DNA of 64,000 nt from a virus (IMGVR_UViG_3300017752_000004:1-64000), one strand, 5' to 3'. Shown: positions 1 to 64,000, counted from the stretch's first letter. Program-made: numbers and translations. Notes: generated by a model from the sequence alone, not told the origin.

Positions 1-11
1 ATATTCTTTCT

Positions 12-461
12 TTGTTTCACAAGGGAGTGAGCTACAACATGGTTAATTTGAAAAAACCAAATCAAAAATGGGACTCTATTGAGGAGTATGCAAAAGAAGA
101 GGCTCCTGATGAAATTCATTTAGTCCCAGAAATCGCTGGTGCTGGAGCGATTGCTGCTGCTGTTGCAGTTTATGCGGTTAGTGCAGTTGCAACTACTTTA
201 GGATTCGCTGCTGTTGGGGGTTTTTTAGTTAACCTTGCTATCGGTTTGTTAATACAAGGCGTTATGACTCTTCTTTTCCCTGTGGAGCTGCCGAAAACAT
301 CGGCTCAGACAACAGAGACAAGGATAGACACTTCTAGTTATATTTTTACAAATTTACAAAACAACGCTATTCAAGGTTTTCCTGTTCCTTTGGTTTATGG
401 GGAGCTGCGGATTGGTTCAAATATAATTGCCACGAACGTTGTTAGCGAGGATCTTGGATAA
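12..461 (+). CDS. Tail assembly protein I-like (lambda gpI family); probably 5'-truncated by the window edge
   Basis: Hydrophobic Ala/Gly-rich segment followed by SYIFTNLQNNAIQGFPVPLVYGELRIGS (gpI/J-type PVP..YG motif); TAATG-coupled to the J gene. Confidence 0.75.
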   Translation: MFHKGVSYNMVNLKKPNQKWDSIEEYAKEEAPDEIHLVPEIAGAGAIAAAVAVYAVSAVATTLGFAAVGGFLVNLAIGLLIQGVMTLLFPVELPKTSAQTTETRIDTSSYIFTNLQNNAIQGFPVPLVYGELRIGSNIIATNVVSEDLG

Positions 462-3400
462 TGAATTACTATAAGAAAATCCTACAACGCAAAAAAGCGA
501 TAACTATCGCTGGTTCAAAAGGAGAGAAGCCTTCTTATTTGATGCCTCCGTCTTCCGCGTTTGGTAAAGTCGGTTTTCAGATTTATGAAGCTTTGGATTT
601 ATTGTGCGAAGGTCCAATTGCTGGATTGGTAGATTATGAGGGTCAAATATTAAACCCAGGTCAGGTTGTTAAAGATTTTTCTAGCAACGAGAATGTTGTT
701 GGATTTTCTGATGGCGGCATAGATAAAGGTATATATTTTGACAATATACCCCTAAGAGAAAGCACTAATAAACCAACTGTATCAAAATATAATTGTATTT
801 TTCGAGACGGTTCGGAATTCCAAACCCGTTCAGAGATATTAGCTACCCCCCAAAGATTGCAAAAATATGGCGCAGCTATTAGAGGCGCTTGGGTAAATGA
901 AAATGGAGCTAGAGATGGTAGCGGTAGTTATGATACTAGAGGTGACCGAGATTTTGTTAATTGGCAAAATTATATACCTAGAGAAGTATTAGAAAAGCCT
1001 TTTTATTATGAAAATTACGACAAGAATGTCAATTTATTAAATATCGGATTGCAGGTTGACGGGTTATTTGATACAAAAAGTTATGCCAATAAATACGAAA
1101 GTTCGGGAGGGAAAAGCAGGCTTGGAACAAATTTGCCCGCCACAGTCACTATTGAAGTGACGGTAGGAAAAATCGACGCATTAGGCGCAGAGCACGAGGT
1201 GTCCTTCGCGTCTTTTACCACTAGAGCTGGCAAAGGAGTGACACTAGGAAAAGCAAACGGAAGAATAGCTATAACTGGAGTTATAACAGCGCCGTACACA
1301 TTTACTTTAGAGGGTATAAGACTCCCTGGTCTATTAGATACGGATGTTAATAGTTTTGTTAGAATCAAAAAACTTGAAGCGGAGACCACTTCCAGTATAG
1401 TAAAAAGAGAAATCGGCGTTAGTAATATTTCCGAAGTGAACTCAGAAACATACCTTTACCCAAATTCGGCTTACGTTGGAACAGCTATTGATTCAAAGTA
1501 TTTTCCTCAAGTCCCTAGTAGAACGTTTAAATTAAAAGGTAAAAAAGTTTTAATCCCAAGTAATTATTTTCCAGTAGATAACCTTTTATACGATAGGAGA
1601 TTTGCTGATGATGATAGTTCTGCTGGAAGAATTATATATGGAGATTTGTATTTTAATAATAAGAGTTCGGGCTCTGACTCTGGTGGAGTTTCGATAAATG
1701 ATGTTGAAGTAATTTTTTTAATAGATACTTCTGGCTCAATGAGTGGAACTCCATTGTCTCAAGTACAAGCATCAATTATTAATTCATTGAACGATTTAGC
1801 ATTGGCAGGGATGTCGGTAGATTCAATAGCTATAGTAGAATATAATTCTAGCGCTACTATAGTCGCTGATTACGGTACTAGCTTACCAGATATGATAACA
1901 GCGGTAAACAATCTTTCTGCTGGTGGCGGCACGAATATGACTTCGGGCTTACAACTAATACAAAACTCTCTTATACTAAGTACAGACAAAGCAAAATATA
2001 TTTTTGCATTAAGTGATGGCGATGTAGGTAGCGCGGCAATTGCCGCTCAGCCTTTAAAAAATGATGGTGTGGTTGTAGCTACTATGGGTATAGGTATATC
2101 ACCAGAAAGTTCCTCGGGTCTAGCTTTAGCTGCTGTCGCTACCCCAGAATATATTTACTGGGTTGATGGAGACATCCCGCCTAATTTTATTATAGATGTT
2201 TTGGGGATTTTTATAATAGGTTTAGGCGAGCGAGATTTAAACGGGACAGAGTTATCATCTAATAGAAATTGGGATGGCACATTTAAATTAGGTTGGACAG
2301 ATAACCCTGCTTGGATTTATTATGATTTATTAATAAACACTAGGTATGGAATAGGATCTTATTTAAGGGATGTCGGCATAGTAGATAAATGGTCATTATA
2401 CCAAATAGGTAGATATTGCGATGCGGTTAATGATAATGGCGAATTTGTAGGCTTAAGCGACGGGTTTGGAGGTTTAGAGCCTAGATTCAGTTGCAATATA
2501 ATGATTAAGGATCAGAATAGCGCTTTTGAAGCTATACAGGATATAGCGCGAACTTTTAGAGCTATGGCTTATTTTAGCAATTCTTTTGTTAATGTAAAAG
2601 TTGACAAGCCTTACTTCAAAGAAGGCAAGCCTAGCCCACAAGGACCACCATCAGAGTTAGAATTTGCGCCTCATTTGATTTTTAATAATTCAAACGTCAA
2701 AGGAGGAGCTTTTGCTTATGCTGATGTAGATAGAAACACAAAACTTTCTGCAGTAGAGGTTTCGTTCTTAGATAAGACTAAAAATTTCACATCAGCAACA
2801 GAATATGTCGAAGACACTGAGGCTATTAAACAAGTTGGGCTGAATTTTAAGCAGTTGGATGGAATTGGCGTCACTTCTAGGGGGCAAGCTCATCGTTTGG
2901 CTAAGTACATACTTTTTGAATCTTTATACACTACAGAAACTGTATCTTTCGGTGCTGGGCTAGAAGCTTTATTGATAGAGCCTGGGGATATTATAAGAGT
3001 TGACGACGAAATGAGAAATTTCAGCAAAAACTTTGGCACAGTAGTTGGCACTAGCGGAACTGTCTCGTATTATAATCCAAATGGATTGGGCGATTATCAA
3101 GAAGGCCCAGCAGCTATTTTGGTGGAACCCGCATTCAAAAGCGATCAATTCGAAAATCTAACTGGCGGAGTTTTAAATATATTTAATCCAATAGACATAA
3201 GCGGAACAGATCAGTTTGATCAATTTCCTGGTAAAATAAACCAAGATCTTTACAAAGAATTAAACAACCCGCAAACTATAAGTTTAAAAATAAACTCTGG
3301 AGGATCTGGCTTTAGTTATCAGCATACAGATAGCGGTGTTTTTATTTTCATAGACGAGCAGGTAACGGGTACGGCAGTTGGCGGTCTAGGCAATGCTCCT

Positions 3401-6100
3401 AGCCAATGGTTCTCTAATGACGAAGCAAACACTGTTTTTGGTTCTTCTTATAGCATAGACGTGAGCGGAAGAGAGCCTAAATATTTTAGAGTACTTGGCA
3501 TTAAAGAAGATGCTGAGATGGGTTACAACGTAACCGCTACGATTCACCACACTGGTAAATTTAAATTTGTAGAAGAAAATACCATTTTTGATGTAAACCC
3601 AGACTCTTTCCAGCCAGATTTAATTACTACCCAGCTAGTTAAACCAAATCCCCCAAGCAGTGTAACCACTGGAGCTTTTTCGCAAAATTTAGATGCATCT
3701 TTGAATTTGTCATTAAGCATTGGCGATCCAGCCACTAAAGTTGGAGACAGGTATGTAGTATTTATCGAGGAGCCGAATACGAATATAGTGGTTGCTGAAT
3801 TTAATAAAAGCGCCACTTCAGTTACAGATGTTGTTTTGTCTGGAGCTGCTAGGATAGATCAAATAGGTTCTTATCAAATTAATGTATTTTCAGAGCTATC
3901 TACATCTACTACAAAAATAAGAAGCGATTTAGCCACAACAACATCTTTTGTTACTGAAGCGGCTGATTTTAATTTTAATTCAGTAACTAATTCTTTTTTA
4001 GACTACAGCGATATTTCTATTAATACTTCATATGAAACCTCTTTTAATAATTTGGAAAACGAAGGTACTGGGCAAGTTTCCTTTATAGAAAACGACAGTG
4101 CGATAAATGCAACTTTTAATTTGTCTTTTGAAGATATTTTTGGCGGCCAAGGGGCTGAAGTTATACAGAGCATATCTGGGCAAGTTATTAATTTGAAGGA
4201 CCATAAGGGTGATTTAATTAAAACAGGTTTTAAACTTTTACAAAAAGAAGAATTTTTCTCTGTTACAAATGAAGAATTAAATATTGCGTTTGGTTATACT
4301 GGGGAAGGCAAGTATAGAATGCCTCCGAATTTGGATTTTGAAGTTGGTAGTTTTTTACTTAGCGGAAGTGGGGATTTAACAACCAATCAATTTATTTCTT
4401 TTGATCAGCCGTTTTCTGGATCTGAATCTCTAGCTGTTTTCACTTCTCAGTTGATAACTGGTGAGTTTGAAAATAACTACGATAAAATAGGCAGAGTTAT
4501 TTCTGCTAGTGGCGGTTTTTATGTTACTGGAACTTCAAGTTCGACCAGTAATCATGTATACATAGCCACTAAAACTGGTAATTTTACATTTGATAATAAA
4601 AAAGATAGAATTGAAGTGGGCATAACAACAAAAAATAATGAATCTGGCTATCGCTTTGTAGAGTTCTCAGAAAATTTTGATTCTATTCCAGAGGTTTTTA
4701 TACAATCACAGGAACCTGAGATTGGCGAAGAGAGTTATTTTTCAGAAACTTCTGTAACTGGGGTATCTGTCAGCGGGTTTTACTTTAACTCTTTTCAGGG
4801 TGATTTATCTCCTGCTAGCGGCACTGGCTCATTTGCATATTTATGCACAAATCAAAATATTTTTAATGTAGCTGATTCTAGTGATTTACCTGTAGGAGTT
4901 CTAAATTATTCTTGTACTGGAGAATCTGATTTTAATTTGAATGTAGACAGTATTTTAGAGCAGTCAAATGGCACAAATAACACTGGATACAGATTTAATA
5001 ACGACCAATACGCTGTTCTTTGCCAGCGATACGGAGATGATGAATTGTTTGAAAATAGCTTTTTTGCAGTTCAATCAACTGGAGATGGAAAGAATAAAGT
5101 TTCCGAGCATGTTTTGCAAACTGGGTCTGATATTGGCGCATCTGGATCTATCATTAATGCCGATTTTCCTGACAACGCTTATAGTTTATTTAATGCTAAC
5201 GGAAATGTAAATCAATTTGTTATAGATGGAGTTAATGATGCAAACGTGACTGGATCTTTCACTTCGAAGCAGATTACCGATGGCACATTGTTATCCTACG
5301 CTGCTGGAGGCGATATCCGCGTTAGTAAAATATACGACCAGTTTGGAAATAAAGACGCTATTCAAGACATCACAGGCATCCAAGGTAAGATAGTAACTGG
5401 TGGATCTATGGTGACCTTGGACGGTAAGCCAGCTTTGGATTTTGTCAGAACAGCTACAGGGCAGAATAATGCTGTTTATTATGAATTTAGCGGAAATAGC
5501 CATATTACTGGAGTAAGCGGTCTTGAGATTTTTGCCACTGTATCTTTTGATACTGTAAATACTACATTAAATCCTTTAGCTTCGTATCAGGGAGATTATA
5601 TTGTCGGAGAGACCAAAAACCTTGCAGTAGGCGACGTGGGCTTTGGAGCTGGCAAAATAGGAGGAACACCTTATCAATACCTATATGAAAAACATGGGTC
5701 GGCTAATGCATTTGGTGGTTTTGATTTCCCTGGAGATGTAACTAAAGACGGTTGGGGCATCACTGGCAATGAAATATCTTATGATACAAAATATGTATTA
5801 AACAGTTTTGTGGGTTTTGATGATTCGGCCGCTTCTGGGTTTAGGGGTATGACTTTTGATGGGTCTTATATATCTGGTTATACAGTGACAGGGCAAAAGA
5901 ATAATATTATTGGTACTATAGGGTCTGATCAAACTCATGATAATAGTTTTGATGGAAAATTTCAAGAAGTCTTGATCTATAAAAACGTTCAACCAAACTC
6001 AAGAGAGAAGATTAGAAAAAACGCACTGTACCGATCAAATGAAGGCTCAACAAACCCGAATTTTAATTTTATACAAATAGGAGTAACTGGAACATTATGA
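461..6100 (+). CDS. Tail tip/central fibre protein (lambda gpJ-like) with inserted VWA domain and C-terminal lectin-like modules
   Basis: gpJ motifs LDLLCEGPIAGL, YPNSAYVG, WDGTFKLGWTDNPAWIYYDLL..RYGIG, YCD...EPRFSCN, GVTSRGQAHRLAKY, LIEPGDIIRVDD; 1879 aa. Confidence 0.9.
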   Translation: MNYYKKILQRKKAITIAGSKGEKPSYLMPPSSAFGKVGFQIYEALDLLCEGPIAGLVDYEGQILNPGQVVKDFSSNENVVGFSDGGIDKGIYFDNIPLRESTNKPTVSKYNCIFRDGSEFQTRSEILATPQRLQKYGAAIRGAWVNENGARDGSGSYDTRGDRDFVNWQNYIPREVLEKPFYYENYDKNVNLLNIGLQVDGLFDTKSYANKYESSGGKSRLGTNLPATVTIEVTVGKIDALGAEHEVSFASFTTRAGKGVTLGKANGRIAITGVITAPYTFTLEGIRLPGLLDTDVNSFVRIKKLEAETTSSIVKREIGVSNISEVNSETYLYPNSAYVGTAIDSKYFPQVPSRTFKLKGKKVLIPSNYFPVDNLLYDRRFADDDSSAGRIIYGDLYFNNKSSGSDSGGVSINDVEVIFLIDTSGSMSGTPLSQVQASIINSLNDLALAGMSVDSIAIVEYNSSATIVADYGTSLPDMITAVNNLSAGGGTNMTSGLQLIQNSLILSTDKAKYIFALSDGDVGSAAIAAQPLKNDGVVVATMGIGISPESSSGLALAAVATPEYIYWVDGDIPPNFIIDVLGIFIIGLGERDLNGTELSSNRNWDGTFKLGWTDNPAWIYYDLLINTRYGIGSYLRDVGIVDKWSLYQIGRYCDAVNDNGEFVGLSDGFGGLEPRFSCNIMIKDQNSAFEAIQDIARTFRAMAYFSNSFVNVKVDKPYFKEGKPSPQGPPSELEFAPHLIFNNSNVKGGAFAYADVDRNTKLSAVEVSFLDKTKNFTSATEYVEDTEAIKQVGLNFKQLDGIGVTSRGQAHRLAKYILFESLYTTETVSFGAGLEALLIEPGDIIRVDDEMRNFSKNFGTVVGTSGTVSYYNPNGLGDYQEGPAAILVEPAFKSDQFENLTGGVLNIFNPIDISGTDQFDQFPGKINQDLYKELNNPQTISLKINSGGSGFSYQHTDSGVFIFIDEQVTGTAVGGLGNAPSQWFSNDEANTVFGSSYSIDVSGREPKYFRVLGIKEDAEMGYNVTATIHHTGKFKFVEENTIFDVNPDSFQPDLITTQLVKPNPPSSVTTGAFSQNLDASLNLSLSIGDPATKVGDRYVVFIEEPNTNIVVAEFNKSATSVTDVVLSGAARIDQIGSYQINVFSELSTSTTKIRSDLATTTSFVTEAADFNFNSVTNSFLDYSDISINTSYETSFNNLENEGTGQVSFIENDSAINATFNLSFEDIFGGQGAEVIQSISGQVINLKDHKGDLIKTGFKLLQKEEFFSVTNEELNIAFGYTGEGKYRMPPNLDFEVGSFLLSGSGDLTTNQFISFDQPFSGSESLAVFTSQLITGEFENNYDKIGRVISASGGFYVTGTSSSTSNHVYIATKTGNFTFDNKKDRIEVGITTKNNESGYRFVEFSENFDSIPEVFIQSQEPEIGEESYFSETSVTGVSVSGFYFNSFQGDLSPASGTGSFAYLCTNQNIFNVADSSDLPVGVLNYSCTGESDFNLNVDSILEQSNGTNNTGYRFNNDQYAVLCQRYGDDELFENSFFAVQSTGDGKNKVSEHVLQTGSDIGASGSIINADFPDNAYSLFNANGNVNQFVIDGVNDANVTGSFTSKQITDGTLLSYAAGGDIRVSKIYDQFGNKDAIQDITGIQGKIVTGGSMVTLDGKPALDFVRTATGQNNAVYYEFSGNSHITGVSGLEIFATVSFDTVNTTLNPLASYQGDYIVGETKNLAVGDVGFGAGKIGGTPYQYLYEKHGSANAFGGFDFPGDVTKDGWGITGNEISYDTKYVLNSFVGFDDSAASGFRGMTFDGSYISGYTVTGQKNNIIGTIGSDQTHDNSFDGKFQEVLIYKNVQPNSREKIRKNALYRSNEGSTNPNFNFIQIGVTGTL
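1700..2220 (+). other. von Willebrand factor A (VWA) domain inserted in gpJ
   Basis: Complete MIDAS: VIFLIDTSGSM (DxSxS) ... GGGTNM (T) ... IFALSDG (D). Confidence 0.9.
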
Positions 6101-6990
6101 GGTTTAATGAAACAATAATTGGTCTTCACCCAGCATCGTCTGGGTACGAGCTTGAATGCTTCGTGCAGAACAACCAAGACTCAGATTTCTTGAGTGGATC
6201 TGGCTCGTTCTTAGTCGAATTCCCTAAGTTTACTGTTACTGGGCTTGAATTTAGAGGGCAAAATATAGTTTTTGAGCCCACTGGGGCAGACTTGCAGTTG
6301 ATGTCCGATATAGAGGTAATTGAAGACTTAATTGAATTGAGATGCTTCTTTTCTGGAGATTTAAATGGGGTGACTGGGCTCGCTAAAGAGAACATAAAAC
6401 TACTAGATGTCTTCACTGGGGACTATGCCGAATTTCAGCCAGACGTAATTGGTTTAACAAATTATGTCAAAGGCGGCTCTGTTAATGTAGATAAAAATGA
6501 TCAATTTATAACCTTTAATGTACTCGATTTAGATATACAAACTGGGGTGCAGAATATATTCTACAAAGTTATTCCGCTGGATTACTTAACTTTTGGGGAG
6601 TCTTCAGATGAGGCAAGTGGAATACTGTTTACTGGTTTCGACTCTTTTACCACTATAACAGAAACCGAGGCTATTATTGACAGATCTAATGCAAATGATT
6701 TAAGATTTTCTGCTAATGCTGGCATTATCGATATTTTCACAGGCACTAATATTGTTTTAACGGAAAATATACCTTTAGATTTCTCAGCTTCGTTTAGAGT
6801 TAGAACGACCTCAGAGCCGATTTCTATTTCACAAAGCGGAGGAGCGACACTACGAAGCAGCTCTTCCTCTTTCCCAGTTAGTGCTGGCGTTGTTACAATT
6901 CCCGCTGGAAATGAATTAGGAGAATTTTCAATCGATTCTTTATTGGACGTAAATGGGCAAAGAGAGGCTTACATTATATCTGAGCTGTAA
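6097..6990 (+). CDS. Hypothetical, probably tail-associated acidic beta-rich protein
   Basis: ATGA overlap with J; 297 aa; rich in S/T-G dipeptides like the other tail proteins. Confidence 0.6.
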   Translation: MRFNETIIGLHPASSGYELECFVQNNQDSDFLSGSGSFLVEFPKFTVTGLEFRGQNIVFEPTGADLQLMSDIEVIEDLIELRCFFSGDLNGVTGLAKENIKLLDVFTGDYAEFQPDVIGLTNYVKGGSVNVDKNDQFITFNVLDLDIQTGVQNIFYKVIPLDYLTFGESSDEASGILFTGFDSFTTITETEAIIDRSNANDLRFSANAGIIDIFTGTNIVLTENIPLDFSASFRVRTTSEPISISQSGGATLRSSSSSFPVSAGVVTIPAGNELGEFSIDSLLDVNGQREAYIISEL

Positions 6991-7448
6991 AACATATCTG
7001 CCTCTAATTTGAAGCCATTTTTTTTATAAAATTTTTCTATCTTAGGATTTTTCTCGCTATTGCCTACTAAAATTATTTCAAATTTGTATATATTTTTTAT
7101 ACACTCTAAACTTTTTTTAAATAATTTAATGCCATAGCCTTTTGTCTTGGGGTCGGATACCCACATATATTCTTGTATAATTTTTTTATTAACTCTAGCG
7201 TCATAAGTTTTTAGCCATACTATATAACTAACTAATTCGCCATTAACAAAGTATCCGAAACAAAAACAATCTTTAAATCTTTGCGGGTTAGAAAAATAAG
7301 AGGTAATAGAATACAAGTTCACTTCACATCCAAAATGAGTATGCTTGCCTATTTTAGCATACATTTCTTCTGTTATCGAAACTAAGTCTTCTATTACCTC
7401 TATTTTATAGAGGCCGTTTTTTAAACCAGCTTTAGGAGTTTCCGACAT
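6969..7448 (-). CDS. GNAT-family acetyltransferase
   Basis: WVSDPKTKGYGIKLF (motif A) and NPKIEKFYKKNGFK (motif B); start uncertain. Confidence 0.65.
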   Translation of the reverse strand: MSETPKAGLKNGLYKIEVIEDLVSITEEMYAKIGKHTHFGCEVNLYSITSYFSNPQRFKDCFCFGYFVNGELVSYIVWLKTYDARVNKKIIQEYMWVSDPKTKGYGIKLFKKSLECIKNIYKFEIILVGNSEKNPKIEKFYKKNGFKLEADMFYSSDIM

Positions 7449-8179
7449 TCTTTCGCTGGGACATCTTTGTAATCTTTCCAGGTCTTGATGACTTCTGGAT
7501 CGTTCTCGTATTTACCGTCCGCATAAAGCTTACGCAGCTTAGTTAGAAAAGAATTGAAGTCTGTACCTACTTTCTCTTTTAAAATGCCTTGTGGGCTAAT
7601 ATCCTTCGCTCCAGAGGATGACGGCGGAGTTACGATAGGAGCTTTATTATTAGACGAGTCAATTTCGTCCGCTCCGACAATGTAAATGCCCAAGAAATTA
7701 CGGACAGCACGAACAAAAGCGCGATTTTCTGCAATGCATTCTAAAAACTTTGCAGCAAAACCATTTGTATTGCGAAGTGTGGCGTTAGCAACGGAGGAGG
7801 ACTTCGCACCATGACTACCGAAAGGTTGTGTTGGGTTTTCATAATTGCAAATAAAAGTGATCACGCACTTGACGACAGATCTCTCTTCGGAAGACTCAAC
7901 AACGTCATAATCAACAGCGTCTATACCCCTAAGCTTCGCAAGCTCTTTAATCCCACTAAGCTTAATTAAAAGTTGGTTATCTTCTAGCCCTTCAATAGAT
8001 TCTGGGACGGGCATCTTGCGCATCTCAAAGTGGTCTTTGTTTGGGTATAGGTGTTCTGGACTAATCATAGCTCGCCAGTTGACGGAGCCATCTTTATTGA
8101 ATTTGTAATCAACAGACTCTAGGAGTCCATGTTCGTCGCGCTTCCAGAGATCTGGGCCGTATAATTTATTATTCTTCAT
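7421..8179 (-). CDS. Hypothetical, possibly Rad52/Sak-like ssDNA-annealing protein
   Basis: AENRAFVRAVRNFLGI helix after a beta-rich segment resembles phage annealase cores (weak). Confidence 0.4.
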   Translation of the reverse strand: MKNNKLYGPDLWKRDEHGLLESVDYKFNKDGSVNWRAMISPEHLYPNKDHFEMRKMPVPESIEGLEDNQLLIKLSGIKELAKLRGIDAVDYDVVESSEERSVVKCVITFICNYENPTQPFGSHGAKSSSVANATLRNTNGFAAKFLECIAENRAFVRAVRNFLGIYIVGADEIDSSNNKAPIVTPPSSSGAKDISPQGILKEKVGTDFNSFLTKLRKLYADGKYENDPEVIKTWKDYKDVPAKECRKLLKLV

Positions 8180-9296
8180 ATAGGTATAAACTTTCTAATT
8201 CTTTAGATGAGGCATCATCATAAACAAAGTTATGAGATTTGTCAAGTCTATTTGCGGAAGATTCTGAAGAGTATGTATCGCTATTAGATATGAACAGCTT
8301 CTTTGAAAAGAATTTCTGGCTATTTATTTGTTTTTCGGGCTTAATGTCTTCTATAATATCAAAATCAAAATATTTGAATCTTACGTCTGAAATGTTCTCT
8401 TTATCCTCGCAAACAATCAAAAGTCTAATTTTTTTGTTTTTAATAAAATTAAAAAACTCATTCAAATCTAAGTCGTTGTGGCATTTTTTATATTTAAAGA
8501 TAATTTGCTTTATATTGGTAAGCGCATTTATAATCTTGACGTCGAAATGTTGTTCAATATGCAGGTTCACAATACAAGTTTGACACCACTTAATAATGTG
8601 ATTGATGTCAAAATGAATATCCGCTCTGATATTTACAGGTTTTCCTTGTAGTTTTTGAGAGAAGGCAAAAAAGTTTGGGACAATCTCTACGCATTCGTTG
8701 TGAAAATGCTTACCTATTTTGATTGTTTTAAATTTTATTTCATTTAAGATACCTAATTGATCTAAAATGTTTTGAGCTATTGCTTCTGGTTTGATTTCGT
8801 TTATTCTATCGCAGGTAGCGCTAAACGAAGGTTTTATTTCAGAAAAATCTGGAGAGATGCTGATGGACTTATTTTGCTTATGCCAAAGGGGTTTTGAGTT
8901 TTCTGGATATAAGTTGAAATGCACAATTACACAGGGTACGTCATAAGCTCCTGCAATATGTCCAGGAAGACTATCGCACCCAACATGTGTCGAAGCTTTT
9001 TTGATTATATAATTCATTTGCTTGTAAGTTGATCCCAAAAAACAATAATCTACGCCTTTAATTTCCTGTTCGTCTGGGCCTCCTATTTGGATGATTTTGA
9101 CCTCCTCCTTCTGTAGATGCGGTTTGATTAGCTCCAGCACGATATCCCAATATTTGTACACAGCCCCAGGCATCTTATTGGAAGATTGTATGGTGATATA
9201 CTTATCAGGCAGACCTGGAAAAAAATGGTCAGTTATTTGTGGGCGGCCAATTTTAACCCCCAAATCTTTTGCGTAAACTTCAGCTATATGACTCAT
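8169..9296 (-). CDS. Glycosyltransferase, GT9/heptosyltransferase-like C-terminal Rossmann domain plus an extra domain
   Basis: KYITIQ..K..YKYW..IIQIGG..IKKASTHVGCDSLPGHIAGAYDVPCV (GT9 G.DS.p.HiA motif). Confidence 0.75.
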   Translation of the reverse strand: MSHIAEVYAKDLGVKIGRPQITDHFFPGLPDKYITIQSSNKMPGAVYKYWDIVLELIKPHLQKEEVKIIQIGGPDEQEIKGVDYCFLGSTYKQMNYIIKKASTHVGCDSLPGHIAGAYDVPCVIVHFNLYPENSKPLWHKQNKSISISPDFSEIKPSFSATCDRINEIKPEAIAQNILDQLGILNEIKFKTIKIGKHFHNECVEIVPNFFAFSQKLQGKPVNIRADIHFDINHIIKWCQTCIVNLHIEQHFDVKIINALTNIKQIIFKYKKCHNDLDLNEFFNFIKNKKIRLLIVCEDKENISDVRFKYFDFDIIEDIKPEKQINSQKFFSKKLFISNSDTYSSESSANRLDKSHNFVYDDASSKELESLYLYEE

Positions 9297-9693
9297 ATGA
9301 TTTTACCTCTTTGATTTCTGAATCCGAAAGCATGTTTATTTCGCTCTTAAAAGAAAAACGCATGTCGTTGGCGTGATAAACGTCTCTGGCCAATCTAATA
9401 AACTCTGGGCCAAAATCTTTTTCACGTTCCATTTTTCTTATACTATCTTCGATGATCCATAATGACCTATTAAGTTCAAAGAGGTCAGCTTTCAAACTGA
9501 TAAGTTTGAGAGGGTCCAGATTTGCAAATTCTTCATTTTTTAATATAAGACGTTCGTAGAGTTCTTTTAATTGGTTATACTCAACTGTAATATTTTTGAG
9601 CTTTTTGGGATCGAAAATCATTTGCATTTTAATCTCCAAAATAGTTAGTTTATCAATCAACTCTCCAACTGATATAGGTATTTTAATTTTCAT
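9280..9693 (-). CDS. DUF6165-like protein (commonly GT9-associated)
   Basis: MKIKIPISVGELIDKLTILEIK...LWIIEDSIR...FIRLARDVY..ND.R...K..IN...S.I.E.KSY; start reassigned to the ATG at 9693. Confidence 0.75.
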   Translation of the reverse strand: MKIKIPISVGELIDKLTILEIKMQMIFDPKKLKNITVEYNQLKELYERLILKNEEFANLDPLKLISLKADLFELNRSLWIIEDSIRKMEREKDFGPEFIRLARDVYHANDMRFSFKSEINMLSDSEIKEVKSYESYS

Positions 9694-11371
9694 GTAATTT
9701 AAATTGTGTTTTTGCTTTGCCGTTATGGTGGTAATTGATAAGAACCTGAGTTCCATAATGAGGCAAGAAAGCCATATCAAATAACCCTTTATATTCGCCC
9801 TTTCCTTCTAGAAAATGCAGGTTATCAATTTCTTTTGTGTAGGGTAATACTTTATAAACTTTTGGGTGGTCCTCAATGTAGTCAAAGAATTGGTTTTTTG
9901 TGAAAACGTAAATGTCGTGATCGGGGTAGAGATCTTTGAGGTTATCCATTAAAGAGTTCAACCATAGAACGTCACCAGCAGATCCAGGCATTACGACAGC
10001 TATTCGTTTTCCACTATCAAGAAGGTCTTCTAAATTTAAACCATTTTTTTCTCCACCAAAATCATAATCATAATCTATACTAGGCATAGCATCAAGGATT
10101 GATTCTAATTTTTTACCAACAGCGGTTGTTGAATAATTCTCAACAGTCCACTCTCTGGCTTTTTTACCCATTTCACGAAGCTTGTTTTTGTCCATTTGCC
10201 AAACTTTTTTAAGTTGCTTTGCTATGCTTGATGGATAGGTGGAGGCTTTAATAAATTGCGTACCTGGCTCTCTGTATTCTGACCAATCAAGAGCAAAGCT
10301 ACCACATTCTCGGCTAGAGGAATCTTCGCCACAGGAATAGTTAGTGACAAGAGTAACTAGTTCGGTCATCTTAGCTTCAAAGATGGGTATTTCCATACCG
10401 CCACTAGTAAATGGGTGGCAATAAACATCCATTAGGTTGTAAATTTCATTAAGCTGAGATTCGTTGACTCCAGCTTTGACGTTGGTAGTGTTAAGAGATT
10501 TCTCGGTTCCGCAAAATCTGCATTTCTGTCCCTGCCCAACGAAAGATTTAACTTCATACCGACCACAAGCAGAACAAAAATAAGTAGTAAGGATATCATT
10601 TGGGTTAATATCTTTTTCTTTTATAAGTCTAGGGATATCCCAACCTTCTGACCAGTGAGTATGCAGAAGGAGTTTTGCTTTAGGGCAATCTTTTTTAAAT
10701 ATTTTAAAACCCTCCAGCAAATTGGGTACGCTTTTTCTAAGTTGATTTCTAAATACAAAGCCAATAATAAATTCATCAGACAATTTGAATTTATTCCTAA
10801 GTTCTTTGCGATACACTTCGCTGTGTCTATAAAAATCCTCAGTGTTTACAGTGCCGTGTAAAGTGTCAACGTGATCGTGACCCATTTCTTTTAAGTCTTT
10901 CTCTGCGAAGGAAGACCATGTATAAAAGTTTTTTGTTTTACTCGCCGCTTCAATAGCTTGTGGCAATATGGGTTGGCTATCTAAGGTAGTCCAGATCATA
11001 TTATTGATCTTATTCCACCAAGGCTTTTCCCAGAACTTACCAAAAGCCCAAATATCTTCTACGCCTAAATAGATGTCTGGTTTGTATTGCTTTATAGCTT
11101 GGTCTATTGTCCCTCCGCCATAGCCAGCTTCGCGAGCCTTTTGGGGGTCTGCATTAAGCTGACGTAACGCTGCTTGGTTATTGGTAAGAGAACCTTGCGC
11201 TTGCCACGGCCTTGTTTTTAAAGATGGATCATCCCACTGAGTACCATTAGCAAATTCAATCAGCTCATACTTTTTTGTTGAATAAAGGTGGCGGAGTATA
11301 TTCTTTGCGTTTTTGCCAAATCCTGTAAACGCTTTAGCTCCATTTGAGTGGAATAATACCTTCTTTTTCAT
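9683..11371 (-). CDS. GT4-like glycosyltransferase with Zn-ribbon insert, fused to a GT9 N-terminal domain
   Basis: TGFG N-terminus, FVFRNQLRK, GGMEIPIFEA; CSAC...CRFC insert; C-terminal RIAVVMPGSAGDVLW. Confidence 0.8.
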   Translation of the reverse strand: MKKKVLFHSNGAKAFTGFGKNAKNILRHLYSTKKYELIEFANGTQWDDPSLKTRPWQAQGSLTNNQAALRQLNADPQKAREAGYGGGTIDQAIKQYKPDIYLGVEDIWAFGKFWEKPWWNKINNMIWTTLDSQPILPQAIEAASKTKNFYTWSSFAEKDLKEMGHDHVDTLHGTVNTEDFYRHSEVYRKELRNKFKLSDEFIIGFVFRNQLRKSVPNLLEGFKIFKKDCPKAKLLLHTHWSEGWDIPRLIKEKDINPNDILTTYFCSACGRYEVKSFVGQGQKCRFCGTEKSLNTTNVKAGVNESQLNEIYNLMDVYCHPFTSGGMEIPIFEAKMTELVTLVTNYSCGEDSSSRECGSFALDWSEYREPGTQFIKASTYPSSIAKQLKKVWQMDKNKLREMGKKAREWTVENYSTTAVGKKLESILDAMPSIDYDYDFGGEKNGLNLEDLLDSGKRIAVVMPGSAGDVLWLNSLMDNLKDLYPDHDIYVFTKNQFFDYIEDHPKVYKVLPYTKEIDNLHFLEGKGEYKGLFDMAFLPHYGTQVLINYHHNGKAKTQFKLHEN

Positions 11372-11832
11372 TAATAGTTAAAATATTTAAACAGGAATAG
11401 GTCAAATAAACCTTTAAGTGTTCTAGCTTCACCAAGTTCCATTCCCATGCCGAATTTTAATGTAGAATTTTTTACGACGCTCAATGAGAAAGCTTTCTTG
11501 CCATCCTTCTTTGTGTAAGGTTTAAATGAAATTATAGTCTTATCATCGTTGTAACTATGGAAGGCAGAAAATTCACCATAGTTTTCGATAGCGTTTAGCA
11601 TGCCGCCAACTTCATTCTCGCTTAGTTTAAAATAAATATTTTTCTCTGGGTCTTTAGCATTAGCACTAAATGATCCATTTTTAGTTTTATCGTTCCACGA
11701 CGCTTGCTTGATAGATTGCACAAGTAGACTCGGTTTCATTTTATTACCCTCTTTATCTTGCTCTAAGATTTTAAAAGAGAAGGCGCATCCTGTATTAAAG
11801 GAGTTCGGTTTGTAAATATCGTGCTGTTTCAT
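11371..11832 (-). CDS. Hypothetical (possibly PC4/Whirly-like nucleic-acid-binding)
   Basis: Two beta-sheet/helix units; TATAAT 7 nt upstream of ATG 11832. Confidence 0.45.
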   Translation of the reverse strand: MKQHDIYKPNSFNTGCAFSFKILEQDKEGNKMKPSLLVQSIKQASWNDKTKNGSFSANAKDPEKNIYFKLSENEVGGMLNAIENYGEFSAFHSYNDDKTIISFKPYTKKDGKKAFSLSVVKNSTLKFGMGMELGEARTLKGLFDLFLFKYFNY

Positions 11833-11884
11833 TTGCACTATTATATAGCTAACTACAGCAAATTCTATAAACTTAACTACATAA

Positions 11885-13027
11885 TTACATGTTTTTAATA
11901 ATTTCCAACTGCTCTATATCGTAAGTTTCGACAGTAGGCATTACAGTAAAGAATAGTTTATCAAAAGACTTAATATATTCTGGGAAAACCTCTTCGACGA
12001 CTGGTTTTAAATTTAAGTACGTATTCATGTATTTGATTAAATACTCTGATTTGTAGTAAGCCCCATAAACTATAAAATGAAATAAAATTTTATGCAATAA
12101 ATCTTGAAACAATAAAAGCATATTAAGCTCTCTCTTTTCTCGAAAGTTATGTAGGAATTCATCAAGGGTTATATCTCCCAATATTCTAGACGAGTTGTAG
12201 TATTTTTGCAAAAACTCCTTTACGGTTTTCTCGTTATGGTACAAGTACAGGTCGGTCACCGTCTTCAAGAGGCTGTAATACAAATCACAACTATGGCAGT
12301 TCTCAAAATTAATCAACTTTATATGGCCCTTTAAATATAAGACATTAGAGTTTTTTATATTTCCATGAGATAGCACAAGTATATCTTCTTTATATTTTGG
12401 TAGGTATTCTTTTTTGATTTTTAAAAAGATTTTTTGGAGATCTTGTGTATTTAAATTGACCAACTTTTCAAAAATAAGTATTTCTTTTGGGTCTACCATC
12501 TCGAATAAGGATGAGATGGATTCGTTTTGAAGAAATTTGCTTTTAAAGCTCGCGGCATCTTCGTTTTTGCTTTCATGAACGCCGTCCATGACAGAACAAA
12601 GAGTGCCTAAATTATATATCAAATCATCAATTCCAAAATCTTCAAAATTATCTCCATTTTCCCATGTTGTTAGCAAAAATTCAATACCGTCTTTCTCGTC
12701 GCTCTTGTGAGCTATGATGCTAGGGCTTATATTATTGGGGATGTGTTGTAGGGCGTTTTTTTCTGCAGATAGTTTTTGGTTCTCTGGGTCTAGGCTAATT
12801 TTTAGTAAAAACTTATTATTATCAATAACTAAACCGTAGCTCTCATAGAAAAAATTAGAAGACACTTTTGAAACCTCGATTTCCGCCACTTTATTCTTGT
12901 AAACTTCATTGATGAACTTTTTAATTAAATCTTTTTCAAATCTCGAAGCTTCTATAGAATTTTCATTTGGATTAGTATCTACAACTGAATAATTATTCAA
13001 TTTAACCTGTTTGCTTGCTATTGCCAT
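11885..13027 (-). CDS. APH/choline-kinase-fold protein with catalytic Asp residues replaced by Asn (pseudokinase)
   Basis: FLLKI..E..AL; LSHGNIKNSN (HGDxxxxN) and KLINFE (IDFE); start set at MAIASK. Confidence 0.7.
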   Translation of the reverse strand: MAIASKQVKLNNYSVVDTNPNENSIEASRFEKDLIKKFINEVYKNKVAEIEVSKVSSNFFYESYGLVIDNNKFLLKISLDPENQKLSAEKNALQHIPNNISPSIIAHKSDEKDGIEFLLTTWENGDNFEDFGIDDLIYNLGTLCSVMDGVHESKNEDAASFKSKFLQNESISSLFEMVDPKEILIFEKLVNLNTQDLQKIFLKIKKEYLPKYKEDILVLSHGNIKNSNVLYLKGHIKLINFENCHSCDLYYSLLKTVTDLYLYHNEKTVKEFLQKYYNSSRILGDITLDEFLHNFREKRELNMLLLFQDLLHKILFHFIVYGAYYKSEYLIKYMNTYLNLKPVVEEVFPEYIKSFDKLFFTVMPTVETYDIEQLEIIKNM

Positions 13028-13042
13028 GACAATATTATACAC

Positions 13043-13070
13043 AAAAAAGGCGGTATTTCTACCGCCTTTT
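13043..13070. terminator. Bidirectional intrinsic terminator
   Basis: AAAAGGCGGTA-TTTC-TACCGCCTTTT perfect stem with A/T tails. Confidence 0.85.
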
Positions 13071-13073
13071 GTT

Positions 13074-13292
13074 TTAGATCTGAGTCTTCCCCATTGAGAG
13101 CTTTTTGAGGCTCGTCTTAGCGAATTTTCGCATTACACTTGCGTTTCGATCTCGAACCACCACATACTTAGGGGTCTCGCGCACAAATTGCGCGTTAAGT
13201 GTTTCGCCTTGCCGAGTGGTGAGGCCAAAAAAACGGCCCTTACTTTCGCTGATTGCTTTTACGATACGGTTTATCTTATTCATTTTGTTCAT
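13074..13292 (-). CDS. Small basic hypothetical protein
   Basis: 72 aa ORF between the Clp gene and the terminator. Confidence 0.65.
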   Translation of the reverse strand: MNKMNKINRIVKAISESKGRFFGLTTRQGETLNAQFVRETPKYVVVRDRNASVMRKFAKTSLKKLSMGKTQI

Positions 13293-13300
13293 TTTATTTA

Positions 13301-14797
13301 TTAAAATCCTATTCTTCCAGAAGAAGATATATTTTTATTCTGTTTGATGCTCTCTTTTGGAGCATTTAGTTTGCTCGCAAATATATCGTATACTGTCTCC
13401 ATGTCAACATTAAAAACTTTATTTTCTAAACTTTTTCCCCATTTTTGTATGATCTTAGAATACTTCTTTTCTAATTTGTCGTACGCAGGAGTTTGTTGAA
13501 AATCTTGATCAGATAATTTTGCCTCCATATCTTTTGCTTTTTGAGGCCGCACGATGTTTATTTTTTTTGTTTTTGCTCCCGATTCATCTAAGATATCAAA
13601 AGCTTTGTCTGGAAATTTTTTATCGCTTAAATAAATATCACAGAGTTCTACAATTTTTTCTACTAATTCGTCCGTATACCCTACTTGGTGAAATTTTTCA
13701 TAAGACTTCTTTGCTGTTTTTAACAATTGAAAAGTTTCTTCCTTGGTTGGTTCGCAGACGTCTATCTTTTCAAACCTGCGATTTAAAGCTGAATCTTTTT
13801 TGAAAAAGCGATCATATTCATCTTTCGTAGTAGCGCCAACACAAGATATGTTTCCTCTTGATAAGGCTGGCTTCAGTATATTAGCAAGATCCAAACTACC
13901 CTCCGAGCTGCCAGCTCCAACTATAGTATGAATTTCGTCGATAAACAAAATATAGTGATCTTCTTTCGATAAGCAGTCTAGAATCTTTTTTAATTTTTCT
14001 TCCATCTGCCCTCTGTAAATAGTTCCAGCTAAAACAGAAGTAAGATCTAAGCATAGAATTTGTTTATGGAGCAAAAGGTCTGGGCATTCTCTTTTTATAA
14101 TTTTTTCTGCCATACCTTCTACGATAGCGGTTTTTCCTACACCCGCTTCGCCGACCAGAATGACATTGCTTTTGTTTCTGCGGAGCAGTACTTCAAAAAT
14201 CCTTTCAATCTCTTCATCTCTGCCAAAAATTTCAAATTCATTTTTTTCAGTTATTTTTTTATTCAGATTTTCGCACCACTCATCCATTTCAGATGAAGGA
14301 GCTTCTTGTTGTTTCCCATTTGAACCAATAGTCGATGGAACCTTTTCTCTAGGAATACCTTCTTTTATAATTTCTTTTAAATCGTCAACAAGCTTGGATA
14401 AGTCTACATCTAAATGAATCAAAAATTCAGCAATTTCTACTCTGGTGCTGAGTATGGAAACCAAGATGTGATCTATACCAATAAACTCGTCTTTGAATCT
14501 GGAGGCTAATTTTTGTGAGTTCTCCAAGATTTCATATATCTCTGGAGCAAGTATGGCTTTTTTTCTTTTTGGCTCTTTATATGACGTAATTGCGTGTTCG
14601 ATGCCCTCAGCAACGCCATCTTTAATTAAGCCATTAGAGGAAAAAGCAAAGTCGATACTGCTGTGTGTTAATCTCAGTATAGACAGAGTTAGATGCAAGT
14701 CTATAACCTTCAGGTGGCTAAAGTCTTTGGCAATAGTAGCTGAATCGCTAATTGCTTTTTTTGCAGAAGGAGTTAGGTTAAAGTTAGATAAGTCCAT
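13301..14797 (-). CDS. ClpA/B/C-type ATPase: Clp-N repeats plus first AAA+ domain only, ending in IGF
   Basis: IFGRDEEI..LLRRNKSNVILVGEAGVGKT, LAGTIYRGQMEE, LFIDEIHTIVGAG, GATT..EY..KDSALNRRF; no D2 ring. Confidence 0.9.
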   Translation of the reverse strand: MDLSNFNLTPSAKKAISDSATIAKDFSHLKVIDLHLTLSILRLTHSSIDFAFSSNGLIKDGVAEGIEHAITSYKEPKRKKAILAPEIYEILENSQKLASRFKDEFIGIDHILVSILSTRVEIAEFLIHLDVDLSKLVDDLKEIIKEGIPREKVPSTIGSNGKQQEAPSSEMDEWCENLNKKITEKNEFEIFGRDEEIERIFEVLLRRNKSNVILVGEAGVGKTAIVEGMAEKIIKRECPDLLLHKQILCLDLTSVLAGTIYRGQMEEKLKKILDCLSKEDHYILFIDEIHTIVGAGSSEGSLDLANILKPALSRGNISCVGATTKDEYDRFFKKDSALNRRFEKIDVCEPTKEETFQLLKTAKKSYEKFHQVGYTDELVEKIVELCDIYLSDKKFPDKAFDILDESGAKTKKINIVRPQKAKDMEAKLSDQDFQQTPAYDKLEKKYSKIIQKWGKSLENKVFNVDMETVYDIFASKLNAPKESIKQNKNISSSGRIGF

Positions 14798-17367
14798 TAT
14801 TTAATTTCAGATAGTTTTGTGTAGATTTTTTCGTCAAGAATAGAAATTCTCTCTCCGAAAATGACATCGTCGCCTTTGCTTCCATAGATAAAAACAATTT
14901 GATCTTCTTTTGGTTTTTTGCCTCCATTATTTAGATAATTATCTAGTGTGGAGGCTCGCCTGTTATTCATAAGCATGAAATTAATTTTACCGAAGTCATC
15001 TTGCACTTCTACTCTCATATACTTATTTCCCGCTGCGCTTGTTCTAGAAATACAGTCAGTGACCACGCCGACAAGCTTTACTCTGTCATTATTGTTTATT
15101 GATTTTAATTCAAGACTATTGTTTAAGTCCTCAGATTCCTTGAAGACATCTTTGATTTGAGTGGAGTGGCTGTAGCCGAGATACTTGCGTTCAAAAAACC
15201 AGTTCGCAAACTTGAGGTGATCTTTGTTTTTGTCGTAAATTTTTCTGTAAGAAGAGTATTTTCTTTTGAATGTTTCAAAACGGGATGGCTTCATTATTGG
15301 TTTAGAGTCGTCGGCAACCAAGCTGTCTTTGACAATAGAATGAATAGCTTTCAAGACGTCGTGATCGAACTTTTCGCCAAGCTGTATTATATTGCGCTTC
15401 TCTCTTTCAGTTAGGATATTAAAAGATTGAGCTTCCAATACCAAGCGGCAACGGTTTGGTATGGCTTGATTATCATCGCAAAAGGAATCCATCATGCCTC
15501 CTTGAATCAATCCAGACAGAACTCCGATATTAACTCCAGCTTGCTTTGCTGTTAGAAAGATGTCGTATTTGTTTTGATTCGTTTCTTGAGCTTTTCTAAA
15601 CTCAACTAAGCTTTCTAGTGTTTTCTCAGACACCCCCTTGATACTGTTAACGCCGAATCTGATGTTTCGACCTTCTTTCTCAAAATACACATCAGATTTA
15701 GATAGGTCGGGCGGTAGCAACTTCATATTAAATAGGCAAAATTCTTGGTTGATTAACGCTATTTCTGCATGAGAGTCTGGCTCATGCTTTGTCATCTTTA
15801 ATAAACTCAAGAAGAACTCTTGTGGGTATTTGAACTTTAGATAAGTTGTTATTGCAGCTAAGATAGCATAACTAATTGAGTGCGATTTATTAAACGAATA
15901 GTTGGCTGAGTCTTCTGCCACTTTCCATAAAACATCTCCAACTTGGCCGTCTAGGCCGTTTTCTTTGATCTTGTCCTCAATTTTAATCTTCCAAGCAGCC
16001 ATCTGGTCAACTTTCTTCTTACCCACAATACGTCTCAGTTGCTCTGATTCGTCTAAAGTGAAGCCTACCTTAACAGCCATTTTCATCAACTGCTCTTGGT
16101 ATAGTGGGATGCCACCAGTGTAAGATAGAATGTCGTCAAAATATTCATTAACAGACTGGAACTCGCCAGTGCTGGTATAATCTCCATACACATCAAGATA
16201 GTCAAGTGCGCCAGGGCGAGCAATAGCAACAACGGCTGAAAGCTCCTCCAAATTCCTTGGAGATATTTTTTTGCATACCTTAAAATTTGTGTCTGCTTCA
16301 ATTTGAAACAACCCTTTCGGGGCTTCAATATTTTTAAAGTTTTCATAAATTTCTGGTAGTTCCACGTCTACGTCTTCCATGTTAATACCTAATTGCTTGC
16401 AGGTTTCATGCACGACCGAAAGAGTACGTAATCCAAGGATATCGAACTTAACCATCAGAGATGCGACATCGTTCATGTCATAAGCTGATATAAGATCGCC
16501 ATCACTTGTCCTCTGCATTGGCATAATTTCTTCAATATTATAGAAGCTAATAGCGATGCCTGATGGGTGGACTCCTGTGTTTTTATTTAATCCTTCTAGC
16601 TTTTTGGCTATTTTGAATACTTTTGGATTTTTATCTGCAAATTCTTTAAATTTTTCACTCTCTTCGTAAGCCTTATCTAACTTAGCTACCTTGCCGAATT
16701 GTTTTGGAATATGAGTTCCAATACTATTTACATCGTCTTCCGACAACTCTCCGACAATTTTACCACACTCTTTTATGCACAGCTTGCTGCTCAAAGTATT
16801 CAAGGTGAGAATTTTGCAAGTTCTACCTTCGTGCTTTTTCTCAATATACTTGATGACCTCCTTTCTTCGGTCATAAGAAATATCATTATCGACATCAGCC
16901 AGAAGCGATCCGTCGAGATATGTAATACCATCAGATACTATTTGTTTGGCTCGGCTCTTGGATACAAATCGCTCAAAAAACAAATCGTACTTAATTGGAT
17001 CAACATTTGTAACGCGAAGAAGATACAAGACCAGTGAGCCAGCAGCGGAGCCGCGACCTGGGCCTGTAGGTATGCCATTTTCATGGCAATAATTAAGAAC
17101 GTCCCAGTTGAGCAGTATATACTCAACAAAACCAAGCTCTTTTAATACAGCAAGCTCCATCTTCACTCTATCGTAATACTTTTGCTTATTATCTAAAGAG
17201 CTAATCCCTCTATCTTTCACGCCTTTTAAGCAAAGCTCTCTTAGGAGATCAAAATTAGATGCGCTAGTAGGTATACCTAGTTCTTTGTAGAATTTCTCAT
17301 CTACTTCGATTTCGGGCAGTCTCACCCCTACTGGCATAGGCTGGTTGTATTGCTTTAATTCTAACAT
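14797..17367 (-). CDS. dnaE: DNA polymerase III alpha catalytic core (no PHP domain)
   Basis: GPGRGSAAGSLV, FFERF, ADVDND, GVHPSG, KFDILGL, YQEQLM, YSFNKSH, IRFG..IKGV, C-terminal OB fold. Confidence 0.95.
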   Translation of the reverse strand: MLELKQYNQPMPVGVRLPEIEVDEKFYKELGIPTSASNFDLLRELCLKGVKDRGISSLDNKQKYYDRVKMELAVLKELGFVEYILLNWDVLNYCHENGIPTGPGRGSAAGSLVLYLLRVTNVDPIKYDLFFERFVSKSRAKQIVSDGITYLDGSLLADVDNDISYDRRKEVIKYIEKKHEGRTCKILTLNTLSSKLCIKECGKIVGELSEDDVNSIGTHIPKQFGKVAKLDKAYEESEKFKEFADKNPKVFKIAKKLEGLNKNTGVHPSGIAISFYNIEEIMPMQRTSDGDLISAYDMNDVASLMVKFDILGLRTLSVVHETCKQLGINMEDVDVELPEIYENFKNIEAPKGLFQIEADTNFKVCKKISPRNLEELSAVVAIARPGALDYLDVYGDYTSTGEFQSVNEYFDDILSYTGGIPLYQEQLMKMAVKVGFTLDESEQLRRIVGKKKVDQMAAWKIKIEDKIKENGLDGQVGDVLWKVAEDSANYSFNKSHSISYAILAAITTYLKFKYPQEFFLSLLKMTKHEPDSHAEIALINQEFCLFNMKLLPPDLSKSDVYFEKEGRNIRFGVNSIKGVSEKTLESLVEFRKAQETNQNKYDIFLTAKQAGVNIGVLSGLIQGGMMDSFCDDNQAIPNRCRLVLEAQSFNILTEREKRNIIQLGEKFDHDVLKAIHSIVKDSLVADDSKPIMKPSRFETFKRKYSSYRKIYDKNKDHLKFANWFFERKYLGYSHSTQIKDVFKESEDLNNSLELKSINNNDRVKLVGVVTDCISRTSAAGNKYMRVEVQDDFGKINFMLMNNRRASTLDNYLNNGGKKPKEDQIVFIYGSKGDDVIFGERISILDEKIYTKLSEIK

Positions 17368-17375
17368 ATACCTTT

Positions 17376-17403
17376 ATTATAGGCATACTCTTTAAAATTG
17401 CAA
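17376..17403 (-). promoter_or_regulatory. Sigma70-like promoter of dnaE
   Basis: TTGCAA-16 nt-TATAAT, 8 nt before ATG. Confidence 0.6.
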
Positions 17404-17404
17404 G

Positions 17405-18043
17405 CTAAAAGTACTTATTAAATGGAACAAAGATATTCAAAAGAATTCTAATAATTTTTTTAAATTTTGGATGCTTCGCAATCACTTTAGTACAAAAAGA
17501 CGTAACTGGGTACGCATAATACTTAATATAACTTATAAAAAAGATACTACACATTAGTTTATCGCGGATTTTTGCGGTTCGATCAAACTTATCTTTTGTG
17601 GCTTTGGTTTGTTTTTTTCTTGCCTTATTGTTTATTGACTTTGCAGAGATGCAGCAAACTTTTTGCAAAACACCGTCGAAAAAAAACAATTCAAATACGA
17701 CACTCCAGTCTTTATCAATAACATCTATGCCTGTGCGTGGGCTAATTGTGATTGACCCTTGGAAATCTTCATCCATCCAATATTCGCCTTTTTTATTGAT
17801 TGACATTTTTTGAGAAACCTCATCATTTCCCAGATATTCGTACTGTTCAAAATGCTGCGATTTGAGGTTTCCCCCTAGAGAAACTAGGTAATTTGACAAT
17901 GACCCATCTAAACTATCCGTTTTAAAGGAATTTAGACGCTTGATTATAGAAACGACCTCTTTTGGTAGGTTTATTTTACCCCACTCAACGGTTTGGATGA
18001 ATTTTTCTATACTCTCAAATGAAACAATATCGGGTCTTCTCAT
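17405..18043 (-). CDS. Hypothetical protein inserted in the split polymerase locus
   Basis: 212 aa; GTGTAA motif 8 nt upstream. Confidence 0.6.
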   Translation of the reverse strand: MRRPDIVSFESIEKFIQTVEWGKINLPKEVVSIIKRLNSFKTDSLDGSLSNYLVSLGGNLKSQHFEQYEYLGNDEVSQKMSINKKGEYWMDEDFQGSITISPRTGIDVIDKDWSVVFELFFFDGVLQKVCCISAKSINNKARKKQTKATKDKFDRTAKIRDKLMCSIFFISYIKYYAYPVTSFCTKVIAKHPKFKKIIRILLNIFVPFNKYF

Positions 18044-18059
18044 AAGAAGTATTACACCG

Positions 18060-18692
18060 TTATATATCTAATTCCCAGATCTGTTTTTGAAAAATTTCAA
18101 AATTCTTTTCGATATCGTACAAAGCATCGTGCAGTTGGTTTTCATCGAAAGGAATATCGTAATGCTGCAACAAGAACTTCTGATTAGTCTTTAATTTCCT
18201 TTCTCTATAATTTAGGTATCTTAGCTGCCAAGTTAGAAACTCGTCCTTGTCGGGCGTCTTATTGCCCTTGGCGATAGCCGTGGCGATAGCCTTCGTATCG
18301 AAACACCTACTAGCGAAAGAGTAATCCATTTTTAGATTCAGGTTCCGAGCAATCACGCCCAGCATATACAAATCATATCCCAAAATATTTTGGCCGACGA
18401 CAATAACGTCATCTTGGTTAATCAACTCAATAAACTCTTTGAATACAGAAGCTGGATCTTCAGCTTTGGACTCGTAGTCTCGTCTGTCGAATCCTGTGAT
18501 TCTAGCCGCACCTTCTGAAACGTTTAAATCATTCCATTTTAGAAATCTATTGTGTTTCTTTGTTATTTTTTTGCCAGTAGCTTCGACATAAGCTAACTGC
18601 CAAGGTTTTGACGACACAAGGTTTAAGCCTTCGGTTTCTGTGTCGAAAATAACATATTTTTGATCGAATTTAAATCTAAGTAATTCTTCCAT
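18060..18692 (-). CDS. DEDDh 3'-5' exonuclease (DnaQ/epsilon-like)
   Basis: FDTETEGL, GQNILGYD, FDT, HDALYDI; start MEELL at 18692 (TAATG overlap). Confidence 0.9.
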   Translation of the reverse strand: MEELLRFKFDQKYVIFDTETEGLNLVSSKPWQLAYVEATGKKITKKHNRFLKWNDLNVSEGAARITGFDRRDYESKAEDPASVFKEFIELINQDDVIVVGQNILGYDLYMLGVIARNLNLKMDYSFASRCFDTKAIATAIAKGNKTPDKDEFLTWQLRYLNYRERKLKTNQKFLLQHYDIPFDENQLHDALYDIEKNFEIFQKQIWELDI

Positions 18693-19372
18693 TATTTGTC
18701 CTCCTTCCATGCTTCTACGCAAAAACGATCACTGCCAAAATGGTCAAGTCGTGGGTTAGATAAACTGGCTTGCCTGCCAGGCTGACGATTGCAGATGCAT
18801 TTATATGTTTGAAATGCATCGATATCTTCTTTGTTTTCATAATAAATAGATTTGGCTTTTATTATTCTCTTTTTGGGGCTGATGTTAGCGTACTCCTTAA
18901 CTTTTTCTTTGAGTAAAAAGTCAAAGGGGAGATTATTGTCTTCCATAATAAAATCGATCTCGTTTGGCAGGCGCGGCATGCAGTTAGCAAAACTAGTAAG
19001 GTTTTTATGCAAGAATGAATCATAAAATGGAATTGCAAACTTTAGATTATCGTAGTCGAACCAAGGCGTTTTCAATTTTTTACTGAAGCTTTCGGTATGT
19101 AACTTGTATAGATCCTTACATCCTTTATCTCCATCTGCAAAAGCCAACACCTTACTTTCTGATTCTTCGCTTTCATCATCATTGTATATGGACACACGAA
19201 GGCCGAATTTAAGACGACTCCCGAACGATCTAAAAGCTTCTGGAAACCCAGTCATAGAGTCTTCTACTATGAATACGTCTTCAATCTTGTTATCTGTGCA
19301 GATGCGATCAATATCATTGACTCGCAAAATACTACGACCAATTGAAAAATGAGTTTTGAATAATGGAATCAT
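18692..19372 (-). CDS. Stand-alone degenerate PHP domain of DnaE
   Basis: PLFKTHFSIGRSIL..I..VEDSMTGF..AF....LKFGL, G.KDLYKL, SIYYENKED..A. Confidence 0.8.
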   Translation of the reverse strand: MIPLFKTHFSIGRSILRVNDIDRICTDNKIEDVFIVEDSMTGFPEAFRSFGSRLKFGLRVSIYNDDESEESESKVLAFADGDKGCKDLYKLHTESFSKKLKTPWFDYDNLKFAIPFYDSFLHKNLTSFANCMPRLPNEIDFIMEDNNLPFDFLLKEKVKEYANISPKKRIIKAKSIYYENKEDIDAFQTYKCICNRQPGRQASLSNPRLDHFGSDRFCVEAWKEDK

Positions 19373-19389
19373 TTAGCTACGCTATTCTA

Positions 19390-20391
19390 TTAATATCGCT
19401 TTGTCAAGTGTTTTGGGCAGCCTCCATAGTGTTTTACTTCATGACTGCCGCCCTCTGGAACCATCTCCTTGTCAAAATCATCTTGGAAGCATGAAGAAGC
19501 AAATTCTCCATCTTTGTTTTTAATTTCAACGTAGAAAAAATCAAACTTATACGGACAATGCCACATCACAGTGCCATCTTTTTTGAGTTGTCCTTTTTCT
19601 TTTGCAAAGCCGCATTGAAGTTTGCCGCCGAAGGAGCCGTCGGAAGGGAAGCCTTTATCTAAAGCAAAGTTAGATACCGCATTTTTTTCATCAAAATTTT
19701 CCAAATAATCTTGGATTGATGCCAATTGCAATTCAAAACCTTCTAGATCGTCTTCTTCAATAGGGTCCATCTTCATTAGTCCGTTTTTGTTTAAGTCAAA
19801 CTTTAAAAACAAGAATTCTGAAGTTCTATTCGCGTATTCTGGGAATAGGTGCTTGATGGCCAAGCAATACATATAGTCTTGTAGGTTGTCTTCTTTTTCT
19901 TTACCTTCAAACATCTTTTTGCTTGTTTTGTAATCTCGGATAATAGCTATCTTTTTATCCTTATACAGAAAGAGTTGGTCAATAAAGCCTCGGATATGGT
20001 ATCCGTTTTTCTCGATGTCAAAGCCTAACTCGGAATGAGCTTCGTCTGGCACGCCCAAGTCTTCCCCGTGGAAATTACAACTAAGGCCATTGAGAATCAT
20101 CTCTTTGATCATAGTCATGTTGTCTTCGTCTGTCACCCCTAGTTCTGTAGCATCTGACATGATCAAATCCTTGACAGCTTTAGCGGCAAAAGGATCTTGA
20201 GCTTTTACAACTTTATTAAAGTGAGTCTTCGTCTTTTCCTTTGAAAGAAATTCAAAAACATTGTGACACACAGTGCCTCGTCTAGCTCCATCATTATTAG
20301 TGTCTGGTAGTTTTTGCTTGTATTTTGTCCAGTAGATCCAACTACACGATTGCGCCGTCTTAATGCGACTTGCTGATAATTTAACTTCCAT
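19390..20391 (-). CDS. PD-(D/E)xK exonuclease (AddB/Cas4-like)
   Basis: LSASRIKTAQSCSW, GTVCH, IRGFID...IRDYKT, Q...Y; additional Cys residues suggest an Fe-S cluster. Confidence 0.85.
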   Translation of the reverse strand: MEVKLSASRIKTAQSCSWIYWTKYKQKLPDTNNDGARRGTVCHNVFEFLSKEKTKTHFNKVVKAQDPFAAKAVKDLIMSDATELGVTDEDNMTMIKEMILNGLSCNFHGEDLGVPDEAHSELGFDIEKNGYHIRGFIDQLFLYKDKKIAIIRDYKTSKKMFEGKEKEDNLQDYMYCLAIKHLFPEYANRTSEFLFLKFDLNKNGLMKMDPIEEDDLEGFELQLASIQDYLENFDEKNAVSNFALDKGFPSDGSFGGKLQCGFAKEKGQLKKDGTVMWHCPYKFDFFYVEIKNKDGEFASSCFQDDFDKEMVPEGGSHEVKHYGGCPKHLTKRY

Positions 20392-21424
20392 TTAAAATTT
20401 TGATTAATTTTTTGCAGTGAGTGTTTTTTGATAACGCCTCGTTTGATTTAATTTGCTTCAAGACATACTGTTGAAATTTGTCATCTCCCAGGCTCCATTT
20501 GTTGCATCGTCCGTGCCATTCCGTAAAGCCGCTAAGTTTGCCTGTGTCGGATTCTAGCATATCTCCAAAATCATTACATAGAGGCGGGTTTATTTTAATC
20601 ACCGAAAGATCAAACACAGAAGCCAGCTTTGAAGCTATCTTAATTGACGCCAAGGCCCCAGAGTTTGTTTGCTTGGTGTTATCATTGTTTGTCGCTATAA
20701 CAATCCTATGAAGATCAAAAGAATTTAAATAAGATATAAGCGCTGGCGAAGCGTCCAGCCCAAAAGTAACCAATACGTTTTTAAAACCAGCTTCATATAG
20801 AGCAAGGCAGTCCCCGATACTCTCCACTAAGATAACTTCGTTAAGGTCTTCTATCGGCTTGTGAGAGAGCTGGTGAGGGTAGACCCATCCACTCTTACGT
20901 CCCATGTGTTTCCATTTTGGAATATGCTCATCGTTAGTGACTGAGCGGCCAGAAAAGCCATGAATTTGTCCATCTAGGTTATGGATAGGAAAAACTATAC
21001 GGCGGTACATCTTACCTCCCCCAGCGTAGCCGCATTTAAATTCATCTTGAATAGATGAAGATACCCCCCTTTTCTCGTAGAAGGTTTTCATTGGCAGTAG
21101 TTTTTCTAAATGTGATTCTGGGTAAATTTTTTCCATTTCTATAACGTCTTCTTTCTTTGTCTCAAACCCTTTTTGGTCTGGATTATTGACCATATACTCT
21201 TTGAGAGCTTTAGGGTCTTCTGTTTTTAAAGTCTCCTTGATTAGAGCGGTAAAAGGTTTTGCTTGGTCATCTCCGCCAAAATCCCTCCATACTCCAGAGT
21301 CTTTATATATTATAAGGGAAGTATTTGTTTTTCCATTGCGGAAGGTTGCGCGAGTTCTCCAGTGAGAGCCGCAATCTTGCAAGACATAACCTAACTTCTC
21401 TAATGAATGTTTGTACTCACTCAT
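20381..21424 (-). CDS. DnaG-type primase (TOPRIM)
   Basis: RRIVFPI...IHGFSGR, PKWKH, ILVESIGD, ATNND, DFGDM. Confidence 0.85.
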   Translation of the reverse strand: MSEYKHSLEKLGYVLQDCGSHWRTRATFRNGKTNTSLIIYKDSGVWRDFGGDDQAKPFTALIKETLKTEDPKALKEYMVNNPDQKGFETKKEDVIEMEKIYPESHLEKLLPMKTFYEKRGVSSSIQDEFKCGYAGGGKMYRRIVFPIHNLDGQIHGFSGRSVTNDEHIPKWKHMGRKSGWVYPHQLSHKPIEDLNEVILVESIGDCLALYEAGFKNVLVTFGLDASPALISYLNSFDLHRIVIATNNDNTKQTNSGALASIKIASKLASVFDLSVIKINPPLCNDFGDMLESDTGKLSGFTEWHGRCNKWSLGDDKFQQYVLKQIKSNEALSKNTHCKKLIKILNGS

Positions 21425-22938
21425 AGATCATCGAAGGATGGAATGTCAGAAGAATCACTTGAGGCTAAATTGCCCCCATGATTTCTGAAACTCATAATGT
21501 CTCGCAAGTCTCCACATTCTGTAATGTTGAAATTATGGAACGAAAGGTTCATGAAATTCTTACGAAGGGTGTCGTCTACCTGCACGGGCTCTACTGCCCC
21601 AGCAATATCCTTACCTAAGTGTCGGGACTTAACATTGATTAATTTATGAGTTCCAAACTGAGGTCCCTCTTCTGCAATTTCATCGTTTGTTTTTTGACGA
21701 AGAATAAACATATGCGAGCAAAATTGAGTGATTCGGTCTGAAAGAGAAACGATAGATTCGTCGTCAACGATATTAGCGCTCTGTCTGTTAGTTGTAATAC
21801 CGCTTCTGTTGGATTGTACAGAAGTGATCATTGGTATCACTGGATTGCCATCTTCAAGTATTTCTTTTTGGATGCATTTTTTAAATTTGTCTACCATTTC
21901 ACCGACTGTTTGCCATTCGCTTTTACTCCCGCCCCCGCTATCTGAAGAAGTTTTAATGTAGTCAAAGGAAAAAATCATTTTATTGCCTCGACCAACTTTT
22001 GAATAGTAAAACCTTTTAAGACTATTAATCATTGAATCAACATCCATTCCACCAACATTGTAGTAGTAGAATTTTAAATTTTTAACCTTCTTCCACACTG
22101 CTCTTACTTTTTGAACAGTTTCCGCTCCAGCCTGTCTCCACTTGCCGCTTTCTAGTAAATAGGATGGCACGCCAGATAGTGCAGCACATTGCCGAATAAT
22201 CAATTCTTCCTTGCTCATCTCGCCATTATCAAAATGAAGAACTGGGACATCGTATTTTGCTGAAACCTTGGTGGAGTAATCCATGCAGTACTGCGTCTTA
22301 CCCACACCAGAGCGAGCAACAATAACCGTAATATTTCCTGGACGGAGAAGAGAGCCGTAAATATCATTGATTTTTTCGTGAGGCCCCATCATGCCAAATT
22401 CCTCTAGTGGGTTATTGCCGCGCTCTTCAATGAACTCTTCCATTCCTTCGAAAATGTTTTCTGGAACATCAGATCCAATTTCGAACATATTGATGTTCTC
22501 GTTATAAATCTGATCAGCAGACTCGATGATCTTTAGGTAAGGCATGTCCGCAGAAAGAGCCTTCATAGAATCAGCTATTTTCTTGGCAGTCTTACTGATT
22601 TCTCTGCGAACGCTATACTTCTTCAACTCCTTGATTGACGACTCAATCTTTCCTTCAGAGTGGATCTTGCGCATGGATAACGAGCGAACGTAATCTATCA
22701 ATGAAATGTTTTCTTCAAACTTAATCCCAAGATCTTGGATTCTTTGGACTAAGACGATATCGTCAATTTGCTCGTCTCGCTCAGAAGCTCTCTTTAGAAC
22801 GGCGAACAGCGTTCTATGCAAAAGAGAATTGTCATAAAAATCAGACTCTCCAATAAGATGCATGAAATTAAACAGAACCTTTGGTTTTTGAATAAAGGCT
22901 GCTAGGACTTGCTTTTCTATTTCGAGACTATATATCAT
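21421..22938 (-). CDS. dnaB: Replicative DnaB-like helicase
   Basis: IEKQVLAA N-terminus, ARSGVGKT, NGEMS, FDYI, SVQSNR, KSRH; start set at MIYSLE. Confidence 0.9.
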   Translation of the reverse strand: MIYSLEIEKQVLAAFIQKPKVLFNFMHLIGESDFYDNSLLHRTLFAVLKRASERDEQIDDIVLVQRIQDLGIKFEENISLIDYVRSLSMRKIHSEGKIESSIKELKKYSVRREISKTAKKIADSMKALSADMPYLKIIESADQIYNENINMFEIGSDVPENIFEGMEEFIEERGNNPLEEFGMMGPHEKINDIYGSLLRPGNITVIVARSGVGKTQYCMDYSTKVSAKYDVPVLHFDNGEMSKEELIIRQCAALSGVPSYLLESGKWRQAGAETVQKVRAVWKKVKNLKFYYYNVGGMDVDSMINSLKRFYYSKVGRGNKMIFSFDYIKTSSDSGGGSKSEWQTVGEMVDKFKKCIQKEILEDGNPVIPMITSVQSNRSGITTNRQSANIVDDESIVSLSDRITQFCSHMFILRQKTNDEIAEEGPQFGTHKLINVKSRHLGKDIAGAVEPVQVDDTLRKNFMNLSFHNFNITECGDLRDIMSFRNHGGNLASSDSSDIPSFDDL

Positions 22939-22947
22939 ATATAACGC

Positions 22948-22975
22948 ATAATACATGCGCCGTAGACATTGTCAA
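22948..22975 (-). promoter_or_regulatory. Sigma70-like promoter of dnaB
   Basis: TTGACA-16 nt-TATTAT, 9 nt before ATG. Confidence 0.65.
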
Positions 22976-22978
22976 GGG

Positions 22979-23221
22979 TTAATCTAGCTCTTCCGCTTCA
23001 ATTATATTTTGAGAATACTCTTTAGTGTAGTTTTCAATAGATTTTATCAACCCAGACTCTGTTATTTGGGATTCGCAATTTGTATAAATAATTGGGGTTC
23101 CATCCTCGTTACAATAAGCCATTATAAAGCCTTTGTAGCACTCCGCAGAACCAGTAAGTTCATATAATTGTCGTAAAATTTTATCTGGAAGCTCGAATTG
23201 CTTGAATTTTGGTTTATCCAT
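22979..23221 (-). CDS. Hypothetical protein
   Basis: 80 aa; GTGTAA 10 nt upstream. Confidence 0.65.
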   Translation of the reverse strand: MDKPKFKQFELPDKILRQLYELTGSAECYKGFIMAYCNEDGTPIIYTNCESQITESGLIKSIENYTKEYSQNIIEAEELD

Positions 23222-23236
23222 GTGAATTATTTTACA

Positions 23237-23638
23237 CTACCCCAAAAGTTTTGCGAAAAATTCTTCTGACAATTCATCATCTGGGTATATTTGGAGTAGT
23301 TCTATTTTATTTATCTCACAAAAATCCATTTTTTTATCATCTCTACGTATTTGGCTTAAAAAATTAGCTCTAGTTCTATGAAAAAACGCAACAAACTTCA
23401 AGTGTTGTGCGCCTTGCACTTCTATAGCTATACCTTTAGTGTGGTTGTAAAAATCTAGAGAGAGTTGAGTGCCAACCACCTTAAATTCTTCGTACACGGC
23501 GTCATATTTCCAGTATTGATAAAGATACTTTCTAACTTCGGCCTGAAACTTACTACGGCACTTGCCATTCCACTTTATTTTATACTTATGAGCGTTTCTT
23601 AAGTTTTTTTCTTTGCCATGTAGGGTTTTAAATTTCAT
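23237..23638 (-). CDS. Vsr/DUF559-like PD-(D/E)xK endonuclease
   Basis: SKFQ, LSLDFY...IAIEVQGAQH, RRDDKK..FC. Confidence 0.75.
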   Translation of the reverse strand: MKFKTLHGKEKNLRNAHKYKIKWNGKCRSKFQAEVRKYLYQYWKYDAVYEEFKVVGTQLSLDFYNHTKGIAIEVQGAQHLKFVAFFHRTRANFLSQIRRDDKKMDFCEINKIELLQIYPDDELSEEFFAKLLG

Positions 23639-23698
23639 AAACGAGTAACCCTCCTGGTGCGCATCGTGGAGTGGCGTGGAGGGTGTTGTTAGGGTTAT

Positions 23699-24811
23699 TT
23701 ACACCAATTCTGTAATATTGGATTTAAAATAATTTATCAAAAACTCAGACAAACTTTTGTTTTCTTCAATAAAATTGAATACATTGGCTTCTCCATGAAT
23801 TTTTTCTGGAACATCTGGGCAAAAATCTTTAACCATTTCTTTCAACTCTTCGCCAACGGTAATCCATGCTCCTTTTTTACTGATAAACTCCCACATATAC
23901 AACAAATCTACAAGTTCTTTTTCAACCCAGATTGACGTGCCGTTAGTTCTTCCGTAGCGAATTGGGTAAGGTATTGTGTTGTTTGTCTTTTCGTTAGGGG
24001 ATTTTTTGATAGAAGCTTTGGCCCAATGCCCAATAATTGGATTAGTTTTAGGGCAGGGTTGCTTTTTAGATGGATCTTGCAAAATCATATCCCCCCTATA
24101 CCTAGGTTCAAATTCAATAATATAATTAGCGAAGTGAAGTAAGGCGTTGCCTCCAGTTGCGGATGTCTGACGCACAGGAGCCTTTGAGTATGGGTCAATC
24201 TTAATGTCTGCCCTCACTTGGCTGATGAAGATGGCCATATGGCCCCTTTTTGTGAGTTTAATAGACATTCTCTTCATAAAGTTGGCTGCGATGACCGCAC
24301 CGCCAGCAACTTTGTTAGAATCGTAAAACGATTTTTCTATATCCTGCTTAGAAATCAACCCATCCACTGAGTCTAGAATAAAACAATATTTAAATTTATC
24401 TTCGTTTTTCTCGACCAAAGTATGTATTGCGTCAACTACAACCTCATAAATATTACTCTCAAAAACAAAACAAGTTCCTTGTACCCAGTCTTTAGCTGAA
24501 AAAACAAATCTTACGCCAGATCTTTTCATCATTTCATTCGAAAGCCGACCTTCAGCTTTGATATAAAACCCTTTAGACCCTGGAACGTCATTTAGCATAT
24601 TTTTCATAACCTCCAATGAGGCCGATGTTTTGCCTCCCTCGTTCATTCCAACGAAACGATGTAGGCCAGGGCCGAATCCCCCATTAAGCATTAAATCAAG
24701 TTGCAGGGAGCCGCTCGAAGCTTTATAATCGATAGCATCTTCGAAGTTGTAATGATCTTCCTTTTTGTCTTTAAGAAATTTTTCTAGTAGTTCTGAATCT
24801 TTATCGCTCAT
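23699..24811 (-). CDS. recA: RecA/UvsX recombinase
   Basis: SSGSLQLDLMLNGG, GMNEGGKT, ILDSVDGL, FISQVR, TGGNALLHFA, KKGAW. Confidence 0.9.
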   Translation of the reverse strand: MSDKDSELLEKFLKDKKEDHYNFEDAIDYKASSGSLQLDLMLNGGFGPGLHRFVGMNEGGKTSASLEVMKNMLNDVPGSKGFYIKAEGRLSNEMMKRSGVRFVFSAKDWVQGTCFVFESNIYEVVVDAIHTLVEKNEDKFKYCFILDSVDGLISKQDIEKSFYDSNKVAGGAVIAANFMKRMSIKLTKRGHMAIFISQVRADIKIDPYSKAPVRQTSATGGNALLHFANYIIEFEPRYRGDMILQDPSKKQPCPKTNPIIGHWAKASIKKSPNEKTNNTIPYPIRYGRTNGTSIWVEKELVDLLYMWEFISKKGAWITVGEELKEMVKDFCPDVPEKIHGEANVFNFIEENKSLSEFLINYFKSNITELV

Positions 24812-25164
24812 TTAAATAGTTCTTTTGTGTTCTTTGGTTTATTATCCACTGGAACGTAGTCGTTTCCAGTCTTTTCTCCTAAATCGAACGTACCGTATTT
24901 AGATAGATCAGCTTTAAAATTGAAATTTCTCCATTTTCTGTCCATCGGCTTTACTAATGGTTGGGAAACGATGTACGCGAGACTGTCGTACTTCTTGGGG
25001 AATGTAGCTACCTCTAAGAACTCCAATGAGTATCTATCTTCAAGGTCCTTCAAAAGCTTCATTTCTCTAGCCCAAAAAAACCTTTTACCGTTTTTTGGTA
25101 CATCCACCAATCTTTCAATGACGGCCTGTCTTCTTTTATGCGGAGTTAGCTTTTTTGATGTCAT
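24808..25164 (-). CDS. Hypothetical protein
   Basis: Overlaps recA start and gmd end. Confidence 0.6.
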   Translation of the reverse strand: MTSKKLTPHKRRQAVIERLVDVPKNGKRFFWAREMKLLKDLEDRYSLEFLEVATFPKKYDSLAYIVSQPLVKPMDRKWRNFNFKADLSKYGTFDLGEKTGNDYVPVDNKPKNTKELFK

Positions 25165-27220
25165 TTTCAACCATCCTACGAACTAGTGTAGCAAAGTCAA
25201 CACTTTTTTCCCAATTTAAATCTTTTTGAGCTTCAGATGGATCTCCCAGTAAAAGTTCAACCTCCGCTGGCCTATAAAAGTCTGGGTTTACCTTAACTAA
25301 AGAAATCTCAGATGTAGATTTTCCAAGAAGATTAAATTTTTCATCTACCCCGCTGCCGCTCCAAGAGCCTTTAATGCCAGCGTTTTCGAAAGCTAACTCT
25401 ACAAACTCACGCACCGTATGGGTTTCCCCAGAAGCCAGAAGATAGTCTTTTGGCTCATCTCCGTTCAGCATTAACCAAACCGCACTCACGAAGTCTTCTG
25501 CGTGGCTCCAATCTCTCTTGGCGTCCATATTGCCTAACTCAAGTAAATCAAAGTCGAGATCACCTTCAGATAGACATTTAGAAATTCTAGCCACAGCTTT
25601 GGTAATTTTTCTAGTTACAAACTCTTCTCCCCTACGCTCTGAATTGCCAACTTTAATTTTACCCACTCCGCCAGAAAAGTAACCCGTCTCAGTTTCAATA
25701 TCATATACAAAGCAGTCTTCCACATCTCTAGCTATTGTTTTTTTAATTTCTTTCTTATTTTTTAGTAAATGGACGCCCTTTTTAGAACCACTTAATAAAT
25801 TGACTTGATAATAAATTTTTTCATTTTGTTCAAAAACATTTATATTAAAATCTTTATTAGTTATTTCTTCAAAAATTAAAATTAACCCATGAGCCAAAAT
25901 TGGAGAATTAGTCTTAAAGGATGCCCAATTAACGTCCAGAAAATCGGGTTCTCCATTTTTTAAGCCATCACAAGCGTAATACGCCTTAAAGAACTCTTCT
26001 TTGCAATGTTTTCCACTGTTTAAAATATTATCTGGAACTTTTTTGTGCTTAGTCTTTTTGTCATATATCTCCTCCCTGTATGTTTTGCAAACTTTTGATA
26101 TGCCAGATACTGTAACTCTTTTAGAACCTTCTCCACCAAAACCAGATGGAGCATTTTCAATTCTGCATTTTGCATTAGAATGAGTTTGCTCTATACATTC
26201 AATAAAATCGTTCAAGATTTCAACGCTTTGATTTACAAACTGTATTTCATATTCGCTTACATAGCCATCGCCAACAAGATACCCTAGTATTTTGCATTGT
26301 TGAGGGGTTAAATTTATTTTTGAGAAAAGATTGGGTAATGATAAATGATCAATTTCGTCTTTGATTTTTAGTTTTTTGACTTGAGTTTTTTCTGCATTTA
26401 AAAACAAAGAATGATTAGGGGTCGTCTCTACGACTCCGTTTCTAGTGTTTGTTAAGACTAATTTTTGATTAGTTTTTTCTAGCGTATTTATTTTTTTTCT
26501 AGAAATAGCTTTGATGTTCACAAAAGATTCTCCATCCCAAATCTTTAAATTATCAAATTCTTTGGTAAGGATAGAATTTTCTTTCGATATATCTGCCCTT
26601 TCTGGCATTAAATTTCTAATATAATCTATTCTTATTTTTCCTTCCTTTGAAATCAATACAGGTGTATTTGCTGACAGGCATTCATGATTAAACAAATAAC
26701 CCTGAACAGCAAAAAGATCATAGGAATCCCGCCAAACTTTGACAATTTGTCTAGCTGCAACTTTTGACGCCCCATAGGGGCTTCTAGGTCTAGACGGGTG
26801 ATTTAAATCTTGCGGGCTATACGCAACATCGCCAAACTCTTCCGATGAACCAGCATTATAGTATTTACAATCAGGGCAGTACTTACGGATTGCTTCAAGT
26901 TGATGAAGGACTCCCATTGTATTGTTTTGAAAATGATTAACTGGCATTCTCCAGCTATTACCAACAAAAGAATTAGCAGCAAAATTAATAAAATAATCTG
27001 GCTTAATCTCCTCAACACAGGATCTAATGCTATGCTCATCCCCGAGATCCATTTCGACAAGCTCAAAGTTTGGGTCTTTAATATGCTTAATATTATCGTG
27101 ATTTGGAACACTTAATCTACGGATAGCTCCATAAACCTTACAGTCAGTGAATTTCAAAAGAAAGTCTGCCATGTATGATCCGACTTGCCCCGTTACGCCT
27201 GTTACTATTACTTTTTTCAT
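25136..27220 (-). CDS. gmd: GDP-mannose 4,6-dehydratase containing an intein
   Basis: VTGVTGQVGSY, AANSFV..SW, GSSEEFG, PRSPYGASK, FNHE|S.RRG.EFVTRKI, LGNMDAKRDW.HA.D, FYRPAEV. Confidence 0.95.
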   Translation of the reverse strand: MKKVIVTGVTGQVGSYMADFLLKFTDCKVYGAIRRLSVPNHDNIKHIKDPNFELVEMDLGDEHSIRSCVEEIKPDYFINFAANSFVGNSWRMPVNHFQNNTMGVLHQLEAIRKYCPDCKYYNAGSSEEFGDVAYSPQDLNHPSRPRSPYGASKVAARQIVKVWRDSYDLFAVQGYLFNHECLSANTPVLISKEGKIRIDYIRNLMPERADISKENSILTKEFDNLKIWDGESFVNIKAISRKKINTLEKTNQKLVLTNTRNGVVETTPNHSLFLNAEKTQVKKLKIKDEIDHLSLPNLFSKINLTPQQCKILGYLVGDGYVSEYEIQFVNQSVEILNDFIECIEQTHSNAKCRIENAPSGFGGEGSKRVTVSGISKVCKTYREEIYDKKTKHKKVPDNILNSGKHCKEEFFKAYYACDGLKNGEPDFLDVNWASFKTNSPILAHGLILIFEEITNKDFNINVFEQNEKIYYQVNLLSGSKKGVHLLKNKKEIKKTIARDVEDCFVYDIETETGYFSGGVGKIKVGNSERRGEEFVTRKITKAVARISKCLSEGDLDFDLLELGNMDAKRDWSHAEDFVSAVWLMLNGDEPKDYLLASGETHTVREFVELAFENAGIKGSWSGSGVDEKFNLLGKSTSEISLVKVNPDFYRPAEVELLLGDPSEAQKDLNWEKSVDFATLVRRMVENDIKKANSA
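25643..26680 (-). mobile_element. Intein with LAGLIDADG homing endonuclease (346 aa) in gmd
   Basis: Starts CLSANT after FNHE; block B TTPNH; LGYLVGDG and KAYYACDG; block F VYDIET; ends KVGN followed by Ser; removal restores FNHESERRG. Confidence 0.92.
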
Positions 27221-27221
27221 A

Positions 27222-28034
27222 TTAAATAAATCTATTTTCTATATAGTAATTTGTTGGATGGTATATTTCTAGTTCTTTGTCTAAAAGTATTTTACCCCCA
27301 TTAGATATGATTTGAGAGCATAGCCCTTTAAAAGCTTCATTATCAAAATTCAAATCTTTAACATCAGAAGCTCTAACCAGGCAGCAAGATCCCACGGAAT
27401 CCATTTCCATATATCTTTCTTTCGTTAAATAATATTCTATATTATATGGGGGTTGGTTTGTCCAAGTTGATCCATTTTTGTTTTTGTAGGCCCATGTATC
27501 ATAGAAAACTTTTTCACTATTTAGTAATTTTCCATCTTTGCTTTTGACAAACCCACCTGGTCTCATAACCAATTTGGCAAATATTATTGGGGAAATTGCG
27601 GAGATTGTTTTATCTGATTCCATTTTTTCAACCAACTGATTTATGGTATCTTTTTGTGGAAAAATCAAATCCGATTCTGTCCATAAAATATAATCGGGGT
27701 TGAAATTTTTAGCAAAGGAAAAAAGCAGATTGGCTAAAAACCCAAGAGCATTAATTCTTTTAGCGGACGAAACAGACCTTACTGGACCAAAATCTAAATC
27801 GTCACTTAATTTCAAGAAATTGACATTCTTGTTCTTTTTTTGGTTAATTCTGATATGCCTCTCTGTCTCATCTTGAGAGTCGTTTTCTAGGACATTTATA
27901 GATAGATTAAAATTTTTATTTAAATTTTGTTTTTGCTCCTCAATCGTATTAAAAAAACGATTAACTTGATCCGTTTCTATGCTGTGCCAACGAACAGAGT
28001 CTTTAAAGAGGGAGCATATGGCTATATTTTTCAT
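27222..28034 (-). CDS. GT-A (GT2/Anp1-like) glycosyltransferase
   Basis: LENDSQD, DYILWTESDL, FYDTWA, MDSVGSCCLV, IYHP. Confidence 0.75.
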   Translation of the reverse strand: MKNIAICSLFKDSVRWHSIETDQVNRFFNTIEEQKQNLNKNFNLSINVLENDSQDETERHIRINQKKNKNVNFLKLSDDLDFGPVRSVSSAKRINALGFLANLLFSFAKNFNPDYILWTESDLIFPQKDTINQLVEKMESDKTISAISPIIFAKLVMRPGGFVKSKDGKLLNSEKVFYDTWAYKNKNGSTWTNQPPYNIEYYLTKERYMEMDSVGSCCLVRASDVKDLNFDNEAFKGLCSQIISNGGKILLDKELEIYHPTNYYIENRFI

Positions 28035-28045
28035 ATCAACGTATA

Positions 28046-28468
28046 CTAATTGCTGCCAATGAAAAGTCTAGAAAAATAATAACTCTTATCGCATTCTGAT
28101 GTTTTTGTGAATCTAAATTTTTTATACAAACCAACTGCTTCTGGGTTAAGCTTATGTACTGATAATTTTAAATTTATTTTACACTGGTCGGCGTAATTGG
28201 TTAAATAGCTCATTAGTTTTGTCCCATAACCTAATTTAACTTTAGATTCAACAATACATATTCCAAGCCAAACCGTTTCTCCATCTTTATCTAGGTGGCC
28301 ATAGCCAACTGGATTGTCGTCTTCATATAAAAGAATTGTAATTATATGGTTATTTAAAGAACCCAAATCTCTTGTATTGAAATATGTAAATGTATCAGAT
28401 GAGCTACCCATCTGTTCTATAAAAAGTTTTATGTCTTTATTGTTTTTGCCTACCTCTTTAAGCATCAT
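28046..28468 (-). CDS. GNAT acetyltransferase (candidate amino-sugar N-acetyltransferase)
   Basis: VGYGHL..WLGICI...GYGTKLM, N..AVGLYKKF.F; coupled to the aminotransferase gene. Confidence 0.8.
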   Translation of the reverse strand: MMLKEVGKNNKDIKLFIEQMGSSSDTFTYFNTRDLGSLNNHIITILLYEDDNPVGYGHLDKDGETVWLGICIVESKVKLGYGTKLMSYLTNYADQCKINLKLSVHKLNPEAVGLYKKFRFTKTSECDKSYYFSRLFIGSN

Positions 28469-29538
28469 AGTACTTTTTTAACAACGTCGCAAATTTGTTT
28501 AATTTCGGCATCTTTTAATTCTGGAAAAGACGGAAGCATAATAACTTTTTTATTAACATCTGCGGCATTTTCGTACACCTCGTTTGAAGCGTAAGGTTTC
28601 ATAGAGTTGACTGGATAAAACATCGGCCTTGTGTCTATGCCTTTTTTATTTAAATTTTCTTTTATTTCCTTAATTTTTGAGGAGTATATGGCAAACATCC
28701 AATTGGAGTGTTTTGCACCAACTGTCGTTTCTTGTAATTTTAAATTTTCTCCAATAGAGGAATTAAGGTTTTCTCTGTATGTATTGAATACTCTATCTTT
28801 TTCTGATAAAATTTCTTTGATTCTAAGCATTTGAGCATAGCCTAGAGCAGCTTGTATATTAGTCATTCTATAGTTATATCCAATATCACCGTGAATGTAA
28901 GTCTCATCTTGAGCTTGCCCTTTTAGGTATTTAACTTTTTCAAAAATACTAGCGTCATTTGTGGTGATCATGCCGCCTTCGCCAGTAGTCAGATTTTTAT
29001 TGCCAAAAAAACTAAACGCCGCACACTTGCCAAGTATGCCTGTTTTTTCACCATTTAAAGATGCCCCAATAGATTCGCATGCATCTTCTATGCATAATAT
29101 GTTATTTTCTTTGCACCACTCATATATTTCTTTGCCACATGGGTTACCTAACATATGAACCAAGAAAACAGCTTTTGTTTTTTTTGTTACCTTCTTTTTG
29201 ATTTCGTTAAGAGATATGTTCCATGTATTTTTGTCTATGTCGGCTAGAATTGGCGTAGCGTTACAGTACTTAACTGCATTTGCGCATGCAATAAAAGTTG
29301 AAGCTGGGATTATAACTTCGTCCCCCCTCTTAATTCCATTGCTGAGTAGGGATAAATGACAAGCCGATGTTCCGCTATTCAAGGATACAGAGTATTTAGA
29401 TCCAATAAATTTACTAAATTCATTTTCAAATAAATTTACATACTCTCCTATGGAAGAAAACCAACCTGAGTCAACGGCATCTTGGAGAACGTCTCTTTCT
29501 ACTTTTGTTATCCAGGGTTTGTAAATTGGTATTCTCAT
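28465..29538 (-). CDS. per: DegT/DnrJ family PLP aminotransferase, GDP-perosamine synthase-like
   Basis: SGWFSS.G, NSGTSACHL, EDACESIG, SFFGNKNLTTGEGG, GYNYRMTNIQAALG, IDTRPMF, LPS. Confidence 0.88.
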   Translation of the reverse strand: MRIPIYKPWITKVERDVLQDAVDSGWFSSIGEYVNLFENEFSKFIGSKYSVSLNSGTSACHLSLLSNGIKRGDEVIIPASTFIACANAVKYCNATPILADIDKNTWNISLNEIKKKVTKKTKAVFLVHMLGNPCGKEIYEWCKENNILCIEDACESIGASLNGEKTGILGKCAAFSFFGNKNLTTGEGGMITTNDASIFEKVKYLKGQAQDETYIHGDIGYNYRMTNIQAALGYAQMLRIKEILSEKDRVFNTYRENLNSSIGENLKLQETTVGAKHSNWMFAIYSSKIKEIKENLNKKGIDTRPMFYPVNSMKPYASNEVYENAADVNKKVIMLPSFPELKDAEIKQICDVVKKVL

Positions 29539-29792
29539 TTTTTATATTTAAACCATACAGCAAGCATTACTATAGCTGATAGTAAACTAAGTCCGTAATT
29601 AATCAACCACCAAAAATCAAACCCAATTCTTAGGATAGTATAATATATGGCAGAAATATAACCCACAATAGAAAGTATAAAAAGAGAAAGGCTTACATCT
29701 TCTACTTTTTTTGTTTTGATACTTTTTATTATTTGAGGCCAAATGCAAGTGCTAAAACAAACAGTATAAACTAACCCTAAGAATTGTTCCAT
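29535..29792 (-). CDS. SemiSWEET/PQ-loop sugar transporter-like membrane protein
   Basis: 85 aa, 3 TM helices, WPQIIKSIKTKKVEDVS. Confidence 0.8.
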   Translation of the reverse strand: MEQFLGLVYTVCFSTCIWPQIIKSIKTKKVEDVSLSLFILSIVGYISAIYYTILRIGFDFWWLINYGLSLLSAIVMLAVWFKYKK

Positions 29793-30454
29793 TCAAGCGC
29801 CTCCGATAACGTGGGAAATTTATCCAAGAAAATACGCTTGCAGCCTTCGGCTATTTGACGGTGTTCTTTTTGTGTTTCTTCTTGAGCGCGGAGATCAATG
29901 TAATGAATCCAGCTGCGCAGAGAACCAGACATATACATTGTTGTCTCTGTAGATAGCGGCAAAAGCATTCTAGCGCTTTCTCTAGCGACTCCAGCGTTTA
30001 TTAGCCTTTCGTAGGTTTTAAAAGCAAAATCAGTAAAGTCTTCAATGATGTAAGAAGCTGGCCGACTCATTTCGGCGAAGCATTCATCCATGATAACTGG
30101 GTCAACTGTCTCGTTACCAACCTGTCTATTCGTTTCTCCTTGTTTTCTAAGCTCAATAGGACAGAAATTTAAGGCTTCGGAATATCTTTGACTAAACTCT
30201 TGGAAGGAAAAAGATCGGTGTCTAAGAATTTGAGCAGCGATAGCTCGACTCGTTTTGATTTCCAATGTCATTGATGCCATTTCAAATGGCGACCAATGCT
30301 TATGCTTGATTAAGTATTTTAAAAGCTTCGGTGCTGTTTCTGTGTTTAGCTGATTGCTTGGGTTGCTGACGCGAGCGCAATAAGCGACAAGGTCTTCTGC
30401 GTTTTTTACCCCTTTAATTTCAGGCTTAGAAATGGATATTAATTTTACTGACAT
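29777..30454 (-). CDS. thyX: Flavin-dependent thymidylate synthase
   Basis: YCARVS, HWSPFE, QILRHRSFSFQEFSQRY, ARESAR.LLP, LRSWIHY..LR. Confidence 0.97.
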   Translation of the reverse strand: MSVKLISISKPEIKGVKNAEDLVAYCARVSNPSNQLNTETAPKLLKYLIKHKHWSPFEMASMTLEIKTSRAIAAQILRHRSFSFQEFSQRYSEALNFCPIELRKQGETNRQVGNETVDPVIMDECFAEMSRPASYIIEDFTDFAFKTYERLINAGVARESARMLLPLSTETTMYMSGSLRSWIHYIDLRAQEETQKEHRQIAEGCKRIFLDKFPTLSEALEWNNS

Positions 30455-30460
30455 CCATAT

Positions 30461-30488
30461 ATGCTATCTTAAGTATGGTTTTTGTCAA
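30461..30488 (-). promoter_or_regulatory. Sigma70-like promoter of thyX
   Basis: TTGACA-16 nt-TAGCAT, 6 nt before ATG. Confidence 0.6.
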
Positions 30489-30678
30489 TAGATATATACG
30501 CATCTCTAGATTTTTTCCACTCAGATCTATGCTTTTTTATCCAAGTTAGCAGTGCTACTTCAAACCCTATATCTTTTCCTTTTTTTTTAGACTCTATCCA
30601 TTTAAGTTCTAAAATTTCATCTCTTTCTGCTAGAAACTCCTTATATAGACTAGACCCTGTTGGAAAATTATAATTCAT
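30469..30678 (-). CDS. DUF4032-like small protein
   Basis: SSLYKEFLAERDEILELKWIESKK.G.DIGFE.AL..W..KHR..W. Confidence 0.7.
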   Translation of the reverse strand: MNYNFPTGSSLYKEFLAERDEILELKWIESKKKGKDIGFEVALLTWIKKHRSEWKKSRDAYISIDKNHT

Positions 30679-31562
30679 TAATCTTCATCCTGAATTTCTT
30701 TGACTTCAGCGAGGGAAGGGTTGATTTCAAGTAGGAAGGCATCGGATTCTAATTCTGCTTGTACTTTCTTGCCCGCTCTCCACTGCCTACAGGACCAATA
30801 TCTCGCTTTATATTTAGGCCCAGGATTTGTATCGCATTGATGTCTAGCTCTAAATGATTTACGTCTCGCTGGGTCGTCTCTTTTGATTTCCATATTTGGA
30901 TCTCCAAAGGTGACTTTTACAACATTGCCTTTGTCATTTTTTACATATACGCCAAATTTCTTTTTAGAACCTTTTGGAAGTCTGAATGGTTTATTTAAAG
31001 TTTTATTTTCCGCTTCTGTTTCGCACTCCCAATCTTCAGATTCTGAGTATTCTAATATTTCTGTGTCTGATATTTTCGAAGCTAAAAGGTCTATCTTGGC
31101 TAAGGCTAATTCTACTTTTGAATAATCGTCAAACATCGACTCGATTGTCAGGTCTAAAATTTCTTCTTCTGATGCTTTAGCTACGTCTTGGTCTGCCTTA
31201 CGATAAGAGTCTTTTACCTTTCCGCCTTTTACCATTTTTAAGAACATATTAACACGAGCCATCGCCCAGCTACCTCTTGTTTGTCCTGGTCTGTGTGAAG
31301 TGGAAAAAGCCCCTGCGCCCCTGCGATAAATCTTTTTAAGCATACCTAGGGTGACTTTTTTGCTAGATTTTTCGTTATGCTCTTTTACTTTGTTTTTGAG
31401 TGAAACTGTAACTTTCTCGCTAAAGGTGATTGCGCCAGCCGCAGAACCTGGCTCGTTTACGGAGGAGCCTCTTTTTTTTTCTTCTTTTTCCGCTGGTGTT
31501 TGTGCGGCGCTTTTGGGGCCTGAGCGATCAGCTTGAAGTTGTTTTGAGAAATCTAGTTCCAT
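30678..31562 (-). CDS. Modular phage protein (DUF5824-like and DUF6321-like basic domains), probably a head-associated late protein
   Basis: LKKIYRRGAGAF.TSHRPG....SWAMARVN and LNKPFR...KKFGVYVKN.KGNVVKV.FGDPNM.IKRDDP.RRKSFRARH.C...ARYWSC. Confidence 0.65.
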   Translation of the reverse strand: MELDFSKQLQADRSGPKSAAQTPAEKEEKKRGSSVNEPGSAAGAITFSEKVTVSLKNKVKEHNEKSSKKVTLGMLKKIYRRGAGAFSTSHRPGQTRGSWAMARVNMFLKMVKGGKVKDSYRKADQDVAKASEEEILDLTIESMFDDYSKVELALAKIDLLASKISDTEILEYSESEDWECETEAENKTLNKPFRLPKGSKKKFGVYVKNDKGNVVKVTFGDPNMEIKRDDPARRKSFRARHQCDTNPGPKYKARYWSCRQWRAGKKVQAELESDAFLLEINPSLAEVKEIQDED

Positions 31563-31591
31563 ACCTATATATTACACTTTTTTTAAAAAAT

Positions 31592-31879
31592 CTAACCCCA
31601 TATTTTGTAAGCTATAATTGCGGCAACAGATGTCAGCAGTCCGCTCATAAAGACCCAAGTTATTTTACTGAACCCATTCATAAATGCCCTAGTCTCAGCG
31701 GTTGATTTTTCCATTTCCATTATCCTTGAGTTCATATCTTCGATTTTTTTAAAAAGAACATCGGTTAAAGTCCCTAGTTGAATTAGCTTCTCTTCGGCTC
31801 TAGCTATAGAGATGATGGCGTCTGATAATTTATCAACCTTTTCCTCTATTCGGGTTAGTCTATCTGATTTTTCTGTCAT
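31592..31879 (-). CDS. Coiled-coil protein with one C-terminal TM helix (XhlA/holin-like)
   Basis: RLTRIEEKVDKL coiled coil; C-terminal hydrophobic helix. Confidence 0.55.
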   Translation of the reverse strand: MTEKSDRLTRIEEKVDKLSDAIISIARAEEKLIQLGTLTDVLFKKIEDMNSRIMEMEKSTAETRAFMNGFSKITWVFMSGLLTSVAAIIAYKIWG

Positions 31880-32027
31880 TAATATTAATTACACTAAATT
31901 ATTGAAAATCTTTTAGAAAAGAAGTATTATAAGTGCCTGCTGCCGCACAAGTGTTTACACTTTTTAATCGATTGGCATTAAAATAAAAAATTTATGATTT
32001 TGACGTTTTATAAGCAGTTAGAAACAC

Positions 32028-32062
32028 AAAAAAACGATTGAGCATATAGCAGCAATCGTTTT
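32028..32062 (-). terminator. Intrinsic terminator after nrdA
   Basis: AAAACGATTG...CAATCGTTTT stem with A-run on the + strand. Confidence 0.65.
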
Positions 32063-32088
32063 GTGTTATTTTATGTTAAAGGGCTGTA

Positions 32089-33735
32089 TTAGCCAGAGCA
32101 AGATTCACATTCGAGTAGATTTCTACTCAACTCTTGTGACGGATTTGTGCCTCTCTGGTAATAAAGGCTTTTGATACCTTGTTCCCAAGCAAAAATCATC
32201 AGTTGGCTTACATCCTTTGGTGATGATTTGGGATGAATCATAATATTTAAGCTTTGAGCTTGGTCAATGAACTTTTGGCGTTGAGCAGCTTGGATTAAAA
32301 CTTCTTTTTGGCTGATTTCTCCAAATGTTTTGAATACGTCTTTTTCCTCTTCGTTTAGGAAGTCCAAGTGTTGGACTGAGCCTCCGCTCACCAATACTGA
32401 TTTCCATATTTCTGGGGTATTTTTTTCGTATTTTTCTAGCAAATTTTCTAGGTGTGGGTTTTTATAAGTGAACTTTCCCTTAGCCAAATCCTTTACAAAA
32501 TAATTACTGTTCAGGGGTTCGATGCTAGGCGAAACTTGACCAAGAATAAAAGAACTGGATGTAGTTGGGGCAATAGCCATTGTAGTTACATTCCTCATTC
32601 CATACCCCTTTAGTAGTTCTGGTTCGCCATAAACTAAAGCCAATTGTTTGGATGCTTCTTGGGTTTTTTCAAAAATTAATTTATGAATTTCTGAGTTTAA
32701 TAGTTTTGCGTCGAAAGACTCAAACGGGATCATCTTAGATTGTAGGAACGAATGCCAGCCAAGCACACCAATACCAAGCGCTCTTTGGCGTTCTCCAAAT
32801 TTAGCTGGAGCCTCCATGAATGGTAGTTTCTCACATTTTTCAATAAACTCAGTCATAACCGAATCAAGGAAATATGTTAAAATTTCTGGAGCATCAGTAT
32901 CTTTCCATTCGTCGTAGTGAAGCAAATTCATCGAGGAAAGGTTACAAACAAAAGACTCGTCTTCGTTTGAATGCAGTGCTATCTCCGAACAAAGATTACT
33001 GGCATGAATTTTCAATCCTTTGTCTTGATAGACTTGTGGGGAGTTGTTATTCATGTTATCTGAAAAGAAAATATAAGGATACCCGCTCTCGAAACGCTTC
33101 TTAATGATTGCGCCCCAAATTTTTCTCTTGTCTTTGTCTCCAGCCAGCATTTCCTTCATCCATTCGTCGGTAATAGTTACCCCAATAGAGAGATTTTGAA
33201 TAGTGTTGCCGTCACCCCTGATCTTCAAAAATTCCAAAACATCTGGGTGCTCAACGGGAAGGTACGCAGCAAAACTACCCCTACGAACGTTTGACTGGGA
33301 AACAACATTTGAGATTGTTTCAAAGATCTCCATGAAGTGTACGGGGCCGTTAGACTTACCGCCGCTATTGATATCTGCGCCCCTTTCTCTTAGATCGCCA
33401 AAGTAGCCAGACGTTCCTCCTCCAGCTTTTGTCATCATTCCAACTTCAGCGGCTTTGTCCAAAATTCCATCCATCTTATCTGAGATGTATGAGCCAAAAC
33501 AAGAGATAGGAAGCCCACGCTCTAGTCCGAAGTTTGCCCAGATTGGGCTAGATAAACTAAACCAACCTCTTGACATATAATCTTCAAACTTATCAGCAAA
33601 GCCTGGGATGCCTAGCGTTTTTTGGGCAGCCCCCGCTATCTCTTTAATTCTCCCCTCTGGCGTTTGGTCGCCTTGAAGGTAACCGCGCTTGAGAAAAGTT
33701 TTTGAATCTTTGTTTAACCAGTAATATTTTTGCAT
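32089..33735 (-). CDS. nrdA: Class I ribonucleotide reductase alpha subunit (no ATP cone)
   Basis: SSPIWAN, PISCF, GGGTS, RRGSFAAY, SNLCSEI, CNLSS, AIAPTTSSS, DQAQS, C-terminal CESC; true start MQKYYW. Confidence 0.95.
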   Translation of the reverse strand: MQKYYWLNKDSKTFLKRGYLQGDQTPEGRIKEIAGAAQKTLGIPGFADKFEDYMSRGWFSLSSPIWANFGLERGLPISCFGSYISDKMDGILDKAAEVGMMTKAGGGTSGYFGDLRERGADINSGGKSNGPVHFMEIFETISNVVSQSNVRRGSFAAYLPVEHPDVLEFLKIRGDGNTIQNLSIGVTITDEWMKEMLAGDKDKRKIWGAIIKKRFESGYPYIFFSDNMNNNSPQVYQDKGLKIHASNLCSEIALHSNEDESFVCNLSSMNLLHYDEWKDTDAPEILTYFLDSVMTEFIEKCEKLPFMEAPAKFGERQRALGIGVLGWHSFLQSKMIPFESFDAKLLNSEIHKLIFEKTQEASKQLALVYGEPELLKGYGMRNVTTMAIAPTTSSSFILGQVSPSIEPLNSNYFVKDLAKGKFTYKNPHLENLLEKYEKNTPEIWKSVLVSGGSVQHLDFLNEEEKDVFKTFGEISQKEVLIQAAQRQKFIDQAQSLNIMIHPKSSPKDVSQLMIFAWEQGIKSLYYQRGTNPSQELSRNLLECESCSG

Positions 33736-33850
33736 TAGATTTTTTTCTTTTTGTAAATTAGCTTTTGCCCAAAGAGGCTGTAAGTTTGTATAGTTAAAGC
33801 ATAATAACTGATCTTGTTCTTTTGTCAAGATAAAGAATGCGCAGGGTTTT
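33736..33850 (-). pseudogene. Remnant of an HNH homing endonuclease C-terminus
   Basis: KPCAFFILTKEQDQLLCFNYTNLQPLWAKANLQK matches the phage HNH end motif HIkPcasFDL...CFHYTNLQPLW..N..K. Confidence 0.7.
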
Positions 33851-33878
33851 TCTTTTTTTGCATTTATTGCGCCGCTTC

Positions 33879-34850
33879 TTAAAACAGGTCATCTTCGTTG
33901 AAACTTCTATCCTTTTTTGAGTATTCTACTGGGCGTTTAAAAAAGAAGTCTGTCGCGCTGTTTCCCAAAACATCTTCCGAAAACCAAATTGTTTTATCTA
34001 CGACTTCCTTATCAACGTCAAAAACCTCATCCACGCCAATTTGTTTTAATGATTCGTTGAGTCTGTTTTTAATAAATTCTTTCAAGATGTCGGCGCTGAT
34101 ATTTTCTTTTGAGTAATCGCCCACAATCCAGTCAATAATTTTTGACTCAGCCTCAAAAGCGCAAACGGCTTCTTCTTTTAATCGAGAAATAAGATCGTCA
34201 TCAAAAATCTCTGGATATTCTTCCCTTAAAACATTAACTATTTTTGTGCCTACCTTTGCGTGGATATCTTCTTCTTTGCTTGTGTACGCAACTTGCTGAG
34301 CTGTGTCTTTTAGTAGGTTTTCGTATCGATTAAACCAGTTGATGACATAAAATTGACTAAACAATGATACGTTTTCCACGAACAAAGTAAATAAAATCAA
34401 AGAATATACATACTGTTTCTTTTCGTCTTTGTAACATTTATCGAGATACTTTCTCAAGTAATCAACTCTTCCTTTGATGATGTCGAGTTTAAGGTTTTCT
34501 TCAAAGGAGTCTTCTAACCCAAGAACGCTTAAAAGTCTTTCGTAAGCATTATTATGAATAACCTCAATGTTAGCCATAACGTAACCAAGATCAGTAATTC
34601 CTGGGTGTGGGAGATGTTCTCCAAGGTTTGCCCAAAACTTTTTAACAGAGACCTCGACCTGGCCAATAGCGGAAAGAGTTCTTTTCACCATCTCTCTTTC
34701 TTGGTCATTCATGGTTACCTTAAAATCTTGAACATCTGATTGGAAATTAAATTCCTTGTCTGTCCAAAATCCATTATGCATGGCGTTTACAAAGTCCTCT
34801 GTCCAGGGATAGAGGTTCGGTTTTCTAGAGATTTGTTCTTCGAATAACAT
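33879..34850 (-). CDS. nrdB: Ribonucleotide reductase beta subunit
   Basis: FWT..EF, QVE, EVIHNNAY, ENVSLFSQF, KEEDIH, DFF.KRP..YS; start MLFEEQ. Confidence 0.95.
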   Translation of the reverse strand: MLFEEQISRKPNLYPWTEDFVNAMHNGFWTDKEFNFQSDVQDFKVTMNDQEREMVKRTLSAIGQVEVSVKKFWANLGEHLPHPGITDLGYVMANIEVIHNNAYERLLSVLGLEDSFEENLKLDIIKGRVDYLRKYLDKCYKDEKKQYVYSLILFTLFVENVSLFSQFYVINWFNRYENLLKDTAQQVAYTSKEEDIHAKVGTKIVNVLREEYPEIFDDDLISRLKEEAVCAFEAESKIIDWIVGDYSKENISADILKEFIKNRLNESLKQIGVDEVFDVDKEVVDKTIWFSEDVLGNSATDFFFKRPVEYSKKDRSFNEDDLF

Positions 34851-34854
34851 ATGA

Positions 34855-35110
34855 ATCAATTTACACGATTGGGGCGGCATGTCAATTATTTTTAACAAAT
34901 TTGCAAAAATATTTTTTTGTACTTGACTTTCCGTGTACTCGATGTAAAATAGAGTATGATTACGAATGAGCGGACGAAGGACGCGAATGAGTAATTATAT
35001 AAGTATATATTAAATATTTAAAATATTTATAAGATATTTAATAAATATATACAAGAACAAGCCAAAAGATTTGTCTTGACTTTTTTTTATTTTTAGGTAT
35101 TCTCGTTAGA
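34855..35110. promoter_or_regulatory. Divergent promoter region with AT-rich tract; candidate replication origin
   Basis: Minus TTGACA(34885-34880)-16-TAAATT; plus TTGACT(34923)-16-TAAAAT and TTGACT(35076)-16-TATTCT; near-pure AT 34992-35052. Confidence 0.6.
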
Positions 35111-35111
35111 A

Positions 35112-35402
35112 ATGATTAAATTGGATAGTTCTAAAGAGAGTTTTTATTTCTGCACTACGGCTGGCTGGTCTACCGTAGTTCAAGCTAGCGATGAAAACAA
35201 AGCCGCAAGCGAGGCTATTACTAAGGGGATCGACGTGCTAGAGGATCTAGCAGAAGTTTCTCCGTGCATAAGAGTAAAGAAAATTGAAGAAAGTTTTGAA
35301 GATAAAGACTTTCTGATTAGAATAGATAAAGTATTCGCGGACATTGGGATGCATAAAGAATCTCGGTCGATTATAGAAATAATCAAAAACTTAAAAGGAT
35401 GA
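35112..35402 (+). CDS. Hypothetical protein
   Basis: First gene of the plus block; promoter 8 nt upstream. Confidence 0.7.
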   Translation: MIKLDSSKESFYFCTTAGWSTVVQASDENKAASEAITKGIDVLEDLAEVSPCIRVKKIEESFEDKDFLIRIDKVFADIGMHKESRSIIEIIKNLKG

Positions 35403-35983
35403 TTGGAATAGGCGGACTAGCTCGATCTGGCAAGGATACCCTTGCTAGTAATTTAAAGGAAATAATTAAAGAAGATTGGGAAATTGATGTAAAAATATTT
35501 TCTTTTGCTTTGCCTATGAAGTGCCAGTTGAATGATTTGCTTAAAAGTCATTATCACCTTTCACCATTCACGGAAGACTCGGAAGAAAAAAAGATCATCA
35601 GACCAATTTTGGTTGCTCACGCAGAGCAAATGAAGCAAAGATTTGGAAAAGATATTTGGCTTAAAGAATTGTTAGGTACGATTCATAAAGATCTAAGATA
35701 TAAGAATTTTTTCCCCATCATTTCTGATATAAGATTTGATTTTGAGGTAGAGGCTATAAAAAACGAAAATGGTCAAGTTATTCACATAGCAAAAGAAGGC
35801 AGTGAGCCGCCAAATGAAATTGAAGCACTGAACAGCCCTCTAGTAGCCAAAGAGGCCGATTTAAACCATACTTGGCCAGCCTATGATTTAGATCAAGTAG
35901 ATAAATGTATGGATCACGCGCATATTTTGTGGCAGATGTTAAAACAAACCCACGAAGAAAAATGGAAGAAGATCTATACTTAA
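35399..35983 (+). CDS. Deoxynucleoside monophosphate kinase
   Basis: IGIGGLARSGKDT, SFA..MK, R..L, ISDIRFDFE. Confidence 0.85.
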   Translation: MIGIGGLARSGKDTLASNLKEIIKEDWEIDVKIFSFALPMKCQLNDLLKSHYHLSPFTEDSEEKKIIRPILVAHAEQMKQRFGKDIWLKELLGTIHKDLRYKNFFPIISDIRFDFEVEAIKNENGQVIHIAKEGSEPPNEIEALNSPLVAKEADLNHTWPAYDLDQVDKCMDHAHILWQMLKQTHEEKWKKIYT

Positions 35984-36519
35984 TAAATAAAGTAAAAGAC
36001 GATAACGATACAGATTCAATTAACGAATTGATTGAAAGACATTCTGGGATTTACATCGACATGGTAAACAAATACATCCCAGACGCTATGGAGGGGCTTC
36101 ATAAGGAAGATATTATGCAAGACAGGTCGTTTTGCATTTATGATGCCGCCCTTAATTTTGATCAAAAAAAGAACACTAAATTCAGCACTTACATTGGTAA
36201 TTTAGCTAGATGGAAATGCTTGAATATTTACAATAAAAACATCAAGTTTCCGCAGTCTTGTATTTCTGATGTTTTTGATGAACGAATTTCTTGCAGCTCT
36301 GAAATAAATAATATAGAAAAAAGAGAAAATATCGAAAACATCTTTAAAGCGCTAAATAAAATACCAGACAAAAGAGCTAGAAAAATTTTCAAAATGAGAT
36401 ACAAGGATAGTGAAAAACTAACACCTTGGAGAAAAATTGCGAAAAAACTTGACTTATCAATTCAAGGGTGTATAAACATACACAATAAAAATTTAACAGA
36501 AATAAAAAAATATGTATAG
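35962..36519 (+). CDS. Phage-encoded sigma70-family sigma factor (regions 2 and 4)
   Basis: ELIERHSGIY..MV, EDIMQ...IYDAALNFDQKKNTKFSTY....RW; RARKIFKMRY...PWRKIAKKLDLS (HTH); start MEEDL. Confidence 0.88.
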   Translation: MEEDLYLINKVKDDNDTDSINELIERHSGIYIDMVNKYIPDAMEGLHKEDIMQDRSFCIYDAALNFDQKKNTKFSTYIGNLARWKCLNIYNKNIKFPQSCISDVFDERISCSSEINNIEKRENIENIFKALNKIPDKRARKIFKMRYKDSEKLTPWRKIAKKLDLSIQGCINIHNKNLTEIKKYV

Positions 36520-36916
36520 CAAAACAGTACTAGTAGGAAACCTCGCAAGAGATCCAGAATCACGCCAAGCAGGGGAAACGACTGTTACCCGTCTTGTTGT
36601 AGCAATTAACGACGCCTATTCTAAGGACAAGGTATCTTATGTGGACGTAGAAGCCTGGGGCAAACTTGGTGAGATTTGCCAAAAGTATCTAACTAAGGGG
36701 CGACAAGCTCTGGTAGATGGTCGGCTAGTCCAAGATGTATGGGTGAAGGATGGTCAAAAGCAGTCAAAGCTTTATGTAAAGGCTGACAATGTCCAATTTC
36801 TCGGAGGAAAGGGGGATAATCAAAAGGATGCGCCCCAAAGCTCAGCGCCATCAACTCCATCAACTCCATCAGCCCCAGCCTCACAATCAGGCTCGGACGA
36901 AGATATCCCATTCTAA
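36512..36916 (+). CDS. ssb: Single-stranded DNA-binding protein
   Basis: LVGNLARDPE, VEAWGKLGE, KGRQALVDGRL, Pro/Ser linker, DIPF tail. Confidence 0.95.
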   Translation: MYSKTVLVGNLARDPESRQAGETTVTRLVVAINDAYSKDKVSYVDVEAWGKLGEICQKYLTKGRQALVDGRLVQDVWVKDGQKQSKLYVKADNVQFLGGKGDNQKDAPQSSAPSTPSTPSAPASQSGSDEDIPF

Positions 36917-38004
36917 TGGATCTGATTGTAGAATCGCCGATTAATTCTCTATCTTTCGGTAACGTGTCATACAACATCCTCCGCCAACTCTGGCGGAAGG
37001 GTGTTAACGTTATGTGGTTCCCGTTGGGCGGGAATTCCGACTTTGGAGCTTTCGATAAAATTGATCCTGAATTTGGAAAATGGCTCCAATATTCAGCGAA
37101 TAAAGCTAGTTCAAAAATTGACCCAGAAATGCCGTCTCTTAAACTTTGGCATTTGAACGGGTCTCAAAGTAGAATTGGCTCAAAACAAGCTTTGTATACT
37201 TTCTACGAACTTGATCAACCTACTGAAGCAGAGATCAACTTAGCAAAATTCCAAGACTTAGTTTATTTTTCTAGCAATTATTCAGCTAATAAATTCAAAG
37301 AATTTGGCGTTAACGCTAAAGTTCTTCCAGTCGGGTTTGACGAGGATCTGCATAAAACAGGCAAACGATATCTAGACGCAAGCGTGACCCATTTCGGTTT
37401 AATGGGTAAGTTTGAAAAGAGGAAACATACAGAAAAAATCATTAAACTTTGGATCTCTAAGTTTGGAAACAATAATGCTTACCAGCTAAGCGTTTGCGTT
37501 ACCAATCCTTTCTTTAAACAAGAAGAGATGAATAACATGCTCTCTAACTGCTTAGGCGGCAAAAGATGTACTAATGTTAATTTTCTTCCTTACTTGAAAA
37601 CAAATTCAGAGGTAAATGATTTTCTCAATGCAATTGATATTGATTTAACTGGTTTGAGTGGCGCGGAGGGTTGGAATCTTCCAGCATTTAATGCCACCTG
37701 TTTAGGAAAGTGGTCTATTGTATTAAATGCAACAGCCCACAAAGACTGGGCTAATAATTCTAACTCAATTATTGTTGACTCAAATGGAATTGAGCCATGC
37801 TATGACGGAAAGTTTTTTCAAGAAGGCTCTGCCTTTAATCAAGGAAATATCTACACCTGGGATAGCGACGTTGTGGCACAAGCTATGGATGATGCTGTCT
37901 CAAAAAAGGGACAAAATAACACTAATGGAGAGCTTTTAAAAGAAGAGTTTTCGTACAGTCGCTCTGTAGACCGCTTGCTTAAAGGGGTTGAGGGTATTGC
38001 GTAA
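36916..38004 (+). CDS. GT4-like glycosyltransferase
   Basis: SFGNVS, GKFEKRK, SGAEGWNLPAFNA. Confidence 0.8.
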   Translation: MDLIVESPINSLSFGNVSYNILRQLWRKGVNVMWFPLGGNSDFGAFDKIDPEFGKWLQYSANKASSKIDPEMPSLKLWHLNGSQSRIGSKQALYTFYELDQPTEAEINLAKFQDLVYFSSNYSANKFKEFGVNAKVLPVGFDEDLHKTGKRYLDASVTHFGLMGKFEKRKHTEKIIKLWISKFGNNNAYQLSVCVTNPFFKQEEMNNMLSNCLGGKRCTNVNFLPYLKTNSEVNDFLNAIDIDLTGLSGAEGWNLPAFNATCLGKWSIVLNATAHKDWANNSNSIIVDSNGIEPCYDGKFFQEGSAFNQGNIYTWDSDVVAQAMDDAVSKKGQNNTNGELLKEEFSYSRSVDRLLKGVEGIA

Positions 38005-38006
38005 TA

Positions 38007-38023
38007 TTGGCACGCGCTTTGCA
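38007..38023 (+). promoter_or_regulatory. Sigma54 (-24/-12) promoter upstream of hsp20
   Basis: TTGGCACGCGCTTTGCA matches consensus YTGGCACG-N4-TTGCW with exact GG-N10-GC spacing. Confidence 0.8.
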
Positions 38024-38036
38024 AATAGAAAAGCCT

Positions 38037-38402
38037 ATGAACACAGAATTAATAAATCAAATTGAAAAAGCATTCTACGAAGGTTTTAGCGATAGCTCTT
38101 TCCGTAAGCACGGAAAGGGTTATGTTGGGCCATTGGAAATAGTAGAGAATGAAAACCATTACATTGTAACAAAAGTTATAGTTGGATTCGAGTCGGCTGA
38201 AATAACAGCTAACGTTCGAAAAAGCATTTTAAAAGTTTTTGTAAACGATGAAAAAGAAAAACCCGCCAATGTGGTCAGCATAAAACTAGACGCCGACTAT
38301 ATTAACGCTTTTAAAATCTCCTCTAAATTAAAAAATGGGATTCTGAAAATTAAACTTCCAAAATCCGAAAATTCCAAAACAGTTAAAATTTCTGTAGAAT
38401 AA
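38037..38402 (+). CDS. Small heat-shock protein (Hsp20/alpha-crystallin)
   Basis: EIVENENHY...GF...I, ISSKLKNGILKIKLPK, K.SV. Confidence 0.8.
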   Translation: MNTELINQIEKAFYEGFSDSSFRKHGKGYVGPLEIVENENHYIVTKVIVGFESAEITANVRKSILKVFVNDEKEKPANVVSIKLDADYINAFKISSKLKNGILKIKLPKSENSKTVKISVE

Positions 38403-38407
38403 ATTCA

Positions 38408-38440
38408 AGCCCTCGATTGAAAAGATCGGGGGCTTTTTTA
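38408..38440 (+). terminator. Intrinsic terminator after hsp20
   Basis: AAGCCCTCGAT-TGAAAAG-ATCGGGGGCTT followed by T-run. Confidence 0.8.
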
Positions 38441-38449
38441 TTATTTATT

Positions 38450-38863
38450 ATGCCATTATATTTATACGAAAACAAAGAAACCAAAGAAGTTGTAGAGGTC
38501 TTTCAAGGCATGAACGATACTCATGAGTATGACGGCGAGGATGGTAGCGAGAAAAGCCTCTGGAGACGTGTTTATGTCAATCCTGGGTTATCATTTGACA
38601 CTAAGATGGATGCGTTTGACTCTAAATCTTTTGTAGCTTCAACTATCAACAAAAATGATACGTTTGGAGATTTGCAAAATAGAGCAGCAGAAGCGTCAGA
38701 AATTCGAGCGCAAAAAAACGGAGGCAAGGACCCAGTCAAAGAAAAGTATTACAATGATTATAAGAAAAAAACAAACGGAAAGCTGCACCCCAACGAACAA
38801 AAAGAAAAGTTTAAATCAGCTATAAAAAAAGCAGAAAAAAAAGGTCTTAACGTAGAGCTTTAA
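38450..38863 (+). CDS. FmdB-like (Cys-less) hypothetical protein
   Basis: MPLYLYENKETKEVVEVFQGMND N-terminus. Confidence 0.55.
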   Translation: MPLYLYENKETKEVVEVFQGMNDTHEYDGEDGSEKSLWRRVYVNPGLSFDTKMDAFDSKSFVASTINKNDTFGDLQNRAAEASEIRAQKNGGKDPVKEKYYNDYKKKTNGKLHPNEQKEKFKSAIKKAEKKGLNVEL

Positions 38864-38865
38864 CT

Positions 38866-39996
38866 TTATTCTAATGCTGTAAAATCTCCATTAGACAACA
38901 ACAAGCGTCTTGAGTTTTCTAACAACAACAGCCCATCAATTTCAGGAAATTGCACTTCGCAGTTATTAATATCAAAATCAAAAGATAGCTCTGAGTTTAA
39001 TTCTTGGCCAATTGATGAAGAATTGTTTTGTGATTTAAACTTAGCTTCGTTTATTTGTATATTGAATGCTTCATTGCTATAGTTTTGCCCACTTATATTT
39101 AAAGTGTAAGACTCCTCTGAATTTAAAAAATCTTTTAAGTTCGCTCGAACACCACTAACCTCAAATGTCGAAACTTTATTAGAAAAATTAAAGCTTCCCT
39201 TGTTGGGGTATGTAGCTTTTCTTATTATTGGGTATCTCTTGCCTATTCCGTAAATAGTTTTTCTATTAATCGGCAGGTCTAGACTAAAATCTTGAATACA
39301 GTCGGATTCAATTAAAAAATTTCCAACAGAGCTGTTGCCGCTAATCAAAACATTGGTTGAATAATATGGTATAATATTATCGATTTCACTCAAATAGTAG
39401 TCGCCCATTTCGGAAAACTGAACAGTCCCACTTTGCAATTGATTTCCTGTTAGGTTTATTGCTGGAGAATGCCCGCTGAAAATATTATTATCCTGCACCA
39501 ACTCCTGGGCCTGAACATTACTTCCAACAAAAGAATATGCTGAATTTATTATTCCATTAACAGATTGAGACATGGAGATGTTATCTAAAAAACAATTTCC
39601 AAAACCGATAACAGTCTTTCCAGATAAGTTTGCATAAGAAGCGTCAACTCCTCTCTGATCACCAATCACTGCATAAAAATTTCTGTCTAAATCAAGATTG
39701 TTTTTTACTCCACTTGAAGAAAACACAGAAGAGAACAAATCTCCAAAATTTTCTATAGCATTGACTGTAAGATTTACGTCTGGAGCATTTTTGATAGATT
39801 GGTTTACGAAACCCTTTGTCCCTAGCGCGGCTACGTCTGTCCTTTGAATATCAAAAGAAAAATCCACGCCCTGCACTAAAGGCAAAAATGAAATATTGCT
39901 ACCACTATTTGATTCAGCTCCGCAAGCGGGCGTACTGCTCTGCAAAAGGGCAATATTTTCATAAGTTATTATCGGTCTATTTATATTTATAGGCAT
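38866..39996 (-). CDS. Tail-tube paralogue (candidate baseplate tube/initiator protein)
   Basis: Colinear similarity to 53166..54296 (VQGVDFSFDIQRTDV/VQSANYSFNITRQDI; IGFGNCFL/IGIGNAFL); both 376 aa. Confidence 0.7.
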   Translation of the reverse strand: MPININRPIITYENIALLQSSTPACGAESNSGSNISFLPLVQGVDFSFDIQRTDVAALGTKGFVNQSIKNAPDVNLTVNAIENFGDLFSSVFSSSGVKNNLDLDRNFYAVIGDQRGVDASYANLSGKTVIGFGNCFLDNISMSQSVNGIINSAYSFVGSNVQAQELVQDNNIFSGHSPAINLTGNQLQSGTVQFSEMGDYYLSEIDNIIPYYSTNVLISGNSSVGNFLIESDCIQDFSLDLPINRKTIYGIGKRYPIIRKATYPNKGSFNFSNKVSTFEVSGVRANLKDFLNSEESYTLNISGQNYSNEAFNIQINEAKFKSQNNSSSIGQELNSELSFDFDINNCEVQFPEIDGLLLLENSRRLLLSNGDFTALE

Positions 39997-40004
39997 AATT
40001 GTAT

Positions 40005-43000
40005 TTACGCAGGGCCTCCATCAAAAATGGTCCATAAATCGCCTGTATTGAGATTTGTTCTGGCCGCCTCTGCGGCTCCACCAGCCGTGTATAAGCTACC
40101 TCCAAAACTAACGTTACTCATTGAGCTCCTTACGCTCTGAGCGTCCCACGCTATCAGCAAAGAATCATAGCGGGATGTAGGTAGAGTCACGCCTCTGCAA
40201 AAATATCCCAGTCCATATATTGAGTCAAGAGCCTCTATATTGAATTGATCTACACCAATTATATCGCTTAAGCTACTGCAACCATCAAACATTCCATACA
40301 TATCGGTAGCAGACGATGTGTCAAAACTCGACACATCTAAACCTGTTAAACTATTACAATCCTCAAACATTCGATTCATATCAGTAGCAGACGATGTGTT
40401 AAAATTAGATACATCTAAACTTGTTAAGTCGTAGCACCTGTTAAACATTGAGCCTAGATCAACAACGGAAGAAGTGTCAAAATTAGACGAATCTAAACCT
40501 GTTAAGCTGCGGCAATCATCAAACATTCGACCCATTCTAGTGACCGAGGAAGTGTCAAAACTAGACAAATCCAAACTTGTTAAGTCAGTACAATTTCTAA
40601 ACATGCTGGTTGTTTCTGTAAGCAAAGGGGTGTTGAAGTTGGATAGATCTACACTAGTTAAGTCGTAACATCGATAAAACATCAAAGATGTGTCAAGAAC
40701 AGAAGACCCATCAAAATTAGACAAATCTAAACCCGTTAAATCAGAACAATTCTGAAATACTCCATACATATTGATTACCAAGGAAGTGTTAAAATTAGAT
40801 ACATCTAGACTTGTTAAGCTGTGGCAATTTTCAAACATTTGATACATGATGGTGACCGAGGAAGTGTCAAAACTCGACAAATCTAAACTTGTTAATTCGC
40901 GGCAATCTCTAAACATTTGTTGCATATCGGTAGCAGACGATGTGTCAAAACTCGACACATCTAAACCTGTTAAACTATTACAATCTTCAAACATTCGATT
41001 CATATCAGTAGCAGACGATGTGTTAAAATTAGATACATCTAAACTTGTTAAGTCAAAGCACCTGTTAAACATTGCGCTTAGATTAATAACAGAAGAAGCG
41101 TCAAAATTAGACAAATCCAAACCTGTTAATTTATAGCAGTTTCTAAACATTTCATACATGCTAGTGACCGAGGAAGTGTCAAAACTAGACAAATCCAAAC
41201 TTGTTAAATCATAGCAATATCCAAACATTCCGCCTAGATCAACAACGGAAGAAGTGTCAAAACTAGACAAATCTAAACCCGTTAAATCATAGCAACTGTT
41301 AAACATTCCACCTAGATCAACAACGGAAGAAGTGTCCAAATTAGACAAATCCAAACCTGTTAAGTTAGAGCAGCTTCTAAACATTTCATACATGTCAGTG
41401 ACCGAGGAAGTGTCAAAACTAGACAAATCCAAACTTGTTAAGTCGCGGCAATTTTCAAACATTTGTTGCGTACCAGTAGCAGACGATGTGTCAAAATTAG
41501 ACAAATCTAAACCTGTTAAGCTATAGCAACTGTTAAACATTCCTCCTAGATCAACAACAGAAGAAGTGTCCAAATTAGATACATCTAGACCTGCTAAGCT
41601 AGAGCAGTTTCTAAACATTTCATACATGCTAGTGACCGAGGAAGTGTCAAAACTAGACAAATCTAAACCCGTTAAATCATAGCAATATCCAAACATTCCG
41701 CCTAGATCAACAACGGAAGAAGTGTCCAAATTAGATACATCTAGACCTGCTAAGCTAGAGCAGCTTCTAAACATTTCATACATGCTGGTAACCGAGGAAG
41801 TGTCAAAATTAGACAAATCCAAACCTGTTAAGTCGGAGCAACTGTTAAACATTCCGCCTAGATCAACAACGGAAGAAGTGTCCAAATTAGATACATCTAG
41901 ACCTGTTAAGTTGCGGCAATCTTCAAACATTCGATTCATATCAGTAGCAGACGATGTGTTGAAATTAGATACATCTAAACTTGTTAAGTCGTAGCACCTG
42001 TTAAACATTGCGCCTAGATTAATAACAGAAGAAGTGTCAAAATTAGACAAATCCAAACCTGTTAAGTTAGAGCAGTTGCTAAACATTTCATACATGCCAG
42101 TGACCGAGGAAGTGTTAAAATTAGATAAATCTAAACTTGTTAAGCTGGAGCAATTGCTAAACATTTGTTGCATATCCATAACCGAAGATACATCAAAATT
42201 AGAAACATTTAACCCTGTTGACGCAGAAGAGCAAGAATCAAACATAGAACGCATACCAGTTACAGAAGATGTATCAAAACTAGACAAATCCAGATCAACT
42301 ACACTATAGCAGCCGCTAAACATACAATTCATGTCAACAGAAGAAGAAGTGTTTAATTTAGAAAAATCTGTGTTTTGGCTATCTAATGACTGACAGTTCC
42401 TAAACATATTCTGCATACCAGTAACGCCAGAAGAAGTTAATCCAGCCATGTCTAGCCCCGTTAAATTGACACAATCCCGAAACATTCCATCCATGTTGGT
42501 TACCAAGGAAGTATTTGTGTTTCCCGCCCTGAAACTAACCATATTGGTCCATCCATAAAAAGCCTCGCTCAGATCACCCCAACCTACATCACCAAGCTGA
42601 TTGACTGACGTAACCTTTTCCTTATGACCTAAAATAGGTAGGCTAATATTTGGTATGTAGCCGCCTACCGTTATGTTGTAATTTCCAGTGGTTGCGTATA
42701 CATGTCTCATCTCAGGGTCGTTATACCCAGTAATAATGCTTGTCTGTCCATCTCCCCACCCAATCCTTACATTATTTCCACTTTCATTTTCCCCAGAAAT
42801 TTGTATTAGCTGATTGTTAACCGTAGTCAATACATTCATAGAGAATCTATTTTTTTCGAGATTTGCTCTATAATTATCAAAAAGATCAGGTTTTTTAAAT
42901 AAAAATATTTCATCAAGAGTCAACTCTAAGTCATTGCAATCCTTATATACAAATTTATGATCCAAAGATTTTATTACAAAAAATTTCTTCTTATTATACA

Positions 43001-43913
43001 ACTGGGGTAGGGTTAACTCAAAAGGTCTGTAATCTTCATGTTTTTCCATAAAGTGTATAATTGACCTAACCTCTTTGTTCGATCTATTCTTCAAAGATAA
43101 AGACAAATCCTTTATCAATCCGCCGTTTTGATCCTGCTTAATAAAAGAAGAAAAAGAGTCCTTTATCTCAAAAATATTAATTGACCTATCTGACCCTATA
43201 GATATATCATCATCTATTTCATAAAAAAAAGATCTCGACCATGCTGAGCCTGACCCAGTAGGGCTGTTTTCTGATTCGGATGCATGACCAGAGTTGCAGT
43301 AGTAAAAGTTTTCTCTTCTGTCTGCTATTTTATAATAACTTCCAGTTTCAAAATAATCAGAATTTTGTTCGACATATCCTGAGTAGTAAATTACATCGAA
43401 TTCCTTGTAATCAATCCCAGTTTCCCATTCCGAATAAAAATTTGCAGTATTTAAATAAGAAGATCCTCTCCAATTAAATAATGATGAGTATCCATTTTTT
43501 AATAAATTTAAATCTATATCAAAAAGGCCGTTATGAAATTTAAAGTCATAATCTTGTATTAATAACTCGTCTATGTTTTTGTATATAGACCCAGTTGGGA
43601 AAGCTATCTCTACTCCACTAGAACCTGTTGTATTAAAATTAAAATCGCCATCACTAGAAGCTAGAGTTTCTTCTATAAAATGCAAAAACGACCTAGCCTC
43701 ATCCTCTGTTTTGTTGGAGAACTTTAAATTAAATTTTAAATTAGTTCCGTTTACGCCTTTTGAGAATTTTTTGTAATAATTATCCGCTGTGTTAAAATGA
43801 ACGTTTTTATTTTCGAAAGATACTTTTGATCCATATTCTGGTACAAAAGTAAATGGCAAAACAGGACCGTCTATATTGTGGTCTCTATCGTATCTGTTTG
43901 TAGATTGACTCAT
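40005..43913 (-). CDS. Minor tail (gpM/Dit-like, tandem-duplicated) protein fused to a PKD-like module and a BspA/DUF285-type LRR solenoid
   Basis: Directly downstream of the tape measure; two F.F.P...F.L.F.N....E.RS..HF.E units; IGWGDG..H.Y...G.Y; about 29 MFxxC repeats. Confidence 0.8.
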   Translation of the reverse strand: MSQSTNRYDRDHNIDGPVLPFTFVPEYGSKVSFENKNVHFNTADNYYKKFSKGVNGTNLKFNLKFSNKTEDEARSFLHFIEETLASSDGDFNFNTTGSSGVEIAFPTGSIYKNIDELLIQDYDFKFHNGLFDIDLNLLKNGYSSLFNWRGSSYLNTANFYSEWETGIDYKEFDVIYYSGYVEQNSDYFETGSYYKIADRRENFYYCNSGHASESENSPTGSGSAWSRSFFYEIDDDISIGSDRSINIFEIKDSFSSFIKQDQNGGLIKDLSLSLKNRSNKEVRSIIHFMEKHEDYRPFELTLPQLYNKKKFFVIKSLDHKFVYKDCNDLELTLDEIFLFKKPDLFDNYRANLEKNRFSMNVLTTVNNQLIQISGENESGNNVRIGWGDGQTSIITGYNDPEMRHVYATTGNYNITVGGYIPNISLPILGHKEKVTSVNQLGDVGWGDLSEAFYGWTNMVSFRAGNTNTSLVTNMDGMFRDCVNLTGLDMAGLTSSGVTGMQNMFRNCQSLDSQNTDFSKLNTSSSVDMNCMFSGCYSVVDLDLSSFDTSSVTGMRSMFDSCSSASTGLNVSNFDVSSVMDMQQMFSNCSSLTSLDLSNFNTSSVTGMYEMFSNCSNLTGLDLSNFDTSSVINLGAMFNRCYDLTSLDVSNFNTSSATDMNRMFEDCRNLTGLDVSNLDTSSVVDLGGMFNSCSDLTGLDLSNFDTSSVTSMYEMFRSCSSLAGLDVSNLDTSSVVDLGGMFGYCYDLTGLDLSSFDTSSVTSMYEMFRNCSSLAGLDVSNLDTSSVVDLGGMFNSCYSLTGLDLSNFDTSSATGTQQMFENCRDLTSLDLSSFDTSSVTDMYEMFRSCSNLTGLDLSNLDTSSVVDLGGMFNSCYDLTGLDLSSFDTSSVVDLGGMFGYCYDLTSLDLSSFDTSSVTSMYEMFRNCYKLTGLDLSNFDASSVINLSAMFNRCFDLTSLDVSNFNTSSATDMNRMFEDCNSLTGLDVSSFDTSSATDMQQMFRDCRELTSLDLSSFDTSSVTIMYQMFENCHSLTSLDVSNFNTSLVINMYGVFQNCSDLTGLDLSNFDGSSVLDTSLMFYRCYDLTSVDLSNFNTPLLTETTSMFRNCTDLTSLDLSSFDTSSVTRMGRMFDDCRSLTGLDSSNFDTSSVVDLGSMFNRCYDLTSLDVSNFNTSSATDMNRMFEDCNSLTGLDVSSFDTSSATDMYGMFDGCSSLSDIIGVDQFNIEALDSIYGLGYFCRGVTLPTSRYDSLLIAWDAQSVRSSMSNVSFGGSLYTAGGAAEAARTNLNTGDLWTIFDGGPA
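40270..42530 (-). repeat. Coding tandem array of about 29 x 78-bp (26-aa) leucine-rich repeats
   Basis: Consensus LT(S/G)LDLS(N/S)FDTSS-xxx(M/L)xx-MF-xx-C-xx; near-identical blocks, e.g. about 40300-40430 vs 40925-41055 (624 bp = 8 x 78). Confidence 0.95.
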
Positions 43914-46900
43914 TTATTTTTTATATAAGTAGTTTAATGTCCCGCCAGTTCTGGATTCCTCTTGAACAACCGTGGTAACCGCTGCCTTGACTTTCTGCGC
44001 AAAATCGCGCTGTTGGTCGTCATCGCCTTTTTCGCCCGCTTGCTCTGCCTTGCCACCTTGAATATTAAAAGTAAAGTCAGAAGTGTTTGTGACCTGAGAT
44101 GCAGAATTGGACGCAGTCCCAGCCTCGACAGAAACAGGGCTAACAACGCCACCGTTCTGAAATCCTCGCATTGGCATAACGCCCTCATTTATGCTTGATA
44201 AAAAACCAGATCCATATTTCTCGACCGCAGATTTTTTCATAACAAATTCCCCAGGAGTTAACATAGCTGGTATGGTATCGGTTGGGCCAACTGATCCGCC
44301 ATTAGCAAATCCCACTGGACCTCCATTTGCAAAACCAAAACCAAAAGCACTTAATGCCATCTTAGCAATTCCGCCAATTCCCCCGCCGCCGCCGCTATCT
44401 CCAGAGAAGAAGCTGCCCAAATTAGTGGTAAGTCCTTTAAAAATAGTACCAAGCCCATCTTTTAATTTTCCAAACAAATCGCCAAATGTGGTTTTCAACC
44501 CTCTAAAAGATTCCATCAGGGTGTCTTTGAGTTTTGAAAAAATTCCTTCGCCCTTTCCTTCTCCAGCTAAAGCATCAACTGGATTAGTGGCCGAAGCAGA
44601 GCTTACTGTATATATTGGATTGCCAGCAGTGCCATCTGGAGAAGCTGCGCCGCTTTTGCCTCCAAACAGGCTTTTTACTCCTCCTAATATACCGCCGTCT
44701 GATTCTGCAGACCCGCCACCAAACAAGCCTCCTTTGCCTTCCGAACTCCCAAACAATGCAGATGTAGCTTGGTCTGCTGCTTGCTGCAAAAATGCATCTT
44801 TTATAAACCCTAAAAAGTTTCTTCCAGCATCGGACAAAGCCTCATCTAAAGTTTTTGCCTGGCTGACCGCTTCCTGAAGAGCTGACCCCAAGTTGCTAGA
44901 AAATTGTGCTGGTATATTTTCGCCCAACTCATCACGAAAGAAAGCTATATCGTTCTCTAAATTACCAAGACCCTTCCTTATTCCTCCGCCAAATCCTTGC
45001 GGTTTACTAAGGTCATTTATTTTCTGTTGTAATTTTACTTCTTCGAGCTTGTTGTCCAATATTTTCTCTTGAATTAATGCCTTCTCTACAGCGAGGTCAA
45101 AATCTATTTTGGCGTCTTTAGTTAGTTCTATGCCAGCTTCGACAAGCCCCTTTTCAATTAAAAGTAAGCTAGATCCTGCCTCAACCTGGCCCTCTATAAA
45201 TTCTTTCTGCTCTTCAGAAAAAATAGTAGCATCTCTGATTGATTTTACGTAGTCTTCTGTGATTCTGAATTCTTCTTTAGCTTTTTCTACGAGAAATTTC
45301 TTTAAAGCTATCTCATTTTCTAGACCTACTTTTCTTATTGTTGTGGCAGCTTCAGCTAAATCAAGTTCTTTGTTTCTTATCTCGGATAAAGCTCCGCTTT
45401 GAAATATAGTCTCTATTTGTCCAGTCTTCGTAGATTCTAACTGCTTTGTTGTATCAAACCCACCAGCCGCAAATCTTCCTTGACCTAATCTGTCTTTAAA
45501 ATCTTTTTTTGCCTTACCTCCTGTAAAAGCGCCTTCGCCAAAACCAGCTGCAACTTTTAGCGCTGTATCGGCGGCTTTTTCGGCGGCGGCATCAATAAGA
45601 TCAATCGCCTTGATCATGTTTTCGGCAAACAGATCCGCATCAAACTGCTTGACGGTTTCGGTTTTGATTTGTATTCCAGTTCCTGTCCTAATTTTTACGT
45701 CTTTTTGACTCGCGTTTACTATGTCTTGCAAAGCGTTTTTGTCTCCAACCTTTGCCAAAGACGCACTTAATGTGCTTTTATCTTTTATGCCGCCAAAAAA
45801 CCCTTTATTAATTCCAGTTAATCCACCTAACTGTTCTTCGAGCAAGTCTTCTATACTTTTCTTTTTATCCTCCTCAATGCCTAATTTTTCTTTAAGCTCT
45901 GCTTGTTTCTGAGCCGCCTTTAAGTCGGCGACAAATGCCGACCTTAAAGCTGAGGAAGCTTCTTTTGACCCAGACGACAATTCTCCCAGATCAATATTTT
46001 TGAGTTCTTCGTTTAGTTTTTCAAATCCTGTTTTTGTTTTTGTTAACTCTAAAACTAATGGAGCTAAGACAGTGCCAATTGCAACTGCAGTACCGATGCC
46101 AGGAAGCGCACCACCAACTCCAGCTATACCTCTGCCTAATTTACCTTTAGCTCCTACGAGTTTACCCTCTGAGTATTTCATTGGATTCCCCGTCTTCGGA
46201 CTACGATATGTAGCCAACTCTACTCCAAAGCTACTCAACTTAGCCCCAATCTTTTCCACTGGCCCTTTCAATAAAGTGAGCGAGGTTAGAGCAGAAGCAG
46301 CAAAAGCTATTTCACTAATAAATTTGCCAATACCACCTTCTGCAGTACTGAACGCACTGCTCAAGAAATAAAGCCCAGTAGAAGCAGCTAAAATCCCACC
46401 ACCAAGGCCCCCATCAGAAGAACCTCCTGGCGTTGCTGGCGTCGATCTTCCTCCAGAAGCGAAATTTGGAATAGCCCCAGTTGGCTCATCTCTGGTATTT
46501 GTAACAGCAAGACCCATTGGGTTTTGCGAGTTACGTAGTTTGCCGCTTTGATTAATTCTTATTTGGTTTATTGGAAGACCAGCAGCTTGCTCTCTTGCGA
46601 CTGCTTCGTCTAAAGCTCCGCCAGCAAAATTTGGGATATAACCTCCAGCAGCGTTACCTGTGTCCTTCAACACCTTATCAAACATGCTCTTTTTGCTGTC
46701 TGGACTGAGTCTTATCTTAGCTTCTATTTGTGTGGCTTTTCCCAATTGTGGAAAAAGTTTTTTTAATTGCGAATTTGCATTACTTCCAGAAAAATCAAAA
46801 GCAGCAATTTCGGACCTTGAATCAAAATCCTTTGAAGATAATAAAGAGCTGACCGCTGTTTCAAAAATAGTTCCAGACAAAGCTGATATTGCTCCAGAAT

Positions 46901-49175
46901 TTGCTAATTTTAAAATTTTATCTGCTTTAGGTGGGCCGCCCATTAGTTTTGCCTGTTGATTTGCTAAACCCAATGCAAATTTTCTAGTAGATTGATCTAA
47001 CTGCTCGTCATTTTTAACCCTAGAATCAACACCAGGCTCATAGCCAACCAGATCAAAAGCTACTTTCTTGCCTTTTCTGATTCCTTGTATTTGTTGCTTA
47101 GGCCCCAAAACTTGTGGAACTACCATAGCAAAACGAGGATTGTATATAAGTTTTTGAGAAGATTTTTGTTTTTCTCTTTTTTCTAATTCTGATTTAGCTG
47201 CAAGAGCTTCTGGACCCCGACCCTTTGCTATACCCCTCAACCTTTCCAAGCTTCTTGGTGCAGCAAAATTCGGAATAAACCCACCAGCAGCATTCAACTT
47301 CTTAGCTCCAGCAGGAAGACCCATAGTCTTAACCATATCCTGATTAAATATAGCATCTCCACCTCCAGCGTAATTTGGCACAACGTATTCGCTGGTATTA
47401 GCAACCATCGTCCCGCGCTTGCCGCCACCAAAAGCAAAATTAGGAATTGAAACAACCTTAGCGCTGGACGGTGCGCCACCCACCCCGCGAGAAACATCAT
47501 TGGCTTCTGCAGCTATGTATCCACCAGCAGCTCTTTTCCCCTTCGGAGCAACGCCCTCAGATCCTCCCCTTAGCCCAGCGCCAAACAATCCAGGAGTCAC
47601 TACTGCTGCAGCTTTTTGAACTCTAGCTAAAGCGGCAGCTTGTTGATTATAAATTTTTAAAAGTAATTGTTCTTGGGCAACCTTATTACCCTCAAGAGCT
47701 AAAATCTCTCTTTGGATACTTTCGTTTTGAAAAAGAGTCTGCAAAACAGATTGTTGCAAAGCATTCTGTTGCTGCACTGACTTATTAATACCAAGCAAAC
47801 TAGCCAGAGAAGATGCGCCAAATTTAGCTAAGTCTACAAATAGTTTTATAAATATACCGCCAATAAGAGCCAGACCAGGTACTGTTAAAACCCCACCGAT
47901 TCCCCTAACTATGCCTTGGGCAAACTTAGCACCAAGAGATTCTCCTTGTAAAAGGTCAGTGATTCCGTTGACAACAGAACTAAAAAATTCCAGTATATCC
48001 CCTACTTTGTCTGTAAAACCAAGTTCACCCAAAACGGACGCTAACTTTTGCCCACCTACAACCAAGTTATTTATTAAGGCTTCCAGGGTTTGATTGAGTG
48101 AGCTGTTTTTCGAATCCAATGCTCCAGCAGCGGTCGCTGAAGTTTGTAAAGCTTTTGTAAATTGGCTTTGGTTTGAATTTAAATCCTCAACCAAACTAAT
48201 TAAAATATCTCTCTGGCGAACACCAGCGACCTTTTGAATAATATCCCCAGCCTCAACGCTTTTTAATCCAAGCTTGTTTAGTTCTACAGCTAACTCTTGG
48301 AACAGTGGGATAGCTGATTTAACATTGCCCTGAGCATCCAAAACATTAATACCTAGGTCTTCTAGTGCAACCAGAGTATCTGTCCTACCTAGTCTAGCAA
48401 AAATTGTTTTAAACGCATTACCAATAACAGCGCCACCACGTTGAGTTCTTTCCTGTACCGTCGTAACAACAGCCAAAAGCTCGTCAAAGGAAACACCAGC
48501 TACACGAGCAGATGCCGACGCTCGCTCAAGACCATTAATTAAATCTTCAGTAGATACAGCAAATTTTGTATCAACTTCCGATAGCTTGTCGCCAATAGCG
48601 GCAACGGTTAAGCCAGCACCTTCGAAACCCTTGATAGCTGCAGTTAAACCAGCGACCGCTTGCTCTGAGCTAACCCCAGCGACACGAACAAGCTTCAAGG
48701 CTGTCTCTACTCTAGAAAGAGATTCTTCGACACTCAAGCCTTGACGAGCTAATTCAAGAGCGCCCTCAGCCACATCATCGAATGACGTGGCCGTTTTCTG
48801 GGCTACAGCAAAAATGCCATTACCAAATTGCTGTAATTGTTTTTCAGTGCCGCCAAGAATGGTGTTGATTTTAGCAAAGGTAGCTTCTACTTTAATTGTG
48901 TTTGCAACAAGAGCGCCAAATGCTTGAGAAAGCTTGTTTATGACAGCCACAGAAGCGCCGAAAGCCAAAACACGAGCATTGGAAGCTTCCAAAGATTTTT
49001 GGAATTCTGTAGCCTGCCCTGTTATCTTTCCCAATGGCCGCGATAGTTTTTCGAGCGATCTGGCTCCACCGCCAAAATCAACACCTTTAGCCTTGGATTG
49101 TATTCTAGCCAATGCCGCATCGACCTTGGAAGTCACTACTGGATCAAACTCTACTGGTATTCTTGCCTTTGCCAT
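43914..49175 (-). CDS. Tail tape measure protein (TP901-type core)
   Basis: ELARQGL...L..VD..FAVS..DL..GL.R.AS.A..AGVSFDEL......ERTQRGG.VIGNAFKTIFARL; C-terminal GPTDTIPAMLTPGEFVM; 1753 aa. Confidence 0.92.
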   Translation of the reverse strand: MAKARIPVEFDPVVTSKVDAALARIQSKAKGVDFGGGARSLEKLSRPLGKITGQATEFQKSLEASNARVLAFGASVAVINKLSQAFGALVANTIKVEATFAKINTILGGTEKQLQQFGNGIFAVAQKTATSFDDVAEGALELARQGLSVEESLSRVETALKLVRVAGVSSEQAVAGLTAAIKGFEGAGLTVAAIGDKLSEVDTKFAVSTEDLINGLERASASARVAGVSFDELLAVVTTVQERTQRGGAVIGNAFKTIFARLGRTDTLVALEDLGINVLDAQGNVKSAIPLFQELAVELNKLGLKSVEAGDIIQKVAGVRQRDILISLVEDLNSNQSQFTKALQTSATAAGALDSKNSSLNQTLEALINNLVVGGQKLASVLGELGFTDKVGDILEFFSSVVNGITDLLQGESLGAKFAQGIVRGIGGVLTVPGLALIGGIFIKLFVDLAKFGASSLASLLGINKSVQQQNALQQSVLQTLFQNESIQREILALEGNKVAQEQLLLKIYNQQAAALARVQKAAAVVTPGLFGAGLRGGSEGVAPKGKRAAGGYIAAEANDVSRGVGGAPSSAKVVSIPNFAFGGGKRGTMVANTSEYVVPNYAGGGDAIFNQDMVKTMGLPAGAKKLNAAGGFIPNFAAPRSLERLRGIAKGRGPEALAAKSELEKREKQKSSQKLIYNPRFAMVVPQVLGPKQQIQGIRKGKKVAFDLVGYEPGVDSRVKNDEQLDQSTRKFALGLANQQAKLMGGPPKADKILKLANSGAISALSGTIFETAVSSLLSSKDFDSRSEIAAFDFSGSNANSQLKKLFPQLGKATQIEAKIRLSPDSKKSMFDKVLKDTGNAAGGYIPNFAGGALDEAVAREQAAGLPINQIRINQSGKLRNSQNPMGLAVTNTRDEPTGAIPNFASGGRSTPATPGGSSDGGLGGGILAASTGLYFLSSAFSTAEGGIGKFISEIAFAASALTSLTLLKGPVEKIGAKLSSFGVELATYRSPKTGNPMKYSEGKLVGAKGKLGRGIAGVGGALPGIGTAVAIGTVLAPLVLELTKTKTGFEKLNEELKNIDLGELSSGSKEASSALRSAFVADLKAAQKQAELKEKLGIEEDKKKSIEDLLEEQLGGLTGINKGFFGGIKDKSTLSASLAKVGDKNALQDIVNASQKDVKIRTGTGIQIKTETVKQFDADLFAENMIKAIDLIDAAAEKAADTALKVAAGFGEGAFTGGKAKKDFKDRLGQGRFAAGGFDTTKQLESTKTGQIETIFQSGALSEIRNKELDLAEAATTIRKVGLENEIALKKFLVEKAKEEFRITEDYVKSIRDATIFSEEQKEFIEGQVEAGSSLLLIEKGLVEAGIELTKDAKIDFDLAVEKALIQEKILDNKLEEVKLQQKINDLSKPQGFGGGIRKGLGNLENDIAFFRDELGENIPAQFSSNLGSALQEAVSQAKTLDEALSDAGRNFLGFIKDAFLQQAADQATSALFGSSEGKGGLFGGGSAESDGGILGGVKSLFGGKSGAASPDGTAGNPIYTVSSASATNPVDALAGEGKGEGIFSKLKDTLMESFRGLKTTFGDLFGKLKDGLGTIFKGLTTNLGSFFSGDSGGGGGIGGIAKMALSAFGFGFANGGPVGFANGGSVGPTDTIPAMLTPGEFVMKKSAVEKYGSGFLSSINEGVMPMRGFQNGGVVSPVSVEAGTASNSASQVTNTSDFTFNIQGGKAEQAGEKGDDDQQRDFAQKVKAAVTTVVQEESRTGGTLNYLYKK

Positions 49176-49189
49176 ACAAAGTATTACAC

Positions 49190-50161
49190 TTAAACTCCGT
49201 GCAATTCCATCATTTCTTTCATGTTCATTGAGCCTCCTCTTTTCTTAATTTCCTCCGATAAGTCCACGGCGTCTTCATTTTCAGACCTCAGCATTTCTAT
49301 ATCTTTTTCGTCTGCACCGAAATAGGTAGATGCCCCTTCACCGCTTTTAGTCTTACTGTTTGAGTCTTCTTTCTGATTTTGATAAAACCCAATCAAAAGC
49401 TCTGGGTCTCTCGCAACGTTTTCAGGTATCTTCTTGTTGCAATTTTTAAATATATTTAGAAAGTACCTTCCGTACGATATTAGTTTTAATTGATAGTTAG
49501 TAAGCTCCTTAAGAGGCTTACCAAAAACACCAATCACGTCTTCGCAAAAAGGTAAATACATAGAAAAGTAATCGCTTAGCACGGCCCTAGAAATACTATC
49601 GTCACTAAATTTTTCAAAAAACTCTTTTTGGAGTCTATATATCTCAACCTCTTTAAAGGGTTCGTTTATATATAAATCTTCGAAAACCTTTTCTGTATAC
49701 CCCTGATCATAATATAGTATATCATTTATAATAGATTTTTGGATATGAGAGTCTACATACTTTTCAATAGTCAAACCAAGTATCTGTTTTTTTTCTGATT
49801 GTAAATGGGCAAGTTTTTCCCTCTTAATCTCTAATTTTTCTTGAGCCTGCTTCTTTTTTGAAGGTAGTATTATTTGAGATATTATTTTAAACAAGCTGTC
49901 TATCTCTTCTTCATAAGTTTTTATTTCTTCTTCCTCTTCTTTGCTCCACATGTCTTGCTCGAAAAGATTCAGTAGAACTTCTTCTTCTGACTGTAAGCCT
50001 TTCTTTTTAGCTTCCTGCTCGTACACTTTCTTTTTAGATAGTATGGCCCTCTGCTCGTTTTGAGATAGATGCTTAAAGTATAAAACACCAAAGGTACTAC
50101 TAGTGACAGTAGTACCTTGTAATATTTCAGAAATAATTTCTAAATTTTTATCGTTATCCAT
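49190..50161 (-). CDS. Hypothetical coiled-coil protein (tail assembly chaperone by position)
   Basis: Immediately upstream of the tape measure. Confidence 0.5.
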   Translation of the reverse strand: MDNDKNLEIISEILQGTTVTSSTFGVLYFKHLSQNEQRAILSKKKVYEQEAKKKGLQSEEEVLLNLFEQDMWSKEEEEEIKTYEEEIDSLFKIISQIILPSKKKQAQEKLEIKREKLAHLQSEKKQILGLTIEKYVDSHIQKSIINDILYYDQGYTEKVFEDLYINEPFKEVEIYRLQKEFFEKFSDDSISRAVLSDYFSMYLPFCEDVIGVFGKPLKELTNYQLKLISYGRYFLNIFKNCNKKIPENVARDPELLIGFYQNQKEDSNSKTKSGEGASTYFGADEKDIEMLRSENEDAVDLSEEIKKRGGSMNMKEMMELHGV

Positions 50162-50888
50162 CGTCTTCGATGAATTTCTCTATATCTTCCTTGGTGGACT
50201 CTTGAGCGTAAAACCAATAACCAATGATCTTGGAAACTTTAGAGACGACGTCGAAGTCAAAACCTTCATTTAATTCGTACTTATCGTAAAAATCTTCAAG
50301 CTGCTCCTCAAAATCCATACCTTCAAAAAAGCTTACGAGCCCCCTGTCTTTGTCTTCCTGCTTTGTCAGGTTGATGACATACCACATCAACGTAGACCTT
50401 TCTGCCTTAGCGTCTGCGGTATGCTGATAAACGGATTGCAAGGAAGACTCTAGAGCCTGCAAATCTCTCTTTAGCAAAATAATCTCTGCTTCGAGTTCTT
50501 TAGACCTACTTTTGTTTGCTTTGTCCTTTGTGCTGGTGGCGATTAATTTGTACTCGTTTTCTAGCTCATTCAGCTTCTTAAGGGATCTTAAAAGCTCTCT
50601 CGATTCATCTTCGGTCAAAGCTCCGCCGTTGTCTGCATACTTCTTAATAAGCATCGCTTTTGTCACGATGCCCATTTTAATAGCCTTACTAAGTTGTATA
50701 GAGTAGTGGACTTCGGCGTCGTCAGCCATTCTCCTTGTTGGTTTTTGGACCACAATTTTTACTGGAGATTTTACTGTCTTATTAGACAGGACTGTCTCTA
50801 GTTCGCCAGCTTTATTTTTTCTTTGAGTTTCGACCTGTTTTACTTCAGGTTTCTCAATCGTGAATTCGTAAATAGTTTCCTTAGCCAT
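50154..50888 (-). CDS. Hypothetical coiled-coil protein (tail assembly chaperone by position)
   Basis: 8-nt overlap with the downstream gene. Confidence 0.5.
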   Translation of the reverse strand: MAKETIYEFTIEKPEVKQVETQRKNKAGELETVLSNKTVKSPVKIVVQKPTRRMADDAEVHYSIQLSKAIKMGIVTKAMLIKKYADNGGALTEDESRELLRSLKKLNELENEYKLIATSTKDKANKSRSKELEAEIILLKRDLQALESSLQSVYQHTADAKAERSTLMWYVINLTKQEDKDRGLVSFFEGMDFEEQLEDFYDKYELNEGFDFDVVSKVSKIIGYWFYAQESTKEDIEKFIEDDG

Positions 50889-50891
50889 ATT

Positions 50892-51182
50892 TTATTGTTT
50901 AAATCTAAATTCTACCGTTAGATTATCTAACTCACTATTATAATCCCGCAAAACGGAATTTCCAATATCTAGAATTTTTTTTCTATACAATTCATAATGC
51001 TCTTGGTCGAAATAATCTGCCATTTCGATTATTGGGTGATTTTCTGCAGGCAGGTTATCGTAAAGTTTGGCGAAATTAATTTCGTGAATTGACTGCATTT
51101 CCTCTAAGGTCTGTAAAAAATATTTAAACAGAAACCTGATATGATGATCTGACCGATCATTTAAAAACTCTTTTGCAATCAT
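50892..51182 (-). CDS. Hypothetical protein
   Basis: 96 aa; first gene of the leftward tail operon. Confidence 0.6.
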   Translation of the reverse strand: MIAKEFLNDRSDHHIRFLFKYFLQTLEEMQSIHEINFAKLYDNLPAENHPIIEMADYFDQEHYELYRKKILDIGNSVLRDYNSELDNLTVEFRFKQ

Positions 51183-51205
51183 AATAATCCTTACCTATGA
51201 TATGC

Positions 51206-51227
51206 TTTACACTAAAAATAGTGTAAA
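51206..51227. promoter_or_regulatory. Back-to-back GTGTAA promoters forming a perfect inverted repeat
   Basis: TTTACACTA-AAAA-TAGTGTAAA at a divergence point; plus copy 8 nt before ATG 51235. Confidence 0.7.
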
Positions 51228-51234
51228 AAGAGAT

Positions 51235-51693
51235 ATGGCCATCTCTCTAATATCAGACTCACAAAAAAACACAATCAAAGCTATAATAGATGATATCCAC
51301 GAAACCTTTGCCAGAAATATCACAGTATACGAAGAGGGCGAAAAAATCTTAATCGCCGCTAGTCCCGAATTTAATGGAATTTACAGCAGAACTTCGAGCG
51401 GCCAGAAAACCACGAGCAAGGTGATCGTATCCCACACGCTTAATGTAAGAATTAAATATATCAACGCGAAAGAGCAAGGGGTCTCAGATTCAAAAATAAG
51501 AAGCCAGTTAGGCGTAGACCTAATAGCTGGGTCAGTAAGAATCACTGTAGATTTAGCTGGATTTGAAATAATGAAAAAAGCAAAAAGCTGCGAGTTTGAA
51601 GGAAGAAAATATACAATAAATAGCAAAGGCAACCCAACTGGAATGTTTGGCCCTCAATACTATCAGTTTTACCTATCCCCGATTGAAGATTAA
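51235..51693 (+). CDS. Head-closure/adaptor-like neck protein
   Basis: DIHETFAR.I.V, EFEGRKYTI...P.G.F; position before neck and tail genes; start MAISL. Confidence 0.55.
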   Translation: MAISLISDSQKNTIKAIIDDIHETFARNITVYEEGEKILIAASPEFNGIYSRTSSGQKTTSKVIVSHTLNVRIKYINAKEQGVSDSKIRSQLGVDLIAGSVRITVDLAGFEIMKKAKSCEFEGRKYTINSKGNPTGMFGPQYYQFYLSPIED

Positions 51694-52277
51694 TGGCTTT
51701 AGATCCTAATATAATAAATAGCCTAACAAAACAAATCCCGAGCCTGGCTAGGCCACAAGCTGATAAGCGGTTTAGGGCGGCATTCCAAAGAGTTAAAAAC
51801 GAAATGATTGCGGAATTTCTCAATCATCCAGTCACCATAGAAATAAAAGGGGGGATTGAGGCTAAAAATTTAAGCGGTACATTGGACAATATCACAAATC
51901 TTTTTTCGTTTATAGGGTTCGACAGTGCGTCTGACCCGACAGGCGACATAGAAAGTATGCTGTACAAAACAGAGTTCAAGTTTGATAGGTACACGAACAA
52001 ATCAATAGAATACTCTGTGTATATGCCAGACGCGAAGGAGATTTTTGCGGCAACCCCCATGCCTTGGGCCTCTGGAAGAAGCTGGGCGAAAGGGATTGAA
52101 ACAGGAATCTCTGGTTTGGGCTACTACCTAAAAGTAGATAGAGAAAACAGTAGATCTGGATTAGGCATTCAATCGTCACGCAAAACAAGAAAAAAAGGTG
52201 TAAAGTTTAATAACATATCCTACATATCTGCATTAATAAAAAAATATAAAATTAAATTTCAAAATCTAGAAATATGA
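51693..52277 (+). CDS. Neck/tail completion protein (HK97 gp10-like by position)
   Basis: Basic 194-aa protein, TAATG-coupled. Confidence 0.45.
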   Translation: MALDPNIINSLTKQIPSLARPQADKRFRAAFQRVKNEMIAEFLNHPVTIEIKGGIEAKNLSGTLDNITNLFSFIGFDSASDPTGDIESMLYKTEFKFDRYTNKSIEYSVYMPDAKEIFAATPMPWASGRSWAKGIETGISGLGYYLKVDRENSRSGLGIQSSRKTRKKGVKFNNISYISALIKKYKIKFQNLEI

Positions 52278-53122
52278 AAGCCCAATACCAACACGAATTA
52301 ATGACCAGTTTTTTGCTTTGGTTCGACAATCAATTGCTGCAAAAGGGCGAAGCATACTCTAACCAAACTGGTGTACTTTGTTATTCTGAAGATTCAAGAC
52401 TGCCAACCTCTTTTAAATCTTATTCAAGCTCGTACAAACAATGGGTAACGGATTCTTCAGTCACTGGCGACATCAACCCAATCATCCCAACTTCGTTTAA
52501 CGGTTTCGATAGATCAGACGACCTTGTTTTTGATTTTGAAAATGGAAGAGTTGTCGAAACTGGGGGCAACTTTCAACCAGATCAAGTTTTAACTGGGACA
52601 TTTGCTGTTAAAGATTTTAATGTATACTTCACTAACGAAACAGAAGAAGACCTTGTTCTTGAAAATGCATTCGAATTAAACAGTAGGTATGGAGAATCTC
52701 TAAGCGGCATTGCCCCTTACGATCAGGTAGTGCCAGCCGTCTTTTTGAATTGCGAGTACATGAGAAACCAGGGCTTTGCTTTTGGAGGAGAAGACAAGAC
52801 AACAAATACCGTCAAAGGCGTAGTCTTCGCAGAGAATTCTTATCAGCTAGATGGAGTTTTATCAATTTTCGCCGATTCGGCGCGTAAGGTCATAGCCAAA
52901 ATACCATTCTCAGAATACCCATCCACAGAGTATGGAGACCTAAAAGGAGGATCATACAGCTACACAGATCTTTCTAACACCTATTTAGATACCAATCCTT
53001 ATTACATTGAGGACGTTACGGTGTCTAAATTTTCAGAAAAAACAACCTCAAAAACACCCAAGGGCTTGAAAATAGGCTTCATAGACTTCGAAGTCTGTAC
53101 AAGTAGATTTCCCCGCTCTTAA
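52274..53122 (+). CDS. Tail terminator-like structural protein
   Basis: PAVF motif; directly before the major tail gene. Confidence 0.45.
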   Translation: MKAQYQHELMTSFLLWFDNQLLQKGEAYSNQTGVLCYSEDSRLPTSFKSYSSSYKQWVTDSSVTGDINPIIPTSFNGFDRSDDLVFDFENGRVVETGGNFQPDQVLTGTFAVKDFNVYFTNETEEDLVLENAFELNSRYGESLSGIAPYDQVVPAVFLNCEYMRNQGFAFGGEDKTTNTVKGVVFAENSYQLDGVLSIFADSARKVIAKIPFSEYPSTEYGDLKGGSYSYTDLSNTYLDTNPYYIEDVTVSKFSEKTTSKTPKGLKIGFIDFEVCTSRFPRS

Positions 53123-53165
53123 TTTCACATTCAAACCTTTTAACTGTAAACAATATTAAAATATC

Positions 53166-54296
53166 ATGGCTAAAAATAGAGTTATTTATCAATCCGACGC
53201 GCTGTTCGCCAGCCAAACAGTAAATTCTACTGGAAGCAACGAACACGCCCAACTTCGCAGAGTACAATCTGCTAATTATTCATTCAATATCACACGACAA
53301 GATATTAACCAATTTGGTCAGCTTTCAAGAATTGAGTCTATCATTCTTGAGTCACCCACAGTGTCGTTCGATACATCTTATTATCTTGGAGACGGCTACA
53401 ACGAACAAGGTCTCGCATTCAAAAATGGTTCTAACTTTGATGCTGGTTTTGTTTCTGGCCAAATCTCTTCAACAAGCGGTCAGAATCTTTATATTTTGAC
53501 AGCCCCAGAAGGCGTAGATGCTAATTTCAACACGACGTCCAGCAACTACAGCACAATCGGCATAGGTAATGCGTTTCTAACAGACTACTCCCTTGAAGCG
53601 TCTGTAGGTGGCATCCCAACCGTTAGTGTTTCTCTTGAAGGCACAAACATGAACGCCACTGCCGATATCTCTGGTTCTTCAGCTGGTTTCTCTGGAATCT
53701 CTGGTGCTGGTATTGACCCAGAAGCAGGAACAGTTCTCCCGTCTCAAAGTTCTGGTGTAAGATTCCCAGCAGCTTCTGAAGGTACTGGAGCAGCTATCCC
53801 TTCTGCTCTTCGCCCAGGAGATATTAGCCTATCTTTTGCAAATGCAGATAACAGCACTATTGTTAATCTAGATGGCGCAGGTAGCGCTCACGTACAAAGT
53901 ATTTCAATGAGCATCCCTCTTGGAAGAACGCCGATTGACAGACTTGGAACTCGTTTCTCGTTTGCTCGTGTCGTTGATTTTCCAATCACACCGACCATCT
54001 CCGTTTCTGCTATTGTTTCTGAGACTCAAACTAGAGCTTTGACTGACATCATTAATAATGATGCATTTATCTCTGACCTTCAGTTCACATTCAAAGATTC
54101 AAATAGTGTCCCTAGAGCATCTTATAAAATGACAAATCTTAAGCTTGATAGCGAATCATTTAGTTCGAGCATCGGTCCAAATAAGACTGTTGATCTTTCG
54201 TTCTCGCTTTCAGTTGGTGGACCAGCCGATACCGTTAATAACATCTTCTTCTCTGGATCAAACACTAGCACAGTTCTTGGTAACCCTGCTTCTTAA
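53166..54296 (+). CDS. Major tail tube protein (internally duplicated)
   Basis: High-expression codon use, own promoter and terminator, two tube-like repeats. Confidence 0.75.
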   Translation: MAKNRVIYQSDALFASQTVNSTGSNEHAQLRRVQSANYSFNITRQDINQFGQLSRIESIILESPTVSFDTSYYLGDGYNEQGLAFKNGSNFDAGFVSGQISSTSGQNLYILTAPEGVDANFNTTSSNYSTIGIGNAFLTDYSLEASVGGIPTVSVSLEGTNMNATADISGSSAGFSGISGAGIDPEAGTVLPSQSSGVRFPAASEGTGAAIPSALRPGDISLSFANADNSTIVNLDGAGSAHVQSISMSIPLGRTPIDRLGTRFSFARVVDFPITPTISVSAIVSETQTRALTDIINNDAFISDLQFTFKDSNSVPRASYKMTNLKLDSESFSSSIGPNKTVDLSFSLSVGGPADTVNNIFFSGSNTSTVLGNPAS

Positions 54297-54358
54297 GAAT
54301 AGTTGGTATAATTTCGGGGTGGAGCTAACGCTAAGAAGCCCCTATATTTAAAACTAAT

Positions 54359-54384
54359 CCCGTCGAATTCGACGGGGTTTTTTT
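54359..54384 (+). terminator. Intrinsic terminator after the major tail gene
   Basis: CCCGTCG-AATT-CGACGGG followed by G and T7. Confidence 0.85.
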
Positions 54385-54392
54385 ATGCCCAC

Positions 54393-54423
54393 AAAAAAGC
54401 GCAACCCCTTTCGAGGTCACGCT
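54393..54423 (-). terminator. Intrinsic terminator of the leftward head operon
   Basis: Minus strand AGCGUGACCUC-GAAA-GGGGUUGCGCU-UUUUU. Confidence 0.8.
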
Positions 54424-54448
54424 ATCAGAGTTAGGCTCTGAGGTAAAT

Positions 54449-54892
54449 CTACAAAGATTCAATACCGCCAACCTGCCTTGGGCCAGCCTGGAAACTATTG
54501 TAATTAGCAGCTAAGTCCTGCAGCTCGTTGTAGGCATCTTGAGCAAGAGTTTTGTATACTTTGGACACTTCGTTCTTATTGATAAAGGTAATAGAGTTGT
54601 CGCCATCCTTAACGCTTAGAATATTGCCGTTTGTATCGTTAGCGATACCACGAATAGTGCTGCGTGTCTGCTTTGTATAATAATGATACAAATACATCTG
54701 CTTGTATACGGATTGTTCTTCTAGGTAAAGGCCAGAAACATCCCCACTTACTCCAGAAAAACTAGTGTATAACACATTATTGAGTTGGCCTATATTGCTA
54801 TCTAGCCACCCAGAAATAGATTCAACTGTTACTCCAGTCGAATCAAATTCGTTTATATATATAGAAGTTGCTAAATTGCCGATATTACTCAT
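54449..54892 (-). CDS. Head-tail connector-like structural protein
   Basis: 147 aa, helical; downstream of capsid; GTGTAA 9 nt upstream. Confidence 0.55.
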   Translation of the reverse strand: MSNIGNLATSIYINEFDSTGVTVESISGWLDSNIGQLNNVLYTSFSGVSGDVSGLYLEEQSVYKQMYLYHYYTKQTRSTIRGIANDTNGNILSVKDGDNSITFINKNEVSKVYKTLAQDAYNELQDLAANYNSFQAGPRQVGGIESL

Positions 54893-54913
54893 TATAGTAT
54901 ATTACACTAAAAA

Positions 54914-55531
54914 CTACCCACGTTTTAAATACTCCTGCCTTAGCGCTGAGATTAATCTGATTCTGTCGAAACTAGGAGTAAAGCCCAACTTCATTGCCAT
55001 TTCCTGAAGCTCCGAAAGGGTTTTTCTTTTTAGCTTGCCTTCAAACTTTTCCACAGAATCCGATGCAAGTACATTGATCCTAGCTTCAGTTTGGCTGCCC
55101 ATAGAACTCCAATTACCACCTCTCCACTGATTGAAAGCTGTGATTAAGGCTTTGTCCTGCGCTTCTGCATCTGCAAAAACTCTCGTACCTGTCCTTTCTG
55201 CTAGTCTGGCTTTTTTAACATGACCCATAGACTCTAGCTTTCTTTTAAAAACCCTAGGATTGCCCGTACCAAATGGGGAAATAACGTCTGCTCCCATAAG
55301 CTTTTCTTTAGCTTCTATTGCATCAACATCATCCCTTTCCTTGCCGTCAGCATATTCCAAATCAGAAATGTTTGGTTTTTTAACTTCTGACGCACGGGTT
55401 TCCTGGCTCACCTCTTCTTCTATTAGCTCTAATTCATTGCCCTCTCCGCAGCTAACTTCATTATTCACAATAGCGGTTGCAACGTAATCTGTAATTTGCT
55501 TTTCCTCAGTATCTTTATTTAATTCGTCCAT
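54914..55531 (-). CDS. Hypothetical protein with C-terminal Rho-N/HeH-like motif
   Basis: LKRKTLSELQEMAMKLGF....R..LI..L. Confidence 0.55.
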   Translation of the reverse strand: MDELNKDTEEKQITDYVATAIVNNEVSCGEGNELELIEEEVSQETRASEVKKPNISDLEYADGKERDDVDAIEAKEKLMGADVISPFGTGNPRVFKRKLESMGHVKKARLAERTGTRVFADAEAQDKALITAFNQWRGGNWSSMGSQTEARINVLASDSVEKFEGKLKRKTLSELQEMAMKLGFTPSFDRIRLISALRQEYLKRG

Positions 55532-55569
55532 ATGTGTTATATATTAAAATAAACAATACAAAATTAAAC

Positions 55570-55602
55570 AAAAAAAGCCGCCCCAAATAAATGGGACGGC
55601 TT
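55570..55602 (-). terminator. Intrinsic terminator after the major capsid gene
   Basis: Minus strand AAGCCGUCCCA-UUUAUU-UGGGGCGGCUUUUUU. Confidence 0.8.
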
Positions 55603-55624
55603 CCTTTTAAGGGTTTAATCTGAA

Positions 55625-56716
55625 CTAGACAGTCACACCAACAAGAGCGCGGTTGTCAAGAACAACGCGACCTTCTTCAAGACCACCAAAGTAGCCGATC
55701 TTGTTTTGGCGGATGCTGTACTGATCGTCAGCGATAAGGCTGAGCTCTCCACCGTTTTCGCTGTCAACAGCTACAGGGCGGATAAGAGACTCACGGCTAC
55801 GGTCGATACCAACAACGATTTGATCTGAGGCAGGAGTGAAACCACCACCAGCGGCTGCGCCGTAGATAGCGTTAAACTTCTGTCCGTCACCAAACTCATT
55901 AAGCTCAATAACATTGATGCCATAGAACTCAGGAGCGCCAGCAGCACGGAATGCTTGTTCAGCAATAACGTCAGCAGTTTGTACGCTGTCTTGTGTAGAG
56001 ACACCAGGAGCAGCTTTAGTGTTAATAGGATTGTAAGCGATTGCACGAAGCTCTTCAACGATTTCAGGAGAAACGATGATGTCAGTCATGCCACGGCCTT
56101 GACGAGCGTCAGCAGTACCACCTACAAAAGAAGTAACAATTCTCTTAGAGCGGGTCATAAGAGCATTGAGGTCAGCCAATGTGAAACGATTTGCTGTCTG
56201 AGCTGCGATAACGTGATTATAGCCATTTGTACTCGCATTAGCAAGAGCTTTCATAACTACGTTAGCGGAGATAGTGTTCTGCTTAAGAAGGATTTCTTGA
56301 GCAACGCGAGTCATTGTCTTAGCGACAACATCCATGCGGCTCTTAGCAGCATAGCGGCGATCAAAGCTTACTGCAGAGTCAAGGCTATAAGTAGCGATCT
56401 TAAGTTCGGCAGATGTTGGAAGAACTTCCGAAGTAGGAAGGCCACCAGCACGGCTTTGGCTGAATACTTGAACATAATCTTCATCAGAAACGTCGAAGTA
56501 CAGATCCAACGGAATCGAAGGATTGTCATCAGCGTTGTACTGAAGAGTAGTGAAGAGGTTAGACAGTGCTGGAGCATTGTTGATAACTTCTGAGAGAACA
56601 GGGCCGATAAATTCAGCAAGAGCGGTTTGTGCTTCATAAGCAACATCGCGGTTGCGAGAAGCCATTGCCTTTACCAGTTCGACTTGTTCGGGAGTGTTTT
56701 TTAAAGTGATTTTCAT
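55625..56716 (-). CDS. Major capsid protein
   Basis: 363 aa, strongest codon bias, synteny portal-protease/scaffold-decoration-MCP-terminator; start MKITLK. Confidence 0.85.
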   Translation of the reverse strand: MKITLKNTPEQVELVKAMASRNRDVAYEAQTALAEFIGPVLSEVINNAPALSNLFTTLQYNADDNPSIPLDLYFDVSDEDYVQVFSQSRAGGLPTSEVLPTSAELKIATYSLDSAVSFDRRYAAKSRMDVVAKTMTRVAQEILLKQNTISANVVMKALANASTNGYNHVIAAQTANRFTLADLNALMTRSKRIVTSFVGGTADARQGRGMTDIIVSPEIVEELRAIAYNPINTKAAPGVSTQDSVQTADVIAEQAFRAAGAPEFYGINVIELNEFGDGQKFNAIYGAAAGGGFTPASDQIVVGIDRSRESLIRPVAVDSENGGELSLIADDQYSIRQNKIGYFGGLEEGRVVLDNRALVGVTV

Positions 56717-56735
56717 ATTATTAAATTCCTTTGAA

Positions 56736-57356
56736 TTAACCAAGCTTAACGACTACATAGTCACCAGCAAATTGATCAGTGAGTCCGCCTTGAGAGACGC
56801 GTGAGCCAGTTCCAAGAATGACACCTAGAGAGCTAGCAGCATTTGCAGCGACTGGACCAATTGTTCCAGCGCCAGCAATTTCAAATCCAGCGCCGACTGT
56901 GAATCCAGCGGCAGCGCCTGCTTGAAGAGCGTTTTTGCTCAGAGTGAAAATACCTTTAGTTACAACAGGAACGCTTTGACCAGGAAGAATAGCTTGAAGC
57001 TCCTCTTTTTTTGTTGCGTTATAAAGGAGTTTCTCTCCATTTTCATCAGCCTTGGCAGTTTGATTCAAAGTGAGTCCTAGAGGAGCATCACCAGAAGCGC
57101 ATACATTGACTTCGAGAGGGTTAGTTGGGTACATATCGCCGCCAACGAAAGGGTAATCTGTTTTACCAAGATAAGAGTCACTACCATAAGTAATGGTCTC
57201 TTGATTAAGATTGCCGTTTGTTACTTTAACGAAAACGCCATTGGAACCTGCGCCGTCACCAGTGGTGGACTCAAGAACCGAAGCGGAGTTAAGAGCAAAC
57301 ATATTTACTACGTCATGCTCGTTATATTGTCTGAATGGGAGTAATCTTAATGCCAT
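56736..57356 (-). CDS. Capsid decoration/cement protein
   Basis: Gly/Ala-rich beta protein between scaffold and MCP; G.FVKV, PLG.TL, GQSVPVVTKG. Confidence 0.7.
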   Translation of the reverse strand: MALRLLPFRQYNEHDVVNMFALNSASVLESTTGDGAGSNGVFVKVTNGNLNQETITYGSDSYLGKTDYPFVGGDMYPTNPLEVNVCASGDAPLGLTLNQTAKADENGEKLLYNATKKEELQAILPGQSVPVVTKGIFTLSKNALQAGAAAGFTVGAGFEIAGAGTIGPVAANAASSLGVILGTGSRVSQGGLTDQFAGDYVVVKLG

Positions 57357-57379
57357 AATTTTTTTTTATTTAAATGTTT

Positions 57380-58930
57380 TTATCCAAGGACGTTTTCGCG
57401 GCTAAACGCAGCAGCGAATTTTTCCTTCAAAGTTGTTTTTGAAGCCTGAGCTTCGTTATTGTTGGGTAGAGTAGCGTCGGTAGCTTTTGCATTTTCAAGA
57501 GCTTGCTCAACATCCACTTTCTCAGCAGTAGTTTCTGCAGCAACCTCAGAGGCTTTTGCTGTGCTGAGGCGCTTTTCAATTTCTGCGTCAACGCGAGCTT
57601 TGATCTCTTGTTCAATTTCAGCTTTAGCTTCTTTGTTTTTAGATGACCAGAAAACAGCCAGCTCACTTTTAAAGGAGGCAAAGGATTCTTCAGTTTCGTC
57701 TAGGCCCTTGATTTTTTCAGCGATAAAAGAACTGTCGCTTTCTTCGATGTCGTAAATAGAATCTACTTCTTCCATGCGTGCATTAAAACGAGCGATAGCT
57801 TCTTCAGCTTTCTTCTCTGTTTCAAAACAGCCAATGCGCTCTTGAGCTACCTTGAGTTCCTCTTTGATAGATTCTACAGATTTTTCAAGCTTTTCTCTCG
57901 CGGATGCGATTTCAGTCTTTTCTTTTTCTGCAGCCTCAAGAGAAGCTTGGTACTCACTATCTTTTTGTTTAATGGCTTCGGCAAAAGTCGAAGTCATGCC
58001 AGCGACCGCTTCTTCGGAGAATTTCTTTTCCGCGAGAGAGTCCTTCAATTCTGATAAGAGTGTTTCTAAGTCCATGATTTTAGTGTTATTTACAGTATTT
58101 TTTAAATTTTGTGAAATTTCGGCGGATATTTTTTTTAAATGAGCCGCCTGGGTTTTGTTGGAGTTGCCAACAAGTTGATCTTTATCTTGTTTAATGCCTT
58201 CTTCTTTGTACTCGTTGCTGATAACGCCTTTGACATTGGCCGCAGGTTTCATAGTAAAACCAATACCAAGGGGATATACTTTTCCAGTAATTAATCGGTA
58301 AACTGGGCGACCGTCCTCGGTCACTCCTTTACCCCCAAAGCTCTTAAGAACACCCTTCATTTCTTTCACTTTTTCGGGATCAGAAATAATCTCGGCATCC
58401 TTTAAATTCTTACTGCCAATAGCAATGCTGTACTCACTAAACCCTATTTCCCAACTTGCAGAGATTGTGTTATGCATTTTGTTTTTTGGGTTGGTGCTAT
58501 TTTCAAGCATTGTAGCAAAATCCTTATCAGCGGTTTTATAAACAACAGCGCCAAGAGCAATATTGAATGCATCTTTTTGGTTTTCATCTAAATTGATCAA
58601 AACAGTGCTGTCTGAATAGTCGCTAAACCCAGCGTTAACAATATGGCCCACAACTTTTTTCTTATTGTGCTCTATATTAGTTGGCTTATGAATGAATTGT
58701 TGCACTGATTCAATTGCGGTTTTAGTATCAATGCCATCTCCGTTTTTATTGAACTCGTTTACAACAGCAGCGTTAAATGCGACACCAATCAAGTCGATAT
58801 TTTTTTCTAGATCTACCCATGTCGGTATTAAAGATCTAAGATTTTCAATATTAGCTTCGCTTACGTTAACTCCTGCTATTTCTTCACAGGCTTTAACTTC
58901 AAATTCGAAAGTTGTGGTATACTTATGCAT
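57380..58930 (-). CDS. Prohead protease fused to a coiled-coil scaffold
   Basis: N.N.DG, F..KP.NIEH...VVGHI, ISASWE, GIGFT.KPA; C-terminal 231-aa Glu/Lys/Ala coiled coil. Confidence 0.8.
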   Translation of the reverse strand: MHKYTTTFEFEVKACEEIAGVNVSEANIENLRSLIPTWVDLEKNIDLIGVAFNAAVVNEFNKNGDGIDTKTAIESVQQFIHKPTNIEHNKKKVVGHIVNAGFSDYSDSTVLINLDENQKDAFNIALGAVVYKTADKDFATMLENSTNPKNKMHNTISASWEIGFSEYSIAIGSKNLKDAEIISDPEKVKEMKGVLKSFGGKGVTEDGRPVYRLITGKVYPLGIGFTMKPAANVKGVISNEYKEEGIKQDKDQLVGNSNKTQAAHLKKISAEISQNLKNTVNNTKIMDLETLLSELKDSLAEKKFSEEAVAGMTSTFAEAIKQKDSEYQASLEAAEKEKTEIASAREKLEKSVESIKEELKVAQERIGCFETEKKAEEAIARFNARMEEVDSIYDIEESDSSFIAEKIKGLDETEESFASFKSELAVFWSSKNKEAKAEIEQEIKARVDAEIEKRLSTAKASEVAAETTAEKVDVEQALENAKATDATLPNNNEAQASKTTLKEKFAAAFSRENVLG

Positions 58931-59243
58931 CCTTTTTCATTTTTTCAAGGATTGTTTTTTGCAAAGCTGCGGGGAGTTTTTTTTGTTTTTCTGTCAATCC
59001 GCCCTCACCGACTTCGTTCATCATAGCCCTCATTTTGTCATACTGCATCCCACAACTTTTTGCAGTGGCTCCTTCATCCATGCCTGAAGTGTCAATCAGA
59101 GCTTTGTCGTCCATAGAACAAACACTCATATATGATTTGTACACAGATTCCTCTGTTTCGCTGTATTTTTTAGCAATCGAGATTTCTAAATCTCCGTTAG
59201 AGCGATTTATATTCGCCACGAGTGGGGTTTTAATTTCTTTCAT
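58923..59243 (-). CDS. Hypothetical head-module protein
   Basis: Coupled between portal and protease; LTEKQKKLP.ALQK.IL motif. Confidence 0.6.
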   Translation of the reverse strand: MKEIKTPLVANINRSNGDLEISIAKKYSETEESVYKSYMSVCSMDDKALIDTSGMDEGATAKSCGMQYDKMRAMMNEVGEGGLTEKQKKLPAALQKTILEKMKKDA

Positions 59244-61192
59244 TTTGAATGGTGTAAAATTGCTGAAGGGTAAATCTCTAATCTGTGCGCTTCTGAAATA
59301 CTAAGTACGCCTTCCAGTGAGCCTAGTTTTTCGATTTCACTAAAATCATTTACACAAGAAGCAACGGTTTCTGTCCAATTTTCTTTTTCCGATGCGCAAA
59401 TAACAGATTCGCATAATTGGCTTATCATTTTTTCTTGGTTTTCGTTAAGAGATTCTATGTTTAGTTTTTCTAGCATTTTTTCTTTAGCTATAGAGTTCAA
59501 TGCTTCTATTTCATAAATAGTGCCTTGTATATTTTCCCTAGAAAACTGATCTTTTGAACCTTCTGGGCGACCCGACATACCTTTTGTTGGGTTGCTGTTT
59601 TTTGCTGACTCCTCTTCATCAGTTTCTGGATCAATCATAGGAACTCCGCCAACTATTGGGTTGAAATAACCCTTTTCTCTTTGTTCTACAAATTTTTGTT
59701 GAGCTTTTTCTAGATTTTCCGCTAATGGAAATTTACCAGTTTGAAAGAGTTCCATTCCTTGTTCTGCGGTAATAAGACCAAGCTCCATAAGCCTTGTGGC
59801 GACTCTCATTAATTGAGTTTCGTCACGCAAATCTATATCTTTAAACTTGACAGTTGGGTAGGATCTAAAACCCAAGTCTAAAGCAATTCTACGAATTTCT
59901 GGCTGCAAAAAGTCTTGGATAAATGCCTCACGAGCTTCCTTGAGTCTGTCCAGAAATACACGAGTTTTCATTTCAGCGCCATTGTACTTATCGTCATTCA
60001 GCGCTATATTTTGTAAGCCATCTTTGATGTCTTGATTGATAACTTCGTACTTGCCAGGACCAACCACCTTATTAATATCTGGAATAACAAAATCTGCTTT
60101 TGTTGTGTAGTCGGAAACTAAAACGCGGCCAACAGATTCGTTTTGAAAAAGAGTCTGCATGGCCTTCACGTTATTGGGATTAATGCCTCCTTTATCTGGC
60201 TCCGCACCCATTGTGATCATAAGGATTACGTTTTCAACCGTCCTCATGATAGCTTGGTCCATCTTCTTCATTTCCATCTTTGCGTTTATGTCTTCAAGAA
60301 CTGGATAACCGAACGGGATAGCAAATGGTTCGTAATCTTGTTTCTTGTAAAAACTATAAGACATTTTTTCGCTTTTTAAATTTATCTGAAGCCCGTCTTT
60401 AAAATAAGCGCCGCCCTTAATTTGCTCTTTGACTTCTGGGTCTAAGGCGTCAAAAACAGCCTTGTCATAATCGTTTTTAGGACTAGCTAATCTTTCTATA
60501 TCGAACTCAGAGAGGATTTTTGCGTAACCTCCATCTTTTGTGTTGAATACGGTGCTGCGCTTGGCTACTATTTCGAAAGGATTCAAAACAACATATTTTA
60601 ATGGGAACTTATTTAAAGAAGGCCCATCTGACATGGTTTGAGAAAACTTTTTATAATCTTCTATATTGAATTTGCCGTCCACTCTATATAGGAAAATATT
60701 TCCACTTCTATAATACTCTCTAAAGTACTGATCTTTAAGATCCCAAATTTTAATCCGATCAAGAAGCTTTTCGAAAAATTTTCTAGAAGTTGAGTTGCCT
60801 CCTTCTAAATAGAGTTCTGCGTTCGCGAACTCAGACATCATATCAATAGTATTTCTAAAGATAGGCACATTAGCATAAGCCTTTTGGCAGAGTTCAATAG
60901 CGTCCCTAACATTAGCTCCATCAGAAGCCATTTCGTAGGGGAGCATCCCAGCTCTTATTTGACTAAACTTGTTCATGGGAGCCGTAACAGAAGACCTGTT
61001 TATTCTTGCGCTTGTAGTGGACGATGAGAGATTACTCACAGAGCCAGATCGATTGTACGACCCCTGAGAAACATGGTATGCCTCGCCCATTGTAGCAGGC
61101 TCGACCACTTCTTGAAAATTTGGAGCCTCTGGGGCAACCCTTTTAAAGTTGTTCCAATAATCGGATTTTTTTGTGTATTTTCTTTTGGGCAT
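59240..61192 (-). CDS. Portal protein
   Basis: Y.NVPIFRNTID.MSEF, FREYYRSGN.F, QDYEPFAIP..YPVL.DI; directly after terminase. Confidence 0.85.
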   Translation of the reverse strand: MPKRKYTKKSDYWNNFKRVAPEAPNFQEVVEPATMGEAYHVSQGSYNRSGSVSNLSSSTTSARINRSSVTAPMNKFSQIRAGMLPYEMASDGANVRDAIELCQKAYANVPIFRNTIDMMSEFANAELYLEGGNSTSRKFFEKLLDRIKIWDLKDQYFREYYRSGNIFLYRVDGKFNIEDYKKFSQTMSDGPSLNKFPLKYVVLNPFEIVAKRSTVFNTKDGGYAKILSEFDIERLASPKNDYDKAVFDALDPEVKEQIKGGAYFKDGLQINLKSEKMSYSFYKKQDYEPFAIPFGYPVLEDINAKMEMKKMDQAIMRTVENVILMITMGAEPDKGGINPNNVKAMQTLFQNESVGRVLVSDYTTKADFVIPDINKVVGPGKYEVINQDIKDGLQNIALNDDKYNGAEMKTRVFLDRLKEAREAFIQDFLQPEIRRIALDLGFRSYPTVKFKDIDLRDETQLMRVATRLMELGLITAEQGMELFQTGKFPLAENLEKAQQKFVEQREKGYFNPIVGGVPMIDPETDEEESAKNSNPTKGMSGRPEGSKDQFSRENIQGTIYEIEALNSIAKEKMLEKLNIESLNENQEKMISQLCESVICASEKENWTETVASCVNDFSEIEKLGSLEGVLSISEAHRLEIYPSAILHHSK

Positions 61193-61244
61193 GATGTATT
61201 ATAAGTTACTTTACACAATTTAAAAGTCACTTTTTTAACTTTTT

Positions 61245-64000
61245 TTAAATAAACATAGGAGTGAAGCCGTAATTGGTTTCCTCTGGCGTGTCCATCATGT
61301 CGTAATATATGTTCATTCCCCAGTTGCCTAATACTAGAGCTGAATAAGAATCCTTTCTTGGTCTATCCACCCCCTTCTGTCTTTTTAAGTTGCTTGGTAA
61401 ATCAAAACTTTGAGTACCGCCATTAGAACTAGAAACTTGAATCAAAGCACATTCAGCCTTCGTTAAGTCGATCATGTCTTTCTGGTGTTCGATAAATTCA
61501 ATCATTTTTGCGCCAGCATTCTTTTCATCTTCGTATTTAGAGAATTTTAAATCTTTTATTGGTATTTTTTTAGCTCTCTGCATCGAATAATTGTCATCCA
61601 TAGCTGTGGCTGCAAAATAAAGTTTTTTCCTATCGAAAGCGGTCTGCAACATTTCGTTACCATTTCTAATCCAAACAGAAGTTGGTTTTCTTAAGTAACA
61701 AATAGTTTTATTTGATACATTATAACCTCTCCTCGCCTCTTTTAGATCTTTTACATAATCATGCGGGTTATCTAAACCAGCATCAAACATACCTATTTCT
61801 AGTTTATCTTTCTTAAATAAATCGCTTTCGTTACAAGAATTCATAAATTGTACGCCGCCGTTATAGTCACCCACAATCATAATTACATTAAAATGATCAA
61901 TAATGTATTTAAAGTAAGTCATATGCTTTTTTAAGTTCGTTCCAGGAAGAGCGTAGCTATGTACTACAACGCCTTTTTTCGTTTCTGGTATTAGCTTAAT
62001 AACCTGCATAGCAAAATCATCAGAAGCTTCAGATTCGGACCATGATGGGTCAAACGCTAGTATGTATTCGGAACCCTCTTCTCCCGCTACCTCAACTGCT
62101 GGAGATTCACCATCTTCGATAGTGCATTCAGACATCTTACTTATCTTGAAATAACCAGCGCTGTCATCTGTAAATTGAGCATTAAACTCTCGATCAATTT
62201 GAGACTGACTCATAGTTCCCCTTGCTTGGGTGATAAGATTTTCATCATACAAAGCCTTTGGAGCGCAATCATAGCTAAACTGCATAATACATCTTCTGCC
62301 TTGGTTTTTAGCACCAGGATTAAAGATCATATTTTCATAAGCCTGATACATTTTATATAAATATTCAAACTTGTAAGATGCTGACGAAAGCCCTATCATT
62401 TTATTAGAAGGCCATTCTGTGCGTTCCTCCTCTGTCATTTTGCCAGCAGCAATCATAGCATCTTCCGCATCGCTAATTTTTTGTCTTTCTTGTGGGTTTT
62501 CTACAACAGCCAAGAAAGGCATAATAACTTCGTTCAAAACTTTTTCTGGCATAAGCAAAAGCTCATCAACAATGATTCTTTGAAAACGGAAACCACGAAG
62601 TTTTTCGCCATCGCCAAGAGGTAGGGCTGTGATTCTGCTCTTGCCGATCTGCATCGACCACTCATCATTTGATTTGCTAACCTTACCTATACATTGTCTA
62701 AATAATTCTGCTTTTTTATCTAGAGATATATCTTCAATTTTACGGAAAATCATTTTTGATTGCCGAAAAGATTTAGAGATAATACCTATATGAACCCCTT
62801 GGTTTAGCATAGCGTCTAGCAAGGCAAAAATACCCGTAGAAAATGAATTATGATTAACGATTCCATCGCTAATGTAACAATGTTTATTTTCGACAGTGAT
62901 ATCTACCGTTACAGCTTTTGACTCTTCTATAGATTCCACTTTGGATAAAAACAAATTATCCTCCAAAACCCATTCCAAGTCTTTTTCTAGTAGTTCGCGG
63001 TCAATAGCTTGTTTGATTTTAAGCTTAGACATATTAGGCGTAAATACAACACCTTCTTTTGATTTAGCTTTATGTAATTTTGCTAAATAGCACCCTACAA
63101 GCGGCAAATACTCACAAGGCTCAAAGGTTTTATTGTCCAATAATTCTTTTAGCTTGGCTTGTTTTCTATTTATGTTGAATCCAATTCTTTCATAAAATGC
63201 TCGGACATCTAAAGAATTTGTTACTCTGACAGACCACGCTTTGCGACATTCATGTTCTCCTGTTTGAAATTTGGAAACACCACCCTTAAAACTAATTTTA
63301 TTAGTTCCAACAATACTGAATTGCAGAAGTAGATTGTGAACTTGGTTTGCTAATGTTTTACTCGTGCTTGTGAATCCAATCCTACCAGTAATTGAATTTT
63401 TCTTTTTATTTCTTGTTATAGAGGAATAACCATCAGTGTCAAACAGACCCTTAATTAACTCAGCCAAACATTCCTGAGAATTATCTAATAAAATTTCGGG
63501 TATAATTTTTTCATAAGCTAAAACTTTTTTAAATCCTAAATGAGTTAGTAAAAAATACAATTCCTTAGAATATAATCTAAAGTCTTTATTATTGCCTATT
63601 TTAGACAAATGAATATTTAGTCTTTCAGAAAACTTTGAAAGAAATGTTTTAGTTTCTTCGTCTATGGATGTTATATTAATGCCGTAAGGTTTTTCTAACA
63701 TACATCCATCTCCTATAAGCAATCCAAAAAAGTAGTACCACTCTTTTAAGCTAGGGCCATAAATATTGAGTTCTTTAGGCTTGTTGTTGTTTTTAACATC
63801 ATTTTGAAATTTAAACCCATCGAATATATTTTTTTGAATTTTATTAAGACCAAAGTCTTTTCTACACATCAAGTGCTCTCCTTCGGCGATATCCTTAGAG
63901 AATTTCCACACCTTTTCCAAGTCCTTTGTTAAAACCAAAACTCTGTGATAATCTAATCCCTCTGAAATAAACCCATGCTGAGTAGTTATTTTATATGTCT
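61245..64000 (-). CDS. terL: Terminase large subunit (5'-truncated) with intein
   Basis: SFRQSK.IF, ITALPLGDGEKLRGFR..IIVDE, LSSA, REF.A.F, AFDPS..E.SDDF, RKDSYSAL; frame open to the window end. Confidence 0.92.
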   Translation of the reverse strand, partial: TYKITTQHGFISEGLDYHRVLVLTKDLEKVWKFSKDIAEGEHLMCRKDFGLNKIQKNIFDGFKFQNDVKNNNKPKELNIYGPSLKEWYYFFGLLIGDGCMLEKPYGINITSIDEETKTFLSKFSERLNIHLSKIGNNKDFRLYSKELYFLLTHLGFKKVLAYEKIIPEILLDNSQECLAELIKGLFDTDGYSSITRNKKKNSITGRIGFTSTSKTLANQVHNLLLQFSIVGTNKISFKGGVSKFQTGEHECRKAWSVRVTNSLDVRAFYERIGFNINRKQAKLKELLDNKTFEPCEYLPLVGCYLAKLHKAKSKEGVVFTPNMSKLKIKQAIDRELLEKDLEWVLEDNLFLSKVESIEESKAVTVDITVENKHCYISDGIVNHNSFSTGIFALLDAMLNQGVHIGIISKSFRQSKMIFRKIEDISLDKKAELFRQCIGKVSKSNDEWSMQIGKSRITALPLGDGEKLRGFRFQRIIVDELLLMPEKVLNEVIMPFLAVVENPQERQKISDAEDAMIAAGKMTEEERTEWPSNKMIGLSSASYKFEYLYKMYQAYENMIFNPGAKNQGRRCIMQFSYDCAPKALYDENLITQARGTMSQSQIDREFNAQFTDDSAGYFKISKMSECTIEDGESPAVEVAGEEGSEYILAFDPSWSESEASDDFAMQVIKLIPETKKGVVVHSYALPGTNLKKHMTYFKYIIDHFNVIMIVGDYNGGVQFMNSCNESDLFKKDKLEIGMFDAGLDNPHDYVKDLKEARRGYNVSNKTICYLRKPTSVWIRNGNEMLQTAFDRKKLYFAATAMDDNYSMQRAKKIPIKDLKFSKYEDEKNAGAKMIEFIEHQKDMIDLTKAECALIQVSSSNGGTQSFDLPSNLKRQKGVDRPRKDSYSALVLGNWGMNIYYDMMDTPEETNYGFTPMFI
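62847..64000 (-). mobile_element. Intein with LAGLIDADG endonuclease in terL (N-terminus beyond the window)
   Basis: FFGLLIGDG and LIKGLFDTDG; block F TVDITVENKHCY; ends GIVNHN followed by Ser (S-F-S-T, as expected just after Walker A Lys). Confidence 0.92.

Follow-up and report, generated by a model that had tools for sequence, protein, structure and literature searches.

A two-part glycan-building gene system in a family of uncultured marine siphoviruses, and the Ser/Thr-Gly excess of its tail proteins

The 64-kb stretch of DNA analysed here (the window) comes from an uncultured marine siphovirus, as part of a 73-kb fragment; complete relatives measure ~135 kb. It carries an intein-bearing Gmd, a perosamine-synthetase-like aminotransferase, two GNATs and a probable SemiSWEET, together with a clear and a likely GT4, a GT-A-like ORF and a gene of weak GT9 likeness (Table 1), and its tail proteins are rich in Ser or Thr followed by Gly (S/T-G). 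This raises the question of what is built with these genes, on which acceptor, and whether S/T-G is an O-glycosylation sequon, as had been proposed in the initial annotation. The family holds a genuine two-part glycan-building system, made of a core cassette of glycosyltransferase (GT) genes by J and a separate, hypervariable sugar island by Gmd.

Table 1. Features of the window with their coordinates, strand and the evidence for each assignment
Feature	Coordinates	Strand	Evidence
Tail assembly protein I, 5' cut by contig end	3..461	+	phrog_32 E 6.4e-24
J-like central tail fibre / host specificity protein, 1879 aa, VWA domain	461..6100	+	phrog_31 E 8.2e-108, PF13550, PF00092
ORF3, post-J virion protein	6097..6990	+	Position; fold match of C-terminal domain
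GNAT-like acetyltransferase, outer end of cassette	6969..7448	-	phrog_1249 E 8.2e-7 (PF13508 under its cut-off); position in relatives
o252, core cassette protein	7421..8179	-	Presence in relatives; viral clusters only
GT9-like glycosyltransferase (weak), core cassette	8169..9296	-	PF01075 20.7 bits, cut-off 22
DUF6165 protein	9280..9780	-	PF19662 E 4.5e-8
GT4a, 562-aa GT-B glycosyltransferase, core cassette	9683..11371	-	PF00534, phrog_2170
o155, most conserved cassette protein	11371..11838	-	54-83% identity in relatives
APH/CcrZ-like kinase-fold protein (weak)	11885..13042	-	NF046102, NF033068, E ~3e-4
Gmd, GDP-mannose 4,6-dehydratase with intein; conserved right border of island	25136..27220	-	PF16363, TIGR01472, intein models
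o270, probable GT-A fold glycosyltransferase, island gene	27222..28034	-	Language-model atlas lead
GNAT N-acetyltransferase, island gene	28046..28468	-	PF00583 E 2.1e-9
GDP-perosamine synthase-like (DegT) aminotransferase, island gene	28465..29538	-	PF01041 E 3.5e-101, PDB matches
Probable SemiSWEET / PQ-loop membrane protein, island gene	29535..29792	-	PF04193 40 bits, cut-off 22
ThyX, accessory gene within island interval	29777..30454	-	TIGR02170 180.7 bits, cut-off 87.9
DUF5824 protein, conserved left border of island	30678..31562	-	PF19141 E 5.5e-9
GT4b, second core GT-B-like glycosyltransferase, between SSB and Hsp20	36916..38004	+	phrog_2170 E 1e-14
Tail protein beside LRR and tape-measure genes	38866..39996	-	Position
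Minor-tail / DUF285 LRR protein	40005..43913	-	PF03382 E 4.6e-229
Tape measure protein	43914..49175	-	PF10145, phrog_4211
Neck/tail protein	51693..52277	+	No family match
Putative tail tube protein	53166..54296	+	Position only; no match in Pfam, PHROG
Neck protein with FSGVSGDVSG	54449..54892	-	String present; S/T-G count
Putative major capsid protein	55625..56743	-	Position only; no match in Pfam, PHROG, PDB sequence searches

The core cassette and the hypervariable island

The cassette consists of o155, GT4a, the GT9-like gene and o252, with the DUF6165 gene (carried by part of the family and also found within some islands) and the GNAT-like gene as optional members, while the second core GT4, GT4b, lies elsewhere. 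Of 80 loci, 79 have the GT9-like gene adjoining GT4a, 79 carry o252 and 74 have an adjacent o155. Furthermore, GT4a, the GT9-like gene, GT4b, Gmd, o252 and o155 were found in 6/6 long relatives whose contig covers the respective region, and identities in six relatives reach 52-74% for GT4a and 51-76% for GT4b. The cassette being a core gene set, a GT-less relative was not found within the family (80 loci).

Four GT genes had been counted in the initial annotation, of which GT4a passes Pfam (PF00534, 27.7 bits for a cut-off of 26.4; phrog_2170 E 2.5e-20), whereas GT4b is matched by the PHROG profile only, the GT9-like protein stays under the Pfam cut-off and Pfam searches returned no match for GT4b or the GT-A-like o270. 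For o270 the evidence consists of GT-A clan clusters to which a language model pointed (score 0.97, 10/10). The best NCBIfam match of the GT9-like protein is RfaQ, an LPS core heptosyltransferase (E 1.9e-5), and in its AF2 model (pLDDT 82) Foldseek aligned ~190 of 375 residues with GT9 3tov, WaaF 1psw, WaaC 2h1h and TibC 4rb4, at a query-normalised TM of 0.32-0.33. Given a PF01075 match below the gathering score and a predicted GT-B fold only half aligned, the name GT9-like was kept. No match was returned for o252 in Pfam, PHROG and PDB searches, nor for o155 in Pfam and PDB searches; the nearest atlas clusters of o252 are 96-100% viral.

The island is located between the DUF5824 gene (594 IMG/VR relatives) and Gmd, in the interval between RNR and RecA. 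Over 46 loci its 204 proteins fall into 140 clusters at 35% identity, and the 37 closed islands, with 0-10 genes each, display 28 distinct gene sets. Among the 140 cluster representatives 80 match Pfam and 25 match GT families (GT2, GT4, GT6, GT10, GT11, GT15, GT25, GT32, GT47, Anp1, CAP59 and WavE); further matches are NeuB, CMP-transferases, DegT, formyl-, methyl- and sulfotransferases and LicD. No hydrophobic segment is seen in 189 of the 204 proteins, and the SemiSWEETs alone have at least two. Moreover, the complete genomes G016 and G018 encode no protein with at least four such segments, no Pfam family of a flippase, polymerase, ligase or polyprenyl-phosphate GT occurs among the 140 representatives, and no export genes were found, the complete relatives having no flippase, polymerase or ligase. 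Surface polysaccharide modification of the Wzx/Wzy or Gtr type is not supported, since the multi-pass membrane proteins that it requires are absent from the 140 representatives and from G016 and G018. From the soluble nature of the enzymes and this lack of flippase, polymerase and ligase in complete relatives, we infer that cytoplasmic enzymes would assemble the glycan stepwise and directly on the acceptor, with the core GTs making the start and the island GTs adding an outer part that differs from strain to strain.

In the window, Gmd matches PF16363 (E 1.2e-97) in two stretches and scores 304.8 bits against TIGR01472 (cut-off 415) because an intein splits the protein (TIGR01445, 26.3 bits for a cut-off of 24.5; LAGLIDADG_3). 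The top PDB matches of the Per-like aminotransferase are the perosamine synthetases 3bn1, 3dr7 and 3dr4 (E 1e-82 to 8e-82), its top NCBIfam model being LegC, under its cut-off; with Per enzymes as closest characterised relatives and Gmd beside it, the gene can be assigned to Per as far as sequence goes. The GNAT at 28046-28468 belongs to the generic GNAT family, and its position between Per and Gmd suggests the 4-amino group of GDP-perosamine as substrate. As for the SemiSWEET, it scores 30.6 bits against NF037968 (cut-off 80) and shows two hydrophobic segments in a crude hydrophobicity scan, where the SemiSWEET standard is one PQ-loop, ~85 aa and three membrane helices. Together, Per, the GNAT, the GT-A-like ORF and the SemiSWEET predict a GDP-N-acetylperosamine-type donor made from GDP-mannose. 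The pathway of Gmd, Per and acetyltransferase to such a sugar, accompanied by several GTs, had been put forward in the initial annotation and probably stands. Per, this GNAT and o270 are accessory, as few family members carry them.

The S/T-G excess of the tail proteins

In order to correct for composition, S/T-G was counted in 57 ORFs with 2000 shuffles each. In ORF3, S/T precedes 13 of 26 Gly, the very figure of the earlier hand count, where 4.6 are expected (z 4.5). J follows with 53 observed against 32.1 expected (z 4.3), the LRR protein with 34 against 20.7 (z 3.5; the repeat consensus makes up 16 of the 34 sites, LTGLD 13 times and VTGM 3 times) and 51693-52277 with 6 against 1.9 (z 3.3), these being the four of 57 ORFs with z of at least 3.3. 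Lower values were obtained for 38866-39996 (9 against 4.6, z 2.3) and 54449-54892 (5 against 2.4, z 1.95). This check had been set beforehand: the excess is kept in J, ORF3, the LRR protein and 51693-52277, but there is none in the putative tube (9 against 8.1) or the tape measure (23 against 28.7). The putative capsid protein (441 relatives) has 0 sites for 3.4 expected, in line with what had been claimed for the major capsid protein, and the strings quoted earlier (VTGVSVSG and ASGTGS in J, FSGVSGDVSG in 54449, LTGLD/VTGM in the LRR protein) are all present. Within J all excess sites lie in residues 861-1879, and the conserved core 601-860 has 0 for 2.7 expected.

The excess in tail proteins is genuine and conserved, the 61 J homologues of the family showing a median S/T-G observed/expected ratio (O/E) of 1.73. 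The most plausible reading is that of a beta-turn motif belonging to fibre-type domains, with T-G where other phages have N-G. Indeed, the O/E values of TG, SG and NG are 1.95, 1.54 and 0.84 in the 61 family J proteins and 0.84, 1.47 and 1.63 in nine cultured J proteins, so that the T-G excess is the family-specific part. The top S/T-G scores among relatives belong to repeat fibres. In the ORF3 model, of which the N-terminal part is unreliable, two S/T-G sites fall in the confident part and both are predicted in 4-residue hairpin loops; residues 181-297 give a predicted fold match to the capsid spike of phage Pa223 (Z 11.0) and to the KP1 baseplate protein (Z 8.7).

The initial annotation had gone from S/T-G enrichment to a sequon, a step that is not borne out. 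Phages that encode no GTs should lack an excess tied to glycosylation; yet the nine cultured J proteins, including lambda J (1.86), match the family in S-G enrichment, and P-SSP7 gp17 (1.57) and HTVC010P tail22 (1.88) and gp30 (2.05), tail/fibre proteins of marine phages, are enriched too. No GT is annotated in lambda, P-SSP7 and HTVC010P, lambda being the one checked among the nine cultured J phages. A sequon hydroxyl residue should also be irreplaceable, but in 56 J orthologues S/T is kept in 62.7% of cells and the commonest replacements are N (148 cells) and D (139 cells), residues that cannot be O-glycosylated; N and D make up 34% of replacements at S/T-G positions against 19% at other S/T positions. 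The excess is hence no evidence for a sugar coat on the tail or for a sequon.

The rival explanation, which we consider improbable, is that the core GTs recognise hydrophobic-[ST]-G at exposed turns as their acceptor motif and that tail tip and fibres bear a phage-made O-glycan coat. The composition-corrected and family-wide excess is what it predicts, and the sites are better conserved than other S/T (62.7% against 48.1%, site-level p 0.0065) and their Gly better than other G (71.7% against 51.9%, p 0.004), which counts against a turn motif only. Position -1 of the sites shows a 1.57-fold enrichment in hydrophobic residues, and the T-G excess, absent from the nine cultured J proteins, co-occurs with the GT cassette at clade level. 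However, no GT-less relative was found for comparison, nearly half of the LRR sites are repeat consensus, and the S-G values and N/D replacements given above speak for the turn. TibC, a solved protein O-heptosyltransferase, is among the predicted fold matches of the GT9-like protein, but scores no higher than the LPS enzymes WaaC and WaaF. There is a slim chance that an abundant uncultured ~135-kb marine siphovirus family decorates these turns of its tail tip and fibres with O-glycans, which the cassette would start and island-specified glycans would extend; such extensions could comprise fucose, perosamine, nonulosonic acids and methyl, sulfate or phosphocholine groups. If true, the virions of every strain would bear their own glycan code, comparable to giant-virus fibrils.

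Candidate acceptors of the glycan

The tail and fibre proteins of the phage are tentatively ranked first as acceptor, a choice to which we give not quite an even chance. The cassette lies beside J and convergent with it in 7/7 long genomes, with S/T-G-rich fibre genes on both of its sides in the G018 and G022 types; the core GTs match replication genes in conservation; the search for an enzyme making a DNA acceptor found none; and in one island a weak MptE-like (DUF115) domain stands next to a CMP-transferase. On the other hand, most cassettes directly follow, co-directionally, kinase-like, ClpB-like and Pol III genes, and J is recognisable within six genes beyond the cassette's other side in just 30 of 57 evaluable loci, so that the place beside J may be a mere module boundary. 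The cassette, GT4b (SSB/Hsp20) and the island (RNR/RecA) all have DNA-metabolism surroundings, and capsid and tube proteins, the subunits of which reportedly bear glycans at their C-termini in mycobacteriophages, have no excess here. The GT9-like, GT25 and WavE families are moreover typical of LPS/LOS core synthesis, which leads to the host envelope. In this view the lipid A-core of the host would be modified at the cytoplasmic face (LOS-type synthesis) by the island GTs together with the core GT9-like, GT4 and kinase-like proteins, host MsbA and Lpt systems would export the product, and the surface change in the latent period would block superinfection or re-adsorption of progeny. This second-ranked acceptor we regard as rather unlikely, even though the RfaQ match, the islands with GT25, WavE, GT4 and GT2, the early/replication orientation of the genes and the membrane SemiSWEET suit it, and the absence of Wzx, Wzy and WaaL fits, as LOS-type synthesis works without them. 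No similarity to LPS enzymes reaches the curated cut-offs, genes for a lipid-linked or membrane step are absent, and the core GTs are conserved over a family with inconsistent host leads and probably diverse hosts. Lytic phages are not known to have been shown experimentally to remodel LOS. The authors of PMC7029224 read GT-rich host-recognition clusters of pelagimyophages and cyanomyophages in the same way, their envelope reading for myophages being itself a proposal.

Modification of phage DNA, in which the GTs would add strain-specific glycans to a hydroxylated base and shield it from host nucleases, comes last and is highly improbable. The glycosylation genes do lie amid Pol III, SSB, dNMP kinase, RNR, ThyX and RecA. 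Glycosylation of 5hmC is reported for phage GTs akin to LPS enzymes, among them some that transfer heptose (bioRxiv 10.1101/2023.12.21.572611), and poly-arabosylated 5-hydroxycytosine with phage sugar-nucleotide genes is known (PMC13326640). However, an enzyme making the hydroxylated base was not found: ThyA-type synthase (PF00303) is seen in 0/5 relatives, including 0/2 complete genomes, C5-methyltransferase (PF00145) in 0/5 and Tet/JBP (PF12851) in 0/5 with a silent search control, and the three families are absent from 129 scanned ORFs of the complete genome G018. The islands also carry sulfotransferases, LicD, nonulosonic-acid genes and fucosyltransferases, which to our knowledge are unknown in DNA glycans.

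Likeness to known systems

Cytoplasmic O-glycosylation of adhesins and flagellins is carried out by the GT4 GtfA/B of serine-rich repeat proteins, by Maf/FlmG and by the autotransporter heptosyltransferases TibC/Aah, a conserved soluble initiating GT-B and variable extending GTs acting on a folded or S/T-rich surface protein. The phage family shares the conserved soluble GT-B, the variable GTs and the nonulosonic-acid genes in hypervariable islands, but displays no sequence-level membership (the TibC match being no better than WaaC/WaaF), and no S/T-rich low-complexity region was seen. PMC7591256 is cited beside such O-glycosylation in bacteria. As in mycobacteriophages, for which virion glycosylation is described (Freeman et al. 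2023, as cited in PMC12619734), GTs are phage-encoded outside the structural operon and siphovirus virion proteins are proposed to receive an O-linked glycan; unlike them, capsid and tube have no motif excess, the phage has its own nucleotide-sugar pathways and hypervariable island, and the system is known from genes alone.

The host recognition cluster of pelagimyophages and cyanomyophages (PMC7029224) is a hypervariable region of T4-like myoviruses with tail-fibre genes and many GT/LPS-type genes, GT8 being commonest. Marine origin and hypervariable genes of GT/LPS type are shared, but those myoviruses have GTs mixed among fibre genes, whereas the siphovirus has a fixed core cassette beside J and a separate, sharply bounded variable island in the replication module beside Gmd. 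With phage DNA glycosylation clusters the family has in common LPS-like GTs, sugar-nucleotide genes in replication regions and diverse glycans; in bioRxiv 10.1101/2023.12.21.572611 and PMC13326640 what defines these clusters is the making of the acceptor base, either by a methyltransferase with its 5mYOX dioxygenase or by a homologue of ThyA, unlike here, where the searches for acceptor-base enzymes described above found none. Finally, as in the O-antigen GDP-perosamine pathway (3bn1, 3dr4, 3dr7), Gmd goes with a Per-like gene, at a distance of 1.2 kb, and an acetyltransferase gene stands between the two, but here the pathway is phage-encoded, its Gmd contains an intein, its acetyltransferase is of the GNAT type with a presumed substrate, and Per, GNAT and o270 are accessory.

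A marine siphovirus family and its genome layout

The window covers bases 1-64000 of an IMG/VR record of 73,134 bases, for which CheckV gives a completeness of 53%. It has a GC content of 33-44% and no tRNAs, and 57 non-nested ORFs out of 96 were used for the analysis. Pfam and PHROGs matches correspond to a siphovirus with lambda-like I and J genes. The labels of the tube and capsid-like proteins are given by position only, and sequence searches did not confirm the capsid identity of the latter. The ClpB-like gene is found directly upstream of a kinase-like gene and the glycosyltransferase (GT) cassette, and its product is ~ 800 aa long in the relatives of the G016 genome type.

Gene blocks and single features of the window, and loci of other contigs mentioned in the text
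Feature	Position	Strand	Description	S/T-G observed vs expected
Lambda-like I and J genes	3-6100	+		
J	461-6100	+	von Willebrand factor A (VWA) domain at residues 417-545, ahead of the conserved core (PF00092 E 5.7e-15)	53 vs 32.1
ORF3	6097-6990	+		13 vs 4.6
o252	7421-8179	-		
GT9-like gene	8169-9296			
GT4a	9683-11371			
ClpB-like AAA+ protein	13301-14797	-	Clp_N, AAA, AAA_lid_9; core gene	
Gmd	25136-27220	-	Intein after about residue 180, with LAGLIDADG homing-endonuclease domain	
GT4b	36916-38004			
Replication/nucleotide block		-	ClpB-like ATPase, Pol III alpha, exonuclease, primase, DnaB, RecA-like, RNR, ThyX	
Short block after replication genes		+	dNMP kinase, sigma-like protein, SSB, Hsp20	
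Tail, head and packaging genes	38866-63998		Including DUF285 LRR tail protein, tape measure, intein-bearing large terminase	
ORF	38866-39996			marginal excess
LRR protein	40005-43913	-	1302 aa; minor-tail-protein-like N-terminus (weak PF05939), 12 DUF285/BspA-type LRR stretches (E 4.6e-229)	34 vs 20.7
ORF	51693-52277			6 vs 1.9
ORF	54449-54892			marginal excess
Capsid-like protein	55625-56743			none observed
Large terminase	61245-63998	-	Intein with LAGLIDADG homing-endonuclease domain	
RuBisCO-large-chain-like protein	L148:5386-6573	+	PF00016 E 2.8e-35	
IMPDH/GMP-reductase-like and nucleotidyl transferase genes	L148:1846-2901, L148:3734-4480			
Fibre protein of relative G007	L112:4917-6434	+	505 aa; about 15 near-identical 21-residue coiled-coil repeats (…ALQTATGDLDSRVASNDSDIG…)	
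DUF5824 'anchor' relative, sister lineage	L205:10001-10471		Shorter than in the family	
Repeat ORF of Pseudomonas phage YA3	L301:33925-35274	-	About 30 SAASNTGxx repeats; T-G 28 observed vs 3.6 expected	

The family is large: relatives of the capsid-like protein are encoded on 441 of 448 candidate IMG/VR stretches and those of the cassette gene GT4a on at least 586. The family contigs are mostly fragments, and ORF calling in the relatives followed a simple longest-ORF rule; two relatives rated complete measure 139,990 and 133,831 bases, the latter with terminal repeats. In a collection of cultured phages, no match was obtained with 12.8 kb (megablast) or with the capsid-like protein or o252 (tblastn), and GT4a only retrieved S-CBS4 and S-EIVl at 22-23% identity by tblastn. 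Hence, that collection contains no cultured relative of the family, and no description of the family or of its sugar island was found in the literature searched. The host labels of genome contigs conflict, as they name Patescibacteria, Gammaproteobacteria, Cellvibrionales, Rhodospirillales and Verrucomicrobiales MAGs. A capsid-like relative, 56% identical, is found near one end of a contig from a Cellvibrionales MAG (JAYQMT010000004.1, 210,818 bases), which may either hint at the host or reflect misbinning.

Fixed cassette and hypervariable island of sugar genes

The initial annotation had described a perosamine pathway accompanied by four glycosyltransferase genes. The identity of Gmd is certain; the protein contains an intein, and in some relatives (L166, L171) it is split into two adjacent ORFs. 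The aminotransferase proposed as Per is a DegT enzyme, its best solved relatives being perosamine synthetases (E about 1e-82), and both GNAT and the PQ-loop (SemiSWEET) protein score above the Pfam cut-offs. The glycosyltransferase assignment holds for GT4a, which passes Glycos_transf_1, and is weaker for the other three. Indeed, the GT9-like gene is under the Pfam cut-off and displays the fold of GT9 enzymes over only about half of its length, with a fold search that could not discriminate between protein-acting and LPS-acting relatives; the one match behind GT4b is a PHROG family (1e-14), and the sole support for the 'GT-A' gene (o270), which lacks a Pfam match, comes from a language model pointing to GT-A clusters. 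Profile searches of o155 and o252 against PDB and Pfam gave nothing above chance. The nearest Pfam-bearing atlas clusters of o252 are of the Sak/Rad52-type annealing and ExoX-like kinds, with scores of 0.88-0.90 lying in the chance range, and o252 may be a DNA-metabolism rather than a glycosylation protein.

Each of the six long relatives in which the region is covered has the core genes GT4a, GT9-like, GT4b, Gmd, o252 and o155; Per, GNAT and o270 are accessory. Furthermore, the cassette exhibits an almost invariant order over 80 GT4a loci, which is o155, GT4a, (DUF6165), GT9-like, o252, (GNAT), with the GT9-like gene adjoining GT4a in 79 of them, o252 present in 79 and o155 adjoining in 74.

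The island between the DUF5824 gene and Gmd was compared over 46 DUF5824-anchored loci with a usable interval to Gmd, of which 37 are closed. The closed islands contain 0-10 genes each, in 28 distinct gene sets, and different islands are carried even by loci with an identity of about 90% between their anchor proteins. Clustering the 204 island proteins at 35% identity gives 140 clusters, of which 80 have a representative matching Pfam at E 1e-6 or better. Of these 80, 25 match GT families (GT2, GT4, GT6, GT10, GT11, GT15, GT25, GT32-type, GT47, Anp1, CAP59 and WavE), and ~ 44 more are, by hand tally, sugar-nucleotide or tailoring enzymes (among them GMER-like epimerase, UDP-galactopyranose mutase, UDP-GlcNAc 2-epimerase, NeuB, CMP-transferases, PseB-like dehydratase, DegT, formyl-, methyl- and sulfotransferases, LicD and RmlC). 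Two or more hydrophobic segments are seen only in SemiSWEETs among the island proteins, and no protein with four or more in the two complete genomes; hence, flippase, polymerase and ligase are not encoded by the phage. One island (L148) also encodes a RuBisCO-large-chain-like protein, whose gene adjoins IMPDH/GMP-reductase-like and nucleotidyl transferase genes, and the three form an odd combination for a glycan island.

This two-part sugar system is more striking than initially annotated. Phage-encoded virion glycosylation in mycobacteriophages is described at the C-termini of capsid and tube proteins (as cited in PMC12619734), and in marine myophages GT-rich hypervariable regions adjoin tail fibres (PMC7029224). 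Unlike both, the present siphovirus family has a fixed GT cassette and, apart from it, a very diverse island with sharp borders adjoining Gmd, and this genome has its own perosamine branch.

S/T-G dipeptides in tail proteins

Composition was corrected for by 2000 shuffles per protein over the 57 ORFs. The hand counts of S/T-G made previously were correct, and the excess reported in tail proteins persists for ORF3, J, the LRR protein and the ORF at 51693-52277, is marginal in two ORFs, but is not observed in the tube (9 observed vs 8.1 expected), despite the strings quoted for it, or in the tape measure (23 vs 28.7). The capsid-like protein has no S/T-G, as had been stated. The repeat consensus of the LRR protein accounts for 16 of its 34 sites, and in J the excess is confined to residues 861-1879, the conserved core having none. 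When the LRR repeat words are left out, six tail proteins show T-G as the strongest dipeptide (observed/expected ratio, O/E, of 2.46), with S-G at 1.41 and N-G depleted at 0.56. The VWA domain of J is shared by some family members, others having a Laminin_G_3 or H-type lectin domain instead.

Among the best 120 of 3985 matches to J, the excess is common to 61 family homologues (median O/E 1.73), as it is to the orthologues of seven long relatives; the 59 more distant environmental J-like proteins display medians of 1.57 (46 most distant) and 1.92 (other 13). The GT cassette is present at all four close ORF3 loci and at 79 of 80 GT4a loci. Since all J lineages compared thus appear to carry it, the family offers no GT-less class for a co-occurrence comparison. 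No PF00534 or PF00535 match was obtained in five sister-lineage contigs that carry tail ORFs rich in S/T-G, but these are only 19-36% complete. In this lineage (L200-L213) the DUF5824 'anchor' relative is located between portal-side and head genes and not by RNR, and large ORFs nearby are also S/T-G-rich and N-G-poor (e.g. 87 observed vs 40.4 expected).

The J proteins of nine cultured phages, one of which was looked at for GT content, have [ST]G O/E values of 0.83-1.48. Their SG, NG, DG and TG values are 1.47, 1.63, 1.64 and 0.84 compared to 1.54, 0.84, 1.47 and 1.95 in family J. Hence, the S-G excess is general, and what is proper to the family is T replacing N before Gly. Moreover, tail/fibre proteins of the cultured, marine, low-GC phages P-SSP7 and HTVC010P reach 1.57-2.05, and these phages, like lambda, have no GT according to their annotations, which leave many ORFs hypothetical.

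Across 56 orthologues of J (41-84% identical), the S/T of [ST]G is kept at 62.7% vs 48.1% for other S/T, and the G at 71.7% vs 51.9% for other G, indicating a motif under selection. However, N and D are the commonest replacements of the S/T (34% of replacements vs 19% at other S/T), a pattern that fits a residue forming turns and not a sugar acceptor. At several sites of the ORF3 alignment the Gly is invariant while the S/T varies to A, N or D. The ORF3 model has a mean pLDDT of 53.4, with residues 1-190 mostly < 50 and a good part at about 190-297 only; the two sites within this part lie in four-residue hairpin loops, and 11 of 13 are unplaceable. N-G avoidance, as an escape from deamidation in long-lived virions, was rejected as a general cause, given NG O/E values of 1.22 in head and 0.73 in tail proteins.

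The top scores in relatives belong to repeat fibres with [ST]G inside the repeat unit. A tblastn with fibre repeats had the cultured, temperate phage YA3 as its best match, but the matching ORF does not encode a tail protein and its SAASNTG nonapeptide repeat is unrelated, and the phage was discarded as a control; this ORF indicates that a simple repeat can yield an extreme T-G excess. A dipeptide excess in fibre proteins requires GT-less phage controls before any sequon reading.

The S/T-G excess is real; it is conserved and restricted to tail proteins, and by itself does not point to glycosylation. The proposal that it marks an O-glycosylation sequon for a phage-made tail glycan is left without support by the general S-G excess of cultured J, the N/D replacements and the excess in phages without annotated GT; we regard it as improbable, as one part of the virion reading discussed below. 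No description of such a sequon in phages was found in the literature searched.

Candidate acceptors of the glycan

In known cytoplasmic protein O-glycosylation, soluble enzymes add sugars stepwise, the start being fixed and the extension variable. The synthesis suggested here matches this logic, and we tentatively infer that virion proteins are the acceptor. Indeed, the cassette is convergent with and adjoins J in seven of seven long genomes, its neighbours in the G018 and G022 types are fibre rather than replication genes on either side, and the core GTs are conserved to the same degree as replication proteins. Against this assignment, the cassette merely ends the replication operon in most loci, J being recognisable beyond it in only 30 of 57 evaluable ones, DNA-metabolism genes surround GT4b and the island, and the motif is missing from capsid and tube. 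If the glycans are on virions, phage-encoded virion glycosylation would no longer be confined to a few mycobacteriophages but extend to a widespread group of marine phages, and the island, with its sharp borders, would represent a natural library of pathways for glycans, with 140 protein clusters over 46 loci.

In favour of a glycan on the host envelope, the enzyme families are LPS-core-like and LOS-type synthesis makes phage export genes unnecessary; the same reading has been proposed for similar marine myophage clusters (PMC7029224). We consider this acceptor somewhat less likely than virion proteins; were it correct, the way in which lytic phages control superinfection could be modelled cleanly with this family. 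The replication context of the genes would also suit DNA as the acceptor, and phage GTs acting on 5hmC and 5hoC are known (bioRxiv 10.1101/2023.12.21.572611; PMC13326640). However, searches of five relatives, including two complete genomes, revealed neither a ThyA homologue nor a C5-methyltransferase or Tet/JBP (with a silent control for Tet), and DNA modification appears very improbable. The remaining probability goes to something else. With either acceptor, virion or envelope, the fixed DUF5824 and Gmd borders ease the recovery of islands from metagenomes and their expression.
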